The position numbers were made by a program, and so were the translations under genes. This document shows, in pieces, positions 1 through 64,000 of a DNA stretch of 64,000 bases (position 1 is the stretch's first letter; every line of letters begins with the position of its first letter). The notes under the pieces are model-generated. The model was not told the origin of the DNA and searched no databases. It saw nothing but the letters and a program-made list of their open reading frames with translations. Origin of the DNA: Callorhinchus milii (taxonomy: Eukaryota). Where the stretch lies: NCBI RefSeq assembly GCF_018977255.1, contig NW_024704771.1, positions 2,790,001 through 2,854,000 on the forward strand. The letters run 5' to 3'.

Positions 1-291
1 TATTCAAGCCAGGACGTGATGAAAACGTGAATCATTGCTTCGGCAGCCTGGGGTGAGAGACAGTGGCGGAGATGGTCAATATTGCGGCGGTGGGGAAAGG
101 CGGAAAGGGTATATTATTGTATCTGCTGCTGTCCCAATAAGACACTCTCCCCTATCCCTCATACCTGATCCTCTAACACTGGTGATCAAGCCGGTTGCTC
201 TCCAAAGAGAAATAATTGCCAGATGCACAGCTGCAGGTGTAGAACAATGAGACTCGACTTTACACGAGTGAGTCTCCAAGCATAGACGTAC

Positions 292-355
292 CAGGAAAGC
301 CAATGAGTCCCAACGTAGGATAAAACACCTTTTCTATTTCTATTATTCCTCCCAT
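292..355 (-). CDS. Exon 1 of a GPR139-like GPCR whose exon 2 lies left of the window (MGGIIEIEKVFYPTLGLIGFP)
   Basis: Reverse complement gives ATG at 355, 21 codons plus G, then donor GTACGT. Same 64-nt length and phase as the four other exon 1 copies; downstream intron sequence is also homologous. Confidence 0.8.
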
Positions 356-434
356 TCTGAAGCAGTACTCGCTGGTCACCTTCCTGTTGTTGAAGGCTGA
401 AAAGCACCTCCTGTACATTCAGAGCGTCCCCCTG

Positions 435-440
435 TTTATA
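435..440 (-). promoter_or_regulatory. Candidate TATA box (TATAAA) of the leftmost GPCR gene
   Basis: TATAAA ~80 nt upstream of the ATG at 355, at the position where paralogs have TACAAAA. Confidence 0.5.
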
Positions 441-1029
441 GCTGGGATGCAGCTCCACTGGGACAGTGATTGCAGAAGCAGCAAATCACTTACTCATCTG
501 AACAAACATCTGATGCAGAAAATTTCACACAAGTCTCCATTCAATGCATTATTAATGAACAGCAGCAATATCTGTGGCAAGGAAGATGCTGGGCTCTACT
601 CCAAGATGCGCTATATACATGTAATTTTGTTGCTGTTGTTGATATTTTTAAAATCAGGTTAGTTTCACACCGCACTACCCTCTGCCGTGTTCCTTGGAGT
701 TTTGTAAACAGTTTTGCTCAATGCCCAGGTTATCGAAGTGCAAACCAGGAGGGGTCCTGCTCTTGATCCCACTGGTATGTGTGTATCTGTGAAACTATGG
801 TGAGGAGAGGTCAAGCACAGATGATTTCAAGGGCCATCAGCACCCATTAGATCCCATTGCAGAAGGAAAGGCAAACCAATGGAAAGAACATCAGACCATT
901 AATTCGGGCAATTTTTCGCCCTTCTGAACAACACATGAAAAGAGTGGCAGATGCGGCTCTGCATGTCCACTGCCACACAGCACTGGGAAATGGTTGACAG
1001 AATATTTTGTTTATTACTGTGTGTTCTAG

Positions 1030-1254
1030 AAAGTGAAGGCCACAGTCAGCCAACCATTAACGATAACAAGGCAAAGCTCTACATGCGGGCAGCGTATGGG
1101 TGATCGCCAAAGGTGGAAGTAAAGTGTCTCCAACAGGATCAGGTCAAAGACCATGCAGCAGATCAGCAACAGCCATTGCAATCAGCTAGCCGGTGTCACA
1201 TTTGCAGAGTCCAAACATTCCCTGAGCGAGGACTACAGTGGTCACTGTGATCGC
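1030..1254 (-). pseudogene. GPCR pseudogene 1, 5' half of exon 2 (inverted)
   Basis: Reverse complement: acceptor tgcag, then ITVTTVVLAQGMFGLCKCDTG*LIAMAVADLL...WLTVAFTF* with stops and frameshifts. Confidence 0.8.
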
Positions 1255-1877
1255 TGCAGTAAAGTCACAAACACAATCATACATTTCACTGGGCCTGGTA
1301 CTGTGAACAGCATTGACTCATGCTTGATCACGCCTCACAGTGAACTAGTAGAAATGATTCCATCTTTTGTGGTGGTGTCGTTTGTCAGGACACTGCTCAT
1401 AACGGACCAACCAATATATCTTAATGACAGGATTTGGATAGACAGACTGGTCATTCTCAGCAGAGATTCTATTCTATCACATGCATTCCTGTTAATGAAG
1501 CCCAAACTAGTTGGGTGGGACGTGTGACAGAGAAAGATCTCAATGGCAACTGGTTATACTTCAGCAATTATCATTCTCCACCAGCCCTCAACCCAATGGA
1601 GAGTCTTGAATCCTTAAACATTGCCTCGTGCTGAAATATGCCTCATAATCTACAAATAAATGGCGAAGCAGTCGACTGTTTCAAGGGAGAGTGTGTGCAC
1701 CCAAATCCAGATGCAAATAAACTTCATTGTGTAGGTGACAAATCTATCGGTTTAGATACTCCTAAGCACCTTATAGTTATTCCCAGAGAAAGATGACTGA
1801 CAGATCACAAACAGGCTCACTTTCATGAGAGGGAATGCGAACAACTTTACAAATCTTCACCCTTGAAGCACATCCTT

Positions 1878-2263
1878 CTGCTGCCATAACCTCAAAACCA
1901 AGTGCTACACCGAGAGGACAGTGGGGGTGGTAATCTGGACAATCTGTTTAGTTGTATATGTGGAGAACATCCCTATGTATTTCATCTATCAACTAGGATT
2001 GGTAGTCAATGGGCAGCCCTGGTAATGCTCCGTCAAGCCCACTCTTTACACCTATCTCACCTGGAGGGCCTTTGCCTGCGTCAGTGTCATTGTAAACCCA
2101 ACACTTCCCTTTACCCTCATCCTCCTCTTGAACACCCTGACCATCAGGTAATTGCTGGTTGACAGCAGGAAGCGCCAGAGTCTGCGGGAGGCAGCGAAGG
2201 GGAGGGACGAGGAGATGGAGAGCTGGTGGAAATCCGTAAACCTGCTCTTTACCATATCGGGCA
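1878..2263 (+). pseudogene. GPCR pseudogene 1, 3' part of exon 2 (CC..LKTKCYTERT to LLFTISG), truncated within TM6
   Basis: Clear homology to 17155-17539; ORF 2152-2367 contains SLREAAKGRDEEMESWWKSVNLLFTISG; 3'UTR-like homology follows from ~2350. Confidence 0.85.
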
Positions 2264-3299
2264 CTGAGCTACAGGACTGCACAGTTGGCACAAAGATTTA
2301 TGAGGAAACGAGTTTCCTGATGTTTGTGAGCAGATGTTGTTCAGCCAATCATCATGTTGTGAGATGAATGTACTGTCTTCTAGAATTCTCTTCAATTGGA
2401 GTTTTTGGAATTTTGATGTGAAGTTCATCGCTATGACTCCTATTCCATATTTGTAAAATTTGTGTTCTGTTTATTCTGTTACCTCTGTCTGTCTTTATGA
2501 ATTCCTCTAACCTGTCAGTAAACATTTGGATTTCGTGGGGAAAGCTGATGTGTGGAAGAGACTGTGAATGAAGCCAGAGATTATACACACATTGTGTGAG
2601 CGAATACAGAGACTTCACATAACAATCTTTGCATTTCATATAATAATCCTTGCATTTGGTGTGTCGACTTATCATGGCAGAAGGACAACAACAACTTGCA
2701 TTGATATAGCGCCGATCGCACGGGTTGCGGTCTTGGAACCCTTAACAATGGTGGTCGAAGACGAAGGTCTTCATGCACGATCTGTTAAAAGGAAAGGAGA
2801 GGGCAAGTTGGAGGGATCGAGTGAGAGATTTACAAAGTTTATAGGTGCCGTGGCTGAAAGCATGGCTTCCAATACTGGAGCAGATGCAACATGGAACCAG
2901 CAGGAAGCCAGAACCAGCTGAATTGAGGCAATGGGTAGTTGGGGGGGTGGTGAGAAAATCGGAAAAGTAGCGGCGAGGTGCCAGGGTTTGAAAGGATTAT
3001 GTGCAGGTTACCTATCGATTTGACATATTCTAGGGAAAGTCCGGGGCGTTTGAAAAGAGTCAGAGCTGCAGGAGAGAAGACGTTGACAGCAGCAAAGAGA
3101 TATGGCTTCTGTCTCGTCGATGTTCAGCTGCCAGAAATTTACATTTATCCAGACCTTGATGTTTGCCAAACAAGCTGAAAGAACAACAATAAAAAAAGCT
3201 TGCCTTTATATAGCGCCCTTCACATGGGGTAGCATCCTGGAGCTCTTGACAGTGATGGAGAATGACCCATGAGCTGGGGGGAGTGTGGGGGTGGGGGAA

Positions 3300-3890
3300 A
3301 TAACCGTAAGCATGATCAAAAATCAAGGTCTTTTGGCGGGATTTGAAAGTGGGGAGGGAGAGGTTAAGGCGGAGGGATTGAGAGGGAGAGTTCCAGAGCT
3401 GCGAGGTATAGTCGCTGAAAATATGCTCGCAGATGGTGGAGCCGAGCGGGCGAGGGACAAAAGGAAGTCGGAGCAGGCCAAGTGGAGGCAGCGGGTGGTG
3501 GAGTGGGGAGTAAGGAGGTCAGATACGTGGGGAGGTATGAGGTCTTGAAGGGATTTGTAAAAGAGTGACAATATTGAAGTTGATCAATTCTGTAATTGGG
3601 ACCCATTGGAGCCTAACAAAGACTCCTGGGATACCCCCACAAGTGACTAAGCGGAGGAGAGAGGAGAAATCATTTAGCAAGATGAACTGTTGGTGATTTT
3701 TTAAGTGGAATTCAACCATTCGAGTGCAGTCCCACGATAGTAGAAGGGAGAGGAGAAGGGGTGGAGGAGGATGGCATGATCGGTGGTGGAATGGTCCAGG
3801 ATAACGAGGAGCCTTGGACAGGGTGAAAACCGGACTACAGTGGTTTGAGCAGGGAGTGGAGGCAGTGCTGTAAAATAAATATGGGGCAAG
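3300..3890 (-). mobile_element. Degraded L2-like LINE fragments
   Basis: Translations such as LLVILDHSTTDHAILLHPFSS and LFYKSLQDLIPPHVSDLLTP match the L2 reverse-transcriptase and 3' end seen at 42840-44420 and 63040-64000. Confidence 0.5.
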
Positions 3891-4019
3891 TTCCGTGTCC
3901 TATCACACCCATGTAATACTCTTTAGAAGGTCTGAGCCAGGCTGATCCACAGTCCTACAAAGCAATGCAGGCAACTTCTAATTGCACTGGACGGTCAATT
4001 CTTCTATCTTCACAGCTCA

Positions 4020-4232
4020 ATACTTCATCCCCTGATGTGTGGTTTGTGACTCCCACCTATAAAAGGGGGCAAGTCTGAAGGGAGATGGGATTTTCTGCCT
4101 ACAGCAACAGTCCTTTCTCCAGTGAGAATATTGGGTTATTTACAAGGATCTCTCACTCCTTCAAAGCTGAGTCTCACTGCACCACAGCTCCGGCCGTGCA
4201 CCTGTGGCTTTGATCAAGGAGAGCAACCAACT
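4020..4232 (+). promoter_or_regulatory. Decayed promoter/exon-1 module (TATAAAA at 4058; coding part and splice donor deleted)
   Basis: Homologous to 11610-11890 both upstream of the ATG and in the proximal intron, but lacks the 64-nt coding exon; ATG appears as ATA. Confidence 0.55.
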
Positions 4233-4842
4233 TAGTGTGGGAAAGTATGTTGGAGGTGGTGTGCTGGATTTTGTGGATTTTGTGCATAGTGAAGCTGGGG
4301 AGACCAGTGAGGAGGGCATTTGTGTAATCAAAGTGGGAGATGGTGCGAATGCGTAGATAAGGGATTCGGTTCCATTGCCAATAAGGTACGGTCAGAGAAG
4401 CTCAATGTGGCGGAGGAGGAAAGAGGTCCTGGTACCACAGAGTGAATGAGGATGGCCATTACCTGTAATCTTGGTCCCAAGATGTTATGCAAAAAGATAC
4501 TATGTGAAACAAAAGAATTATTATTATTGAACATTGGATGATCTGAGAGTAGATGAGGAACTACTGGATGAGTTTGAGCTGTATAATTTATAAAAAGTTT
4601 TAGAGAGGATCTGATATAAAAAAAATTCTACCAGGTAAACGCATGCTAAATAAACTATCTGTGATTAAGAAACTAAACGAAGAACAATTTTTTCACGGTG
4701 TGCCAAGACGCAACTTCACAGTTATGAAGGGTAAAATCATGAAACAATTATTATTACTGAGAAGACGTGATACATACTAAATCATTAAAATATGCTATTA
4801 TATCGTGTCAAATATGCAATTGGGGTTGAGAAAGTAATAATA

Positions 4843-5090
4843 ATAATAATTCTTACATTTGATATAGCGCTTTTCACGTCTTCTAGACGTCCCAAAGCGC
4901 TTCACAGAATATACTGTAAAGTGAATTGACCGTATATTTGTGGGCGAACGCGGCAGCCAATTGCGCACAGCAGCGGCCCACAAACAGTCGTGGATTGAAA
5001 ATGACCAATTTATTATTGTTTTTTGTTTTTTTGGAGGGATTATCATTAGGCGTGTGGAGTAAGAAAACTTGCCCAAGATTTCGCCCTACC
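4843..5090 (-). mobile_element. SINE, 3' part with (TTA)n tail
   Basis: Very similar to the full-length copy at 46147-46470. Confidence 0.75.
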
Positions 5091-5119
5091 TGGAAGTAAC
5101 AGCCTGCTGCAGGGGTAAC

Positions 5120-5465
5120 ACGTTTTCCTCTGAGTCAGAAGTTTATGGGATCCAGCCACGTCAGGACTTGGAATCATGAGGTCTAAGATGACACTCCATT
5201 GCACGCAGTGCTGGGAGATTGTTGAAGTTTCTGTCATTCAGTTGAGGGAATAAACCAAAGTCCCATCTGCATGTGGAGCTGTCCTGGCGTACAAATCCCC
5301 CCAAAATGTAGCTGTTTGTGGGACATTTATGTGCACCACTGGCTGCCAAATTTCAACAAACAAAATACAGAGTCAAATCACGTTACTGTATATTATGTGA
5401 AGCACTTTGAGACCTCTCAATGATGTGGTCAGGTGGTATATCAAACGCAATGATTATTATTACTA
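5120..5465 (+). mobile_element. Degraded Deu-domain SINE
   Basis: ctctgagtcagaag head, gatgacactccattgca...gtgctggga core, tail ending tgattattattac; paralog at ~15915-16285. Confidence 0.5.
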
Positions 5466-5507
5466 GTTTCAAATTTACCCAAAGACGCAGGTCCACGATT
5501 TTGTAGT

Positions 5508-5890
5508 GTTCTGTAGCTCAGTGGTTAGAGCACTTTCATCACAAGCGGGAGACCGGTATTTGATGCACGCCAGAACAAAACCTTGGGCAAATTTCTTACT
5601 TCACAAGCCTCTGTTTACACAGCAGTTCGTAGGAATCCGGTTGTATTTGATTGGTGAATTGGTGGATTGCTTTTCTGGGTGGAATAATTCTTTCATTTTT
5701 TAAAAAAAAAGTAAGTTGGTTACTTCGATCCATGACTGTTTGTGGAACACTGCTGTGCGCAATTGGCTGCCGCGTTTCTCCCACAAAATATACGGTCAAT
5801 TCACTTTACAGTATATTCTGTGAAGCGCTTTGAGATGTCTCGAAGATGTGACAAGGCGCTATATCAAATGCAAGGATAATTACTATTGTT
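5508..5890 (+). mobile_element. tRNA-derived SINE, near full length
   Basis: ctgtagctcagtggttagagcac A-box head and tail gcgctatatcaaatgcaaggataattac. Confidence 0.75.
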
Positions 5891-6659
5891 ATGTTGGTCA
5901 AATTTAGGACAAAACTATTTCAATACACAGAGATGGAATCTGGGACTGAAAGGCTTACCACGATGTAAGGCAGAAGCTGAGATTTTGTAACATTTTTAAG
6001 AAGCAGCTGGATGCTGTGAAATTAGGGACAAATGGTTTCGATTGAAATGAAATGAACCGATTCAAGAATGAAGGTCTGAAATTCTATTCAAATTCCCTCA
6101 GATGAAAGTGATTCAGGCTCGCTATCTGTTAGGCACCTCTCTCTGGGGAAAACTAATAGGTGCTTAAGAGTATCTAAACCCATAGAAGTCTACACATGTT
6201 TACCATGGACACAATTAAATTTATTTGTGTCTGGAATGGGGTTCACAGTCTCTCCATTGAAACAGTCGACTGCTTACCAATTTCTTTGTAGAGTATGAGA
6301 AAATTTCGGCATGAGATAATATTTAACGATCCAAGACTTTGCATTGGGTTGAGGTGGGGTGGAGAGTGGAGATTGGTAATTACTGGAGCATAACCAGTTG
6401 CCATTGAGATCGTTCACACTTCCCACCCGACGAGTTTGTGCTTCATTAACAGGAACGCAGGAGATAGAATCACTGCTCAGAATTAATAGTCTGTCTCTCC
6501 AATTCCTACATACCAGTTGGTCTGTTCTCAGCAATGCCGTGACAAATGAGACCTCCACAAAGGATGGAATAATTTCCACTAGCCCATCAAGCATGAGCCA
6601 GTGCTGCTCACAGTGCGAGAGCCAGTGAAATGTATAATTATGTTTGTAACTTTTCTGCA

Positions 6660-7352
6660 CGATTGATTTGACCATTATGGTCCTCACCTAGGGAATGTGT
6701 GGGCTCTCCAAATGTGTCACATAACTCATCGCAACGGTTGTTGCCGATCTGCTGACCCAACCCAACTGTCCAGCGCCTTGGGACGTCATCCTGACGTGAA
6801 AGGCGCTCTATAAATGAAATCTTGTTGTTGTTGCTAATCATGGTCTTTGAAGTGATCTTGTATGAGACACCTTACTTCTACCTTCCGCACTCACTCACAT
6901 ACCGAACACCTGTGTGCCACCTGCACGTGGTGCTTTTCTTTGTTATCATCGAATCCTCTGACTGGATGACGTACGGCCTTCAGCTTCAACTGATTCACTG
7001 CAATTTGCTGCCCAAAGTTCAAAATAAAATACTGCAACGAGAGGAGAGCGGGTGTGGTGATCTGGACAATCTGTGCAGTTTTATGCATGGAGAACATCTG
7101 CCAATCATGGTTGGTAATCAATGGGCAGCCCTGGTACTGCTCCATCAAGCCCTATGTTTAAACCTCTCCAGCCTGGAGGGTCTTTGCCTGATTGGATGTA
7201 ATTGCAAACCCACTGTTTCCCTTCATCCTCATCCTCCTCATCAACATCCTGACTATCAGACATGTGCTGATGGTCCGCAGGGTGGGCCAAGGTCAGCGAG
7301 GGCTGTGAAATCGAGGGGTGAGGAGATGGTGAACTGGTGGAAACCCATAATC
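6660..7352 (+). pseudogene. GPCR pseudogene 2 (exon 2 with stops, frameshifts, retro-insertion, TM6-7 deleted)
   Basis: Homology to 16889-17519; acceptor lost (tgcac instead of tgcag), TAG in VLT*GMCG, ~80-nt insertion after ADLL, and a jump to 3'UTR homology after WWKPII. Confidence 0.85.
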
Positions 7353-9439
7353 GGAATGTGAAGTTCATCTTTTGTCTCCTGTATTATAGTTTGTGATAGT
7401 TGTGTTCTGTATATTCATTACTCTTTATGTCTTTATTAAATTCCTCTAACCTGTAAGTAAATAGTTTGTATTTCATCTGGAAGAGACTGTGAATGAAGTC
7501 TGAGACTCCACAAAGTCAATTATACAAACAGAGTGTGATCAAATACAGACTCTACTCAGTCACTTATATACATAGCCTGGGAGCAAATTGAGGCACTCCA
7601 CATAACAGTCGTTACATTTAATATAATAATCCTTGCAGTTGGCATAGTGCATTATCAAGGCAGAAGTACAACAGCAACTTGCATTGACAGAGCGCTAATC
7701 AAACGGTCTAGGTTCTTGGAACTCTTGACAGTGGTGGTCAAAGAGGAAGGACTTCATGATCTGTAAAAGCAAAGGAGATGGTAAGGTTGAGGAATTGAGT
7801 GAGAGAATTTCAATGTTTCGAGGTGTAGTGGCTGAAAGCTTGGCTGACAATGGTTGAGCGGATGGTACATGGGCAGAGCAGGAGACTGTGATCAGCTGAG
7901 TGGAGGCAGTGGGTGATGGTGGGGGAGTGAACAGAAAGCTAGTGAGGTGTCAGGGCAGTAAGGGATTATGTGCGGGTTATGTATAGATTTGGTAAATTTT
8001 AGGGGAAGTCTGGCAAGTTTGAGGAGGTCAGAGCCACAGGAGAGAATATGTTGACAGCAGCCAAGGAGTATGGCCTCTATCTGGGCCATGTTAAGCTTCG
8101 AAAAACTGCTTTCATCCAAGATTTTATGTTTGACAAACAAGCTTACAAAACAACAACTGCAATAAAAACAGCTTGCATTTATATAGCACTTGAAGCCGGG
8201 CAAACATCGGACTGGAGGAGTTCAAGCAGGGCATGGAGGTAGAGTTGTGAGCAAAGTTGATTTGCAATAATACGTTCCAAAACTTTGGCTAGGAAGAGTA
8301 TTTCACAAAACATATTAAAGGTGCTGTAAGACTTCAATACATGAAAGATAAAATATCTAGGCTTTTGATTTATATGTGGAAAATATAAACATGGAACACA
8401 TTCCATGTCCTACCCACAACCATGTAACACTCTTCAGTAGTACTGAGCCAGGTGAGTTCTCTGTTCTACAAGGCAATATAGGTGACAGAACAGCCCGCAT
8501 GGCCCATTTCCAGGGATTCGATTGTTATACGGGCTAGAAACTATTCTTAATTTGCTTCGGTCAACATTGCAAGCCAAAGTTTTGAATGATAGGATAGTCA
8601 CAGCTGGACCAACAGTTGAAAGATTGTCAGACAGTCCTCTCAATGACAAGCGACCCATTATGAGCTGGGTAATCTACAGCAGGCCTCCAACAAACAATGT
8701 TGGTTCCCCAAACATTTGCTCCCACCAATATGTGCCTGACATTGCCATGAATTAGGTAAATAGGATGCATTTCTCCAAATCTAGTAGTTGAGTGGGGGGT
8801 AAGCAAATTGGATAGCATTCCTTTCCAGACACAGGAACAATTCCATCGGTAGAGCTACACTAATAATTGAAACTAGTTTAGACAACCTGAAGGAAGGCAA
8901 TAGACAGGAAATATGCGGTGACTAGAATAAATACTTTAATGTGATTAATAATAGGTTGCCTAAAGAAACAAGAATACAAGAAACAACCTAACTTGAGCTG
9001 GAATACACATTCTGGATAAAATCCAAGATTTGGCCTATTATTTCCGCAGCTTCAGTTTCATGACGTAAATTTGGTTGAAAGTCTTATGGAAGTCAATGAA
9101 CCAAACGTAGTTAAGTTTCCCATTATCTGCAACCTGACCCACATTCCTCATGAGAACAAAGCCATCCTGTTCCTTCTGGATCAAACCATGAGTTCTAATT
9201 CATGCGATACACGTGCAGTTTCTATGTAAAACAACAGAAGGTTAGCGAGAATGTGATATTCAACTGTCAAGTATGTCACGTCGGGGGCAGTTCAAATTCA
9301 ACAAGACCCTGCTTATGTTACCTCTCGTGCCCAAATGAAGTGTTTGCCAATTCACTCACAAATCTCCTCTTGATTTGCCTCCTTTTCCCTTCCACACACT
9401 CTGGACCGTCAATCTCTCCATCTTCTCAGCTCGATCCTT

Positions 9440-9690
9440 TATCCCCAGACGTGCAGTGTTTGACTCCCGCCTATAAAAAGTGGCCATGTCTGAAGGGAGA
9501 TGGGATAGCTTTTCGCCTTCAGCAACATTCAGTTGTCCAGTGAGAATGTGGGGTTGTTTGCAAGGATCTCTCACTCCTTCAAAGCCGAGTGTCACCGCTC
9601 CACAGCTCTGGCTGTGCACCTGGTGCTTTGCTCAAGAAGGGCAACCAGCCCGATCATGAGAAAAATCAGGAATGTCAGACGAAATAGGTG
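9440..9690 (+). promoter_or_regulatory. Shadow promoter module upstream of GPCR gene 1 (TATAAAAA at 9472, ATG at 9546)
   Basis: Homology to the real promoter and proximal intron at 11610-11890; exon body and GT donor deleted. Confidence 0.55.
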
Positions 9691-10039
9691 CCACTCTTGT
9701 TGCCGTGGCAACTACAACAACAACAACAAGATTACACTTGTATAGCGCCTTTCACGTCGGGAGGATGTCCCAAGGCGCTGGACAGAGTACAGCATTTTAG
9801 ATCCGAGCTGGGGTCGGGGGGAGAGGGGCGGGGGAAGAGGGGGTGGCCGATGGTATGGTCGAAGAGGAGGGTCTTGAGGCAGGACTCGAAGGAGGCTAAA
9901 GAATACAATCATCCACTAATGGTATACTTGCTATAGTAAAGCATCTCTATATTGGGAAAGGCAAATAAATTGATAGTTGGTTTTGGGCACCTGATTTCTG
10001 AGGAGAGGCTACAGTTTAGACTTGTTTGGCGTTGTTTGT

Positions 10040-10760
10040 AGAATCTTACATTACAGAAGAAGGCCATTTAGCCCATCTTGCATATGTTTCCTCTTTAAAG
10101 AACTATTCAAGTTATCCCATTACCCCACTCGTATCCTATTGCCCTGCAAATTTTTCTTTTTCAAGTCATCATCCAATTCTTTTTGATAGCTACTATCCAA
10201 TCTGCTTGCACCACACTTTCAAGATTTACAATCCAGATCATAACAGCTCTCTGGGTAAAAAAAATATTCTCCATGTCTCCCTTCTGGTTGCTTTGCTAAT
10301 ATTAAAATCATGCCAGGACCTTCGAGAGAATGCAAAGGAGATTTACCTAATGATTCCAGGAATTACTGAATTGAATTGTGTAAAGATACTGGAGAGGCTG
10401 GGATTGTTCTCCTTAGAGCAGAGAAAGCTAAGGGAATATTCAATGGAGGTGTTCAAAATTCTGAGCTGTTTTGATAGAGTAAATAGGAAGAAACTGTGAC
10501 TTCTGGTAGCGAATCCATTAGCCTCTCCAAGTTTGTGACCTTCTTCCAAAAGTGCAGTGCCCAGAAATGGACACAATACTCCAACTAAGACCTAACCAGC
10601 AATTTGTAAAGACTCAACATAACTTTCTTGTTTTTATAACACTATGCTTCTACTGATAAAGGCAGGATTTCAAGTGCTTCTTTTACAGTTTTGTCAACTT
10701 ATTCTAACACTTTAAAAGATTTGAGTATGTGAATCCCCAGGTCTCTCTGTTCCCGAAGGA
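10040..10760 (-). mobile_element. CR1 LINE 3' fragment with an internally inverted ~200-bp segment (10310-10520 on +)
   Basis: Minus strand: QRDLGIHI...LYKLLVRS*LEYCVQFW and FFTQR 3' end. Plus strand: MIPG...LERLGLFSLEQRKLR...VFKILSCFDRV. Confidence 0.75.
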
Positions 10761-10769
10761 GAGAAGACT

Positions 10770-11010
10770 TTGATGGGAGCCAAAGAATATGGCTTCTGTC
10801 TCGTCGACATTCATCTGCAGGAAATTTCCATTCATCCAAGCATTGATATCCGTCCATCAGGCTGACGGAACATCAGTGGACTGGGAGTCGCAGATGGATG
10901 TGGAGAATTAGATTTGGGTGTCATGCACAAACATGTTGAAGTTGATCCCATGTCTGTGGATGACATCGCCGAGACAGACTTTGTAAATAAGGAACGAAGG
11001 GGGTCATAAA
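10770..11010 (-). mobile_element. L2-like RT fragment
   Basis: GDVIHRHGINFNMFVHDTQI...DINAWMNGNFLQMNVDETEAIFFGS, the degenerate YADD region. Confidence 0.65.
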
Positions 11011-11239
11011 TGGAGCGGTGAGTTTTTCCCACAAGTGACTGGACAGGGACCGGAGGNAAAAATATTTGCTGAGATGTATTGCTGCTGTCTTCCTAAGTAG
11101 AACTCGAAGCAAAAAATGTTTAATTAATGCTCTAAGTTTCTTCCCATTGGGCTGCTCCTACATGCTTGCTGTGGACCCACCCAACTGATATTGAAGGCTG
11201 CTTGCCCTCCAATACCGAACTGCAAATAACCTCTCCTCA

Positions 11240-11310
11240 CAATACACAAGCCCACACAGACAAACAAAAATACACACACACAAACACGCATACACACACG
11301 CTCACAAACT
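11240..11310 (+). repeat. Imperfect (CA)n tract upstream of GPCR promoter
   Basis: CA-rich run; equivalents at 21440-21540, 39050-39135 and 52445-52535. Confidence 0.7.
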
Positions 11311-11715
11311 TCCACAAGAACGATGAGGCGCAGGAACACTTTCATGATTATTTTGAATGCTTTTTATACTGATTTCCAACTCCATATTCTGGGTCTTAAA
11401 CGAACGCTTTGCAATACTCCAAGCAACAAACTATGACTGCGCAATTTGTGACTAACAGCTGTGCACCTGAACGCAACACATCTGGAGATGGTGTTCATCA
11501 TCTTGCTTGCTCTGTTTATTGCTGCTGTTTTTTTATTAAAAAATGCATTAGCTGGGGAGTGTCATGAATGTAGTTCCCTCCAGATGTTCTTGCTTCTTTA
11601 ATCAGTGTCCCAGTGGACATGATTTGCAGCTACAAAAAGAGGGAAGCTCTGAAGGGATGAGAAGTCATTTTCAACCTTCAGCATTAGGGAGGTTGCCAGC
11701 CAGCACTGCTTGAGA

Positions 11716-11779
11716 ATGGTGGGAGTGATAGAAATAACAAAGGTGTTTTATCCTCTGTTGGGACTCGTTGGTTTTCCTG
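11716..11779 (+). CDS. GPR139/GPR142-like GPCR gene 1, exon 1 (MVGVIEITKVFYPLLGLVGFP)
   Basis: ATG in context AGAATGG; 64 nt; donor CTG|GTAAGT, phase 1; joins in frame to 16889. Confidence 0.85.
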
Positions 11780-12819
11780 GTAAGTCATTGCAAGTAACTC
11801 TCATTCGGTCAAAGCCAAGTCTCACAGCTGTGGCCGTGCACCTGACAGTGATATCTCTTTACTGGAGGAGAACAACCAGCCTGATCCCCAGTGTTAGAGG
11901 ATGCGCTATGGGAGAAAGTAGAGGGAATGAGTGGCAGTCTAACTCAGAAACCATCAGGTGCAAACATATAATAACGCATACTACATTATTGTATTCCCTT
12001 GGAAATAGTAAAAACATTCCAAAAAGCGAAAGGTTTAGCGAAGGCGAAATTAGATTGTTAGCTAGATATTGGGAACCCATATTGCGATGAGAGGCTACAA
12101 AAATTGAAAAAAAAATAGACTTGTTTAGTAACTCTTGAAGATAAAAAATATTCAAAAGTATTTGCAATGGCTAGGGATGGGATGGACCAATTTAGGGAAG
12201 GAAATTAAAAATAGCATGATCAACAGTTGCACAAAATACCAATAACTTTCATTTATACAGCACATCTCATGTTGGGTAGATCACTTAGCATTTGATGATG
12301 GCGAAGCATGATGCCGGTCCGTGGAGTAGGTTGGTGACAGTAAGAATAGTTAAAGAGAAAGATCTGCAGCTTTCATGATGTAGTGGTTGAAAGCACAACT
12401 ACAGAAGGTGGGACAAAGAGCATGATCTACAAGCAGGAGACCAGAGCCAGTCGAGCAGCGGCAATGGGTTTAGGGTTTGGGAGTAAGCAGGTCGGAAAGA
12501 TAGGGAAGTACCAGGACATGAAGGAATTTGTAGAACAGTGTGAGGATTTGAAATGATAGAAAGCCAGTGGAGCATGGCATCAACAGGTGTGGTGAGGTAA
12601 TGGAGATTAAGGTTGACGGTATTCTGGATAACTGGATTTTGTGTAGAGTAAAGCTTCGGAGACCAGTGAGCAGGGCATTTGCTTAATCAATGTATTAGTT
12701 GAAGAGGGCGAGGGTTTCGGATGCATTTCGCAGTCAGAGGAGGGCAATGTGGTAAAGATGGGGCAAAGAGGGTTTAGCCCCACTAAAATTCATGCAAGGG
12801 AAGAGGCAATGGAGGAGGA

Positions 12820-13192
12820 TAATAAATAATCCTTGCATTAGTTACAGTGCTTCATCACATCTTCGAGACATTTCAAACCACTTCACAGAATATACTTTGA
12901 AGTGAATTGAGTGTATATTTTATTGGGGGAACATGCCAGGCCATTGTGTACAGCAGTGTCCTACAATCAGACATGAATTGAGTGACAAAGTCATTTTATT
13001 TATTTATTGACAGGATTATTACACCCAGAAAATCCACCTGCCAATCGACAAACAACTGGGTTTGTTCTTATGGCTAGATAAACAGAGATGTGTGGAGTAA
13101 GTAAACTTCCCCAGTTTTTCACCCTACTTGGGAATCGAATCCACGTCCTCTCGCTTGCGAGGCGAGTTTTCTAATTACTCAGCTACAGGATG
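12820..13192 (-). mobile_element. tRNA-derived SINE in GPCR intron
   Basis: Reverse complement has cctgtagctgag head and tgcaaggattatt tail; orthologous copies at 23085-23425, 37140-37490 and 50545-50885. Confidence 0.65.
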
Positions 13193-16100
13193 GCATGATG
13201 ATCTGTGCCGATTAGGGACAAGAGAATGGGAATGCAGAGGGAGTGCTCATCACAGAGAGAGAGAACATTGTTTGTGTCTTTGAAAAGCGAAGTCTCTGTG
13301 CTACAGCAGGGCAGACAAATGACTGGTGGGGAGGAAGTGGAGGAAGCAGATTGAGAGGTGCGAGCAAAGCAACAATGCATTCCAGAGCTTTGCCAAGGAG
13401 GTCAGGTTAGAAATGGGATGGTAGATTGTGAGGTTAGAGGGTTGAGGTTGGGCTTTCAAATACAAGGTGGAATTTGAAAGCAGAGATGGAAGAGATCAGG
13501 CAAAAGGCTTTTGGAAGAGAATTCCAATGAGTAGGCAGAAAACGTGTCGAATGCTTGCAATCCAAAGATTGTTTGGAGCAAGTGGGGGACTGATTGATCG
13601 GCTGAAGGAAAGGCAGCCAGTAAGTTTGAATGCGGATGGAATGATGGATTTGTGCAGCCCGATGTGATGGATGATAATATCTGGCAATGTTCACGCGCGA
13701 CTTCCTCTTAGAATATCTTATTCATTTATTTATAATGCTGAAGGCAAGAGATAGACTGAAACTTAGCACCTTGGTTCCAAACACCACAAACTTTGCAACA
13801 CTTATGTGGCTCATAAATATGAAATCACCGTCCACATTGAATGAATTTTCAAACAATATGTTTGGAAGGGGCAATGAGGGAGGAGGCGATAGAGGCAGAC
13901 TGTGTCGGCACATTTAAGAGGAAATTAGTGAATGAGTTAATTAACAAATATTTTTATTTGCGATATGAACATGTTATTTTCCATATATACATCTAACTAA
14001 ACTGTATATTTTTATATCTTGAATGTGGAATATGTTCATATAAAATGTTGCATTGAGTTGAAGATGGTGTGAATGTGGCTGCCACCAGGTGCTTGTTCAA
14101 ATTAGTGAAGATGACTTGCTGTTTATGCAATCTCACTTTCTCATCTCTGATGGGATGTGAGGTGTTTGTCAGCCTAGAGCAGCAAGAGGGGCCCAGTCAT
14201 TGGGGAGAATTGTGTTTGCAGAGATGAGGTGCACTACCCACTGGGCCACTGCATTTATGCAAGTGAGTGTGGCTGACAGTCTTACTGGGACAGCATCAGT
14301 CAAATTAATACTCCAATAATAAACTTCACAATTAATGACCCTTGTTACAGGAAAGCTATCTCTATAAAGCGCAATTAGGTTGTTCACTGGGGAACGTGAG
14401 TTCTAACGAGAAGCTTCAAATCTTGCAATAACAATTTAGACTTGTTCAGCACTTGCCATAGCACATCCCATAGGCTGACAGCAGGAGCTTCAGCTCTGGG
14501 AGTCAGCTGGTGGCAGATTAGGAGGAAGGTTGTCTCCTGTGATGATCACCGGCTTTCCTGGAGGGTCACTGCACCAGTTTCACACATGTTGCAATGAACG
14601 AATGAGTCTGCCTCCACAGCTCCTGACATGTGTCAGGTAATCTTGTCCCAGAATATTTGGAGCATGAACCCCGATTAGTTGAACGATCAAGAGAAAATTA
14701 ATTAGTTCATTTGTAAAGACTTCAATTTAGGATCTGGAAGAGAAGCGGAGGATGATTTATTTTATAAATATATTGTATAAATAAATAATAATTTGGATTG
14801 GCCAGAGGATCATGGTGGTCTTTTGGTCTTGCACTCATTCAGTCACATACCCACAAAAATCACAGTTATTCCTCTTTACAGTATATAATAAAATAAAAAT
14901 AATAATCCTTGCATTTCATAAAGCGCTTCTCGCGCAGAGTGAGTTGACTATATTTGTGGGCAAAATGCACCAATAGAACACAGCAGTGTCCCCCAAACAG
15001 TCATGGATTGAAGTGACCAATTTTATTCCTTTTTTTCTTGAGAGATTATTATCAGGCATGTGGAATAAAGAAACCAAGACCCACCTGTGAGACGAGTGCA
15101 ATAACAACTGAGCTACAACAACAGCAACAACTTGGATTTATATAGTGCCCTCCACGCCGGATGGCGTCTCAGAGCAACATGTTTTCAAGCTCTTTGATAT
15201 GTCTCGATGATGCGACAAGATGCTGTGTGAAAAACAAGGATTATTATTATTGAACAGCTGATGATCTGAGAGTAGATCATTAGGATGTGTATTTCATTGG
15301 TAGCAGCGTTTTCAGATCAATGAGTCTGTTTGGCTCAAAATCAGTGTAGCCTCTAAATCAGACGAGTGTGGGTCAACCCAAATTGTCTTTTCAGATGCTG
15401 GAAGATGATGCAGATATGGTGAATGGGTTGTTGATCCTTTAGTAAAACTATTTAACTGAAGTCCGTTGGTGGGCTCAGCTGCACGTTAATAATACTAAAC
15501 CACCCCTGAAAAAATGCAGGGAGCTTGCTAATAAGGATATTATTGGTAATGAATTAGGTGCAGTGTAGAGGAGAACAAGGTTACACAATGAGCTGCCAGG
15601 AAGTACTGGATGAGTTTCAACTCTTTACTTTATAAAGTTTTAGAGAGGATCTGATATAAAAAAAATTCTTCCGCATAAAATATGCTGAATAAGCTATCTG
15701 TGATTAAGAATGTGCATGAAGAACAACATTTTCATGGTATGCCGAGGTATGGTAATTTCAAAGCTATCATGGGTAAATTGGTGTTGCAATTGTTACTGAG
15801 AGGATGTGATATATATTAAGTCATTAAAATATGCTATTATATCGTATCAAATATGCAATTTGGTTTGAGAATGTAACTAACAATGTTTATCAACCTGCTG
15901 CAGTGGAAACATTCCCGGTGTGAGTCAGAATTATGGGTTTATGGGTTCCAGCACATGTCAGGACTTGGAATGATGTAGTCTGAGATGACACTCCAATGCA
16001 TGCAGTGCTGGGGGATTGCTGAAGATTCTGTCCTTCAGATGAGGGAATAAACCGATGTCCCATGTGTATGTTCAAGTGTTCTGGCCAACAAATCACCCAA

Positions 16101-16888
16101 ATAAAATTGGTCACTCAATCTATGGTTGTTTGTGACACATTTATGTACACCACTGGCCGCAACATTTCAACTCACAAAATACGAAGTCAAATCACGTTGC
16201 CAGTATATCATATCAAGCACTTTGAGAAATATCAATGACGTGATCAAATAGAATTTCAAATGTAATCATCACTATTATTACTATTTTCAAATTACGCAAC
16301 GATGTAGGTTCATAGTTAGGTTGCAACCTGTAGCTCAGTGGTTAGAGCACTTGCATCGCAACCGAGAGACCTGGGTTTGATTCCCACAAGGACGAAATGT
16401 TGGGCAAGTCTGTTTACTTCATGAGCCTCTGTTTACATAACAGTAAGTAGGAATCCGGTTTTCAGTTGATCAGTGGATCGTTACCAATTTCTGTGTAGAG
16501 TATGAGGCACATTTCGTCATCAGTCAATGTTTTTAGATCCAAGACATTGCATTGGGTTGAGGTCGGGTGGAGAGTAGTAATTGTTCGAGTATAACCAGTT
16601 CCATTGAAATCTTTCTTTGTCACACTTCCCACCCCAATAGTTTGGGCTTCATTAACAGGAATGCATGAGTTAGAATCCCTGCTCAAAATGACTAGTCTGT
16701 CTTTCCAAGTCCTGTCTACGAGATATACTGGTTGGTCTGTTATCAGCATTGCCCTGACAAACCAGATCTCCACAAAGGATGGAGTAACTTCCACTAGCCC
16801 GCAATCAGGCATGATCAAGCATGAGCTAATGCTGCTCATAGTCCAGGAGACACTGAAATGTATAATTGTGTTTGTAACTTTTATGCAG

Positions 16889-17778
16889 CGATCGCTGTGA
16901 CCATTGTGGTCCTCACCCAGGAAATGTGTGGACTTTCCAAATGTGTCACTCGTTACCTGGTGGCAATGGCTGTTGCTGATCTGCTGGTCATGGTTTTTGA
17001 CGTGATCTTTTATGAGACATTTCATATCTACCTTCCGCACTCACCCACACACCGAACACCTGTGTGCCGTCTACACCTGGCACTTTGCTTCGTTATCATC
17101 GAATCCTCTGTCTGGCTGACCGTGGCCTTCACCTTCGACCGTTTCACAGCCATCTGCTGCCCAAAGCTCAAAACCAAGTACTGCACAGAGAAGACAGCGG
17201 GTTTGGTGATCTGGACAATCTGTGCAGTTTTATGTGTGCAAAACATTCCCACGTGTTTCATCTACCAACCACGGTTAGTAATCAATGGGCAGCCCTGGTA
17301 CTGCTCCGTCAAGCCCATTGTTTACACCTCTCCAGCCTGGACTGTCTTTGCCTGGTTGGATGTTATTGCAAACCCAATTCTTCCCTTCATCCTTATCCTC
17401 CTCTTCAATACCCTGACCATCAGATATGTGCTGGTTGCCAGCAGGGTGCGTCAGGGTCTGCGACGGGCTGTGAAGGGGAGAGATGAGGAGATGGAGAGCC
17501 GGCGGAAATCCATCATCCTGCTCTTTACCATCTCGGGCAGCTTCGTGTTGCTGGGGCTCACGTACATGGTCACCTTCATGTATACGATGGTAACAGAGGC
17601 CGAGCACCTGCAGTCTGACTACAGCAGCCCTTTCACCATCGCTGAGCATGTGGGTTACATGCTGCAGCGTCTAAGCTCCTGCTCCAACACCTTCATCTAT
17701 GGTGTGACCCAGAACCAATTCAGGCAACGGCTCAAATCCATCGTCACTTACCCCATCACTCGCTTACTGGGCCACTGA
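16889..17778 (+). CDS. GPR139/GPR142-like GPCR gene 1, exon 2 (spliced protein 317 aa)
   Basis: Acceptor ttatgcag|CG; 7TM motifs CGLSKCVTRYLVAMAVADLL, PVC, AFTFDRFTAICC, WYC, RRKSIILLFTISG, NTFIY; TGA at 17776-17778. Confidence 0.92.
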
Positions 17779-19369
17779 TAATATCCCGCTTAACTGTGCT
17801 GCCCTGTTCTGTCTTAAGCATCATAGACACACATAGACACACACATAAATACACACATATGTGTGTTGTGAAATGGATGTAATGTCTTCAAGAATTCTCT
17901 TGTATCCGCATTTGGAATTTCAATTGTGAAGTTCATCTCTGAGCCTCCTATACTATGGTTTGTAATATTTGTATTTGTGTGTTCATGACCTCTGTCTTTA
18001 TTGAATTCTTCTAACCTGTAACTAAATAGTTTGTATTTCATCTAGAAGAAACTGTGAATGAAGTCAGAGACTCCACAAAATCAATTATATACACAGAGTG
18101 TGAGCAAATTTGGACTCCATATAGTCAAATATATACACATTGGGATCAAATTGAGAGACTCCTCAAAACCATCTTTACAATTAATATAGTAATCCTTGCA
18201 GTTGGCATAGAGCCTTATCACGGCAGAAGGACAACTTACATTGATAGAGCGCTAATGTCCGCACTAGATTCTTGGAACCATTAACAGTGGTGGTCAAAGA
18301 GATAGGTCTTCATCCATGATCTGTAAAAGGGAAAGGAGAGCGTAAGGTGGACGGATTAAGTGAGATAGTTCCAAAGTTTGGAAGTGACATGGCTGAAACC
18401 TTGGCTGCCAATGGTTGAGTGGATGGAACGTGGGAGACTCAGGAGCCTGGCAATGGGTGATGTTGGGGTAATAAACAGGTCAGAAATGTACAGAGTTGCC
18501 AGGGCTTGTAAGGGTTATGTGCAGGTTATGTGTAGATTTGAAACAGAAACAATATAGGTTTTGGGGATCCTGTGCGGATAATATAAATGGAACACTATCC
18601 ATGTCCTATCAAAACCCTGTAATACTCTTCAATAGGACTGAACCAAGTGAGGTTCACAGTTCTAAAAGGCAATACAGGTGATAGAACATTCCGCATGCCC
18701 ATTTCCATGCGATGGTCATTCTCAATAGGAATTTTTCCCAATTTGCTTTGCAATCCAAAGCCTTATCAGGTAGGTTAGTCCCAGCTGGACCAACAGATGA
18801 AAGATTGCCGGACAATCCTCTCAATGACAAGCAATGCACTATGAGCTGGGTAACCTGCTGCAGGCTCCCAACAAGCACTATCGGTTTCCCAATCATTGTC
18901 TCCCAACAATGTGTGCCAGACATTGCCCTGAATTAGTTATTGGATGCTTTTCTCCAGATCTGGTGGTAGAGTTCGGGGTAAGCAAAGCCTCGGGTCACAC
19001 CATAAGTGTACAGGCGGGGGTGCTAGGAAAAAAAAATTGCCAAAATGTTTTATTGGTGTTTGTTAAGTAAGACTGGAACCAAAAAATGTCTAATAAATGG
19101 TCTAGGATACATGTGCAGTTTTTTGGTGAAACAACAGAATATTGTTTAGAATTTGATATTCCATTGTCAAGCATATCATGTCAGATGTAGTTCAAATTCA
19201 ACGAGAGCACACTTATGTTACACCTCATACCCAAATTAAATGTTTGCCAATTCAATAACTAATTCCGTCGTGCTTTGCCAACAGAAACTATCTCTTTGTT
19301 CTTCCACACACTCACTGCCCTGGAGGGTCATTTCCTGGTTCTTCTCAGCACTATTCTTCATTCGCTGAT

Positions 19370-19600
19370 ATACAGTTTGATATACAGTTTGTGACAACAC
19401 CTTACTATGAAAAGAGGACCAGTCTTGAAGGAGATGGGATAGCTTTTCGGCTTCAGCAACAGTCATTTGTACAGTAATAACGTGGGATTGTTTGCAAAGA
19501 TCTCTCACTCCTTCAAAGCCGATTCTCACTGATCGACATCTCTGGCAGTGCAGCTGGTGCTGTGTTCAAGGAGAGCAACCAGCGTGATCATGAGAATAAT
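19370..19600 (+). promoter_or_regulatory. Shadow promoter module upstream of GPCR gene 2
   Basis: Paralog of 9440-9690 (TATGAAAA at ~19407). Confidence 0.5.
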
Positions 19601-19609
19601 CTTTTATTA

Positions 19610-20045
19610 CATTTGTTGAGTAGACTAGGCCTATGTTCTTCAGAATACAGAAGAATTAGAGGTGATCTTCTAGAAACCTATAAGATTCTGAAGGATCTTG
19701 AGAAGTTAGATGCGTGAGAGTGTTTCCTCTGGTTGGAGAACTTAAAACTAAAGTCTCAAGTTTAAGGTTAAGCCTTTTTGAACTGAGTTGAGGAAATATT
19801 TCTTCACTCAGAGAGGAGAGGAGTGAATTTGTGGAATTCTCTACCCCAGAAGGTTGAGGATGCCCAGTCCTTGAACATATTCGAGACTGAGGTTGACAGA
19901 TGTCTAAAGGATAGAGGGATTAAGGGTTATGGGGATAGGGTGGGTAAATGAAATTAGGTTAGAAGATCAGCCTTGATCTTACTAAATGGTGAAGCAGGCT
20001 CGAGCGGCCGAATGGCCTACTCCTGCTCCTATGTCTTATGGTCTT
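19610..20045 (+). mobile_element. CR1 LINE 3' end with 3'UTR
   Basis: RLGLCSSEYRRIRGDLLETYKILK...FFTQR...LWNSLPQKV...IKGYG, then UTR ggccgaatggcctactcctgctcctatgtcttatg. Confidence 0.85.
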
Positions 20046-20279
20046 ATAATTAGGGATGTCAGACAACATGGGCAACAGTCTTATCGGACTGGCAACAGAT
20101 ACAATCATACCTTTAAAAGACACTATAAACTATGGTTTCCTTGCTGCAGTAATGCTTCTCTATATTGGGAAAGGAATAGATAAAGACATTAAACTGATAG
20201 CCAGTTTGGGGCACCTGAGTTCCAAGGGGAGGCTACAAAAACAGTTTAGACTTATTTGGTACTTTCATAGAATCCTTCA

Positions 20280-21200
20280 GTACCGAAGAAAGTCATTCGC
20301 CATATCATGCATATGCATTCTCTTTGAAAGAGTGAATCAACGTGTCCCAATGCCACTCTCTCATCCCATTGCCCTGCAATTAACCTTTTCAAGTCATTAT
20401 GCAATTCCATTTTGATAGCTATTATCTAATCTGACACCACTACACTTTCAACCTGTACATTCCACATCATAACAACTCTCTGGGTAAAAAATATTCTCCT
20501 CATCTCCCTTCTTATTATTCCAATTTACGAATGATACCAGTGCCTTCGATATTATACAAAAGAGATATACAAGAATGATAGAGCTGACGAACTTCAATTG
20601 TATAAAGAAACTAGAGAAATTGGGATAGTTCTACTCAGAGCAGAGAAAGTTAAGGGAGTATTCAATAGAGGTGTTCAAAGTTAGGAATTGTTTTGATAGA
20701 TTAAACAGGGAGAAATTATGACCTCTGGTTACCGACCCACCCGCCAGCGGAAACAGCGTCTCAAAGTTTGTGAAATTCTTCCTAAAGTGTGGTGCCCAGA
20801 ATAGGACACAATACTCCAGCTAAGGCCGAAACAGCAATAATGTAAAGTGTCCACATAACTTCCTTATTGTTCTACACTGTGCCTCTATTTCTATAGCCAA
20901 GGGTTTCAAATGCTACTATAACAGCTTTGTCAACTTATCCAATGACCTCCAAAGATTTGATTATGTGAACACCCAGGTCTCTCTGTACCCACAGAGACAG
21001 GATCCAAAGACTATGGCTTATGTCGAGCCGACATTTAGCTGCACTCATCCAGGCCTTGATATCCGTCAAACGGTCTGACAGAACATCAGTTGACTGGGAG
21101 CTCCAGATGGAGGCGGAGAAGTAGATGTGGGTGTCATGCACATACATGTTGAAGTTGACCTCATGTCTTTGGATCACATCACTGAGACAGAGCATGTAGA
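20280..21200 (-). mobile_element. CR1 (internal inversion) plus L2 composite
   Basis: Paralog of 10040-11010; ORF 20935-21492 contains DVIQRHEVNFNMYVHDTHIYFS and QRDLGVHI. Confidence 0.7.
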
Positions 21201-21957
21201 TGAGGAAAAGAAGTGAGCGCGGGGGGGGGGGGGGGGGGGGGGTGGGGGGTGCGGGCGGGAGTAAAAACGGAGCATTGGGGTACCACACAAGTGACCGGGT
21301 GGGGAAGGGAGGAAAAAACATTTGCTGAGATGCATTGTTTCTCCACATTTGTCTGGTCAACATACTGTGGTGTGGGCCCACCCAACTAATAATGGGGTCT
21401 GCTTTCCCACCAGTGCAGAACTGTACTTGACATCTCCTCATGATACACAAACACGCACACAAATACACATACAAACGCACACAAAAATACACTCACAAAC
21501 AAATGCACACACAAACACATCCACACACATCTGCACACGAGAACCTTGAGTAGAAGGAAGACTTTCCTGTTTTTATTGAACACTTTTTACACTGATTTCC
21601 AACTCCATAATCTGGTACCTCAGTAGATCACTTTGAAGTACTACAAGGAAATAACCAGGGACCTTTTGACAAAATGCTGTGTACCTGAACTCAACAGAAC
21701 TTGGGATTCAGCCGAGCTCTTTAATTGCTATCTTTATTGATCTGTTCTTATTTTTAAAAATGCATTAGGTGGGGAACGGCATGAACGTAGCTGCTTCTAG
21801 ATGTTTGTTCAAATAAAGAGGTGACTTCCTGCTTCTTCAAGCAGTGTCCCTGTGGACCTCATATGCAGCTACAAAAGAGGGGAAGAAGCTCTGAAGGGAT
21901 GAGAAGTCATTTTCAACCTTCAGCATTAGGGAGGTTGCCAGCCAGCACTGCTTGAGA

Positions 21958-22021
21958 ATGGTGGGAGTGATAGAAATGACAAAGGTGTTTTATCCTCTGT
22001 TGGGAATCATTGGTTTTCCTG
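21958..22021 (+). CDS. GPR139/GPR142-like GPCR gene 2, exon 1 (MVGVIEMTKVFYPLLGIIGFP)
   Basis: ATG at 21958, 64 nt, donor CTG|GTAAGT; in frame with 26511. Confidence 0.85.
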
Positions 22022-25000
22022 GTAAGTCATTGCAAGTAACTCTCACTCGGGCAAAGCCAAGTCTCACAGCTGTGTCTGTGCACCAGACAGTGATATCTCT
22101 TTACTGGAGGAGAGCAACCAGCCTACTCCCCAGTGTTAGTGGATGCGCTATGAGGGACCTCACAGAGAATTGGAGACAGTCTAACCCGAACAGCTCCAGG
22201 TACAATCATGCAATAAATCAAACTACATAATTCTGTTCTCTTGGAAACAGGAAGAACATCTCAAATAAGGAAGGGTATCGGAAATTCAAAGTTAAATTTA
22301 TAGCTAGATATTGGGAACCCATATTGCAAGGAGAGGCTACAAAAAATTGAAATAATTTCGACTTGTTCAGTACCGTTAAAGTTAGAAAATATCTTTAGAT
22401 TGGCTGGAGATATGATGGAACCAATTTAGAGAAGGGAGGCAAAAAAAGCATAATCAAACAGTTGACAAAAACAAAAGCTTTCAATTATATAGCATAGCTC
22501 ATGGAGGGTAGGTTTCCATAGCACTTGACTGTGCTGGTGCATTCTGCCGGTGTCTTTCGGGGATGTTTTCCGGGGAGGCACGAGGTGACCGTCAGAATAG
22601 TCGAAGAGAAAGGCCTGTGTGTTTTTGGGTTGAAAGGATAACCATGGATGGTGGAACGTAGGGCCTGAGCTACAAGAAGGAGAAGTGGAAGTGGAAATGG
22701 GTGGTGGTTTGGGGAGTAAGCAACTCAGAAGTGTGAGGAAGTGCTGGACATGAAGCAATTAATAGAAGATTGTGAGGATTTTGAAAGTGATAGGGAGACA
22801 TTGGAGCCTGGCATTAACTGTTGTGCATGGGAAACAGAGATTAGTGTAGCACAACAGTGTACTTTGTTGTACTCTGGATTAATTTGAATTTGTGGATAGC
22901 AAAGCTGCGGAGCCCGATGCACAGAGCATTTGTTTAATCGATATATAATTTAATGAACATGTGAAAGAGGGTTTCGGCTGCATTACAGTTAAGGTTCAGT
23001 CAGAGGAGGGCAATGTGGCGGAGGTGGAGGAACGAGGTCCTGGTCCCACTGAAGTTAGTAAGGGTGCAGAAGCGGGAGGAGGTTAATAAATAATCCTTGC
23101 ATTGATTACAACGCCTTATCATTTCTTTGCGACGTCTCAAAGTGCTTCACATGCTATACTGTGAAGTGAAATGAGTGTATATTTTGTGAGGAAACATGCA
23201 CAGCAGAGTCCCATAACCAGTCATGGTTTGAGTAAGCAAGTAATTTTATTTATTTATTGACAGGATTATTAACCCCAGAAAAGCAGTCTGCCAATCGATG
23301 AACAATTTATAGCTAGATAAACAGAGATGTGTGGAGTAAGGAAACTTGCCAATGTTTCACCCAACTCGGGAATCGAACATGCATCCTCTCACTTGCAAGG
23401 CGAGTTCTCTAAGCTAAGCTAAAGGATGGAATCATGAGCTATGTCGATCGGGTCAGAGAGGTCCAAGAGGACGAGGAGACACACAGAATGCTGCTCACTG
23501 AAAGAGAAGGTTTCTGCTTTGAAAAGCACAGTCTCTGTGCCAGAGTGGACAGAGTGGATGACTGGTGGGGTTGAAGTGGTGGGAGAGGTGTGAGCAAAGC
23601 TGGCCAGCAATACGTTCCAGAGCTTTGTCAACGGGGGGCAGATTAGAAATGGAACCATAGTTTGTGAGGTTGGAGGGTTCGAGGTTAGATTTTGAAGTAC
23701 AAGGTGGAATTTGAAAGCAAATAGGGAAGAGATAAGACAAATGTTTGTGGAAGAGAGTTCCAGTGAGTAGGCACAAAATATGTTGGAATGCTTGCACTCA
23801 AACTATCGTTCGAAGCAATTGGGCACCTGATCAGCTAAAGGAAAGAAAGTAAGTAACTTTGGAAGTGAACAGAGTGATGGGGCTGTGCAGCCCGATGCAA
23901 TAGATGCCACCATCTGGAAATCTTCAGTCGTGATGATAGATACCTCTTAGAATATTGTATTTGTTTATTTATGATGCTGAAGGCAACAGATAAATTGAAA
24001 CCTTAATACCCTGGTTCACAACACAATAGATTTTGCGACATTTCTGGAGGCTCATGAAAAAAGAAGTGATTTGACAACCACATTGAATGAATGTTGAAGG
24101 GACATTGAGTTTATAAGCGATAGAGGCAGAGTGTGTTAGCAAATTTAAGAGGAAATTAGTGTGTGAGTTAAATAGCAAATATTTATATTTGGGTCATGAA
24201 CAAGTTATTTTCCAAATAATTATTTTCTAAATAAGATGAATTGATGTTCATGCAATCTCACTCTCTCATCTCTGATGGGCTGTGAGGTGTCTGTCAGCCT
24301 AGAGCAGCAGGACGGGCCCAGACATTGCTGTCTGAGAATATGGAGAAGTGTTTTTGTACAGAGATTCGAGGTGCACTGCGCTTCACTGGGCCAATGCAAG
24401 TATGCACGAGATTGTGGCTGAGAGTCTAACCAGAAGAGAAGCAGTCAATTAATACACATGTAAAATATATTAACATTCATGTCCCTTGTTAGAGAAAAAC
24501 ATCTCTAGTAAGAGTCATAAGGATGTTCGCTGGGGAAACTGAGTTTTATTGAGAGAATTCGAAATCCACAATAACAATTTAGAATTGTTCCACATTTGTC
24601 ATTAGCACATCCCAAAGGAGGAGGAGGAAGGTGGTCTCTTGTGATGGCACTTACCGGCTTTCATGGAGGATCACTCCACAGGCTGCAATGGAGAACTTAG
24701 CCTGACTGCTCCACAGCTCCTACCATATGTCTGGTAATCTTGGTCCCCAAATGTTTGGAGCATGAACCCTGATTAGTTGAGCGATCAAAAAGAAATTAAC
24801 TAGTTTACCCAGCTGTTTAACTGAATTATCCATTGGGATGATCAGGTGCACGTTAATAATGTCAAGGCTCCCTCGATGCTTTCTAATAAGGATATTTTTA
24901 GAAATTAATTCAGTGCAGTGTGGAGGGGAACACGTTTGTAGGCTCAGCTGCCAAGATCTATTGGATGAGTTGGAGCTCTTTCATTTGATAATGCAAATTT

Positions 25001-25249
25001 ACAACTGTGAATAGCAAATTTATGACAGTAATATTTCTCAGTGGATATGTATCTCATATAACTCACATGAGAGATAAAACCAAAGTCCCGTCTGTATTTC
25101 AATACAAAAAAACACTTTACAGTATATCATGTGAAGAACTTTGAGTTATCTCAATGACGTGATCAGCTGGCATATCAAATGCAAGGATTATTATTATTAT
25201 GATTACTACTACTTTCAAGTTACACAAAGATACAAGTTGGTGGTTAGAT

Positions 25250-25635
25250 GGAGTCCTGTAGCTCAATGGCAAAGCACTCACCTCACAAATGAGAGACCTG
25301 GGTTTGATTCCCGGCAGGTCGAAATATTGCGCAATTTTCTTCACTCCACTTACCTCTGTTTACTTAGCAGTAAATAGTAATCTGGTTGTTAGTTGATTGG
25401 CATCGCTGTCCTAGTGGTAATAATTGCTTTAAAAAAATCGAAATCAAAATAATAATAAATTTTTTCACTTCAATCCATGAATATTTGTAGGACACTGCTG
25501 TGCACAATTTGCTGCCATGGCTTTTGCCTAAAAATATTGGGTCAATTCAATTCACAGTGTATTCTGTGAATTGCTTTGAGACATCTTGAGGAGATATTTA
25601 GGCGCTACATCAAATACAAGGATTATTATTATGAT
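25250..25635 (+). mobile_element. tRNA-derived SINE
   Basis: gagtcctgtagctcaatggcaaagcac head, gggtttgattccc B-box, caaggattattattatg tail. Confidence 0.7.
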
Positions 25636-26510
25636 TATGATGGTCAAATTTAGGATAGATTAATTTCATTTCACAGATGTGGAATCTGGGATGGCGATGG
25701 TTACGAGGAAGCAAAGTGGAAGCCGAGATATCGTAACATAATATAATAATAATAATCCTTGCATTTGATATACGTTTTCTCGACATCTCAAAGCGCTTCA
25801 CAGAATAGACTGTAAAGTGAATTGACCGTATAATTTGTGGGTGAAACAGCTTGGTGCTGCAAAGGGAGAGACAGAGTGTCTAGATTCTGGAAGCACGACT
25901 ATCTGATTCATGGATGAAGATCTAAAAAGCTGTTCACATTCCCTCTGAGGAAAGTGAGTCTGTTTTTTGATGTGTTAGGGATGTATTTCTTGCCAAAAAA
26001 AATCAGGTTCTCAGGAGTATCTAAATCGAGAGAGATTTACACACAAGGTTACACCAACACAATTAACTTTATGTGTACCTGTAATGGGATGGACAATCTC
26101 TTCCTTGAAACAGTCGAATGCTTATCCATTTCTGTGTATAATATGAGGCAAATTTCGGCATGAGCCAATGTGTCGGGATGCAAGTTTGGTTTGAGGTGGG
26201 GTGGAGAGTGGTAATAGCTGAAGTATAACAGTTTGCCATTGAGTTCTTTCTCTGTCACAATTACCACACCAATAGTTTGGCCAATAGGTGATAGGAATGA
26301 GTGAGAAAGAATCTCTGATCTCAATGATCAGTCTGTCTCACCAAGTCGTGTGGACGAGATATACTGTTTGTTCTGTTATCAGTATTGCCCTGACAAATGG
26401 GACCGCCACAGATAATGGAATTTTCTAACAGACTCAATCAGGCGTCAACCAGTCTGTAAACAGTCCCAAACCCAGAGAAATGTATGATTGCTTCTGTGCA
26501 TTTCTTGCAG

Positions 26511-27415
26511 GGATCGCGTTGACCATTGTGGTCCTGGCTCAGGGAATGTGTGGACTCTCCAAATGTGTCACTCGTTATCTGGTCGCAATGGCTGTTGCTG
26601 ATTTGTTGGTCATGGTCTTTGATGTCATCCTATATGACGCAATTAATTTACACCTTCCGCACTCACCCACACGCCAAACACCTGTGTGCCGTCTACACCT
26701 GGTGGTTTGCTTTGTTATCGTCGAATCCTCTGCCTGGCTGACCGTGGCCTTCACCTTCGACCGCTTCACAGCCATCTGCTGCCCAAAGCTCAAAATCAAG
26801 TACTGCACTGAGAAGACAGCGGGTTTGGTGATCTGGACAATCTGTGCAGTTTTATGTGTGGAGAACATCCCTTTGTACTTCATCTACCAACCACAGTTGA
26901 TAATCAATTGGCAGCCCTGGTACTGCTCTGTCAAGCCCAATGTTTACACCTCTCCAGCCTGGAGAGCCTTTGCCTGGTCGGATGTTATTGCCAATCCACT
27001 TCTTCCCTTCATCCCCATCTTCCTCTTCAACACCCTGACCATCAGACACGTGCTGTTGGCCAGCAGGGTGCGTCAGGGTCTGCGAGTGGCTGTAAAGGGG
27101 AGGGATGAGGAGATGGAGAGCCGGCGGAAATCCATCATCCTGCTCTTTACCATCTCGGGCAGCTTCGTGTTGCTGTGGCTCACCTACATGGTCACTTTCA
27201 TGTATGCGATGGTAACAGAGGCCGAGCACCTGCAGTCTGACTACAGCAGCCCTTTCACCATCGCTGAGCATGTGGGTTACATGTTGAAGCATCTGAGCTC
27301 CTGCTCCAACACCTTCATCTACGGTGTGACCCAGAACCAATTCAGGCAACGGCTCAAATCCATCATCACTTACCCCATCATTCGCTTACTGGGACACTCA
27401 CAAAACCCCACTTAG
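26511..27415 (+). CDS. GPR139/GPR142-like GPCR gene 2, exon 2 (spliced protein 322 aa)
   Basis: Acceptor tttcttgcag|GG; uninterrupted 7TM frame with FDRF and NTFIY; TAG at 27413-27415. Confidence 0.92.
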
Positions 27416-27729
27416 CTGTGCTGCCCTGTTCTGTCTTATCAGAGCAGATAAAGACACACACGCTCACACGCTCACACAAGCCCCCGCGTGTTGTGCAATG
27501 GATGTTCAGTCTTCAAGAATTCTCTTCAATCAGCATTTCGAATATCAATTGTGAATGTCATGTCTATGGCTCCTATACTGTAGTTTGTAATATTTGTATC
27601 TGTATATTCTGTTACCTCTGTCTGTCTTAATTGAATTCCTCTGAGCTGTAAGTAAATAGTTTGGGTTTCGTTGAACACTCTGATGTGCGTATGTGTGTGA
27701 ATGATGCCAGAGTGCCATTACCCCACTCT

Positions 27730-28520
27730 TAATCCATAGACCTGCAATTTTTTCTTTTCAAGTTATTTTCCAAAACCTTTTTGATATCTACTATCCAATG
27801 TGCATTAACCCACCTTTCAAGCTGTACAATCCACATCATAGTGACTCTCTGGGTAAAAATGTTCTCATTATCTCCCTCCTGGTTAGTTTGCAAATTTAGG
27901 AATGACACCAGAGTCTAAAGTTATGGGAATTTTCAATAGAGGTTCAAAATTATAAAGGGTTTTGATAGAGTAAATAGCCAGAAACAGTGTCCTCTGATGA
28001 CAGACCCACCCGCCAGCAGAATCAGCCCCAGCAAATTTGAGACATTCTTCCAGAAGTGTGGTGCCCAGAATTGGACACAATACTCCATATAAGACCTATC
28101 CAGCAATTTGTAAAGAAGCAACATAACGTCCTTGCTTTTATACACTATGCCTCTATTTATAAAGTCAATGATTTCAAAAGCTTCTTTAACAATTTTGTTA
28201 ACTTCTCCTATCACTTTTCAAAGATATGAGTATGTGAAGCCCCAGATCTCTCTGTTTCCACAGGAGACAAGATGTTGACTGGAGCCAAAGAATACGGCTT
28301 CTGCCTTGCCAACATTCAGATTCAGGAATGTTCCACTCATCCACAGCTTGATATCCATCAAAAAGGCTGACAGAAAAAAGGCTGACAGAAGTTCCGTGCA
28401 CTGGGTATCACAGATCAAGGAGAAGAATTAGATATGGGGGTCATGCTCATACATGTGAAAGTTGACCCCATGTCTGTGGATAACATCAACGAGGCAGAGC
28501 ATTATGTTAAGGAAAAGTTG
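27730..28520 (-). mobile_element. CR1 plus L2 composite downstream of gene 2
   Basis: ORF 27933-28214 FINRGIVYKSKDVMLLLYKLLDRSYMEYCVQFWAPHF (CR1); ORF 28218-28418 DIKLWMSGTFLNLNVGKAEAVFFGS (L2). Confidence 0.75.
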
Positions 28521-28904
28521 GACAAGGATAAAGACTCGGGTTACACCATACGTGAACTTGCGGCGGCGGTATGNAAAAATATTTGCCAAAATGTTTTATT
28601 GGTGATTGTTAAGTAAGACTGGAACCAAAAAATGTCTAATAAATGGTCTGGGATACATGTGCAGTTTTTAGGTTAAACAACAGAATATTATTTAGAATTT
28701 GATATTCCATTGTCAACCAAATCACGTCAGATGTAGCTCAAATTCAACGAGAGCACACGAATGTGACCCCTCATACATAAATTAAATGTTTGCCAATTCA
28801 AAAACTAATTCCGTGGTGATTTGCAAACAGAAACTGTCTCTTTGTTCCTTCCACACACTCACTGCCCTGGAGGGTCATTTCCTGGTTCTTCTCAGCACGA
28901 TTCT

Positions 28905-29120
28905 TCATTCCCTGATGTGCAGTTTGTGACAAGACTTTACTATGAAAAGAGGACGAGTCTTGAAGGAGATGGGATAGCTTTTTGGCTTCAGCAGCAGTCA
29001 TTTGTACAGTAATAATGTGGAGATCTCTCATTCCTTCAAAGCTGTCTCAATGATCGACAGCTCTGGCAGTGCATCTGGCGCTGTGTTCAAGGAGAGCAAC
29101 CGTCCTGATCATGAGAACAA
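28905..29120 (+). promoter_or_regulatory. Shadow promoter module of the deleted unit
   Basis: Paralog of 19370-19600; mirror copy at 44630-44840 (-). Confidence 0.45.
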
Positions 29121-29182
29121 TCTTTTAATACTTTTGTTGATTAGACTCGGCCTATGTTCTCTAGAATACAGAATTAGAGGTG

Positions 29183-29386
29183 ATCTGCTGCCCAAAGCTC
29201 AAAACTAATTACTGCACCGAGAGGACAGCGGGTTTGGTGATCTGGACAATCTGTGCAATTTTATGTATAAAGAACATCCCTTTGTATTTCATTTACCCAC
29301 AATCAATGTTACTGCTCCGTCAAGCCCAATTTTTACACCTCTTCCAACTGGAGGGTCTTCGCCTGGTCGGATTTTATTGCAAACTC
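29183..29386 (+). pseudogene. GPCR pseudogene 3, internal exon-2 fragment fused to CR1
   Basis: ICCPKLKTNYCTERTAGLVIWTICAILCIKNIPLYFIY, then frameshift and deletion to 3'UTR homology. Confidence 0.85.
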
Positions 29387-29610
29387 TAAGTAAATAGTTT
29401 GGATTTTGTGGAAAAGGCTGATATATGCAAGTGTGTGAATGATGCCAGAGTGCCACTAAACCAATCTCACTCCATTTTCTTTTCAATTCATTTTCCTATA
29501 CCTTTTTGGTATCTACTATCCAATCTGCTTCCACCAACCTTTCCAAGCTATACATTCCACATCATAATTACCCTCTGGGCAAAAAATGTTCTCCTTATCT
29601 CCCTTCTGGT

Positions 29611-29640
29611 NNNNNNNNNNNNNNNNNNNNNNNNNNNNNN
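29611..29640. other. Assembly gap (30 N)
   Basis: Run of N. Confidence 1.
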
Positions 29641-31583
29641 AGCTAACCCATGACTCCCTAGCCTTGATGGTTTTCGGCTTATGACATGAAATGAGCAGGA
29701 CAATAACTCTAGACCCTTGATCTTGAGACTATGTCCCCCAGTTTTAGATTTTCCAACCAGGGAAACAGTCTCACAACATCTACCTTGTCAAGAACCTTCA
29801 GAATCGTATAGGTTTCTAGAAGATCACCTCTAATTCTTCGGTATCTGGAGAACATAGGCCGAGTGGAGTGAAAGATCTTTGCAAACAACCCAACATTATT
29901 ATGGACAAATGACTGTTGCTGAAGCCAAAAAGCTATCTCGTCTCCTTCAAGACTGGTCCTCTATTCATAGTAAGGTCTCGTCACAAACTGCACATCAGGG
30001 AATGAAGAATTGTGCTGAGAAGAACCAGGAAATGACCCTCCAGGGCAGTGAGTGTGTGGAAGAACAAAGAGACAGTTTCTGTTGGCAAATCATGACGGAA
30101 TTAGTTATTGAATTGGCTAACATTTAATTTGGGTATGAGGGGTCACATTCGTGTGCTCTCGTTGAATTTGAACTACATCTGACGTGATATGCTTGACAAT
30201 GGAATATCAAATTCTAAATAATATTCTGTTGTTTCACCTAAAAACCGCACATGTATCCCAGACCATTTATAAGACTCTTTTGGTTCCAGTCTTACTTAAC
30301 AATCACCAATAAAACATTTTGGCAAATATTTTTTCATACCCCCCCACCAGTTCACTTATGGTGTAACCCGAGTCTTTATCCTTTTCCAACTTTTCCTGAA
30401 CGACATGCTCTGCCTTGCTGATGTTATCCACAGACATGAGGTCAACTTTCACATGTATGTGCATGACGCCCATATCTAATTGTTCTCCTCGATCTGCGAC
30501 ACCAAGTGCACTGAACTTCTGTCAGCCTTTTTTCTGTCATCCTTTTTGATGGACATCAAGGTGTGGATGAGTGGAAATTTCCTGAATCTGAATGTTGGCA
30601 AGGCAGAAGCCGTATTCTGTCAACATCTTGTCTCCTGTGGAAACAGAGAGATCTGGGGGTTCACATACTCATATCTTGAAATTGATAGGATAAGTTTACA
30701 AAGTTGTTAAAAGAAACTTTTGAAATCATTGGCTTTATAAATAGAGGCAGAGTGTATAAAAGCAAGGACGTTATGTTGCCTCTTTACAAATTGCTGGTTA
30801 GGTCTTATAGGGAGTATTGTGTCCAATTCTGCGCATCACACTTCCGGAAGAATGTCTCAAATTTGCTGGGGCAGATTCTGCTGGCGGGCGGGTCTGTCAT
30901 CAGAAGACACAGTTTCTGGCTATTTACTCTATCAAAACCCTTTATAATTTTGAACACCTCTATTGAAAATTCCCTTAACTTTCTCTGCTCCGAGGAGAAC
31001 AATCTCAGACTCTCCAGTACTCTACTCAATTGAATTCCTTCATCCCTGGTATCATTCTGGTAAATCTCTGCACTCTCACCAAGACTGTGGCATCATTCCT
31101 AAATTTGCAAACTAACCAGAAGGGAGATAAGGAGAACATTTTTTACCCAGAGAGTTATTATGATGTGGAATATATAGCTTGAACGGTTGGTGGAAGCAGA
31201 TTGTACAGTAAATAATAAAAGGTATTAGAAAATGACTTGAAAAGAAAAAAATTGCAGGTCTATGGATTAAGAGTGGGGTAGTGGCACTCTGGCATCATTC
31301 ACACACATACGCACATCAGCGTATTCAAGGAAACCCAAACTATTTACTTACAGCTCAGAGGAATTGAATTAAGACAGACAGAGGTAACAGAATATACAGA
31401 TACAAATATTATAAACTACAGTATAGGAGCCATAGACATGACATTCACAATTGATATTCAAAATGCTGATTGAAGAGAATTCTTGAAGACTGAACATCCA
31501 TTGCACAACACGCGGGGGCTTGTGTGAGGGTGTGAGTGTGTGTGTCTTTATCTGTGCTGATAAGACAGAACAGGGCAGCGCAG

Positions 31584-32130
31584 CTAAGTGGGGTTTTGTG
31601 AGTGTCCCAGTAAGCGAGTGATGGGGTAAGTGACGATGGATTTGAGCTGTTGCCTGAATTGGTTCTGGGTCACACCGTAGATGAAGGTGTTGGAGCAGGA
31701 GCTCAGACGCTGCAGCATGTAACCCACATGCTCAGCGATGGTGAAAGGGCTGCTGTAGTCAGACTGCAGTTGCTCAGCCTCTGTTACCACTGTATGAATG
31801 AAAGGGACCATGTAGGTGAGCAACAGCAACACAAAGCTGCCCGAGATGGTAAAGAGAAGATAATGGATTTACTCCGACTCTCCATCTCCTTGACCTTCCC
31901 CATCACAGCCCCTCGCAGACTGTGCCGCACCCTGCTGGCCACCAGTATGTGTCTGATGGTCAGAGTGTTGAAGAGGAGGATGATGATGAAGGGAAATAGT
32001 AGGTTTGCAATAACTTCGACCAGTCGAAGACCCTCCACGCTGGAGAGGTGTAAAAATTGGGCTTCACGGAGCAGTACCAGGGCTGCCCATTGATTACCAA
32101 TCGTGGTTATTAAATGAAATACAAAGGGAT
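31584..32130 (-). pseudogene. GPCR pseudogene 4, 3' half of exon 2 with frameshifts
   Basis: VIANLLFPFIIILLFNTLTIRHILVASRVRHSLRG...SRSKSII, frameshift, then LLLLTYMVPF...NTFIYGVTQNQFRQ; preceded directly by L2 sequence. Confidence 0.85.
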
Positions 32131-33040
32131 GGAGGGATTTGAAGACAAGGGTGAGGATCTTGAAATCGATCCAACTCTGGAATAGGCAGCCAGTGCAGTC
32201 TGGCGAGGACTGGGGTAATCGGGGTGTGGAATTGTGTGTGGGTGAGATTTCCGGCAGCAGAGTTTTAAATAATTTGGATTTTTTGGATGGAAGTGTGGGG
32301 GAGGCCGGCGAGCAGGGCATTTGCATAGTCCAGCCAGGAGGTGACAAAGTCATGGAACAAGGGCTTTCGGAGATAGGTATTGGCAGAAATGGGCGATGCA
32401 TCGGTGGCGGAAGAAGGTGGTGCTGGAGAGGAACTAGATGTGGGGGAAGAAGGATAATTGGGTCGAACCTGACGTCTCGGTTGCGTATGGGTTGAAAGAG
32501 TATTAGGGAGAGGTTGGGAAGGTGGAGGAGGTGAGAACTGTGGGATTTGGGACGTTGATGGGGTATGGCTTCCATCTTGTCAATGTTTAGCTGAAGGAAA
32601 TTTGCGCTCATCCAGCCCCTGAGATCTGACCGGTAGGCTGACAGAACATCAGGGAACTGGGGGTCGCAACGAGGATAGAAAAATAGAGTTGGGTGCCGTC
32701 CGCATACATGTGGAAAAATATCCCATGTCTGCGGATGATATCCCCAAGAGGGAGCATGTAGATCCGAAAGAGGATGGGGCCAAGGATGGATTCTTGGTGT
32801 TCCCCACAGGTAGCGGGAAGAGAAGCCATTTATGCAGATGTACTGCTGGCGGCTTGTGAGGTAGGACTTGAACCATGTGAGAGTGGTCCCACTGAATTGG
32901 ATGATGGAAGAAAGATGGTGGAGGAGGATGGTGTGATCAACTGTTGAACGCGGTGGAGAGTTCCAGGAGGACAAGGAGGCAGAGGGAGCCCTGGTCACAA
33001 ATAGAGAGGACTTTTGCAAGGCAGAGCAGGTTTGTAATGG
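32131..33040 (-). mobile_element. L2-clade LINE RT fragment (shortened copy of 42840-44420)
   Basis: [38 protein letters not shown]; WMSANFLQLNIDKMEAI; IDFKILTLVFKSLH. Confidence 0.85.
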
Positions 33041-33424
33041 AATGGAAGTAAATAATAAAAAGGTATTAGAAAATGACTTGAAAAGAAAAAAATTGCAGGT
33101 CTATGGATTAAGAGTGGGGTAGTGGCACTCTGGCATCATTCACACACATACGCACATCAGTGTATTCAAGGAAACCCAAACTATTTACTTACAGCTCAGA
33201 GGAATTGAATTAAGACAGACAGAGGTAACAGAATATACAGATACAAATATTATAAACTACAGTATAGGAGCCATAGACATGACATTCACAATTGATATTC
33301 AAAATGCTGATTGAAGAGAATTCTTGAAGACTGAACATCCATTGCACAACACGCGGGGGCTTGTGTGAGGGTGTGAGTGTGTGTGTCTTTATCTGTGCTG
33401 ATAAGCCAGAACAGGGCAGCGCAG

Positions 33425-34329
33425 CTAAGTGGGGTTTTGTGAGTGTCCCAGTAAGCGAGTGATGGGGTAAGTGACGATGGATTTGAGCTGTTGCCTGAAT
33501 TGGTTCTGGGTCACACTGTAGATGAAGGTGTTGGAGCAGGAGTTCAGACGCTGCAGCATGTAACCCACATGCTCAGCGATGGTGAAAGGGCTGCTGTAGT
33601 CAGACTGCAGGTACTCGGCCTCTGTTACCATCGCATACATGAAGGTGACCATGTAGGTGAGCAACAGCAACACAAAGCTGCCCGAGATGGTAAAGAGCAG
33701 GATGATGGATTTCCGCCGGCTCTCCATCTCCTCATCGCGCCCCTTTGCAGCCCCTCGCAGACCCTGACGGACCTTGCAGGCCAACAGCACATGCCTGATG
33801 GTCAGGGTGTTGAAAGGGAGGATGAGGATGAAGGGAAGAATTGGGTTTGCAATTACATCCAACCAGGCAAAGACAGTCCAGGCTGGAGAGGTGTAAAAAT
33901 TGGGCTTGACGGAGCAGTACCAGGGCTGTCCATTGATTACAAACCGTGGTTGGTAGATGAAATATATGGGGATGTTCTCCACACATAAAACTGCACAGAT
34001 TGTCCAGATCACCAAACCCGCTGTCCTCTCGTTGCAGTGCTTGATTTTGAGCTGTGGGCAGCAGATGGCTGTGAAACGGTCGAAGGTGAAGGCCACGGTC
34101 AGCCAGACAGAGGATTCGATGATAACAAAGCAAAGCACCAGGTGTACACGGCACACAGGTGTTTGCTGTGTGGGTGAGTGTAGAAGGTGTCCATTAATTG
34201 TTTCGTACAGGATGACATCAAAGAACATAACCAGCAAATCAGCAACAGCCATTGCGACCAGATAGCGAGTGACGCATTTGGAGAGTCCACACTTTCCCTG
34301 AGCCAGGACCACAATGGTCAACGCGATCC
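33425..34329 (-). CDS. GPR139/GPR142-like GPCR gene 3, exon 2 (spliced protein 322 aa)
   Basis: Acceptor tttcctgcag|GG at 34330; intact 7TM frame; TAG at 33425-33427. Confidence 0.92.
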
Positions 34330-37300
34330 CTGCAGGAAATGCATAGAAACAATCATACGTTCCTCTGGGTTTGGGACTGTTTACAGAACTGGCTGAAGCC
34401 TGATCGAGCCTGTTAGTGGACACGTGGAATAAATTCCAACTTCTGTGGTGGTCCCATTTGTCAGGGCAATGCTGATAACGGAACAAACAGTATATCTCGT
34501 CCACACGACTTGGTGAGACAGACTGATCATTCAGATCAGAGATTCTTTCTCACTCATTTCTATCAACTAAAGGCCAATCTATTTGTGTGGTAAGTGTGAC
34601 AGAGGAAGAATTCAATGGCAAACTGTTACACTTCAGCTATTACCACTCTCCACCCCACCTCAAACCAAACTTGCATCCCGAAACATTGTCTTATGCCGAA
34701 ATTTGCCTCATATTATACATAGAAATGGCTAAGGATTCGACTGTTTCTCGTGTCCTCCCCATAATAGAACCTGATAGCATTTTCCCAGAGAGAGATGCCT
34801 GACAAATCACAAAACAGGCTCACTTTCCTACGAGGGAATGCGAATAGCTTTTCAGAATCAAATTGAGCACAGCAGTGTCCCACAAACATTGAAGTGGATT
34901 CAAGTGACCAATGTATTATTTTTTTGATTTAGATTTTTTGAAAGCAATTATTACCCCTAGAACAGCGATGTGCCAGTCAATTTACAACCAGATTCCTATT
35001 CACTGCTAAGTAAACAGAGGTGTGTGAAGTAAAGAAAATTGATCAATGTTTCGACCTGCCGGGAATCAAATCCAGGTCTCTCGTTTGCGAGATGAGTCCT
35101 TTGCCATTGAGCTACAGATGAGTCCTTTGCCATTGAGCTACACCTAACCATGAACCTGCATCTTTGTGTATCTTGAAAGTAGTAGTAGTAGAAATAATAA
35201 TAATAAGTTCTTCACATAATATACTGTAAAGTGGTTTGAGTGCATGTTTTGTGTGTCCACGTTTGTTGCACAGCAATGTCCCACAAAGAGTCATGGATTG
35301 AGTGACCAATTTTATTTGGTGGATTTGTAGACCAAGACACCTGATCATACAGACGGGACCTTAGTTTCAGCTCTCATCTGATGGACAAAACCTCCAACAA
35401 TCTCACTCCCAGCACTGCCTGCAATGGATTTCCATCTCCCACTATGTGTTTCCGAATGCGACTTTGGGCTGAAACCTATAACACTCTGAATCAAAGGTAA
35501 GAGTGTTACCACAGCAGCCGACTGACATAGATTGTTACTGGTTTACTTTCTCAATGGCAGAAAGCATATTTGACAAAATATACAAACATATTTTAATTAT
35601 TTAGTCTACATATGGTCTCAGAAATATTTCTGTCATAAATTTGCCATTCTTAGCTGTAAATATGCATTATTAAATGAAAGAGTTCCAAATCATCCAATCG
35701 ATCTTGGCAGCTGATCCTATAACCGTGTTCTCCTCCACACTGCACCTAATTAATTACTAAAAGTATCCTTATTAGAAAGCGTGGAGGTGAGCCTTGACAT
35801 TATTTACGTGCACCTGATCATCCCAATGGATAATTTAGTTAAACAGCTGGTTAAACTACTTGATTTCTTTTTGACCGCTCAACTAATCAGGGTTCATGCT
35901 CCAGACATCCGGGGACCGAGATTACCAGACATTTGTTAGGAGCTGTGGAGCTGTCAGGCTAAGTCGTCCATTGCAACAATCGCAGTGACTCTCCAGGAAA
36001 GCCGTTGAGTGCCATCACAGGAAGCCAACTCCCTTCTCCTCATCTGTCACCAGCTGCCTCCCAGCTTAGGCTCCTGCACTCAGCCTTTGGGATGTGCTAC
36101 GACAAATGCGGAACAAGTCTAAATTGTTATTGTGCATTTCGAATTCTCATTAAAACTCAGGTTCCCCAGCGAACATCCTTATGGCTCTTAATAGAGATGT
36201 CTTTCCTCTAACAAGGGACATGAATGTTAAGTATTTTACATGTGTATTAATTGACTGCTGCTCTCCTGGTTAGACTCTCAGCCACAATCTCGTGCATACT
36301 TGCATTGGCCCAGCGAAGCGCAGTGCACCTCGAATCTCTGGACAAAAACACTTCTCCCCATTCTCAGTCAGCAATGTCTGGGCCCGTCCTGTTGCTCTAG
36401 GCTGACAGACACCTCACAGCCCATCAGAGATGAGAGAGTGAGATTGCATGAACATTAAATCATATTCACTAACTTGCACAAGCACCTGGTGGCAGCCACA
36501 TTCACACCATCTTCTAATCTTTCAAGATATAAAATTAAACTCTTCAGATAGGAGATTATTTGGAAAATAACTTGTTCATGTCCCAAATATAAATATTTGC
36601 TGTTTAATTCACACACTAATTTACTCTTACGTTTGCCAACTCAGTCGGCCTCTATCGCTTACATATTCATTGTCCGTTCAACATAAAGCGTGTTAAGGTT
36701 TCAGTTTATCTGTTGCCTTCAGCATCATAAATAAAAAATATAATATTCTAAGGGTTAACTGTAATCACGGCTGAAGATTTCTAGATAGTGGCATCTATCG
36801 CATCGGGCTCTCTTTCACAAACCTTTGTCTTACCTCTTCCCTATTTGCTTTTAAATTCCATCTTGTACTTCAAAATCCAACCGCGAACCCTGCAACCTCA
36901 CAAACTACAGTTCCATTTCCAACCTGCCTCCCACTGACAAAGCTCTGGAAGGCGTTGTTGCTGGCCAGCTTTGCTCACATCTCTCCCGCCACTTCCAGCC
37001 CACCAGTCGTCCACTCTGGCACAGAGACTATGCTTTTCAAAGCAGACACTTATTTATCTTTGATTGAGCAGCCCTATGTCTGCCTCCACGGCCTCATGGA
37101 CCTCTCTATTCCGATCGACATAGCTAATGATGCCATCCTGTATCTTAGTAGTTAGAGAACCTGCCTCGCAAACGAGAGGACGTGTGTTCGATTCCCGAGT
37201 TGGGTGAAACATTGGGAAGTTTCCTTACTCCACATATCTGTTCACAAAGCTAAAAAAATGAACCTGGTTGTTGGTCGATTGGCAGACCATTTTTCTGGGG

Positions 37301-38566
37301 TTAATAATCCCGTCAATAAATACATAAACTTATTTGGTAACTCAAACGATGACGGGTTGTGGGACACTGCTGTGCCTGCTTCCCCACAAAACATACACAC
37401 ACTTCACTTCACAATATATTATGTGGAGCACTTTGAGACGTCTCAATGAAATGACACGGCGTTGTCATCAATGCAAGGATTATTTCTTATCCTCCTCCAG
37501 CTTCTGCGCCCTTATTAACTTTTGTGGGACCAGGACCTCTTTCCTCCACATCCGCCACATTGCTCTCCTCTGACTGTACCTCATCCGCAATGCAGCCGAA
37601 AGCCTCTTTGACATGTTCGTCAAATTAAATATTGATTAAACAAATGCCCTGCTCGTCGGGCTCTGCAACTTTACTATCCCAACATCCATTTAATCCAGAA
37701 TACCATAACACAAACTGAGACCTACACTTATCACCATTTTCCACCCATAACAGTTAATGCCAGGCTCCAATGTCTCCCTATCACTTTCAAGATCCTCACA
37801 ACCTTCTACTATTTTCTTTATGTCCTGCATCTCCATACATTTCTGACTTCCATACTCCTTAACCCAACACCCGTTTCCACTGCTCGACTGGCACTGGTCT
37901 CCTGATTGTAGCTCGGGCTCAACATTCCACCATCCATGGTTGTCCTTTCAACCCCTAAACACACAGGTCTTTCTCTTCGACTATTCATTCGGTTACCTCG
38001 TGCCTCCATGGAAAATATCCCCAAAAGACACCGGCAGAATGCACCAGCACAGTCAAGTGCTATGGAAACCTACCCTGCATGAGCTGTGCTGTATGAATGA
38101 AATCCTTTTTTTTATTCAACTGTTTGATTACGCTTTTTTGCTTCCCTTCCCTGAATTGGTTCCATCATATCTCTAACCAATCTAAAGAGTTTGGGATGTT
38201 TTCTAACTCTTAACGGTACTAAACAACTAAATTGTTATTTCAGTTTTTGTAGCCTCTCCTTGCAATATGGGATCCCAAAATGTAGCTATCACTCTAACTT
38301 AAAATTTCCGATACCCTTCCTTATTTGAGATTTTCTTCCTGTTTTCAGGAGAACAGAATTATGTAGTGTGATTTATTACGTGATTGTACCTGGAGCTGTT
38401 CGGGTTAGACTGTCTCCAATTGTCTCTGAGGTCCCTCATAGCCATCCTCTAACACTGGGGATCAGGCTGGTTGCTCTCCTCCAGTAAAGAGATATCACTG
38501 TCAGGTGCACAGACACAGCTGTGAGACATGGCTTTGCCCGAGTGAGAGTTACTTGCAATGACTTAC

Positions 38567-38630
38567 CAGGAAAACCAATGAGTCCCAACAGAGGATAAAA
38601 CACCTTTGTTATTTCTGTCAATCCCACCAT
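38567..38630 (-). CDS. GPR139/GPR142-like GPCR gene 3, exon 1 (MVGLTEITKVFYPLLGLIGFP)
   Basis: ATG at 38630, 64 nt, donor GTAAGT at 38566-38561. Confidence 0.85.
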
Positions 38631-40159
38631 TCTCAAGCAGTGCTGGCTGGCAACCTCCCTAATGCTGAAGGTTGAAAATGACTTCTCATCACTTCAGAGC
38701 TTCCCCTCTTTTGTAGCTGCAAACGAGGTCCACAGGGACACATCTTGAAGAAGCAGGAAGTCACCTCTTTATCCGAACAGACGTATGGAAGCAAATACGT
38801 TCATGCCGTTCCCCACCTAATGCATTTTTTAAAAATGCGAACAGATCAATGAATAGAGTAATTAAAGAGCTCGGCTCAATCCCAAGATCTGTTGAGTTCA
38901 GGTACATAGCATTTCGTCTCAAACGGTACATGGTTAGTTGCTTGGAGTACTTCGAAGTGATCTACTGAGGTACCAGATTATGGAGTGGGAAATCAGTGTA
39001 AAAAGTGTTCAATACAATCAGGAATGTTTTCCTGCTCCTCGTGGCTCCCATGTGTGGATGTGTGTGGATGTGTTTGTGTGTGTATTCATGTGTTTGTGAG
39101 TGTGTATTTGTGTGTGTTTGTGTGTGTTTGTTTGCACATTTTTATATCGTGAGATGAGGTCAAGTCAGTTCTGTATTGGTGGGCCAGCAGACCGCATTAT
39201 CAGATGGATGGGCCCACACCACAGTATGTTAGTCAGGTGGAGAAACTAACACCATTAATTAGACATTTCTTGTTTCTGTTCCTGCTTAGCAAACAGCAGC
39301 AATACATCGCAGCAAATATTTTTTCCTCCCTTCCCCACCCGATCACTTGTATGGTACCCCAATGCTCCGTTTTTGCTCCCGCCCCCCCCGCCCACTTCTT
39401 TTCCTTATCTACATGCTCTGTCTCAGTGATGTGATCTGAAGACATGAGGTCAACTTCAACATGTATGTGCTTGACACCCACATCTACTTCTCCACCTCCA
39501 TCTGGGAATCCCATTCAACTGATGGTCTGTCAGACCGTCTGACAGATATCAAGGCCTGGATGAGTGCAGCTGAATGTCGGCTCGACGTAAGCCATAGTCT
39601 TTGGATCCTGTCTCTGTGGAAACAGAGTGACCTGGGTGTTCACATACTCAAATCTTTGGAGGTCATTGGATAAGTTGACAAAGCTGTTATAGAAGCATTT
39701 GAAAACCTTGGCTATAGAAATAGAGGCACAGTGTATAAGAGCAAGGAAGGTCATTGGATAAGTTGACAAAGCTGGATATTAGATATCAAAATGGAATTGG
39801 ATAAAAACTTGAAAAGGTAAAAATTGCAGTGCAATGGGATGAGAGAGCGGCATTGGGACACTTTGATTCACTGTTTCAAAAAGAATGCATATGCATGATG
39901 TGCCGAATGACATTCTTCTGTACTGTAAGACTCAATGAAAGTGCCAAACAAGTCTAAACTGTTTTTGTAACCTCCCCTCGGAACTCAGGTGCTCAAAACC
40001 AGCTATCAATTTAATTGTCTTTACCTATTTCTTTCCCAATATAGAGAAGTGTTACTGCAGCAAGGAATCCAATAGTTTATAGTGTCTTTTATTGTATGAT
40101 TGTATCTGTTGTCAGTCCAATAAGACTGTTGCCCATGTTGTCCGACATCCATAATTATA

Positions 40160-40567
40160 AGACAATAAGATGTTTCATTCAGCCCCTGGAGCCCACTGCT
40201 CCATTTAATAAGATGATGGCTGATCTTCTAACCTAATTCCATTGACCCAAACTATCCCCATATCCCTTAATCCCTCTCTCCTTTAGACATCTATCAACCT
40301 CAGCCTTGAATACGTTCAAGGATTGAGAATCCACAGCCTTCTGGGGTAGAGAATTACACAAATTCACTGCCATCTGAGAAGAAATGTTTTGTCATCTCAG
40401 TTTGAAAATGCTGACCCTTGATCTTGAGACTATGTCCCCCAGTTTTAGATTTTCCAACCAGCGGAAACAGTCTCACAACATCTACCTTGTCAAGAACCTT
40501 CAGAATCGTATAGGTTTCTAGAAAATCACCTCTAATTCTTCGATATCTGGAGAACATAGGCCGAGTG
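40160..40567 (-). mobile_element. CR1 LINE 3' end (copies at ~53540-53948 and ~29700-29865)
   Basis: ORF 40354-40590 YRRIRGDFLETYTILKVLDKVDVVRLFPLVGKSKTGGHSLKIKG. Confidence 0.85.
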
Positions 40568-40574
40568 GAGTGAA

Positions 40575-40710
40575 AGATCTTTGCAAACAACCCAACATTA
40601 TTATGGACAAATGACTGTTGCTGAAGCCAAAAAGCTATCTCGTCTCCTTCAAGACTGGTCCTCTATTCATAGTAAGGTCTCGTCACAAACTGCACATCAG
40701 GGAATGAAGA
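40575..40710 (-). promoter_or_regulatory. Shadow promoter module upstream of gene 3 (copies at ~53957-54090 for gene 4 and ~29873-30005)
   Basis: Reverse-complement paralog of 19370-19505, truncated at its 3' side. Confidence 0.45.
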
Positions 40711-42839
40711 ATTGTGCTGAGAAGAACCAGGAAATGACCCTCCAGGGCAGTGAGTGTGTGGAAGAACAAAGAGACAGTTTCTGTTGGCAAATCATGACGG
40801 AATTAGTTATTGAATTGGCTAACATTTAATTTGGGTATGAGGGGTCACATTCGTGTGCTCTCGTTGAATTTGAACTACATCTGACGTGATATGCTTGACA
40901 ATGGAATATCAAATTCTAAATAATATTCTGTTGTTTCACCTAAAAACCGCACATGTATCCCAGACCATTTATAAGACTCTTTTGGTTCCAGTCTTACTTA
41001 ACAATCACCAATAAAACATTTTGGCAAATATTTTTTCATACCGCCCCCACCAGTTCACTTATGGTGTAACCCGAGTCTTTATCCTTTTCCAACTTTTCCT
41101 GAACGACATGCTCTGCCTTGCTGATGTTATCCACAGACATGAGGTCAACTTTCACATGTATGTGCATGACGCCCATATCTAATTGTTCTCCTCGATCTGC
41201 GACACCAAGTGCACTGAACTTCTGTCAGCCTTTTTTCTGTCATCCTTTTTGATGGACATCAAGGTGTGGATGAGTGGAAATTTCCTGAATCTGAATGTTG
41301 GCAAGGCAGAAGCCGTATTCTGTCAACATCTTGTCTCCTGTGGAAACAGAGAGATCTGGGGGTTCACATACTCATATCTTGAAATTGATAGGATAAGTTT
41401 ACAAAGTTGTTAAAGAAACTTTTGAAATCATTGGCTTTATAAATAGAGGCAGAGTGTATAAAAGCAAGGACGTTATGTTGCCTCTTTACAAATTGCTGGT
41501 TAGGTCTTATAGGGAGTATTGTGTCCAATTCTGCGCATCACACTTCCGGAAGAATGTCTCAAATTTGCTGGGGCAGATTCTGCTGGCGGGCGGGTCTGTC
41601 ATCAGAAGACACAGTTTCTGGCTATTTACTCTATCAAAACCCTTTATAATTTTGAACACCTCTATTGAAAATTCCCTTAACTTTCTCTGCTCCGAGGAGA
41701 ACAATCTCAGACTCTCCAGTACTCTACTCAATTGAATTCCTTCATCCCTGGTATCATTCTGGTAAATCTCTGCACTCTCACCAAGACTGTGGCATCATTC
41801 CTAAATTTGCAAACTAACCAGAAGGGAGATAAGGAGAACATTTTTTACCCAGAGAGTTATTATGATGTGGAATATATAGCTTGAACGGTTGGTGGAAGCA
41901 GATTGTACAGTAAATAATAAAAAGGTATTAGAAAATGACTTGAAAAGAAAAAAATTGCAGGTCTATGGATTAAGAGTGGGGTAGTGGCACTCTGGCATCA
42001 TTCACACACATACGCACATCAGCGTATTCAAGGAAACCCAAACTATTTACTTACAGCTCAGAGGAATTGAATTAAGACAGACAGAGGTAACAGAATATAC
42101 AGATACAAATATTATAAACTACAGTATAGGAGCCATAGACATGACATTCACAATTGATATTCAAAATGCTGATTGAAGAGAATTCTTGAAGACTGAACAT
42201 CCATTGCACAACACGCGGGGGCTTGTGTGAGGGTGTGAGTGTGTGTGTCTTTATCTGTGCTGATAAGACAGAACAGGGCAGCGCAGCTAAGTGGGGTTTT
42301 GTGAGTGTCCCAGTAAGCGAGTGATGGGGTAAGTGACGATGGATTTGAGCTGTTGGCTGAATTGGTTCTGGGTCACACCGTAGATGAAGGTGTTGGAGCA
42401 GGAGCTCAGACGCTGCAGCATGTAACCCACATGCTCAGCGATGGTGAAAGGGCTGCTGTAGTCAGACTGCAGTTGCTCAGCCTCTGTTACCACTGTATGA
42501 ATGAAAGGGACCATGTAGGTGAGCAACAGCAACACAAAGCTGCCCGAGATGGTAAAGAGAACATAATGGATTTCCTCCGACACTCCATCTGCTCGACCCT
42601 CCCCATCACAGCCCCTCGCAGACTGTGCCGCACCCTGCTGGCCACCAGCACGTGTCTGATGGTCATAGTGTTGAAGAGGAGGATGAGTATGAAGGGAAAT
42701 AGTAGGTTTGCAATAACATCGACCAGTCGAAGACTTTGCTGGCTGGAGAGGTGTAAAAATTGGGCTTCACGGAGCAGTAACAGCGCTGCCCATTGATTAC
42801 CAACCGTGGTTATTAGATGAAATACAAAGGGATGGAGGG

Positions 42840-44420
42840 ATTTGAGGTCAAGGGTGAGGATCGTGAAATCGATCATCTCTGGAATAGGCAGCCAGTGCAG
42901 TCTGGTGAGGACAGGAGTAATCGGGGAACAAAATTTTGTGAGGGTGAGATTTCGGGCAGCAGAGTTTTAAACAATTTGGATTTTTTGGATGGAAGCGTGG
43001 GGTAGGCGGGCGAGGTGATCATTTGCATAGTCCAGCCAGGAGGTGACAAAGGCATGGAACAAGGTTTAAGGGACTTTCGGAGAGAGGTATTGGCAGAGAT
43101 GGGCGATGCATCGGCGTTGGAAGAAGGTGGTGCTGGAGAGGAACTGGATGTGGGGGAAGAAGGATAATTGGGTCGAACCTGACGTCTAGGTTGAAAAATT
43201 TTTAGGCAGATGTCGGGAAGTTGGAGGAGGTGAGAACTGTGTGATTTGGGACGTTGATGGGGTATGGCTTCCATCTTGTCAATGTTTAGCTGAAGAAAAT
43301 TTGCGCTCATCCAGCCCATGAGATCTGACAGGCAGCTGACAGAACATCAGGGAACTGGGGGTCGCAAAGAGGATGGAAAAATAGAGTTGGGTGCCGTCCG
43401 CATACATGTGGAAAAATATCCCATGTCTGCGGATGATATCCCCAAGAGGGAGCATGTAGATCCGAAAGAGGATGGGGCCAAGGATGGATCCTTGGTGTTC
43501 CCCACAGGTAGCGGGAAGAGAAGCCATTTGTGCAGATGTACTGCTGGCGGCTTGTGAGGTAGGACTTGAACCATGTGAGAGTGGTCCCACTGAATTGGAT
43601 GATGGAAGAAAGATGGTGGAGGTGGATGGCGTGATCAACTGTTGAACGCGGTGGAGAGGTCCAGGAGGACAAGGAGGCAGAGGAAGCCCAGATCACAAAC
43701 AGAGAGGATGTCATTTATGACTTTCACAAGTGCAGTCTCTGTAACGTGGGCAGGGCGGATACCGGTCTGGAGGGTTTCGAAGAGGGAGGAGTGATGTGCG
43801 CGAAATTGATGGGCAACAACGCTTTCTAGGACTAATGCAAGGAAGAGCAGGTTTGTAATGGGGAGGTAGGGACCTATGGAAGGTGTTTTGAGTAGGGGGA
43901 TGATGACAGGAGTTTTGAGGGAGGCAGGGACTGATCCGGAGGAGAGCGACTGGTTGATGATATCAGCCAGTAATGGGCAGAGGAGGGGGAGCTGGGTGAC
44001 CAGCAAATTGGTGGGGAAGGGCTCGAGGCAGCAGGTGGTGGGTTTCATGTGCGGAGGAAGGAATATAGGATGGCGGTGGTGGTAGGAGGCGATGATGGGG
44101 AGGCTGAGGGGGACAGAGAGGGTGTGGTGGTATGTGACAAAAGGAAGGTGGATGAGACTGCCTGGCGGATGTTGTAAATTTTAGATGAAAAGAAGTCCAT
44201 GACGTCTTCGCGCTTGGCATTTGATAAAGAGATTGAGGAGGCCTGAGGGGAGCAGGGAGGAGGCAGTGTGTGGTGGAAAAAAGGAATTTTGGTTTTTGTT
44301 TAGCCTCCAAGATGATGTTGGAGTAGAAGGCAGTTTTTGCGCGTGTCAAAGAACGGCGATAGATGTGGAGATGCTTGTGATACTCGACCACGAGTACATG
44401 TCTGAGAGTCAGGGTGCTGA
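42840..44420 (-). mobile_element. L2-clade LINE, 1.6-kb degenerate ORF2/RT
   Basis: AKTAFYSNII...PKFLFST; LADIINQSLSSGSVPASLKTPVIIPLLK; TETALVKVINDIL; LLVLLDLSTAF; QGSILGPILFRIYMLPLG; YADGTQLY. Confidence 0.9.
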
Positions 44421-44442
44421 AGAGGAGGATGAGGATGAGGTG

Positions 44443-44503
44443 GAGTCCTGTAGCTCAGTGGTTAGAGCACTCGCTTTGCAAGTGAGAGACCTGCGTTCAA
44501 TTC
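44443..44503 (+). mobile_element. Isolated tRNA-like SINE head
   Basis: gagtcctgtagctcagtggttagagcactcgctttgcaagtgagagacctgcgttcaattcc, A and B boxes, no tail. Confidence 0.7.
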
Positions 44504-45219
44504 CAGATCACCAAACCCGCTGATCTCTCGGTGCAGTACTTAGTTTTGAGCTTTGGGCAGCAGATCGCCTCTAATTCTGTATTCTAGAGAACATAGGCCG
44601 AGTCTAATCAACAAAAGTAATAAAGATTGTTCTCATGATCAGGATGGTTGCTCTCCTTGAACACAGCGCCAGATGCACTGCCAGAGCTGTCGATCAGTGA
44701 GACACAGTTTTGAAGGAATGAGAGATCTCCACATTATTACTGAACAAATGACTGTTGCTGAAGCCAAAAAGCTATCCCATCTCCTTCAAGACTGGTCCTC
44801 TTTTCAGAGTAAGGTCTTGTCACAAACTGCACATCAGGGAATGAAGAATCGTGCTGAGAAGAACCAGGAAATGACCCTCCAGGGCAGTGAGTGTGTGGAA
44901 GGAACAAAGAGACAGTTTCTGTTTGCAAATCACCACGGAATTAGTTATTGAATTGGCAAACATTTAATTTATGTATGAGGGGTCACATTCGTGTGCTCTC
45001 GTTGAATTTGAACTACATCTGACGTGATTTGCTTGACAATGGAATATCAAATTCTAAATAATATTCTGTTGTTTAACCTAAAAACCGCACATGTATCCCA
45101 GACCATTTATTAGACATTTTTTGGTTCCAGTCTTACTTAACAATCACCAATAAAACATTTTGGCAAATATTTTTTCATACCGCCCCCACCACTTCACTCC
45201 TTGTCCAAATTTTCCTAAA

Positions 45220-46100
45220 CTGCATGCTCTGCCTCGTTGATGGTATCCAAAGACATGGGGTCAACTTTCACATGTATGAGCATGACCCCCATATCTAATT
45301 CTTCTCCTTGATCTGCGACACCCAGTGCACTGAACTTCTGTCAGCCTTTTTTCTGTCAGCCTTTTTGATGGATATCAAGTTGTGGATGAGTGAAACATTC
45401 CTGAATCTGAATGTTGGCAAGGCAGAAGCCATATTCTTTGGCTCCAGTCAACATCTTGTCTCCTGTGGAAGCAGAGAGATCTGGGGCTTCACTTACTCAC
45501 ATCTTTGAAAGTGATAGGATAAGTTTACAAAGTTGTTGAAGAAATCATTGGCTTTATAAATAGAGGCATCGTGTATAAAAGCAAGGACGTTATGTTGCCT
45601 CTTTACAAATTGCTGGTTAGGCCTTATACGGAGCATTGTGTCCAATTCTGGGCACCACACTTCAGGAAGAATGTCTCAAACTTGCTGGGACTGATTCTGC
45701 TGGCGGGTGGGTCTGTCATCAGAGGACACAATTTCTCCCTATTTACTCTGTCAAAACCCTTTATAATTTTGAACACCTCTATTGAATATTCCCATAACTT
45801 TCTCTGCTCTGAGGAGAACAATCTCAGACTCTCCAGTATCTCTACTCAATTGAATTCCTTCATCCCTGGTATCATTCTGGTAAATCTCTGCACTCTTTCC
45901 AAGACTCTGGCATCATTCCTAAATTTGCAAACTAACCAGAAGGAAGATAAGGAAAATATTTTTTACCCAGAGGGTTATTATGATATGGAATATATAGCTT
46001 GAAACGTTGGTTGAAACAGATTGGACAGCAAATATCAAAGAGCTATTGGAAAACGGTAAATGACTTGAAAAGAAAAAAATTGAAGGTCTATGGATTAAGA
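45220..46100 (+). mobile_element. L2 plus CR1 composite (internal inversion) downstream of gene 4; copies at ~30400-31280, ~41100-41980, ~54480-55370
   Basis: ORF 45571-46002 YKSKDVMLPLYKLLVRPYTEHCVQFWAPHFRK; opposite strand FSSEQRKLWEYSIEVFKIIKGFDRV. Confidence 0.75.
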
Positions 46101-46146
46101 GAGGGGTAGTGGCACTCTGGCTTCATTCACACACATACGCAGATCA

Positions 46147-46470
46147 ATAAAATAATAATAATCCTTGCATTTGATATAGTGCTTTTCACATCGGGAGGAC
46201 GTCCCAAAGCGCTTCACGGAACACACTGTAAAGTGAATTGACTGTATATTGGTGGGCGAACGCGGCAGCCAATTGCGCACAGCAATGTCCCACAAACCGT
46301 CGTGGATTGAAAATGACCAATTTATTATTTTTTTTGCTTTTTGGAGGGATTATTATTAGGCTCTGTGTGGAGTAAGGAAACTTGCCCAAGGTGTTGCCCT
46401 CTGCCGCGAATTGAACTCATGTCTCTCACTTGCAAAGCGATTGCTCTAACCACTGAGCTACAGGACTCCC
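46147..46470 (-). mobile_element. Full-length young tRNA-derived SINE with 5-bp TSD (TGATC)
   Basis: gatca at 46142-46146 and 46471-46475 flank it; the paralogous site at 27675-27695 is empty. Confidence 0.85.
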
Positions 46471-46740
46471 GATCAGAGTGTTCAACAAAATCCAAACTAT
46501 TTACTTACAGCTGAGGGGAATTCAATTAATACAGACAGAGGTAACAGAATATACAGATACAAATATTACAAACTACAGTATAGGAGCCATAGACATGACA
46601 TTCAAAATTGATATTCGAAATGCAGATTGAAGAGAATTCTTGAAGACTGAACATCCATTGCACAACACGCGGGGGCTTGTGTGAGCGTGCGATTGTGTGT
46701 GTCTTTATCTGTGCTGATAAGTCAGAACAGGGCAGCACAG

Positions 46741-47645
46741 CTAATTGGGGTTTTGTTTGTGTCCCAGTAAGCGAGTTATGGAGTAAGTGACGATGGATTT
46801 GAGCCGTTGCCTGAATTGGTTCTGGGTCACACCATAGATGAAGGTGTTGGAGCAGGAGCTCAGACGCTGCAGCATGTAACCCACATGCTCAGCGATGGTG
46901 AAAGGGCTGCTGTTGTCAGACTGCAGGAGCTCGGCCTCTGTCACCATCGCATATATGAAGGTGACCATGCAGGTGAGCAACAGCAACACGAAGCTGCCCG
47001 AGATGGTAAAGAGCAGGATGATGGATTTCCGCCGGCTCTCCATCTCCTCATCGCGCCCCTTTGCAGCCCGTCGCAGACCCTGACGCACCCTGCTGGCCAA
47101 CAGGACGTGTCTGATGGTCAGGGTGTTGAAAGGGAGGATGAGGATGAAGGGAAGAATTGGGTTTGCGAATACATCAAACCAGGCAAAGACAGTCCAGACT
47201 GGAGAGGTGTAAAAATTCGGTTTGACGGAGCAGTACCAGGGCTGTCCATTGATTACAAACTGTGGTTGGTAGATGAAATATATGGGGATGTTCTCCAAAC
47301 ATAAAACCGCACAGATTGTCCCGATCACCAAACCCGCTGTCCTCTCAGTGCAGTACTTGATTTTGAGCTTTGGGCAGCAAATGGCTGTGAAGCGGTCGAA
47401 GGTGAAGGCCACGGTCAGCCAGACAGAGGATTCGATGCTAACAAAGCAAAGCACCAGGTGTAGACGGCACACAGGTGTTTGGTGTGTGGGTGAGTGTGGA
47501 AGGTGTAAGTTAATTGTTTCATACAGGATGACATCAAAGACCATGACCAACAAATCAGCAACAGCCATTGCGACCAGATAGCGAGTGATGCATTTGGAGA
47601 GTCCACACTTTCCCTGAGCCAGGACCACAATGGTCAACACGATCC
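46741..47645 (-). CDS. GPR139/GPR142-like GPCR gene 4, exon 2 (spliced protein 322 aa)
   Basis: Acceptor ttttctgcag|GG at 47646; intact 7TM frame; TAG at 46741-46743. Confidence 0.92.
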
Positions 47646-50600
47646 CTGCAGAAAATGCACAGAAACAATCATACATTCCTCTGGGTTTGGGACTGTTTAC
47701 AGAACTGGCTGATGCCTGATCGAGTCTGTTCGTGGACAAGTGGAATAAATTCCAACTTCTGTTGTGGTCCCATTTGTCAGGGCACTGCTGATAACAGAAC
47801 AACCAGTATATCTCGTCCACACGACTTGGTGAGACAGACTGATCATTGAGATCAGAGATTCTAACTCACTCATTCCTATCAACTAAAGGCCAAACTATTG
47901 GTGTGGTAAGTGTGGCAGAGGAAGAACTCAATGGCAAACTGTTACACTTCAGCTATTACCACTCTCCACCCCACCTCAAACCAAACTTGCATCAAGAAAC
48001 ATTGTCTCATGCCGAAATTTGCCTCATATTATACACAGAAATGGGTACGGAGTCGACTGTTTCACGTGTCCTTCCCATAACAGAACCTGATCGTTTTTTT
48101 CCAGAAAGAGATGCCTGACAAATCACAAAATAGACTCACTTTCCTACGAGGGAATGCGAACAGCTTTTTAGACATTCATCCTTGAATCAGATCCTCGTGC
48201 TTCGAGAATCTAAACCCTCTGACTCTCCCATCGCAGCCCCAAGCAGTTTCTTACACATGTTACAATATCTCGGCTTCCACTTTCCTTCTTAATAACCCTC
48301 GCGATCCCAGATTCCACATCTGTGAAATGAAATCAATCTATCCTAAATTTGACCATCATAATCATAACGATAATCCTTGCATTTTTGATTTAGATTTAGA
48401 TTTAGATTTTTTGAAAGTAATTATTACCCGAGAACAGCGATGCGCCAATCAATTTACAACCAGATTCCTATTCCAACCTCGATTCCTAACCTGCATCTTT
48501 GTGTAATTTGAAAGTAATAGTAGTAGAAATAATAATAATAAATTCTTCACATAATATACTGTAAAATGGTTTGAGTGTGTCCAAGTTTGGTGCACAGCAA
48601 TGTCCCACAAAGAGTCATGGATTGAGTGAGCAATTTTATTTGGTGGATTTGTAGACCAAGACACCTGATCATACAGACGGGACCTTAGTTTCAGCTCTCA
48701 TCTGATGGATAAAACCTCCAACAATCTCACTCCCAGCACTGCCTGGAATGGATTTTCATCCCCCACTATGTTTTTCCGAATGCGACTTTGGGCTGAAACC
48801 TATAACACTCTGAATCAAAGGTAAGAGTGTTACCACAGCAGCCGACTGACATAGATTGTTACTGGTTTACTTTCTCAACGGCAGAAAGCATATTTGACAA
48901 AATATACAAACATATTTTAATTATTTAGTCTACATATGGTCTCAGAAATATTTCTGTCATAAATTTGCCATTCTTAGCTGGAAATTTGCATTATTAAATG
49001 AAAGAGCTTCAACTCATCCAATCAATCTTGGCAGCTGATCCTATAACCGTGTTCTCCTCCACACTGCACCTAATTAATTACTAAAAGTATCCTTGTTAGA
49101 AAGCATCGAGGGGAGCCTTGACATTATTAACGTGCACCTGATCATCCCAATGGATAATTTAGTTAAACAGCTGGTTAAACTACTTGATTTCTTTTTGACC
49201 GCTCAACTAATCAGGGTTCATGCTCCAGACATCCGGGGACCGAGATTACCAGACATTTGTTAGGAGCTGTGGAGCTGTCAGGCTAAGTCGTCCATTGCAA
49301 CAATCGCAGTGACTCTCCAGGAAAGCCGTTGAGTGCCATCACAGGAAGCCAACTCCCTTCTCCTCATCTGTCACCAGCTGCCTCCCAGCTTAGGCTCCTG
49401 CACTCAGGCTTTGGGATGTGCTAATGACAAATGCTGAACAAGTCAAAATTGTTATTGTGGATTTCGAATTGTCTCATTAAAACTCAGGTTCCCCAGCGAA
49501 GATCCTAATGGCTCTTTGCTGCCACTTTATAGAGATGTCTTTTCTCTAACCAGGGACGTGAATGTGAAGTATTTTACATGTGTATTAATTGACTGCTGCT
49601 CTCCTGGTTAGACTCTCAGCCACAATCTCGTGCATACTTGCATTGGCCCAGCGAAGCGCAGTGCACCTCGAATCTCTGTACAAAAACACTTCTCCCCATT
49701 CTCAGACAGCAATGTCTGGGTCCGTCCTGTTGCTCTAGGCTGACAGACACCTCACAGCCCATCAGAGATGAGAGAGTGAGATTGCATAAACATTAAATCA
49801 TATTCACTAACTTGCACAAGCACCTGGTGGCAGCCACATTCACACCATCTTCGAATCTTTCAAGATATAAAATTAAACTCTTTAGATAGGAGATTATTTG
49901 GAAAATAACTTGTTCATGTCCCAAATATAAATATTTGCTGTTTAATTCACACACTAATTTACTCTTACGTTTGCCAACTCAGTCGGCCTCTATCGCTTGC
50001 ATATTCATTTTCCGTTCAACATAAAGCGTGTTAAGGTTTCAGTTTATCTGTTGCCTTCAGCATCATAAATAAAAAATATAATATTCTAAGGGTAACTGTA
50101 ATCACGGCTGAAGATTTCTAGATAGTGGCATCTATCGCATCAGGCGCCTAATTGCTCGATATAATGGCTGCATTGCAAGCCTTCCAACTTGTTTTGCCTT
50201 CTCACTGGAACTGTCTTCCACAAACCTTTGTCTTATCTCTTCCCTATTTGCTTTAAAATTCCATCTTGTACTTCAAAATCCAACCGCGAACCCTGCAACC
50301 TCACAAACTACAGTTCCATTTCAACGCCTCCCACTGACAAAGCTCTGGAAGGCGTTGTTGCTGGCCAGCTTTGCTCACACTCTCCCGCCACTTCCACCCA
50401 CCAGTCGTCCACTCTGGCACAGAGACTATGCTTTTCAAAGCAGACACTTTTTATCTTTGATTGAGCAGCCCTATGTCTGCCTCCTCGCCGTCATGGACCT
50501 CTCTGTCCCGATCGACATAGTTCATGATGCCATCCAGTATCTCGTTAGTTAGAGAACATTCCTCGCAAGCGAGAGGACATGTGTTTGATTCTCGAGTTGG

Positions 50601-51962
50601 GTGAAACATTGGCAAGTTTCCTTACTCCACATATCTGTTTACCAATCTTAAAAAATGAACCCGGTTGTCGATCGATTGGCAGACCACTTTTCTGGGGTTA
50701 ATAATCCCGTCAATAAATACATAAACTTATTTGGTAACTCAAACCATGACGGGTTGTGGGACACTGCTGTGCCTGCTTCCCCATAAAACATACACACACT
50801 TCACTTCACAGTATCTTATGTGGAGCACTTTGAGACGTCTCAATGAAATGACACGGCGTTGTAATCAATGCAAGGATTATTCCTTATCCTCCTCCAGCTT
50901 CTGCGCCCTTATTAACTTTAGTGGGACCAGGACCTCTTTCCTCCACATCCACCACATTGCCCTCCTCTGACTGTACCTCATCCGCAATGCAGCCGAAAGC
51001 CTCTTTCACATGTTCGTCAAATTAAATATTGATTAAACAAATGCCCTGCTCGTCGGGCTCTGCAGCTTTACGATCCCAAACATCCAGTTATTGCAGAATA
51101 CCACAACACACACTGAGACCTACACTAATCACCATTTTCCACCCATAACAGTTAATGCCAGGCTCCAATGTCTCCCTATCACTTTCAAGATCCTCACAAC
51201 CTTCTACTATTTTCTTTATGTCCTGCATCTCCATACATTTCTGACTTCCATACTCCTCAATCCAACACCCATTTCCACTGCTCGACTGGCACTGGTCTCC
51301 TGATTGTAGCTCGGGCCCTTCATTCCACCTTCCATGGTTGTCCTTTCAACCCCGAAATACACAGGTCTTTCTCTTCGACTATTCATTCGGTTACCTCGTG
51401 CCTCCACGGAAAATATCCCCAAAAGACACCGGCAGAATGCACCAGCACAGTCAAGTGCTATGGAAACCTACCCTGCATGAGCTGTGCTGTATAAATGAAA
51501 GCTTTTTTTTATTCAACTGTTTGATTATGCTTTTTTGCTTCCCTTCCCTGAATTGGTTCCATCATATCTCTAACCATCCTGAATAGTTTGGGATGTTTTC
51601 TAACTCTAACGGTACTAAACAACTAAATTGTTATTTCAGTTTTTGTAGCCTTTCCTTGCAATATGGGATCCCTATATTTAGCTATCAATCTAACTTCAAA
51701 TTTCCTATACCCTTCCTTATTTGAGATGTCCTTCCTGTTTCTAAGAGAACAGAATTTGTAGTGTGATTGATTAAATGATTGTACCTGGAGCTGTTCGGGT
51801 TAGACTGTCTCCAATTCTCTCTGAGGTCCCTCATAGCGCATCCTCTAACACTGGGGATCAGGCTGGTTGCTCTCCTCCAGTAAAGAGATATCACTGTCAG
51901 GTGCACAGACACAGCTGTGAGACTTGGCTTTGCCCGAGTGAGAGTTACTTGCAATGACTTAC

Positions 51963-52026
51963 CAGGAAAACCAATGAGTCCCAACAGAGGATAAAACACC
52001 TTTGTTATTTCTATCAATCCCACCAT
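51963..52026 (-). CDS. GPR139/GPR142-like GPCR gene 4, exon 1 (MVGLIEITKVFYPLLGLIGFP)
   Basis: ATG at 52026, 64 nt, donor GTAAGT at 51962-51957. Confidence 0.85.
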
Positions 52027-55000
52027 TCTCAAGCAGTGCTGGCTGGCAACCTCCCTAATGCTGAACGTTGAAAATGACTTCTCATTCCTTCAGAGCTTCC
52101 CCTCTTTTGTAGCTGCAAATGAGGTCCACAGGGACACTGCTTGAAGAAGCAGGAAGTCACCTCTTTATCTGAACAAACGTATGGAAGCAAATACGTTCAT
52201 GCCGTTCCCCACCTAATGCATTTTTTAAAATGAGAACAGATCAATGAATAGAGCAATTAAAGAGCTCGGCTCAATCCCAAGATCTGTTGAGTTCAGGTAC
52301 ATAGCATTTCGTCTACAACGGTCCATGGTCAGTTGCTTGGAGTACTTCGAAGTGGTCTACTGAGGTACCAGATTATGGAGTGGGAAATCAGTGTAAAAAG
52401 TGTTCAATACAATCAGGAATGTTTTCCTGCTCCTCGTGGCTCCCATGTGTGGATGTGTGTGGATGTGTTTGTGTGTGTATTCATGTGTTTGTGAGTGTGT
52501 TTTTGTGTGTGTGTGTTGTATGCATGTTTGTGTATCGTGAAATGAGGTCAAGTACAGTTCTGTATTGGTGGGCAAGCAGACCCCATTATCAGTTGGATGG
52601 GCCCACACCACAGTATGTTGGCCAGACAAATGTGGAGAAACTAACACCATTAATTAGACGTTTTTTGTTTCCGGTCCTGCTTAGCAAACCACCAGCAATA
52701 CATCTCAGCAAATGTTTTTCTCCCTGATCACTTGTATGGTACACCCATGCTCCGTTTTTGCTCCGGCCGCCCCCCCACTTCTTTTCCTTATCTACATGCT
52801 CTGTCTCAGTTGTATGATCCGAAGACATGAGATCAACTTCAACATGTATGTGCTTGACACCCACATCTACTTCTCCACCTCCATCTGGGAATCCCATTCA
52901 ACTGATGGTCTGTCAGACCGTCTGACAGATATCAAGGCCTGGATGAGTGCAGCTGAATGTCGGCTCGACGTAAGCCATAGTCTTTGGATCCTGTCTCTGT
53001 GGAAACAGAGTGACCTGGGTGTTCACATACTCAAATCTTTGGAGGTCATTGGATAAGTTGACAAAGCTGTTATAGAAGCATTTGAAAACCTTGGCTATAG
53101 AAATAGAGGCACAAAGTATAAGAACAAGGGAAGGTCATTGGATAAGTTGACAAAGCTGGATATTAGATATCAAAATGGAATTGGATAAAAACTTGAAAAG
53201 GTAAAAATTGCAGTGCAATGGGATGAGAGAGCGGCATTGGGACACTTTGATTCACTGTTTCAAAAGAATGCATATGCATGATGTGCCGAATGACATTCTT
53301 CTGTACTGTAAGACTCAATGAAAGTGCCAAACAAGTCTAAACTGTTTTTGTAACCTCCCCTCGGAACTCAGGTGCTCAAAACCAGCTATCAATTTAATTG
53401 TCTTTACCTATTCTTTCCCAATATAGAGAAGTGTTACTGCAGCAAGGAATCCAATAGTTTATAGTGTCTTTTATTGTATGATTGTATCTGTTGTCAGTCC
53501 AATAAGACTGTTGCCCATGTTGTCCGACATCCATAATTATAAGACAATAAGATGTTTCATTCAGCCCCTGGAGCCCACTGCTCCATTTAATAAGATGATG
53601 GCTGATCTTCTAACCTAATTCCATTGACCCAAACTATCCCCATATCCCTTAATCCCTCTCTCCTTTAGACATCTATCAACCTCAGCCTTGAATACGTTCA
53701 AGGATTGAGAATCCACAGCCTTCTGGGGTAGAGAATTACACAAATTCACTGCCATCTGAGAAGAAATGTTTTGTCATCTCAGTTTGAAAATGCTGACCCT
53801 TGATCTTGAGACTATGTCCCCCAGTTTTAGATTCTCCAACCAGCGGAAACAGTCTCACAACATCTACCTTGTCAAGAACCTTCAGAATCGTATAGGTTTC
53901 TAGAAGATTACCTCTAATTCTTCGGTATCTGGAGAACATAGGCCGAGTGGAGTGAAAGATCTTTGCAAACAACCCAACATTATTATGGACAAATGACTGT
54001 TGCTGAAGCCAAAAAGCTATCTCGTCTCCTTCAAGACTGGTCCTCTATTCATAGTAAGGTCTCGTCACAAACTGCACATCAGGGAATGAAGAATTGTGCT
54101 GAGAAGAACCAGGAAATGACCCTCCAGGGCAGTGAGTGTGTGGAAGAACAAAGAGACAGTTTCTGTTGGCAAATCATGACGGAATTAGTTATTGAATTGG
54201 CTAACATTTAATTTGGGTATGAGGGGTCACATTCGTGTGCTCTCGTTGAATTTGAACTACATCTGACGTGATATGCTTGACAATGGAATATCAAATTCTA
54301 AATAATATTCTGTTGTTTCACCTAAAAACCGCACATGTATCCCAGACCATTTATAAGACTCTTTTGGTTCCAGTCTTACTTAACAATCACCAATAAAACA
54401 TTTTGGCAAATATTTTTTCATACCGCCCCCACCAGTTCACTTATGGTGTAACCCGAGTCTTTATCCTTGTCCAACTTTTCCTGAACGACATGCTCTGCCT
54501 TGCTGATGTTATCCACAGACATGAGGTCAACTTTCACATGTATGTGCATGACGCCCATATCTAATTTTCTCCTCGATCTGCGACACCAAGTGCACTGAAC
54601 TTCTGTCAGCCTTTTTTCTGTCATCCTTTTTGATGGACATCAAGGTGTGGATGAGTGGAAATTTCCTGAATCTGAATGTTGGCAAGGCAGAAGCCGTATT
54701 CTGTCAAAATCTTGTCTCCTGTGGAAACAGAGAGATCTGGGGGTTCAATTACACATATCTTGAAATTGATAGGATAAGTTTACAAAGTTGTTAAAGAAAC
54801 TTTTGAAATCATTGGCTTTATAAATAGAGGCAGAGTGTATAAAAGCAAGGACGTTATGTTGCCTCTTTACAAATTGCTGGTTAGGTCTTATAGGGAGTAT
54901 TGTGTCCAATTCTGCGCATCACACTTCCGGAAGAATGTCTCAAATTTGCTGGGGCAGATTCTGCTGGCGGGCGGGTCTGTCATCAGAAGACACAGTTTCT

Positions 55001-55622
55001 GGCTATTTACTCTATCAAAACCCTTTATAATTTTGAACACCTCTATTGAAAATTCCCTTAACTTTCTCTGCTCCGAGGAGAACAATCTCAGACTCTCCAG
55101 TATCTCTACTCAATTGAATTCCTTCATCCCTGGTATCATTCTGGTAAATCTCTGCACTCTCACCAAGACTGTGGCATCATTCCTAAATTTGCAAACTAAC
55201 CAGAAGGGAGATAAGGAGAACATTTTTTACCCAGAGAGTTATTATGATGTGGAATATATGGCTTGAACGGTTGGTGGAAGCAGATTGTACAGTAAATAAC
55301 AAAAAGGTATTAGAAAATGACTTGAAAAAAAAAAATTGCAGGTCTATGGATTAAGAGTGGGGTAGTGGCACTCTGGCATCATTCACACATATACGCACAT
55401 CAGCGTATTCAAGGAAACCCAAACTATTTACTTACAGCTGAGGGAAATTGAATTAAGACAGACAGAGGTAACAGAATATACAGAGACAAATATTATAAAC
55501 TACAGTATAGGAGCCATAGACATGACATTCACAATTGATATTCAAAATGCTGATTGAAGAGAATTCTTGAAGACTGAACATCCATTGCACAACACGCGGG
55601 GGCTTGTGTGAGGGTGTGAGTG

Positions 55623-55647
55623 NNNNNNNNNNNNNNNNNNNNNNNNN
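55623..55647. other. Assembly gap (25 N)
   Basis: Run of N; separates the GPCR array from the TRIM region. Confidence 1.
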
Positions 55648-55953
55648 CACTTTCATGCAATGTAGAAATCAAACTTGAATATTATGTAAATGTGCAGTTT
55701 TTCACACCCCCCCCCCCCATTTTTCTGATGCATTTATAAAGGCTTTTGGGGAAGGGGATGTGTGTCGAGAGTTTCATGTTTTTGTGACGAGAGGTACTTT
55801 ATTTGGTCTCTTCTCGCATCTATTTGCCGGAGCTTTACCTCGAGTAGAGAGAGAGGATGAGTTAGTTATCTCCTAGTGCTCGAATCCTTACTGTTCTTCA
55901 GCGTTTCATACGGTAAGCGTTTTATCATTTTTATTTTAATATCATTTTTAATT

Positions 55954-56312
55954 GGAGTCCCTGTAGCCTAATGGTTAGAGCACTCACATCCGGGTTCAAT
56001 TCCTAGACGGGTCAGGGCGAAATGTTGGGTAAGTTTCTTTACTCCACACACACACACGCACACACAGACACACACACGCCTCTGTTTACCGAGCTTTGGG
56101 TAGGAACCCGCTTGTTAGTCAATTGGCAGATCGCTTTACCGGGGGTAATAATCCCTTAAAAAAAATTAATTGGTCACTCAATTCACGACATTGTGGGACG
56201 TTGCTGTGTGCCTCATTTCGCCCCCCAAAATAGTCCATTCACTTTACAATGTATCCTGTGAAGCACCTTGAGATGTCTCGAAGACGTGATAATGCAAGGA
56301 TTATTATTATTA
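55954..56312 (+). mobile_element. tRNA-derived SINE containing a (CA)n microsatellite (56045-56078)
   Basis: ctgtagcctaatggttagagcac head, gggttcaattcc B-box, tgcaaggattattattatta tail. Confidence 0.7.
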
Positions 56313-56555
56313 ACTGTTTCTGTGTTTTCCCACATTTAGAAGACGCACTGCGATATAAGTACAACCCCATGTACCTCAAGTACAGTGAGTTGCACTCTGC
56401 CTAACCAGCAGTGTTTCAAAGGAGAGACTGAGGCTGGTAATTGATCTTACAGCTTGTTGGAGTCATTGGCGATATTCTATCTCTTACCTCAGTCCTTCCT
56501 CATTCATTCGCTCACCTCAGCCAGAGATCTTCTGAGATTTTATACAGTCCTGTGA

Positions 56556-56865
56556 AGTCCTGCAGCTCAATGTTTAGAGCACTCGCAAGCGAGAGACCTG
56601 GGATCAGTTCCTGAGCAGGGTGAAACCTTGGGCAAATTTCCTTCCTCCACCACATGCCTGATAATAATCCCTCAAGAAAAGAAAAGCAATTAATAAATTG
56701 GTCACTTCAATCCACGATTGTTTGTGTGGGACACTGATGTACGCAATTGGCTGCCGCGTTTCGCCCACAAAATATACAGTCAATTCTCTTTACAGTATAT
56801 TGTGTGAAGCACTTTTGAGACATCTAGAAAACGTGAAAAGCGCTATATCAAATGCAAGGATTATC
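56556..56865 (+). mobile_element. tRNA-derived SINE
   Basis: gtcctgcagctcaatgtttagagcac head; gcgctatatcaaatgcaaggattat tail. Confidence 0.75.
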
Positions 56866-57333
56866 TTATCGAGAGGTGTCGCTGTTAATATCAGAATATA
56901 TAGAGGTATCACTGTTCATTTTCGGACAGGATATTAACCAAAAGTCCTGTTTATGCCCTGTTCAGGTGAACATTAAAGATCTCCCGTGGCCCTATTCAAA
57001 AAGAGAAGGGAGGTTCTCTTTCTCTCTCCCGGTGTCCTGGCTGACAATCCCACAGATAAAATTGGTCACTCACTCCATGGCTATTCACAAGACACTGCTG
57101 TGTGCAACTGGCTGCCACATTTCACCCACAAAATACACGGTCACTGCAATTTATTGTACATCATATGAAGCATTTTGAGATATCCTGATGGTGTAATAAG
57201 TCACTATATGAAATTACAAGTAGTATTACTGTATACGTATTTTACAGAGTGAGAAAAATTGAGGGAGAGAGAAATAAAAGCAAACATTTTACTTCCAAAT
57301 ATTTGAGAAGCAGAATGGGAGATGACGTCCGTC

Positions 57334-57878
57334 CTATAATCTCAACCGGAAAAGTTCCATCGAGGGCTGGTTCCCAGTCTTCTCGGTGTTATTCAGGTGG
57401 AAGTAAGGCCGAAGAGTTTCCTTGAACGTTTCCTTGAAGGTGAAGATGTGAGACATGTCTTCAGCGTCGTAAAAGGACAGGCGACCTGCCTTGTAGTCAA
57501 GAAACACACCAATTCTTTCCAGGTTCTCATCTGGGTTGAGGGAGATCTTCTTTGCTGTGTACGCCCAGAACCCCTTCCCTCTCTGGTGACCCACCACCCA
57601 AAACCCGTCCTGGGGGTTGGGCAGGAGAACTGTCTTGCGATTGGCCGCTTCGGTGACCACACCGACGGACCATGTGGTGCCCTCCTCGATCCCCACCTCC
57701 CAGTAGTGTCTGCCCGAATCCATGCCAACGCTTGCCAGGACTCCAGTCAGATGGGTGAAACGGGCGGGGGTTGAGGGGATCTGATGGGGTTTCCTGCGGA
57801 ACTGGATCTTGGAGCCAGCACTCGTCAGGTCCAGGTGAGGGTTTGCTGTCGTCGGGTCAAAAAAAATCACAGCGGGGA
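57334..57878 (-). CDS. TRIM gene (TRIM69/TRIM39/nuclear-factor-7-like), last exon, PRY-SPRY (B30.2) domain
   Basis: Acceptor ctctgcag|TC, phase 1; motifs FDPTTANPHL, ARF...VLAS, SGRHYWEV, WSVGV, IGVFLDYKAGRLSFY, LRPYF; TAG at 57334-57336. Confidence 0.93.
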
Positions 57879-58009
57879 CTGCAGAGGAGAGACACAAGTC
57901 AACCACAGCAGGAATAGCACTATTCACCACGTACAGTAACATTGTTCTAATTATAGTAATAATACCAATTATGGTAATAATCCGGAGGAGTCCGGTATTG
58001 TATTGGTGT

Positions 58010-58360
58010 GGGGTCTTGTAGCGTGGTGGTAAGCTCGCTCACCTCGCATGCGAAAAGACCCGGGTTTGTTTCCCGGGCAGATTGAAACCTTGCGCACATT
58101 TCCTTACTCCACGTGCATCTGTTTACCTAGCATTAAGTAGGAACCCAGTTGTTGGGGAGTAATAGTGCCTTCAAAAATATATAAATAAATAAACAAACAA
58201 ATTAATTAAGCGGTCGCTCAATCCACGACTGTTTGTGAGACGACTGTGCGCAAGTGGCTGCCATGTTTTGCCCACGAAATCAATGCACTTTACAGTATAT
58301 TCTGAGACGTCTCAACAATTTCATAAGGCAAGATATCAAATACAAGGATTATTATAATAA
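58010..58360 (+). mobile_element. tRNA-derived SINE in TRIM intron
   Basis: gggtcttgtagcgtggtggtaag head, cgggtttgtttccc B-box, caaggattattata tail. Confidence 0.65.
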
Positions 58361-58374
58361 CAGCAACAGCATTA

Positions 58375-58730
58375 ATAATAATAATCTTGCATTTGATACA
58401 AAATCTTTTCAAGTCATTGAGGAGTCTCAAAGTGTTTCACAAGATACCCTGTGATGTGTAGTGACTGTTTTGTGGGTGAAATTCGCCAGCCAGTTTGCCA
58501 AGAGCAACATTCACAAACAGCCGTGGAGCAAGTGACTGGTTTCTAATTTTATTTGGGGGATTATTAGCTGGAACACCGGGAGAAACTCCCATTTCTTTGC
58601 CAATGGCGCCATGGGAGATCTTTAACGTCCACCTGAACAGGAAGAGATGGGATCTCAGCTAAACATGAAGGACGGCACCTCCCCTAATGCAACACACTGA
58701 GGTAAGAGCGCGACAATTGAGCCAGGTACT
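58375..58730 (-). mobile_element. Deu-domain SINE
   Basis: Reverse complement has ggaggtgccgtccttc...tcaggtggacgttaaagatctcccatggc...ccggtgttcc, matching my recollection of the DeuSINE core, plus (TTA)n tail. Confidence 0.6.
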
Positions 58731-58792
58731 ACTGATACTAATGGTAATAAAAGCAATTATAGTAATAATATCAGCAATATCAATAGTAATAA

Positions 58793-59076
58793 AGTAAAGC
58801 TCCCTCTACACTGTGCGTCCACGCTCCCAGGTCAGGGTTAGAGACACAGTAAAGCTCCTCTACACTGTGTGTCCACACTCCCAGGTCAGGGTTAGAGACA
58901 CCGTAAAGCTCTCTACACTCTGCGTCCACACTCCCAGGTCAGGGTTAGAGACACAGTAAAGCTCCCTCTACACTGTCCATCCATACTCCCAGGTCAGGGT
59001 TAGATACAGTGTAAAGATCCCTCTACACTCTGCGTCCACACTCCCAGGTCAGAGACAGCTCGGGTTAGAGACAGTG
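58793..59076. repeat. Minisatellite, ~55-bp unit, ~5 copies
   Basis: Unit AGTAAAGCTCCCTCTACACTGTGCGTCCACACTCCCAGGTCAGGGTTAGAGACAC repeated with small variations. Confidence 0.9.
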
Positions 59077-59122
59077 TCAAATTCTTGCAGAGGATTAGCC
59101 ATGGGAATTAATTAAACTGTAC

Positions 59123-59244
59123 CAGATTCAATGATGCCGAGCATCCTTTTCCAGACTTTGTACTGCAAAGGACCTGTGAACTCTCCGAAATTGCACTCGG
59201 GCTCATTCAACACCAGGTCATATGTCGTAAAAACCGAATTATAC
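59123..59244 (-). CDS. TRIM gene exon, 122 nt (YNSVFTTYDLVLNEPECNFGEFTGPLQYKVWKRMLGIIES)
   Basis: Acceptor ttacag, donor GTACAG; phase 2 in, phase 1 out, fits both neighbours; GPLQYKVWK linker is typical of TRIM69-like proteins. Confidence 0.85.
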
Positions 59245-59953
59245 CTGTAACGTCAAACATTCCTCAGTGAATAGTTCAAACAGGCAGATTGAGCAGCATT
59301 ACAATAATTGTCCACAAAACACACAGTCACAACACTTTACAGAGTATCCTATGAAATGCTTTGGGATAACTTGACGATGTGATCAGGCCTTATATCAAAT
59401 GCAAGGATTATTATTGTTATTGAGGGTTATTATTATTAGTAATCCTTACAATGAGAGAAGCTATGTGCAGAAATCAACAAGAACAGATGCCCTTCGCGCA
59501 GGATAGCATCTCGGGGCGCTTAACGATGGCGGAGTTTGACACTGAGCCGTGGGGTGGGAGCAAATATGATCAAAGTGGAAGGTCTTCAGGAGCAATCTGA
59601 AAACAGGCTAGAAGAGGGAAGAGGAGGGATTGAGGTAGGGCGTGACAGAGGGTTAGGACTTAGTGGCTGAATGTGTGGCTGCCGATGATAGAGCGGAGGG
59701 ACATGCAGGACGAGGGCCATGCAGGAGGCCTGGAGCCTGTCGAGAGGAGGCAGCGGGTGGTGGATTGGGGAGTAAGTAAGTAGGGAGGTGTCAGGGCCTG
59801 AAGGGATTTGTTGATGAGTGAGAGGAACTTGAAATTCATCCACTCTGCATAGGGAGCAAGTGGCGCCTGGCGGGGACGGGTGAGAGAGTGCTGGGGCAGG
59901 ATAAGGGGGCGGACGGGAAAAAAACAGACAGAGCAAAGCATTGGAGTTCTCAC

Positions 59954-59976
59954 CTTGCCAGAAGTCCATGATAGTC
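59954..59976 (-). CDS. TRIM gene 23-nt micro-exon (DYHGLLAR)
   Basis: tttccacag|GACTATCATGGACTTCTGGCAAG|gtgaga; a 23-nt exon after the coiled-coil exon is characteristic of B30.2 TRIM genes. Confidence 0.85.
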
Positions 59977-60499
59977 CTGTGGAAAGAAGCGAAAACATGA
60001 TGGTATAGGTTCAGAAAGCTTAACGTGAAAATCTCGCGAGTTTCTGAATTTAACTTTGGGGTTAAACCTTTCAAGGAGCCAAGCAAAGTGGGATGCAGGT
60101 GGAGGAGGAGGAGAAATGACCAGACATCTCCCTTTCTCTCGAACCTGCTCTCTCCCTCCGCTCGACAGGCTGTGACCTCCTCTTGTTCCCAAGACCCTCC
60201 GCCCCACCATCGGCAGCCATGCTTTCAGCTACTATGTCCCAAAGCTGTGAAACTCTCTCCCTCAATCACTTGACCCCTCTCTCTCCATTTTCAGGTTGCA
60301 CTTGAAGACATTTCTCTTTGACCATGGTTCACCTTCCCCCTTCATGTATCCCAATCTCTCGCCTCTTTCAAGGTCCGTCTCAAGACCTTTCTTTTTGACC
60401 GTGCCTTCGGTCATCTTTCATCGTGAACACCCAACTTGTTTGCAAGCCCTGACCTGTCCAGCGCATTGACACATCCTCCTGACATGAAAGACACTGTCA

Positions 60500-60942
60500 A
60501 ATGATAATAATCACTGTGTTTGATATCGCACCTTATCATATCTTCAAGACAAGTGCTTCATAGGATATACTGTAAAGTGGATTGACTGTGTATTTTGTGG
60601 GCAAACCGTGGCAGCCAGTTTGCACACAACGACATCCCACAAATGGCCATAAAGTGAGTAACCAATTTTATTTGGGGGTTGTTGTCCAGGAAACCGGGAG
60701 AGAGAAACTCGTGTCTCTTTTTGAATCATGCCACGAAGATATTTAATGTCCGCCTGACCAGGCACAGATGGGAGCTCAGTTTAACGCCTCATCTGAAGGA
60801 CAGTACTTCTACAGTGTACCCCCAGTACCCTCAGAGCTGCAATGGAGGATAGGCTTAGACTGTGTGACTGCAAGTCCTGATATGGGGGCTTGAACCCACA
60901 AACCTTCTGATTCAGAGATGAGAGTGCTACCACTGAGCCAGG
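60500..60942 (-). mobile_element. Deu-domain SINE
   Basis: Reverse complement starts ggctcagtggtagcactctcatctctgaatcagaaggtttgtgggttcaag and contains gtccttcagatgaggcgttaaactgag. Confidence 0.65.
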
Positions 60943-61522
60943 GTTAGGGTTTATAAATATGGTTATTGTTGATGTAACTTGACTAAGTGTCCAATGTCCA
61001 TTTTAATCCATCCACACCCACGTTTATGGTTTTATATTCAGAACCATGGAAATTGACAGGGTTGGTTGGCATTTGAGGAGGTCACAGAGCTGGAGGTGCG
61101 GGTGAGACTGTGGAGGAAATGTGTTGTCAGCATAGCCTAGCTCTCGCCTCTGAGTCAGAAGGTTGTGCATTCAACAACAACAACTTGCATTGAAGCCTCC
61201 GCTTCCGCTTAAACTATCAACGGCAGCTACATTTGATGCTTGGATGGAAGCCCATGTCAAGGAGTGAGGGGAGGGGCAAGTGGCCATGTTTGATGCTGGC
61301 ACAGAACCCTGTATTGAGGAGGGAGGCAGGGGCAGCCATCTTCATCTGGCATGGAACCCCTCAAAGAGGGAGGGGGCCATATTTGATGCTGGCATGGAGC
61401 CTGGGACTGTCTTAAAGCACCCCCCCCACCCGCCTCCCCACTCCCTCACAAAATAATAATCTCACAGAGCCTATGCTTCTGTGCCGTAAATTTTTTGTGG
61501 TTGTAAGAAATGATGACACCAC

Positions 61523-61756
61523 CTGCAGTAGATGTTGAGGGTTGTGTGTGTTGAACCAGGGCTGGATGTCGTTGATGATGTTTTTGATGTTCTCGGTTTC
61601 CCTTGTGATCAGGGCCACATTCTCTTCCATTACCCTCAGGACTCGCTCCTCTTCCTCTGCCAGAGTCTGGATCAGCTGCTCCTCCTGCTTGTCCAGAAAG
61701 CGGTGCATTGCTTTCAGGTCCTCCCCAACCTGTGCTCTCAGGCTCTCAGTCATGTT
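61523..61756 (-). CDS. TRIM gene coiled-coil exon, 234 nt
   Basis: ctacag|AAC...CAG|gtggtg; NMTESLRAQVGEDLKAMHRFLDKQEEQLIQTLAEEEERVL...PQHLLQ; phase 0 both ends. Confidence 0.9.
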
Positions 61757-61789
61757 CTGTAGAGGCCGATCCAACACCGACATTCAGTT

Positions 61790-62130
61790 ATTAATAGTAA
61801 TAATTCTTGCATTTAATACAGGGCCTTATCATGACTTCGAGACATCTCAAAGCGCTTCACAGGATATATTGTAAAGCGCATTGACTGCTTATTTTGAGGG
61901 TGAAACGCGGCAGCCAGTTGTGCACAGGCGAGAGAGAAAAACTCCCTTCTGTTTTCCAATAGTGCCGTGGGATCTTTAAAGTCCACCTGATCAGGGCACA
62001 GATTGGGAGCTTGGATTATCGTCTCATTTGAAAGATACTGCCTCTGACAGTGAAGCGCTCTGCCCAGCACTGCGCTAGAGGATTAGCTTAGATTGTGTGA
62101 TTCCAAGTCCCTGATGAGGGCTTGAACCAA
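61790..62130 (-). mobile_element. Deu-domain SINE
   Basis: Same core (caggtggactttaaagatcccacggcactattgg) and tail as 60500-60942. Confidence 0.6.
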
Positions 62131-62192
62131 CATTTATTGAACAATGCTTCTGGTTCTAGCTCCTTCCCCTGACCCCGGTTTCCGAGACTTAC

Positions 62193-62288
62193 CAGATATG
62201 TTGTAATCGTCTCTCCCTGTAACTGCTGCATTGAACGATACTCCTTCAGCTTCCCTTCCAGAAACGCAAGCGGCTCTTGTAGATTTGC
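62193..62288 (-). CDS. TRIM gene 96-nt coiled-coil exon (ANLQEPLAFLEGKLKEYRSMQQLQGETITTYL)
   Basis: ctttcaag|GCA...CTG|gtaagt; 96 nt is the usual size of the exon following the RING/B-box exon, which must lie beyond 64000. Confidence 0.88.
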
Positions 62289-62332
62289 CTTGAAAGAAGA
62301 CAGATTCAATCAAGTCATTTATGTGTGTCAGC

Positions 62333-62760
62333 CTGGCTCAGTCGGTAGCGCTCTCGCCTCTGAGGCAGAAGATTGGGTTCAACTTGAATCACATAGTCTG
62401 AGCTGATGCTCCAATGCAGTGCTGGGTGGATGTTCCATTGTCGGAGGCACCGTCCTTCAGGTGAGACATTAAACTGATATCAGGACTTCTGCCTCTTGAG
62501 GTGGCCGCTAAAGATCTCCCGTGGAGCTATTGGAAAAGGAGGGATTTTCTCTCTCTCTCTTGCTGTCTCGCTCTCTCCGTGTCCTGACCGACAAATCCCC
62601 AGATGAAAATGAATGTTTGTGGAACATTGCTTTGTGCAAATTGACTGCCATGTTTAACCGACAAAATACACAGTCACTGCACTTTACGGTGCTTTGAGAC
62701 ATCTTGACTACGTGAAAAGACACTATATCAACTTTGCGGGTTATTAAGGATTATTATTAT
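62333..62760 (+). mobile_element. Deu-domain SINE
   Basis: ggctcagtcggtagcgctctcgcctctgaggcagaag head; tgtcggaggcaccgtccttcaggtgagacattaaactga core; ggattattattat tail. Confidence 0.7.
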
Positions 62761-62859
62761 GCAGCCAGTTTATACAATACAGAGTACACTTATACACCTC
62801 AGGAAGAAGTCTCAAAGCACTTCACAGCATTCACTGTAAGGTGTAGTGACTGTGGGTTT

Positions 62860-64000
62860 TGTGGGCGAAAGGTGGGGGGGGAAGCAGGGAGCTCGAAAGC
62901 ACGGTCGAAGAGGAGGGTATTTAAATGGGTCTTGAGGGAGGCAAGGGAAGGGGCGAGGTGAAGGGACTGCTGGATGGAATTCCAGAGGGTGGGAGCAGAG
63001 TGGCCCTAGGCCCTCCTGCCAATAGGGAGTGAGCAAGATGGGGAACGTGAATCAGGCCGGAGTCTGCTGAGCGTTGGGAGCTGGCAGAATGGTAGGGGAT
63101 TAGGAGTTCCTGGAGTTATGGGGGGAGCAAGATCATAGAAGGCTTTGAAGGTGAGGACCAGGATCTTGAACTGTATCCTCTGTGTGATGGGAAGCCAGTG
63201 GAGTCGGGGGAGGATGGGGGTGATTGGGTCAAGGAACCTGGTGCGGGAGAGGACACGGGCTGCAGAGTTCTGGATGATCTGCAGCCTGTGGATGGAAGAG
63301 TTGGGGAGGCCACTAAGCAGGGAGTTGGTGTAGTCAAGCCTATAATCAAGGCATGCATGAAGGTTTCAGCGGCCTGCGGTGTGAGACAGTGGCGGACCCG
63401 GGTGATGTTGCGGAGGTGGGGGAAGGCAGAGCGGGTCATTGCGCAGATGCAGGGTAGAAAGGATAGATAAGGGTCAAACAAAATGCCAAGGTTCCAGACT
63501 GGCTTAGCAAGGTGGAGTGTACGTCCATGGCTGGTGATACTGTCAGCACCTGAGGTGATAAACTCCTGACGGGAGCCAATCAGGAGTGCCTTGGTCTTAT
63601 TGATGTTTAACTGAAGAAAATTGGCTCTTATCCAGGACAGGCAGTCTGTCAGGACAGCAGTGGTACTGGAGGCAAAGAGGTACAGTTGGGTGTCATCCGC
63701 ACACATCTAGAAGTTGACCCCATGTCTGCGGATGATGTCACCAAGAGGGAGTGTATAGATATTGAAGAGGAGGGAACCAAGGACAGAGCCCTGAGGAACG
63801 CTACATGAGACGGTGCAGGGGCTGGAGGAGAAGCTGTTTGTGTGAGATGAAGTGGAGGCGGTGTGAGAGATACGAACTGATGAGGAAGATGAGGAGGCAG
63901 AGGGAGCCCTGGTCGCAGATGGACAGAATATCATTTGTCACTTTGGCCAGGGCTGTTTTTGTGCTGTGGGCAGCACCAGTTGGAGGGGTTTGTGAAGGGA
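62860..64000 (-). mobile_element. L2-clade LINE RT and 3' end in TRIM intron
   Basis: [40 protein letters not shown]...WIRANFLQLNINKTKALLIGS...LGILFDPYLSF. Confidence 0.9.

What the first reader, a model, noticed from the sequence alone, without database searches (positions are those of the whole stretch)
292..52026. Expanded GPR139-like receptor array with a chemoreceptor-like birth-and-death pattern
Seen: four intact paralogs, one further exon 1 and at least five pseudogenes in 55 kb. Differences cluster in extracellular parts (ECL1: FYETFHIYLPHSPTHR / LYDAINLHLPHSPTRQ / LYETINGHLLHSPTQQ / LYETINLHLPHSPTHQ; ECL2 and TM5 top: INGQ vs INWQ, WTVFAWLD vs WRAFAWSD vs WTVFAWFD), while ICL2 and the ICL3-TM6 start (GRDEEMESRRKSIILLFTISGSF) are nearly invariant. 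Known: mammalian GPR139 and GPR142 are single-copy receptors activated by aromatic amino acids. Inference: this may be a lineage-specific sensor repertoire (chemosensory, nutrient or immune) diversifying in ligand specificity.
Basis: partly seen in the sequence, partly recalled or inferred. Interest (0 to 1): 0.75.

Follow-up and report, generated by a model that had tools for sequence, protein, structure and literature searches.

The report
Chimaera array of orphan sensor receptors
Four intact and six broken copies of a cell-surface receptor gene lie side by side in this elephant-shark DNA, members of a large and apparently undescribed cartilaginous-fish family that is only a distant cousin of human GPR139 and likely works as a set of chemical sensors, although where the genes are active and what they detect is untested.

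Summary
Observation confirmed; interpretation partly supported. The window (Callorhinchus milii) holds four intact two-exon class A GPCR genes, one more exon 1 and six pseudogene relics. They are not GPR139 copies: about 21% identity, and only 1 of 6 agonist-site residues is kept in all four. They are a young chimaera-only twig of a cartilaginous-fish family (1,971 hits at E<=0.001; all 120 listed are chondrichthyan) whose sister is a conserved amphibian/sturgeon gene with one hit per species. Across 103 shark/ray members, pocket positions vary most; in two control groups they vary least: a repertoire signature. Within the window the signal is weaker: dN/dS 0.47, outer half 0.65 vs inner 0.31 (p=0.001), a hot spot only at TM2-top/ECL1, ECL2 average, no significant positive selection (p=0.08). 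This twig has Ile for Asn1.50 and Gly/Trp/Leu/Leu at Trp6.48. Most likely a diversified sensor repertoire for small external ligands, analogous to nematode srw; expression and ligands untested. Six literature searches aimed at the family found no description. This scan found the same family before, in other genomes and elsewhere in this genome (e1-8847915).

The parts
292..355 (-). Exon 1 of a fifth gene (E0); its exon 2 would lie left of the window. Promoter has TATAAA
1029..2263 (.). Pseudogene relic 1: exon 2 codons 22-104 inverted (1029-1252, minus), codons 101-238 on plus (1855-2263); stops and frameshifts
6651..7352 (+). Pseudogene relic 2: codons 20-231, five stops, 82-nt insertion, frameshifts; 3' part missing
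11716..11779 (+). Gene A exon 1 (21 codons + 1 nt), GT donor; TACAAA about 85 nt upstream
16889..17778 (+). Gene A exon 2; gene A = 317 aa; Gly at 6.48
   Evidence: (100% match to C. milii XP_007908432.1 over exon 2)
21958..22021 (+). Gene B exon 1
26511..27415 (+). Gene B exon 2; gene B = 322 aa; Trp at 6.48
29183..29383 (+). Pseudogene relic 3: codons 110-182 with two 10-nt deletions
31584..32131 (-). Pseudogene relic 4: codons 140-323, stops at 147/148, two 1-nt deletions; retroelement-like sequence in place of the 5' part
33425..34329 (-). Gene C exon 2; gene C = 322 aa; Leu at 6.48
38567..38630 (-). Gene C exon 1
42287..42834 (-). Pseudogene relic 5: duplicate of relic 4 with the same lesions (3.3-kb block 97.6% identical)
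44390..44568 (-). Pseudogene relic 6: remnants of codons 109-203 with large deletions; counterpart of relic 3
46741..47645 (-). Gene D exon 2; gene D = 322 aa; Leu at 6.48, Cys at 6.51
51963..52026 (-). Gene D exon 1

Best explanation
The window is a young tandem array of four intact and six broken class A GPCR genes from a large cartilaginous-fish family that is a distant cousin of GPR139, and the family likely works as a diversified repertoire of sensors for small external chemicals, with different subfamilies predicted to bind different ligands through a shared G-protein interface. Shown: gene models, lesions, purifying selection, faster change on the outer face, family membership, an amphibian/sturgeon sister gene, family-wide pocket diversity. 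Inferred: copies arise by segmental duplication and unequal exchange; ligands are probably amino-acid-like or short peptides (by descent from the aromatic-amino-acid/peptide receptor lineage, though the GPR139 site itself is rebuilt); expression is probably in sensory epithelia; the four genes here probably read one ligand class with small shifts at ECL1 and position 6.48.
For: Pfam 7tm_1 only; helical-bundle model, mean pLDDT 75, matching peptide-type class A receptors. 1,971 hits, all 120 listed from 11 chondrichthyan species; 8 of 9 divergent family representatives looked up are chondrichthyan, 1 unnamed. Careful tree: window genes + C. milii P0005 100/100, nested with shark and skate genes 99/97; family + amphibian/sturgeon gene 100/100. 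Column entropy in 103 shark/ray proteins: pocket 1.83, other outer TM 1.44, inner TM 0.71 (p=3e-9 and 0.007); in 46 control proteins of equal overall divergence (60% vs 61% identity) pocket 0.62 vs 1.05 and 0.77; in 20 amphibian proteins 0.09; 75 different 7-residue core signatures in 103 vs 1 in 20 amphibians. D3.49-R3.50, N5.58, N7.49, Y7.53 and both disulfide cysteines kept in 102-103 of 103; ICL3-TM6 invariant here. dN/dS 0.47, below 1 at p=2e-5; outer vs inner p=0.001. Precedent: nematode srw, related to FMRFamide/myosuppressin receptors, turns over rapidly and is speculated to sense environmental peptides (PMC2576165, passages); that protostome receptor group is sister to GPR139/142 (PMC8557429, passages). 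Cartilaginous fishes have only 20-62 known olfactory receptor genes (PMC10869828, passages).
Against: Nothing here shows a tissue or a ligand. Within the window, pocket positions are not significantly faster than the rest (dN/dS 0.72 vs 0.44, p=0.11; 11 of 35 vs 31 of 155 variable, p=0.18), the site model for positive selection is not significant (p=0.08), and ECL2/ECL3 are not enriched. Mosaic exchange between copies can distort codon tests. In the catshark olfactory library the 50 most specific genes held no GPCR (PMC11979771, passage; weak, since sparse receptors rarely rank there), and V2Rs are already shown in shark olfactory neurons (PMC10116579, passages). This twig has lost Asn1.50 and mostly Trp6.48, and A-D have TACAAA where E0 has TATAAA, which could mean relaxed function. 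The entropy test treats related sequences and columns as independent.
Confidence: 0.45

Rival explanations
1. The family is an immune or barrier-cell receptor repertoire (like mammalian MRGPRs or formyl-peptide receptors, recalled) that detects microbial or damage-derived peptides on leukocytes.
For: The same pocket diversification and turnover are expected. A TRIM gene (coiled coil and PRY-SPRY exons) lies 5 kb from gene D. Cartilaginous fishes lack MAS1/MRGPR relatives (PMC8455134, passages and supplement rows). An earlier scan note reports C/EBP-type promoter sites in another cluster of this genome (e1-9514568; an unchecked lead).
Against: No match to a loose C/EBP pattern (recalled consensus) within 500 nt upstream of genes A-D; two upstream of E0; 90 matches in the window vs 111 expected. 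The TRIM exons occur once and are not part of the repeated unit.
Confidence: 0.25
2. This array is mostly neutral copy-number churn in a duplication-prone, retroelement-rich region: a few redundant copies of one receptor under weak purifying selection, some on the way to loss.
For: Six relics against four intact genes; very recent 97.6-99.2% duplicated blocks; shared pocket core in all four; loss of conserved class A residues and a weakened TATA box; no significant positive selection.
Against: dN/dS 0.47 overall and 0.31 on the inner half; gene A is 90-93% identical to the others in exon 2 but 73-83% in most intron bins; Ile1.50 is shared with C. milii relatives 71-75% identical, so it is old and tolerated; it does not explain family-wide pocket diversity against matched controls.
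Confidence: 0.15
3. The family reads diversified endogenous or conspecific peptides (neuroendocrine, reproductive or pheromonal) rather than food or environmental cues.
For: Descends from a lineage of peptide receptors; structural neighbours are peptide receptors; ECL2 forms a beta hairpin in the model.
Against: Endogenous-peptide receptors tend to stay 1:1 across species (PMC2576165), as the two control groups do here; no matching expanded peptide family was looked for or found.
Confidence: 0.12
4. The genes are simply extra copies of GPR139/GPR142 that sense L-Trp and L-Phe.
For: Database names say 'probable GPR139'; best solved match of the family profile; Phe3.33 kept.
Against: E 4e-7 and about 21% identity to human GPR139 against 70% for the zebrafish orthologue (PMC7318219, passage); Glu3.32, His5.43, Arg6.51 and Asn7.38 replaced in all four, Trp6.48 in three.
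Confidence: 0.03

Closest known systems
GPR139 / GPR142 (human GPR139: PDB 7VUG, 9M42)
   Same: Class A fold; best solved match of the family profile (E 4e-19); short N-terminus with a similar TM1 start; two coding exons (GPR139 two exons; same intron position recalled, not tested); Asn5.58; no Pro7.50; Phe3.33.
   Different: About 21% identity; agonist site rebuilt (1 of 6 residues kept in all four genes); many copies with pseudogenes instead of one conserved gene; extra Cys3.25-Cys45.50 pair aligned where the GPR139 sequence shows none.
Unnamed amphibian/sturgeon gene (e.g. XP_069092602.1 Pleurodeles; Xenopus tropicalis P0399; Acipenser P0415)
   Same: Sister to the whole chondrichthyan family (100/100); shares the basic ICL3-TM6 motif.
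   Different: One hit per species in 20 amphibians and a sturgeon, invariant pocket, about 30% identity to gene A; has Pro6.50, Lys6.51, Asn2.50.
GPR210A/B orphans of Rinne et al. 2019 (PMC6504862, passage)
   Same: Non-mammalian orphans placed beside GPR139/GPR142. The coelacanth-led group found here (P0224) fits that description; identifiers were not matched.
   Different: That group is conserved (46-66% identity) across fishes, amphibians and reptiles, has its own shark members (P0278, P0281, P0285) and forms a separate clade (99/98). The paper did not include cartilaginous fishes (0 mentions of shark or cartilag-).
Nematode srw chemoreceptor family (PMC2576165, passages)
   Same: Works like it in outline: a birth-and-death expansion out of the FMRFamide/myosuppressin-GPR139 receptor lineage; atlas neighbours of a family member include clusters carrying the Srw profile on 17-74% of members.
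   Different: Independent expansion; the window proteins do not score against the Srw profile; srw ligands are themselves speculative.
Vertebrate OR, TAAR, V1R, V2R, T1R, T2R repertoires (PMC10869828, PMC10116579)
   Same: Tandem clusters, gene birth and death, variable pocket, conserved cytoplasmic face.
   Different: No sequence membership; expression in sensory cells not shown.

Membership tests
Class A (rhodopsin-like) GPCR | 7tm_1 profile and seven-helix bundle with helix 8 | tested here: met
   Pfam 64.5 and 65.5 bits vs cut-off 30.5; model of exon 2 product shows end of TM1, TM2-7 and helix 8; Foldseek hits all class A
Class A (rhodopsin-like) GPCR | D2.50, C3.25-C45.50, D/E3.49-R3.50, P5.50, N7.49, Y7.53 | tested here: met
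   All present in A-D (generic numbering recalled)
Class A (rhodopsin-like) GPCR | N1.50, W6.48, P6.50, P7.50 | tested here: not met
   I1.50 in 4 of 4; W6.48 in 1 of 4; T at 6.50 and 7.50. These are common, not required; the family and its relatives deviate here too
GPR139 orthologue | High identity to human GPR139 (zebrafish 70%) | tested here: not met
   21% in structural alignment to 7VUI; E 4e-7; benchmark
GPR139 orthologue | Agonist site E3.32, F3.33, H5.43, W6.48, R6.51, N7.38 | tested here: not met
   C, F, D, G/W/L/L, Y/Y/Y/C, Y in A-D
GPR139 orthologue | Groups with GPR139 in a tree | not tested
   No true GPR139 or GPR142 protein was returned as a stored sequence, so neither is in the trees
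GPR139 orthologue | Activated by L-Trp/L-Phe | not testable with these tools
   needs a cell assay
Wider GPR139/142 lineage | GPR139 is the closest characterised vertebrate receptor | tested here: met
   Family profile E 4e-19, only hit under 1e-12; amphibian sister 2.6e-13 and coelacanth relative 1.8e-18 also rank GPR139 first. Single gene A alone ranks it third
GPR210-like conserved clade (P0224 group) | Member of that clade | tested here: not met
   Separate clade, 99/98; window genes fall elsewhere, 100/100
OR/TAAR/V1R/V2R/T1R/T2R | Family-specific sequence profile | tested here: not met
   Only 7tm_1 at E<=0.001 for the two genes scanned
Chemosensory receptor repertoire (functional class) | Large family with tandem birth and death | tested here: met
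Chemosensory receptor repertoire (functional class) | Diversified ligand pocket with conserved cytoplasmic face | tested here: met
   Family-wide with two controls; within this window only partly
Chemosensory receptor repertoire (functional class) | Positive selection at ligand-contact sites | tested here: inconclusive
   Four genes only: M2a vs M1a p=0.08; codons 62-79 dN/dS 1.86, p=0.06 against 1
Chemosensory receptor repertoire (functional class) | Sparse expression in sensory cells | not testable with these tools
   Only contigs of runs without tissue labels were available
Chemosensory receptor repertoire (functional class) | Activation by external chemicals | not testable with these tools
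   needs a ligand screen

The most novel reading that the evidence does not exclude
Sharks, rays and chimaeras carry a seventh vertebrate chemoreceptor family, built from the GPR139/peptide-receptor lineage before the chimaera-shark split and far larger than their known smell and taste repertoires; it is the vertebrate counterpart of nematode srw, and amphibians keep its unexpanded sister gene as a tractable way in.
Probability: 0.35. Interest if true: 0.9.

Novelty: new variant of a known kind. Interest (0 to 1): 0.65.

Why it matters
Cartilaginous fishes are described as poor in GPCRs (PMC8455134) and as having 20-62 olfactory receptor genes despite large olfactory organs. A large receptor family with varied pockets, hidden under the automatic name 'probable GPR139', would change that picture whether it proves sensory or immune, and it is directly testable with existing catshark and skate tissue data. 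The conserved amphibian sister gene gives a route to the ancestral ligand in Xenopus. The chimaera twig adds natural receptors without Asn1.50 and with three different residues at the 6.48 switch.

Tried and rejected
No whole genome is held for this window, so no genome-wide count was made. Expression: no RNA holder listed; three runs guessed to be RNA gave depth 0 over exon 1 and 0-4 over exon 2, and no exon 1-exon 2 joint among the 15 of 619 joints shown; tissues unknown and contigs only, so this is no evidence either way. Run X1 covers promoter and intron in long pieces and behaves as DNA; its summed depth is not a copy number and was not used. The old RefSeq model XP_007908432.1 ('type-2 angiotensin II receptor-like') uses a different first exon; I rejected it because the 64-nt exon precedes all four genes and aligns with the N-termini of shark relatives, but splicing is not shown by reads. 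Foldseek did not separate GPR139 (rank 18) from other peptide-type receptors. A second careful tree replaced the unfinished 79-row one (48 rows left out for time). C/EBP pattern scan: no enrichment. TRIM as part of the repeat unit: rejected. Literature: 'GPR139'+'shark' gave 4 unrelated papers twice; 'coupled receptor 139'+'cartilaginous' 0; 'receptor 139'+'shark' 1 snail paper; orphan/GPCR/cartilaginous fish/expanded/chemosensory/tandem 0; 'gpr139-like', 'GPR210' and similar: none on this family among 30 of 79 listed; none of the 40 listed of 3,711 contains 'gpr139'. Supplements of the elephant shark genome paper, the whale shark paper and a nurse shark spleen paper (identifier recalled; only one short file held) had no GPR139 entry. 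Two unnamed 7tm_1 orthogroups in the whale shark supplement (OG0000365, OG0000181) could contain the family; the membership file was too large to read. The catshark 'Sensory Shark' supplement, which holds tissue expression tables, could not be read. A search of earlier scan notes by sequence and near this place returned nothing.
Full report
1. What is in the window. Exon 2 of the first intact gene is 100% identical to a Callorhinchus milii protein, so this is elephant-shark DNA. Four genes (A, B on plus; C, D on minus) each have a 64-nt exon 1, a phase-1 GT-AG intron and one long exon 2, giving 317, 322, 322 and 322 aa. They are 86-91% identical in protein, with dS 0.09-0.22. A fifth exon 1 lies at 292-355. 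Six relics carry stops, frameshifts, truncations or an inversion. Relics 4 and 5 share the same lesions inside a 3.3-kb block that is 97.6% identical, and a 1.8-kb piece occurs three times at 99.1-99.2%. N gaps at 29611-29640 and 55623-55647 bracket the minus-strand block, so its orientation and the youngest repeats depend on the assembly; C and D (dS 0.089) are too far apart to be a simple assembly duplicate (inference). The units are mosaic: C and D are 93-98% identical from promoter to mid-intron but 94% in exon 2, and at the 3' end each is closer to B (97%, 96%) than to the other (93%). Unequal exchange between copies is the likely cause (inference).

2. Is the pattern of change real? I fitted a simple GY94 codon model of my own to the four genes. 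Overall dN/dS is 0.47, below 1 at p=2e-5, so the genes are kept as proteins. The outer half changes faster than the inner half (0.65 vs 0.31, p=0.001; 44 of 148 vs 30 of 169 variable positions, p=0.016). The signal comes mainly from TM2-top/ECL1 (1.86; p=0.06 against 1; stretch chosen after the fact). ECL2 (0.48) and ICL2 (0.57) are average; ECL3 with the tops of TM6/7 is conserved (0.23); ICL3-TM6 is invariant. Pocket positions (generic numbering recalled) are not significantly faster (0.72 vs 0.44, p=0.11), 24 of 35 are identical in all four, and the site model for positive selection gives p=0.08.

3. What family. Pfam finds 7tm_1 only. An AlphaFold model of the exon 2 product (47-sequence alignment, mean pLDDT 75) is a class A bundle with an ECL2 hairpin and helix 8; its structural neighbours are peptide-type receptors at 14-22% identity, GPR139 at rank 18 with 21%. 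A protein search returned 1,971 clusters at E<=0.001; all 120 listed are from chimaera, sharks and rays (11 species), the elasmobranch ones at 46-56% identity, mostly auto-named 'probable G-protein coupled receptor 139'; the other 1,851 were not seen. A search without word index gave 122 representatives under 1e-30; of nine divergent ones looked up, eight are chondrichthyan and one is unnamed. The family profile finds human GPR139 at E 4e-19 and nothing else under 1e-12. But of six agonist-site residues (PMC7318219, section 10 read) only Phe3.33 is kept in all four genes, and identity is far below the 70% of the zebrafish orthologue.

4. Origin. Two conserved groups are the nearest bony-vertebrate relatives: a coelacanth-led group present from sharks to reptiles (it fits the GPR210 orphans of PMC6504862, passage seen, identifiers not matched), and a gene found once per species in 20 amphibians and a sturgeon (hits are 90% clusters, so single copy is inferred). 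In a careful tree of 31 proteins the amphibian/sturgeon gene joins the chondrichthyan family at 100/100, the family itself has 88/87, and the window genes plus C. milii P0005 form a clade (100/100, long stem of 0.48) nested with shark and skate genes (99/97) (a quick 79-row tree agrees on the first and third points). Several subfamilies therefore existed before the chimaera-elasmobranch split (about 420 Myr, PMC3964593, passage), and this array is a later chimaera-only burst. True GPR139 and GPR142 are not in either tree.

5. Repertoire signature. In 103 shark/ray proteins (103 of 113 hits kept by length) entropy is 1.83 at 33 pocket columns, 1.44 at other outer TM columns and 0.71 at inner TM columns (p=0.007 and 3e-9). 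In 46 proteins of the coelacanth-led group, equally divergent overall (60% vs 61%), the pocket is the most conserved part (0.62 vs 1.05 and 0.77); in 20 amphibian proteins it is 0.09. A 7-residue core takes 75 forms in the 103, one form in the 20 amphibians. Signalling residues are kept in 102-103 of 103. The test ignores relatedness and the set is biased towards relatives of gene A, but the reversal against the controls is clear.

6. A peculiarity of this twig. Asn1.50 is Ile in all four genes and in both other C. milii relatives examined, against Asn in 95 of 98 aligned shark/ray proteins; Trp6.48 is Gly, Trp, Leu, Leu, against Trp in 102 of 103, by two separate single-base changes. Trp6.48 lines the deep agonist pocket of GPR139, so this may tune pocket depth or activation, or mark decay. 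A-D have TACAAA where E0 has TATAAA.

7. How it most likely works. Each gene encodes a G-protein-coupled receptor with a very short N-terminus; ligand would bind in the helical pocket, and the invariant DRF and ICL3-TM6 surfaces would couple all members to the same G protein (inferred). Duplication and exchange generate copies, most die, and across the family the pocket has diverged, which is what repertoires for external chemicals look like (shown for sequence, inferred for function). The lineage background points to amino-acid-like or peptide ligands: protostome FMRFamide/MIP/myosuppressin receptors are sister to GPR139/142 (PMC8557429, passages), and nematode srw expanded from that group (PMC2576165, passages). 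I put 0.45 on a sensory repertoire, 0.25 on an immune or barrier-cell repertoire, 0.15 on mostly neutral churn, 0.12 on endogenous or pheromonal peptides and 0.03 on plain GPR139 copies. Tissue and ligand are open.

8. Novelty. Six searches aimed at the family found no description; the library lacks most subscription papers, and the catshark expression supplement and the whale shark orthogroup membership file could not be read, so a buried mention is possible. Passages of PMC8455134, PMC10869828, PMC10116579, PMC11979771 and PMC10620051 describe small GPCR and olfactory repertoires or do not mention the family in the terms searched. Earlier notes of this scan report the same family in eight windows of other genomes and elsewhere in this genome; they are unchecked and are not independent support. 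The figure of about 500 copies in this genome (e1-8847915) could not be tested. What this window adds: codon-level tests of a young twig, a divergence-matched control for pocket diversity, the nesting of a chimaera clade among elasmobranch subfamilies, mosaic exchange, and the loss of Asn1.50 and Trp6.48.

9. Verdict. Observation confirmed, interpretation partly supported. New variant of a known kind (a birth-and-death GPCR repertoire, from a lineage not known to have produced one in vertebrates). Interest 0.65; 0.9 if shown to be a sensory family (probability 0.35 for that full reading).

Noticed in passing
window 57337-58038 and 61415-61783, minus strand: PRY-SPRY and coiled-coil exons of a TRIM gene, 5 kb from gene D; single copy in the window, not part of the receptor repeat unit.
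   Followed up: partly
window codon 23 and codon 244 of genes A-D: Ile replaces the near-universal Asn1.50 in the whole chimaera clade; Trp6.48 was changed twice independently.
   Followed up: partly
proteins P0223, P0396-P0415: A conserved unnamed amphibian/sturgeon receptor with Ser1.50 and Asn2.50 in place of the usual Asn and Asp and an invariant pocket; no hit in other bony vertebrates.
   Followed up: partly
proteins P0281, P0379: Members of the coelacanth-led conserved group are annotated as TMEM183A isoforms in a shark and a frog, which suggests tight conserved linkage or read-through with TMEM183A.
   Followed up: no
window 11631-11636 and equivalents: TACAAA about 85 nt upstream of the ATG in A-D, TATAAA in E0, inside a block conserved in all five promoters.
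   Followed up: partly
window 48150-48550 (gene D intron) vs gene C: Identity between C and D drops here and topology-informative sites switch for one bin; likely an exchange breakpoint near a repeat insertion.
   Followed up: partly
window 31787-33100, 42876-44454, 63009-63930, and 45523-45999 with about eight relatives: Decayed retroelement-like reading frames (LINE type by recall; no Pfam hit for the two scanned) inside and between the duplicated units.
   Followed up: no
window 58793-59052: 55-bp tandem repeat, 4.8 copies, inside the TRIM gene.
   Followed up: no
window 29611-29640 and 55623-55647: Assembly gaps bracket the minus-strand block; the third copy of the relic 4/5 unit stops at the second gap.
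   Followed up: no
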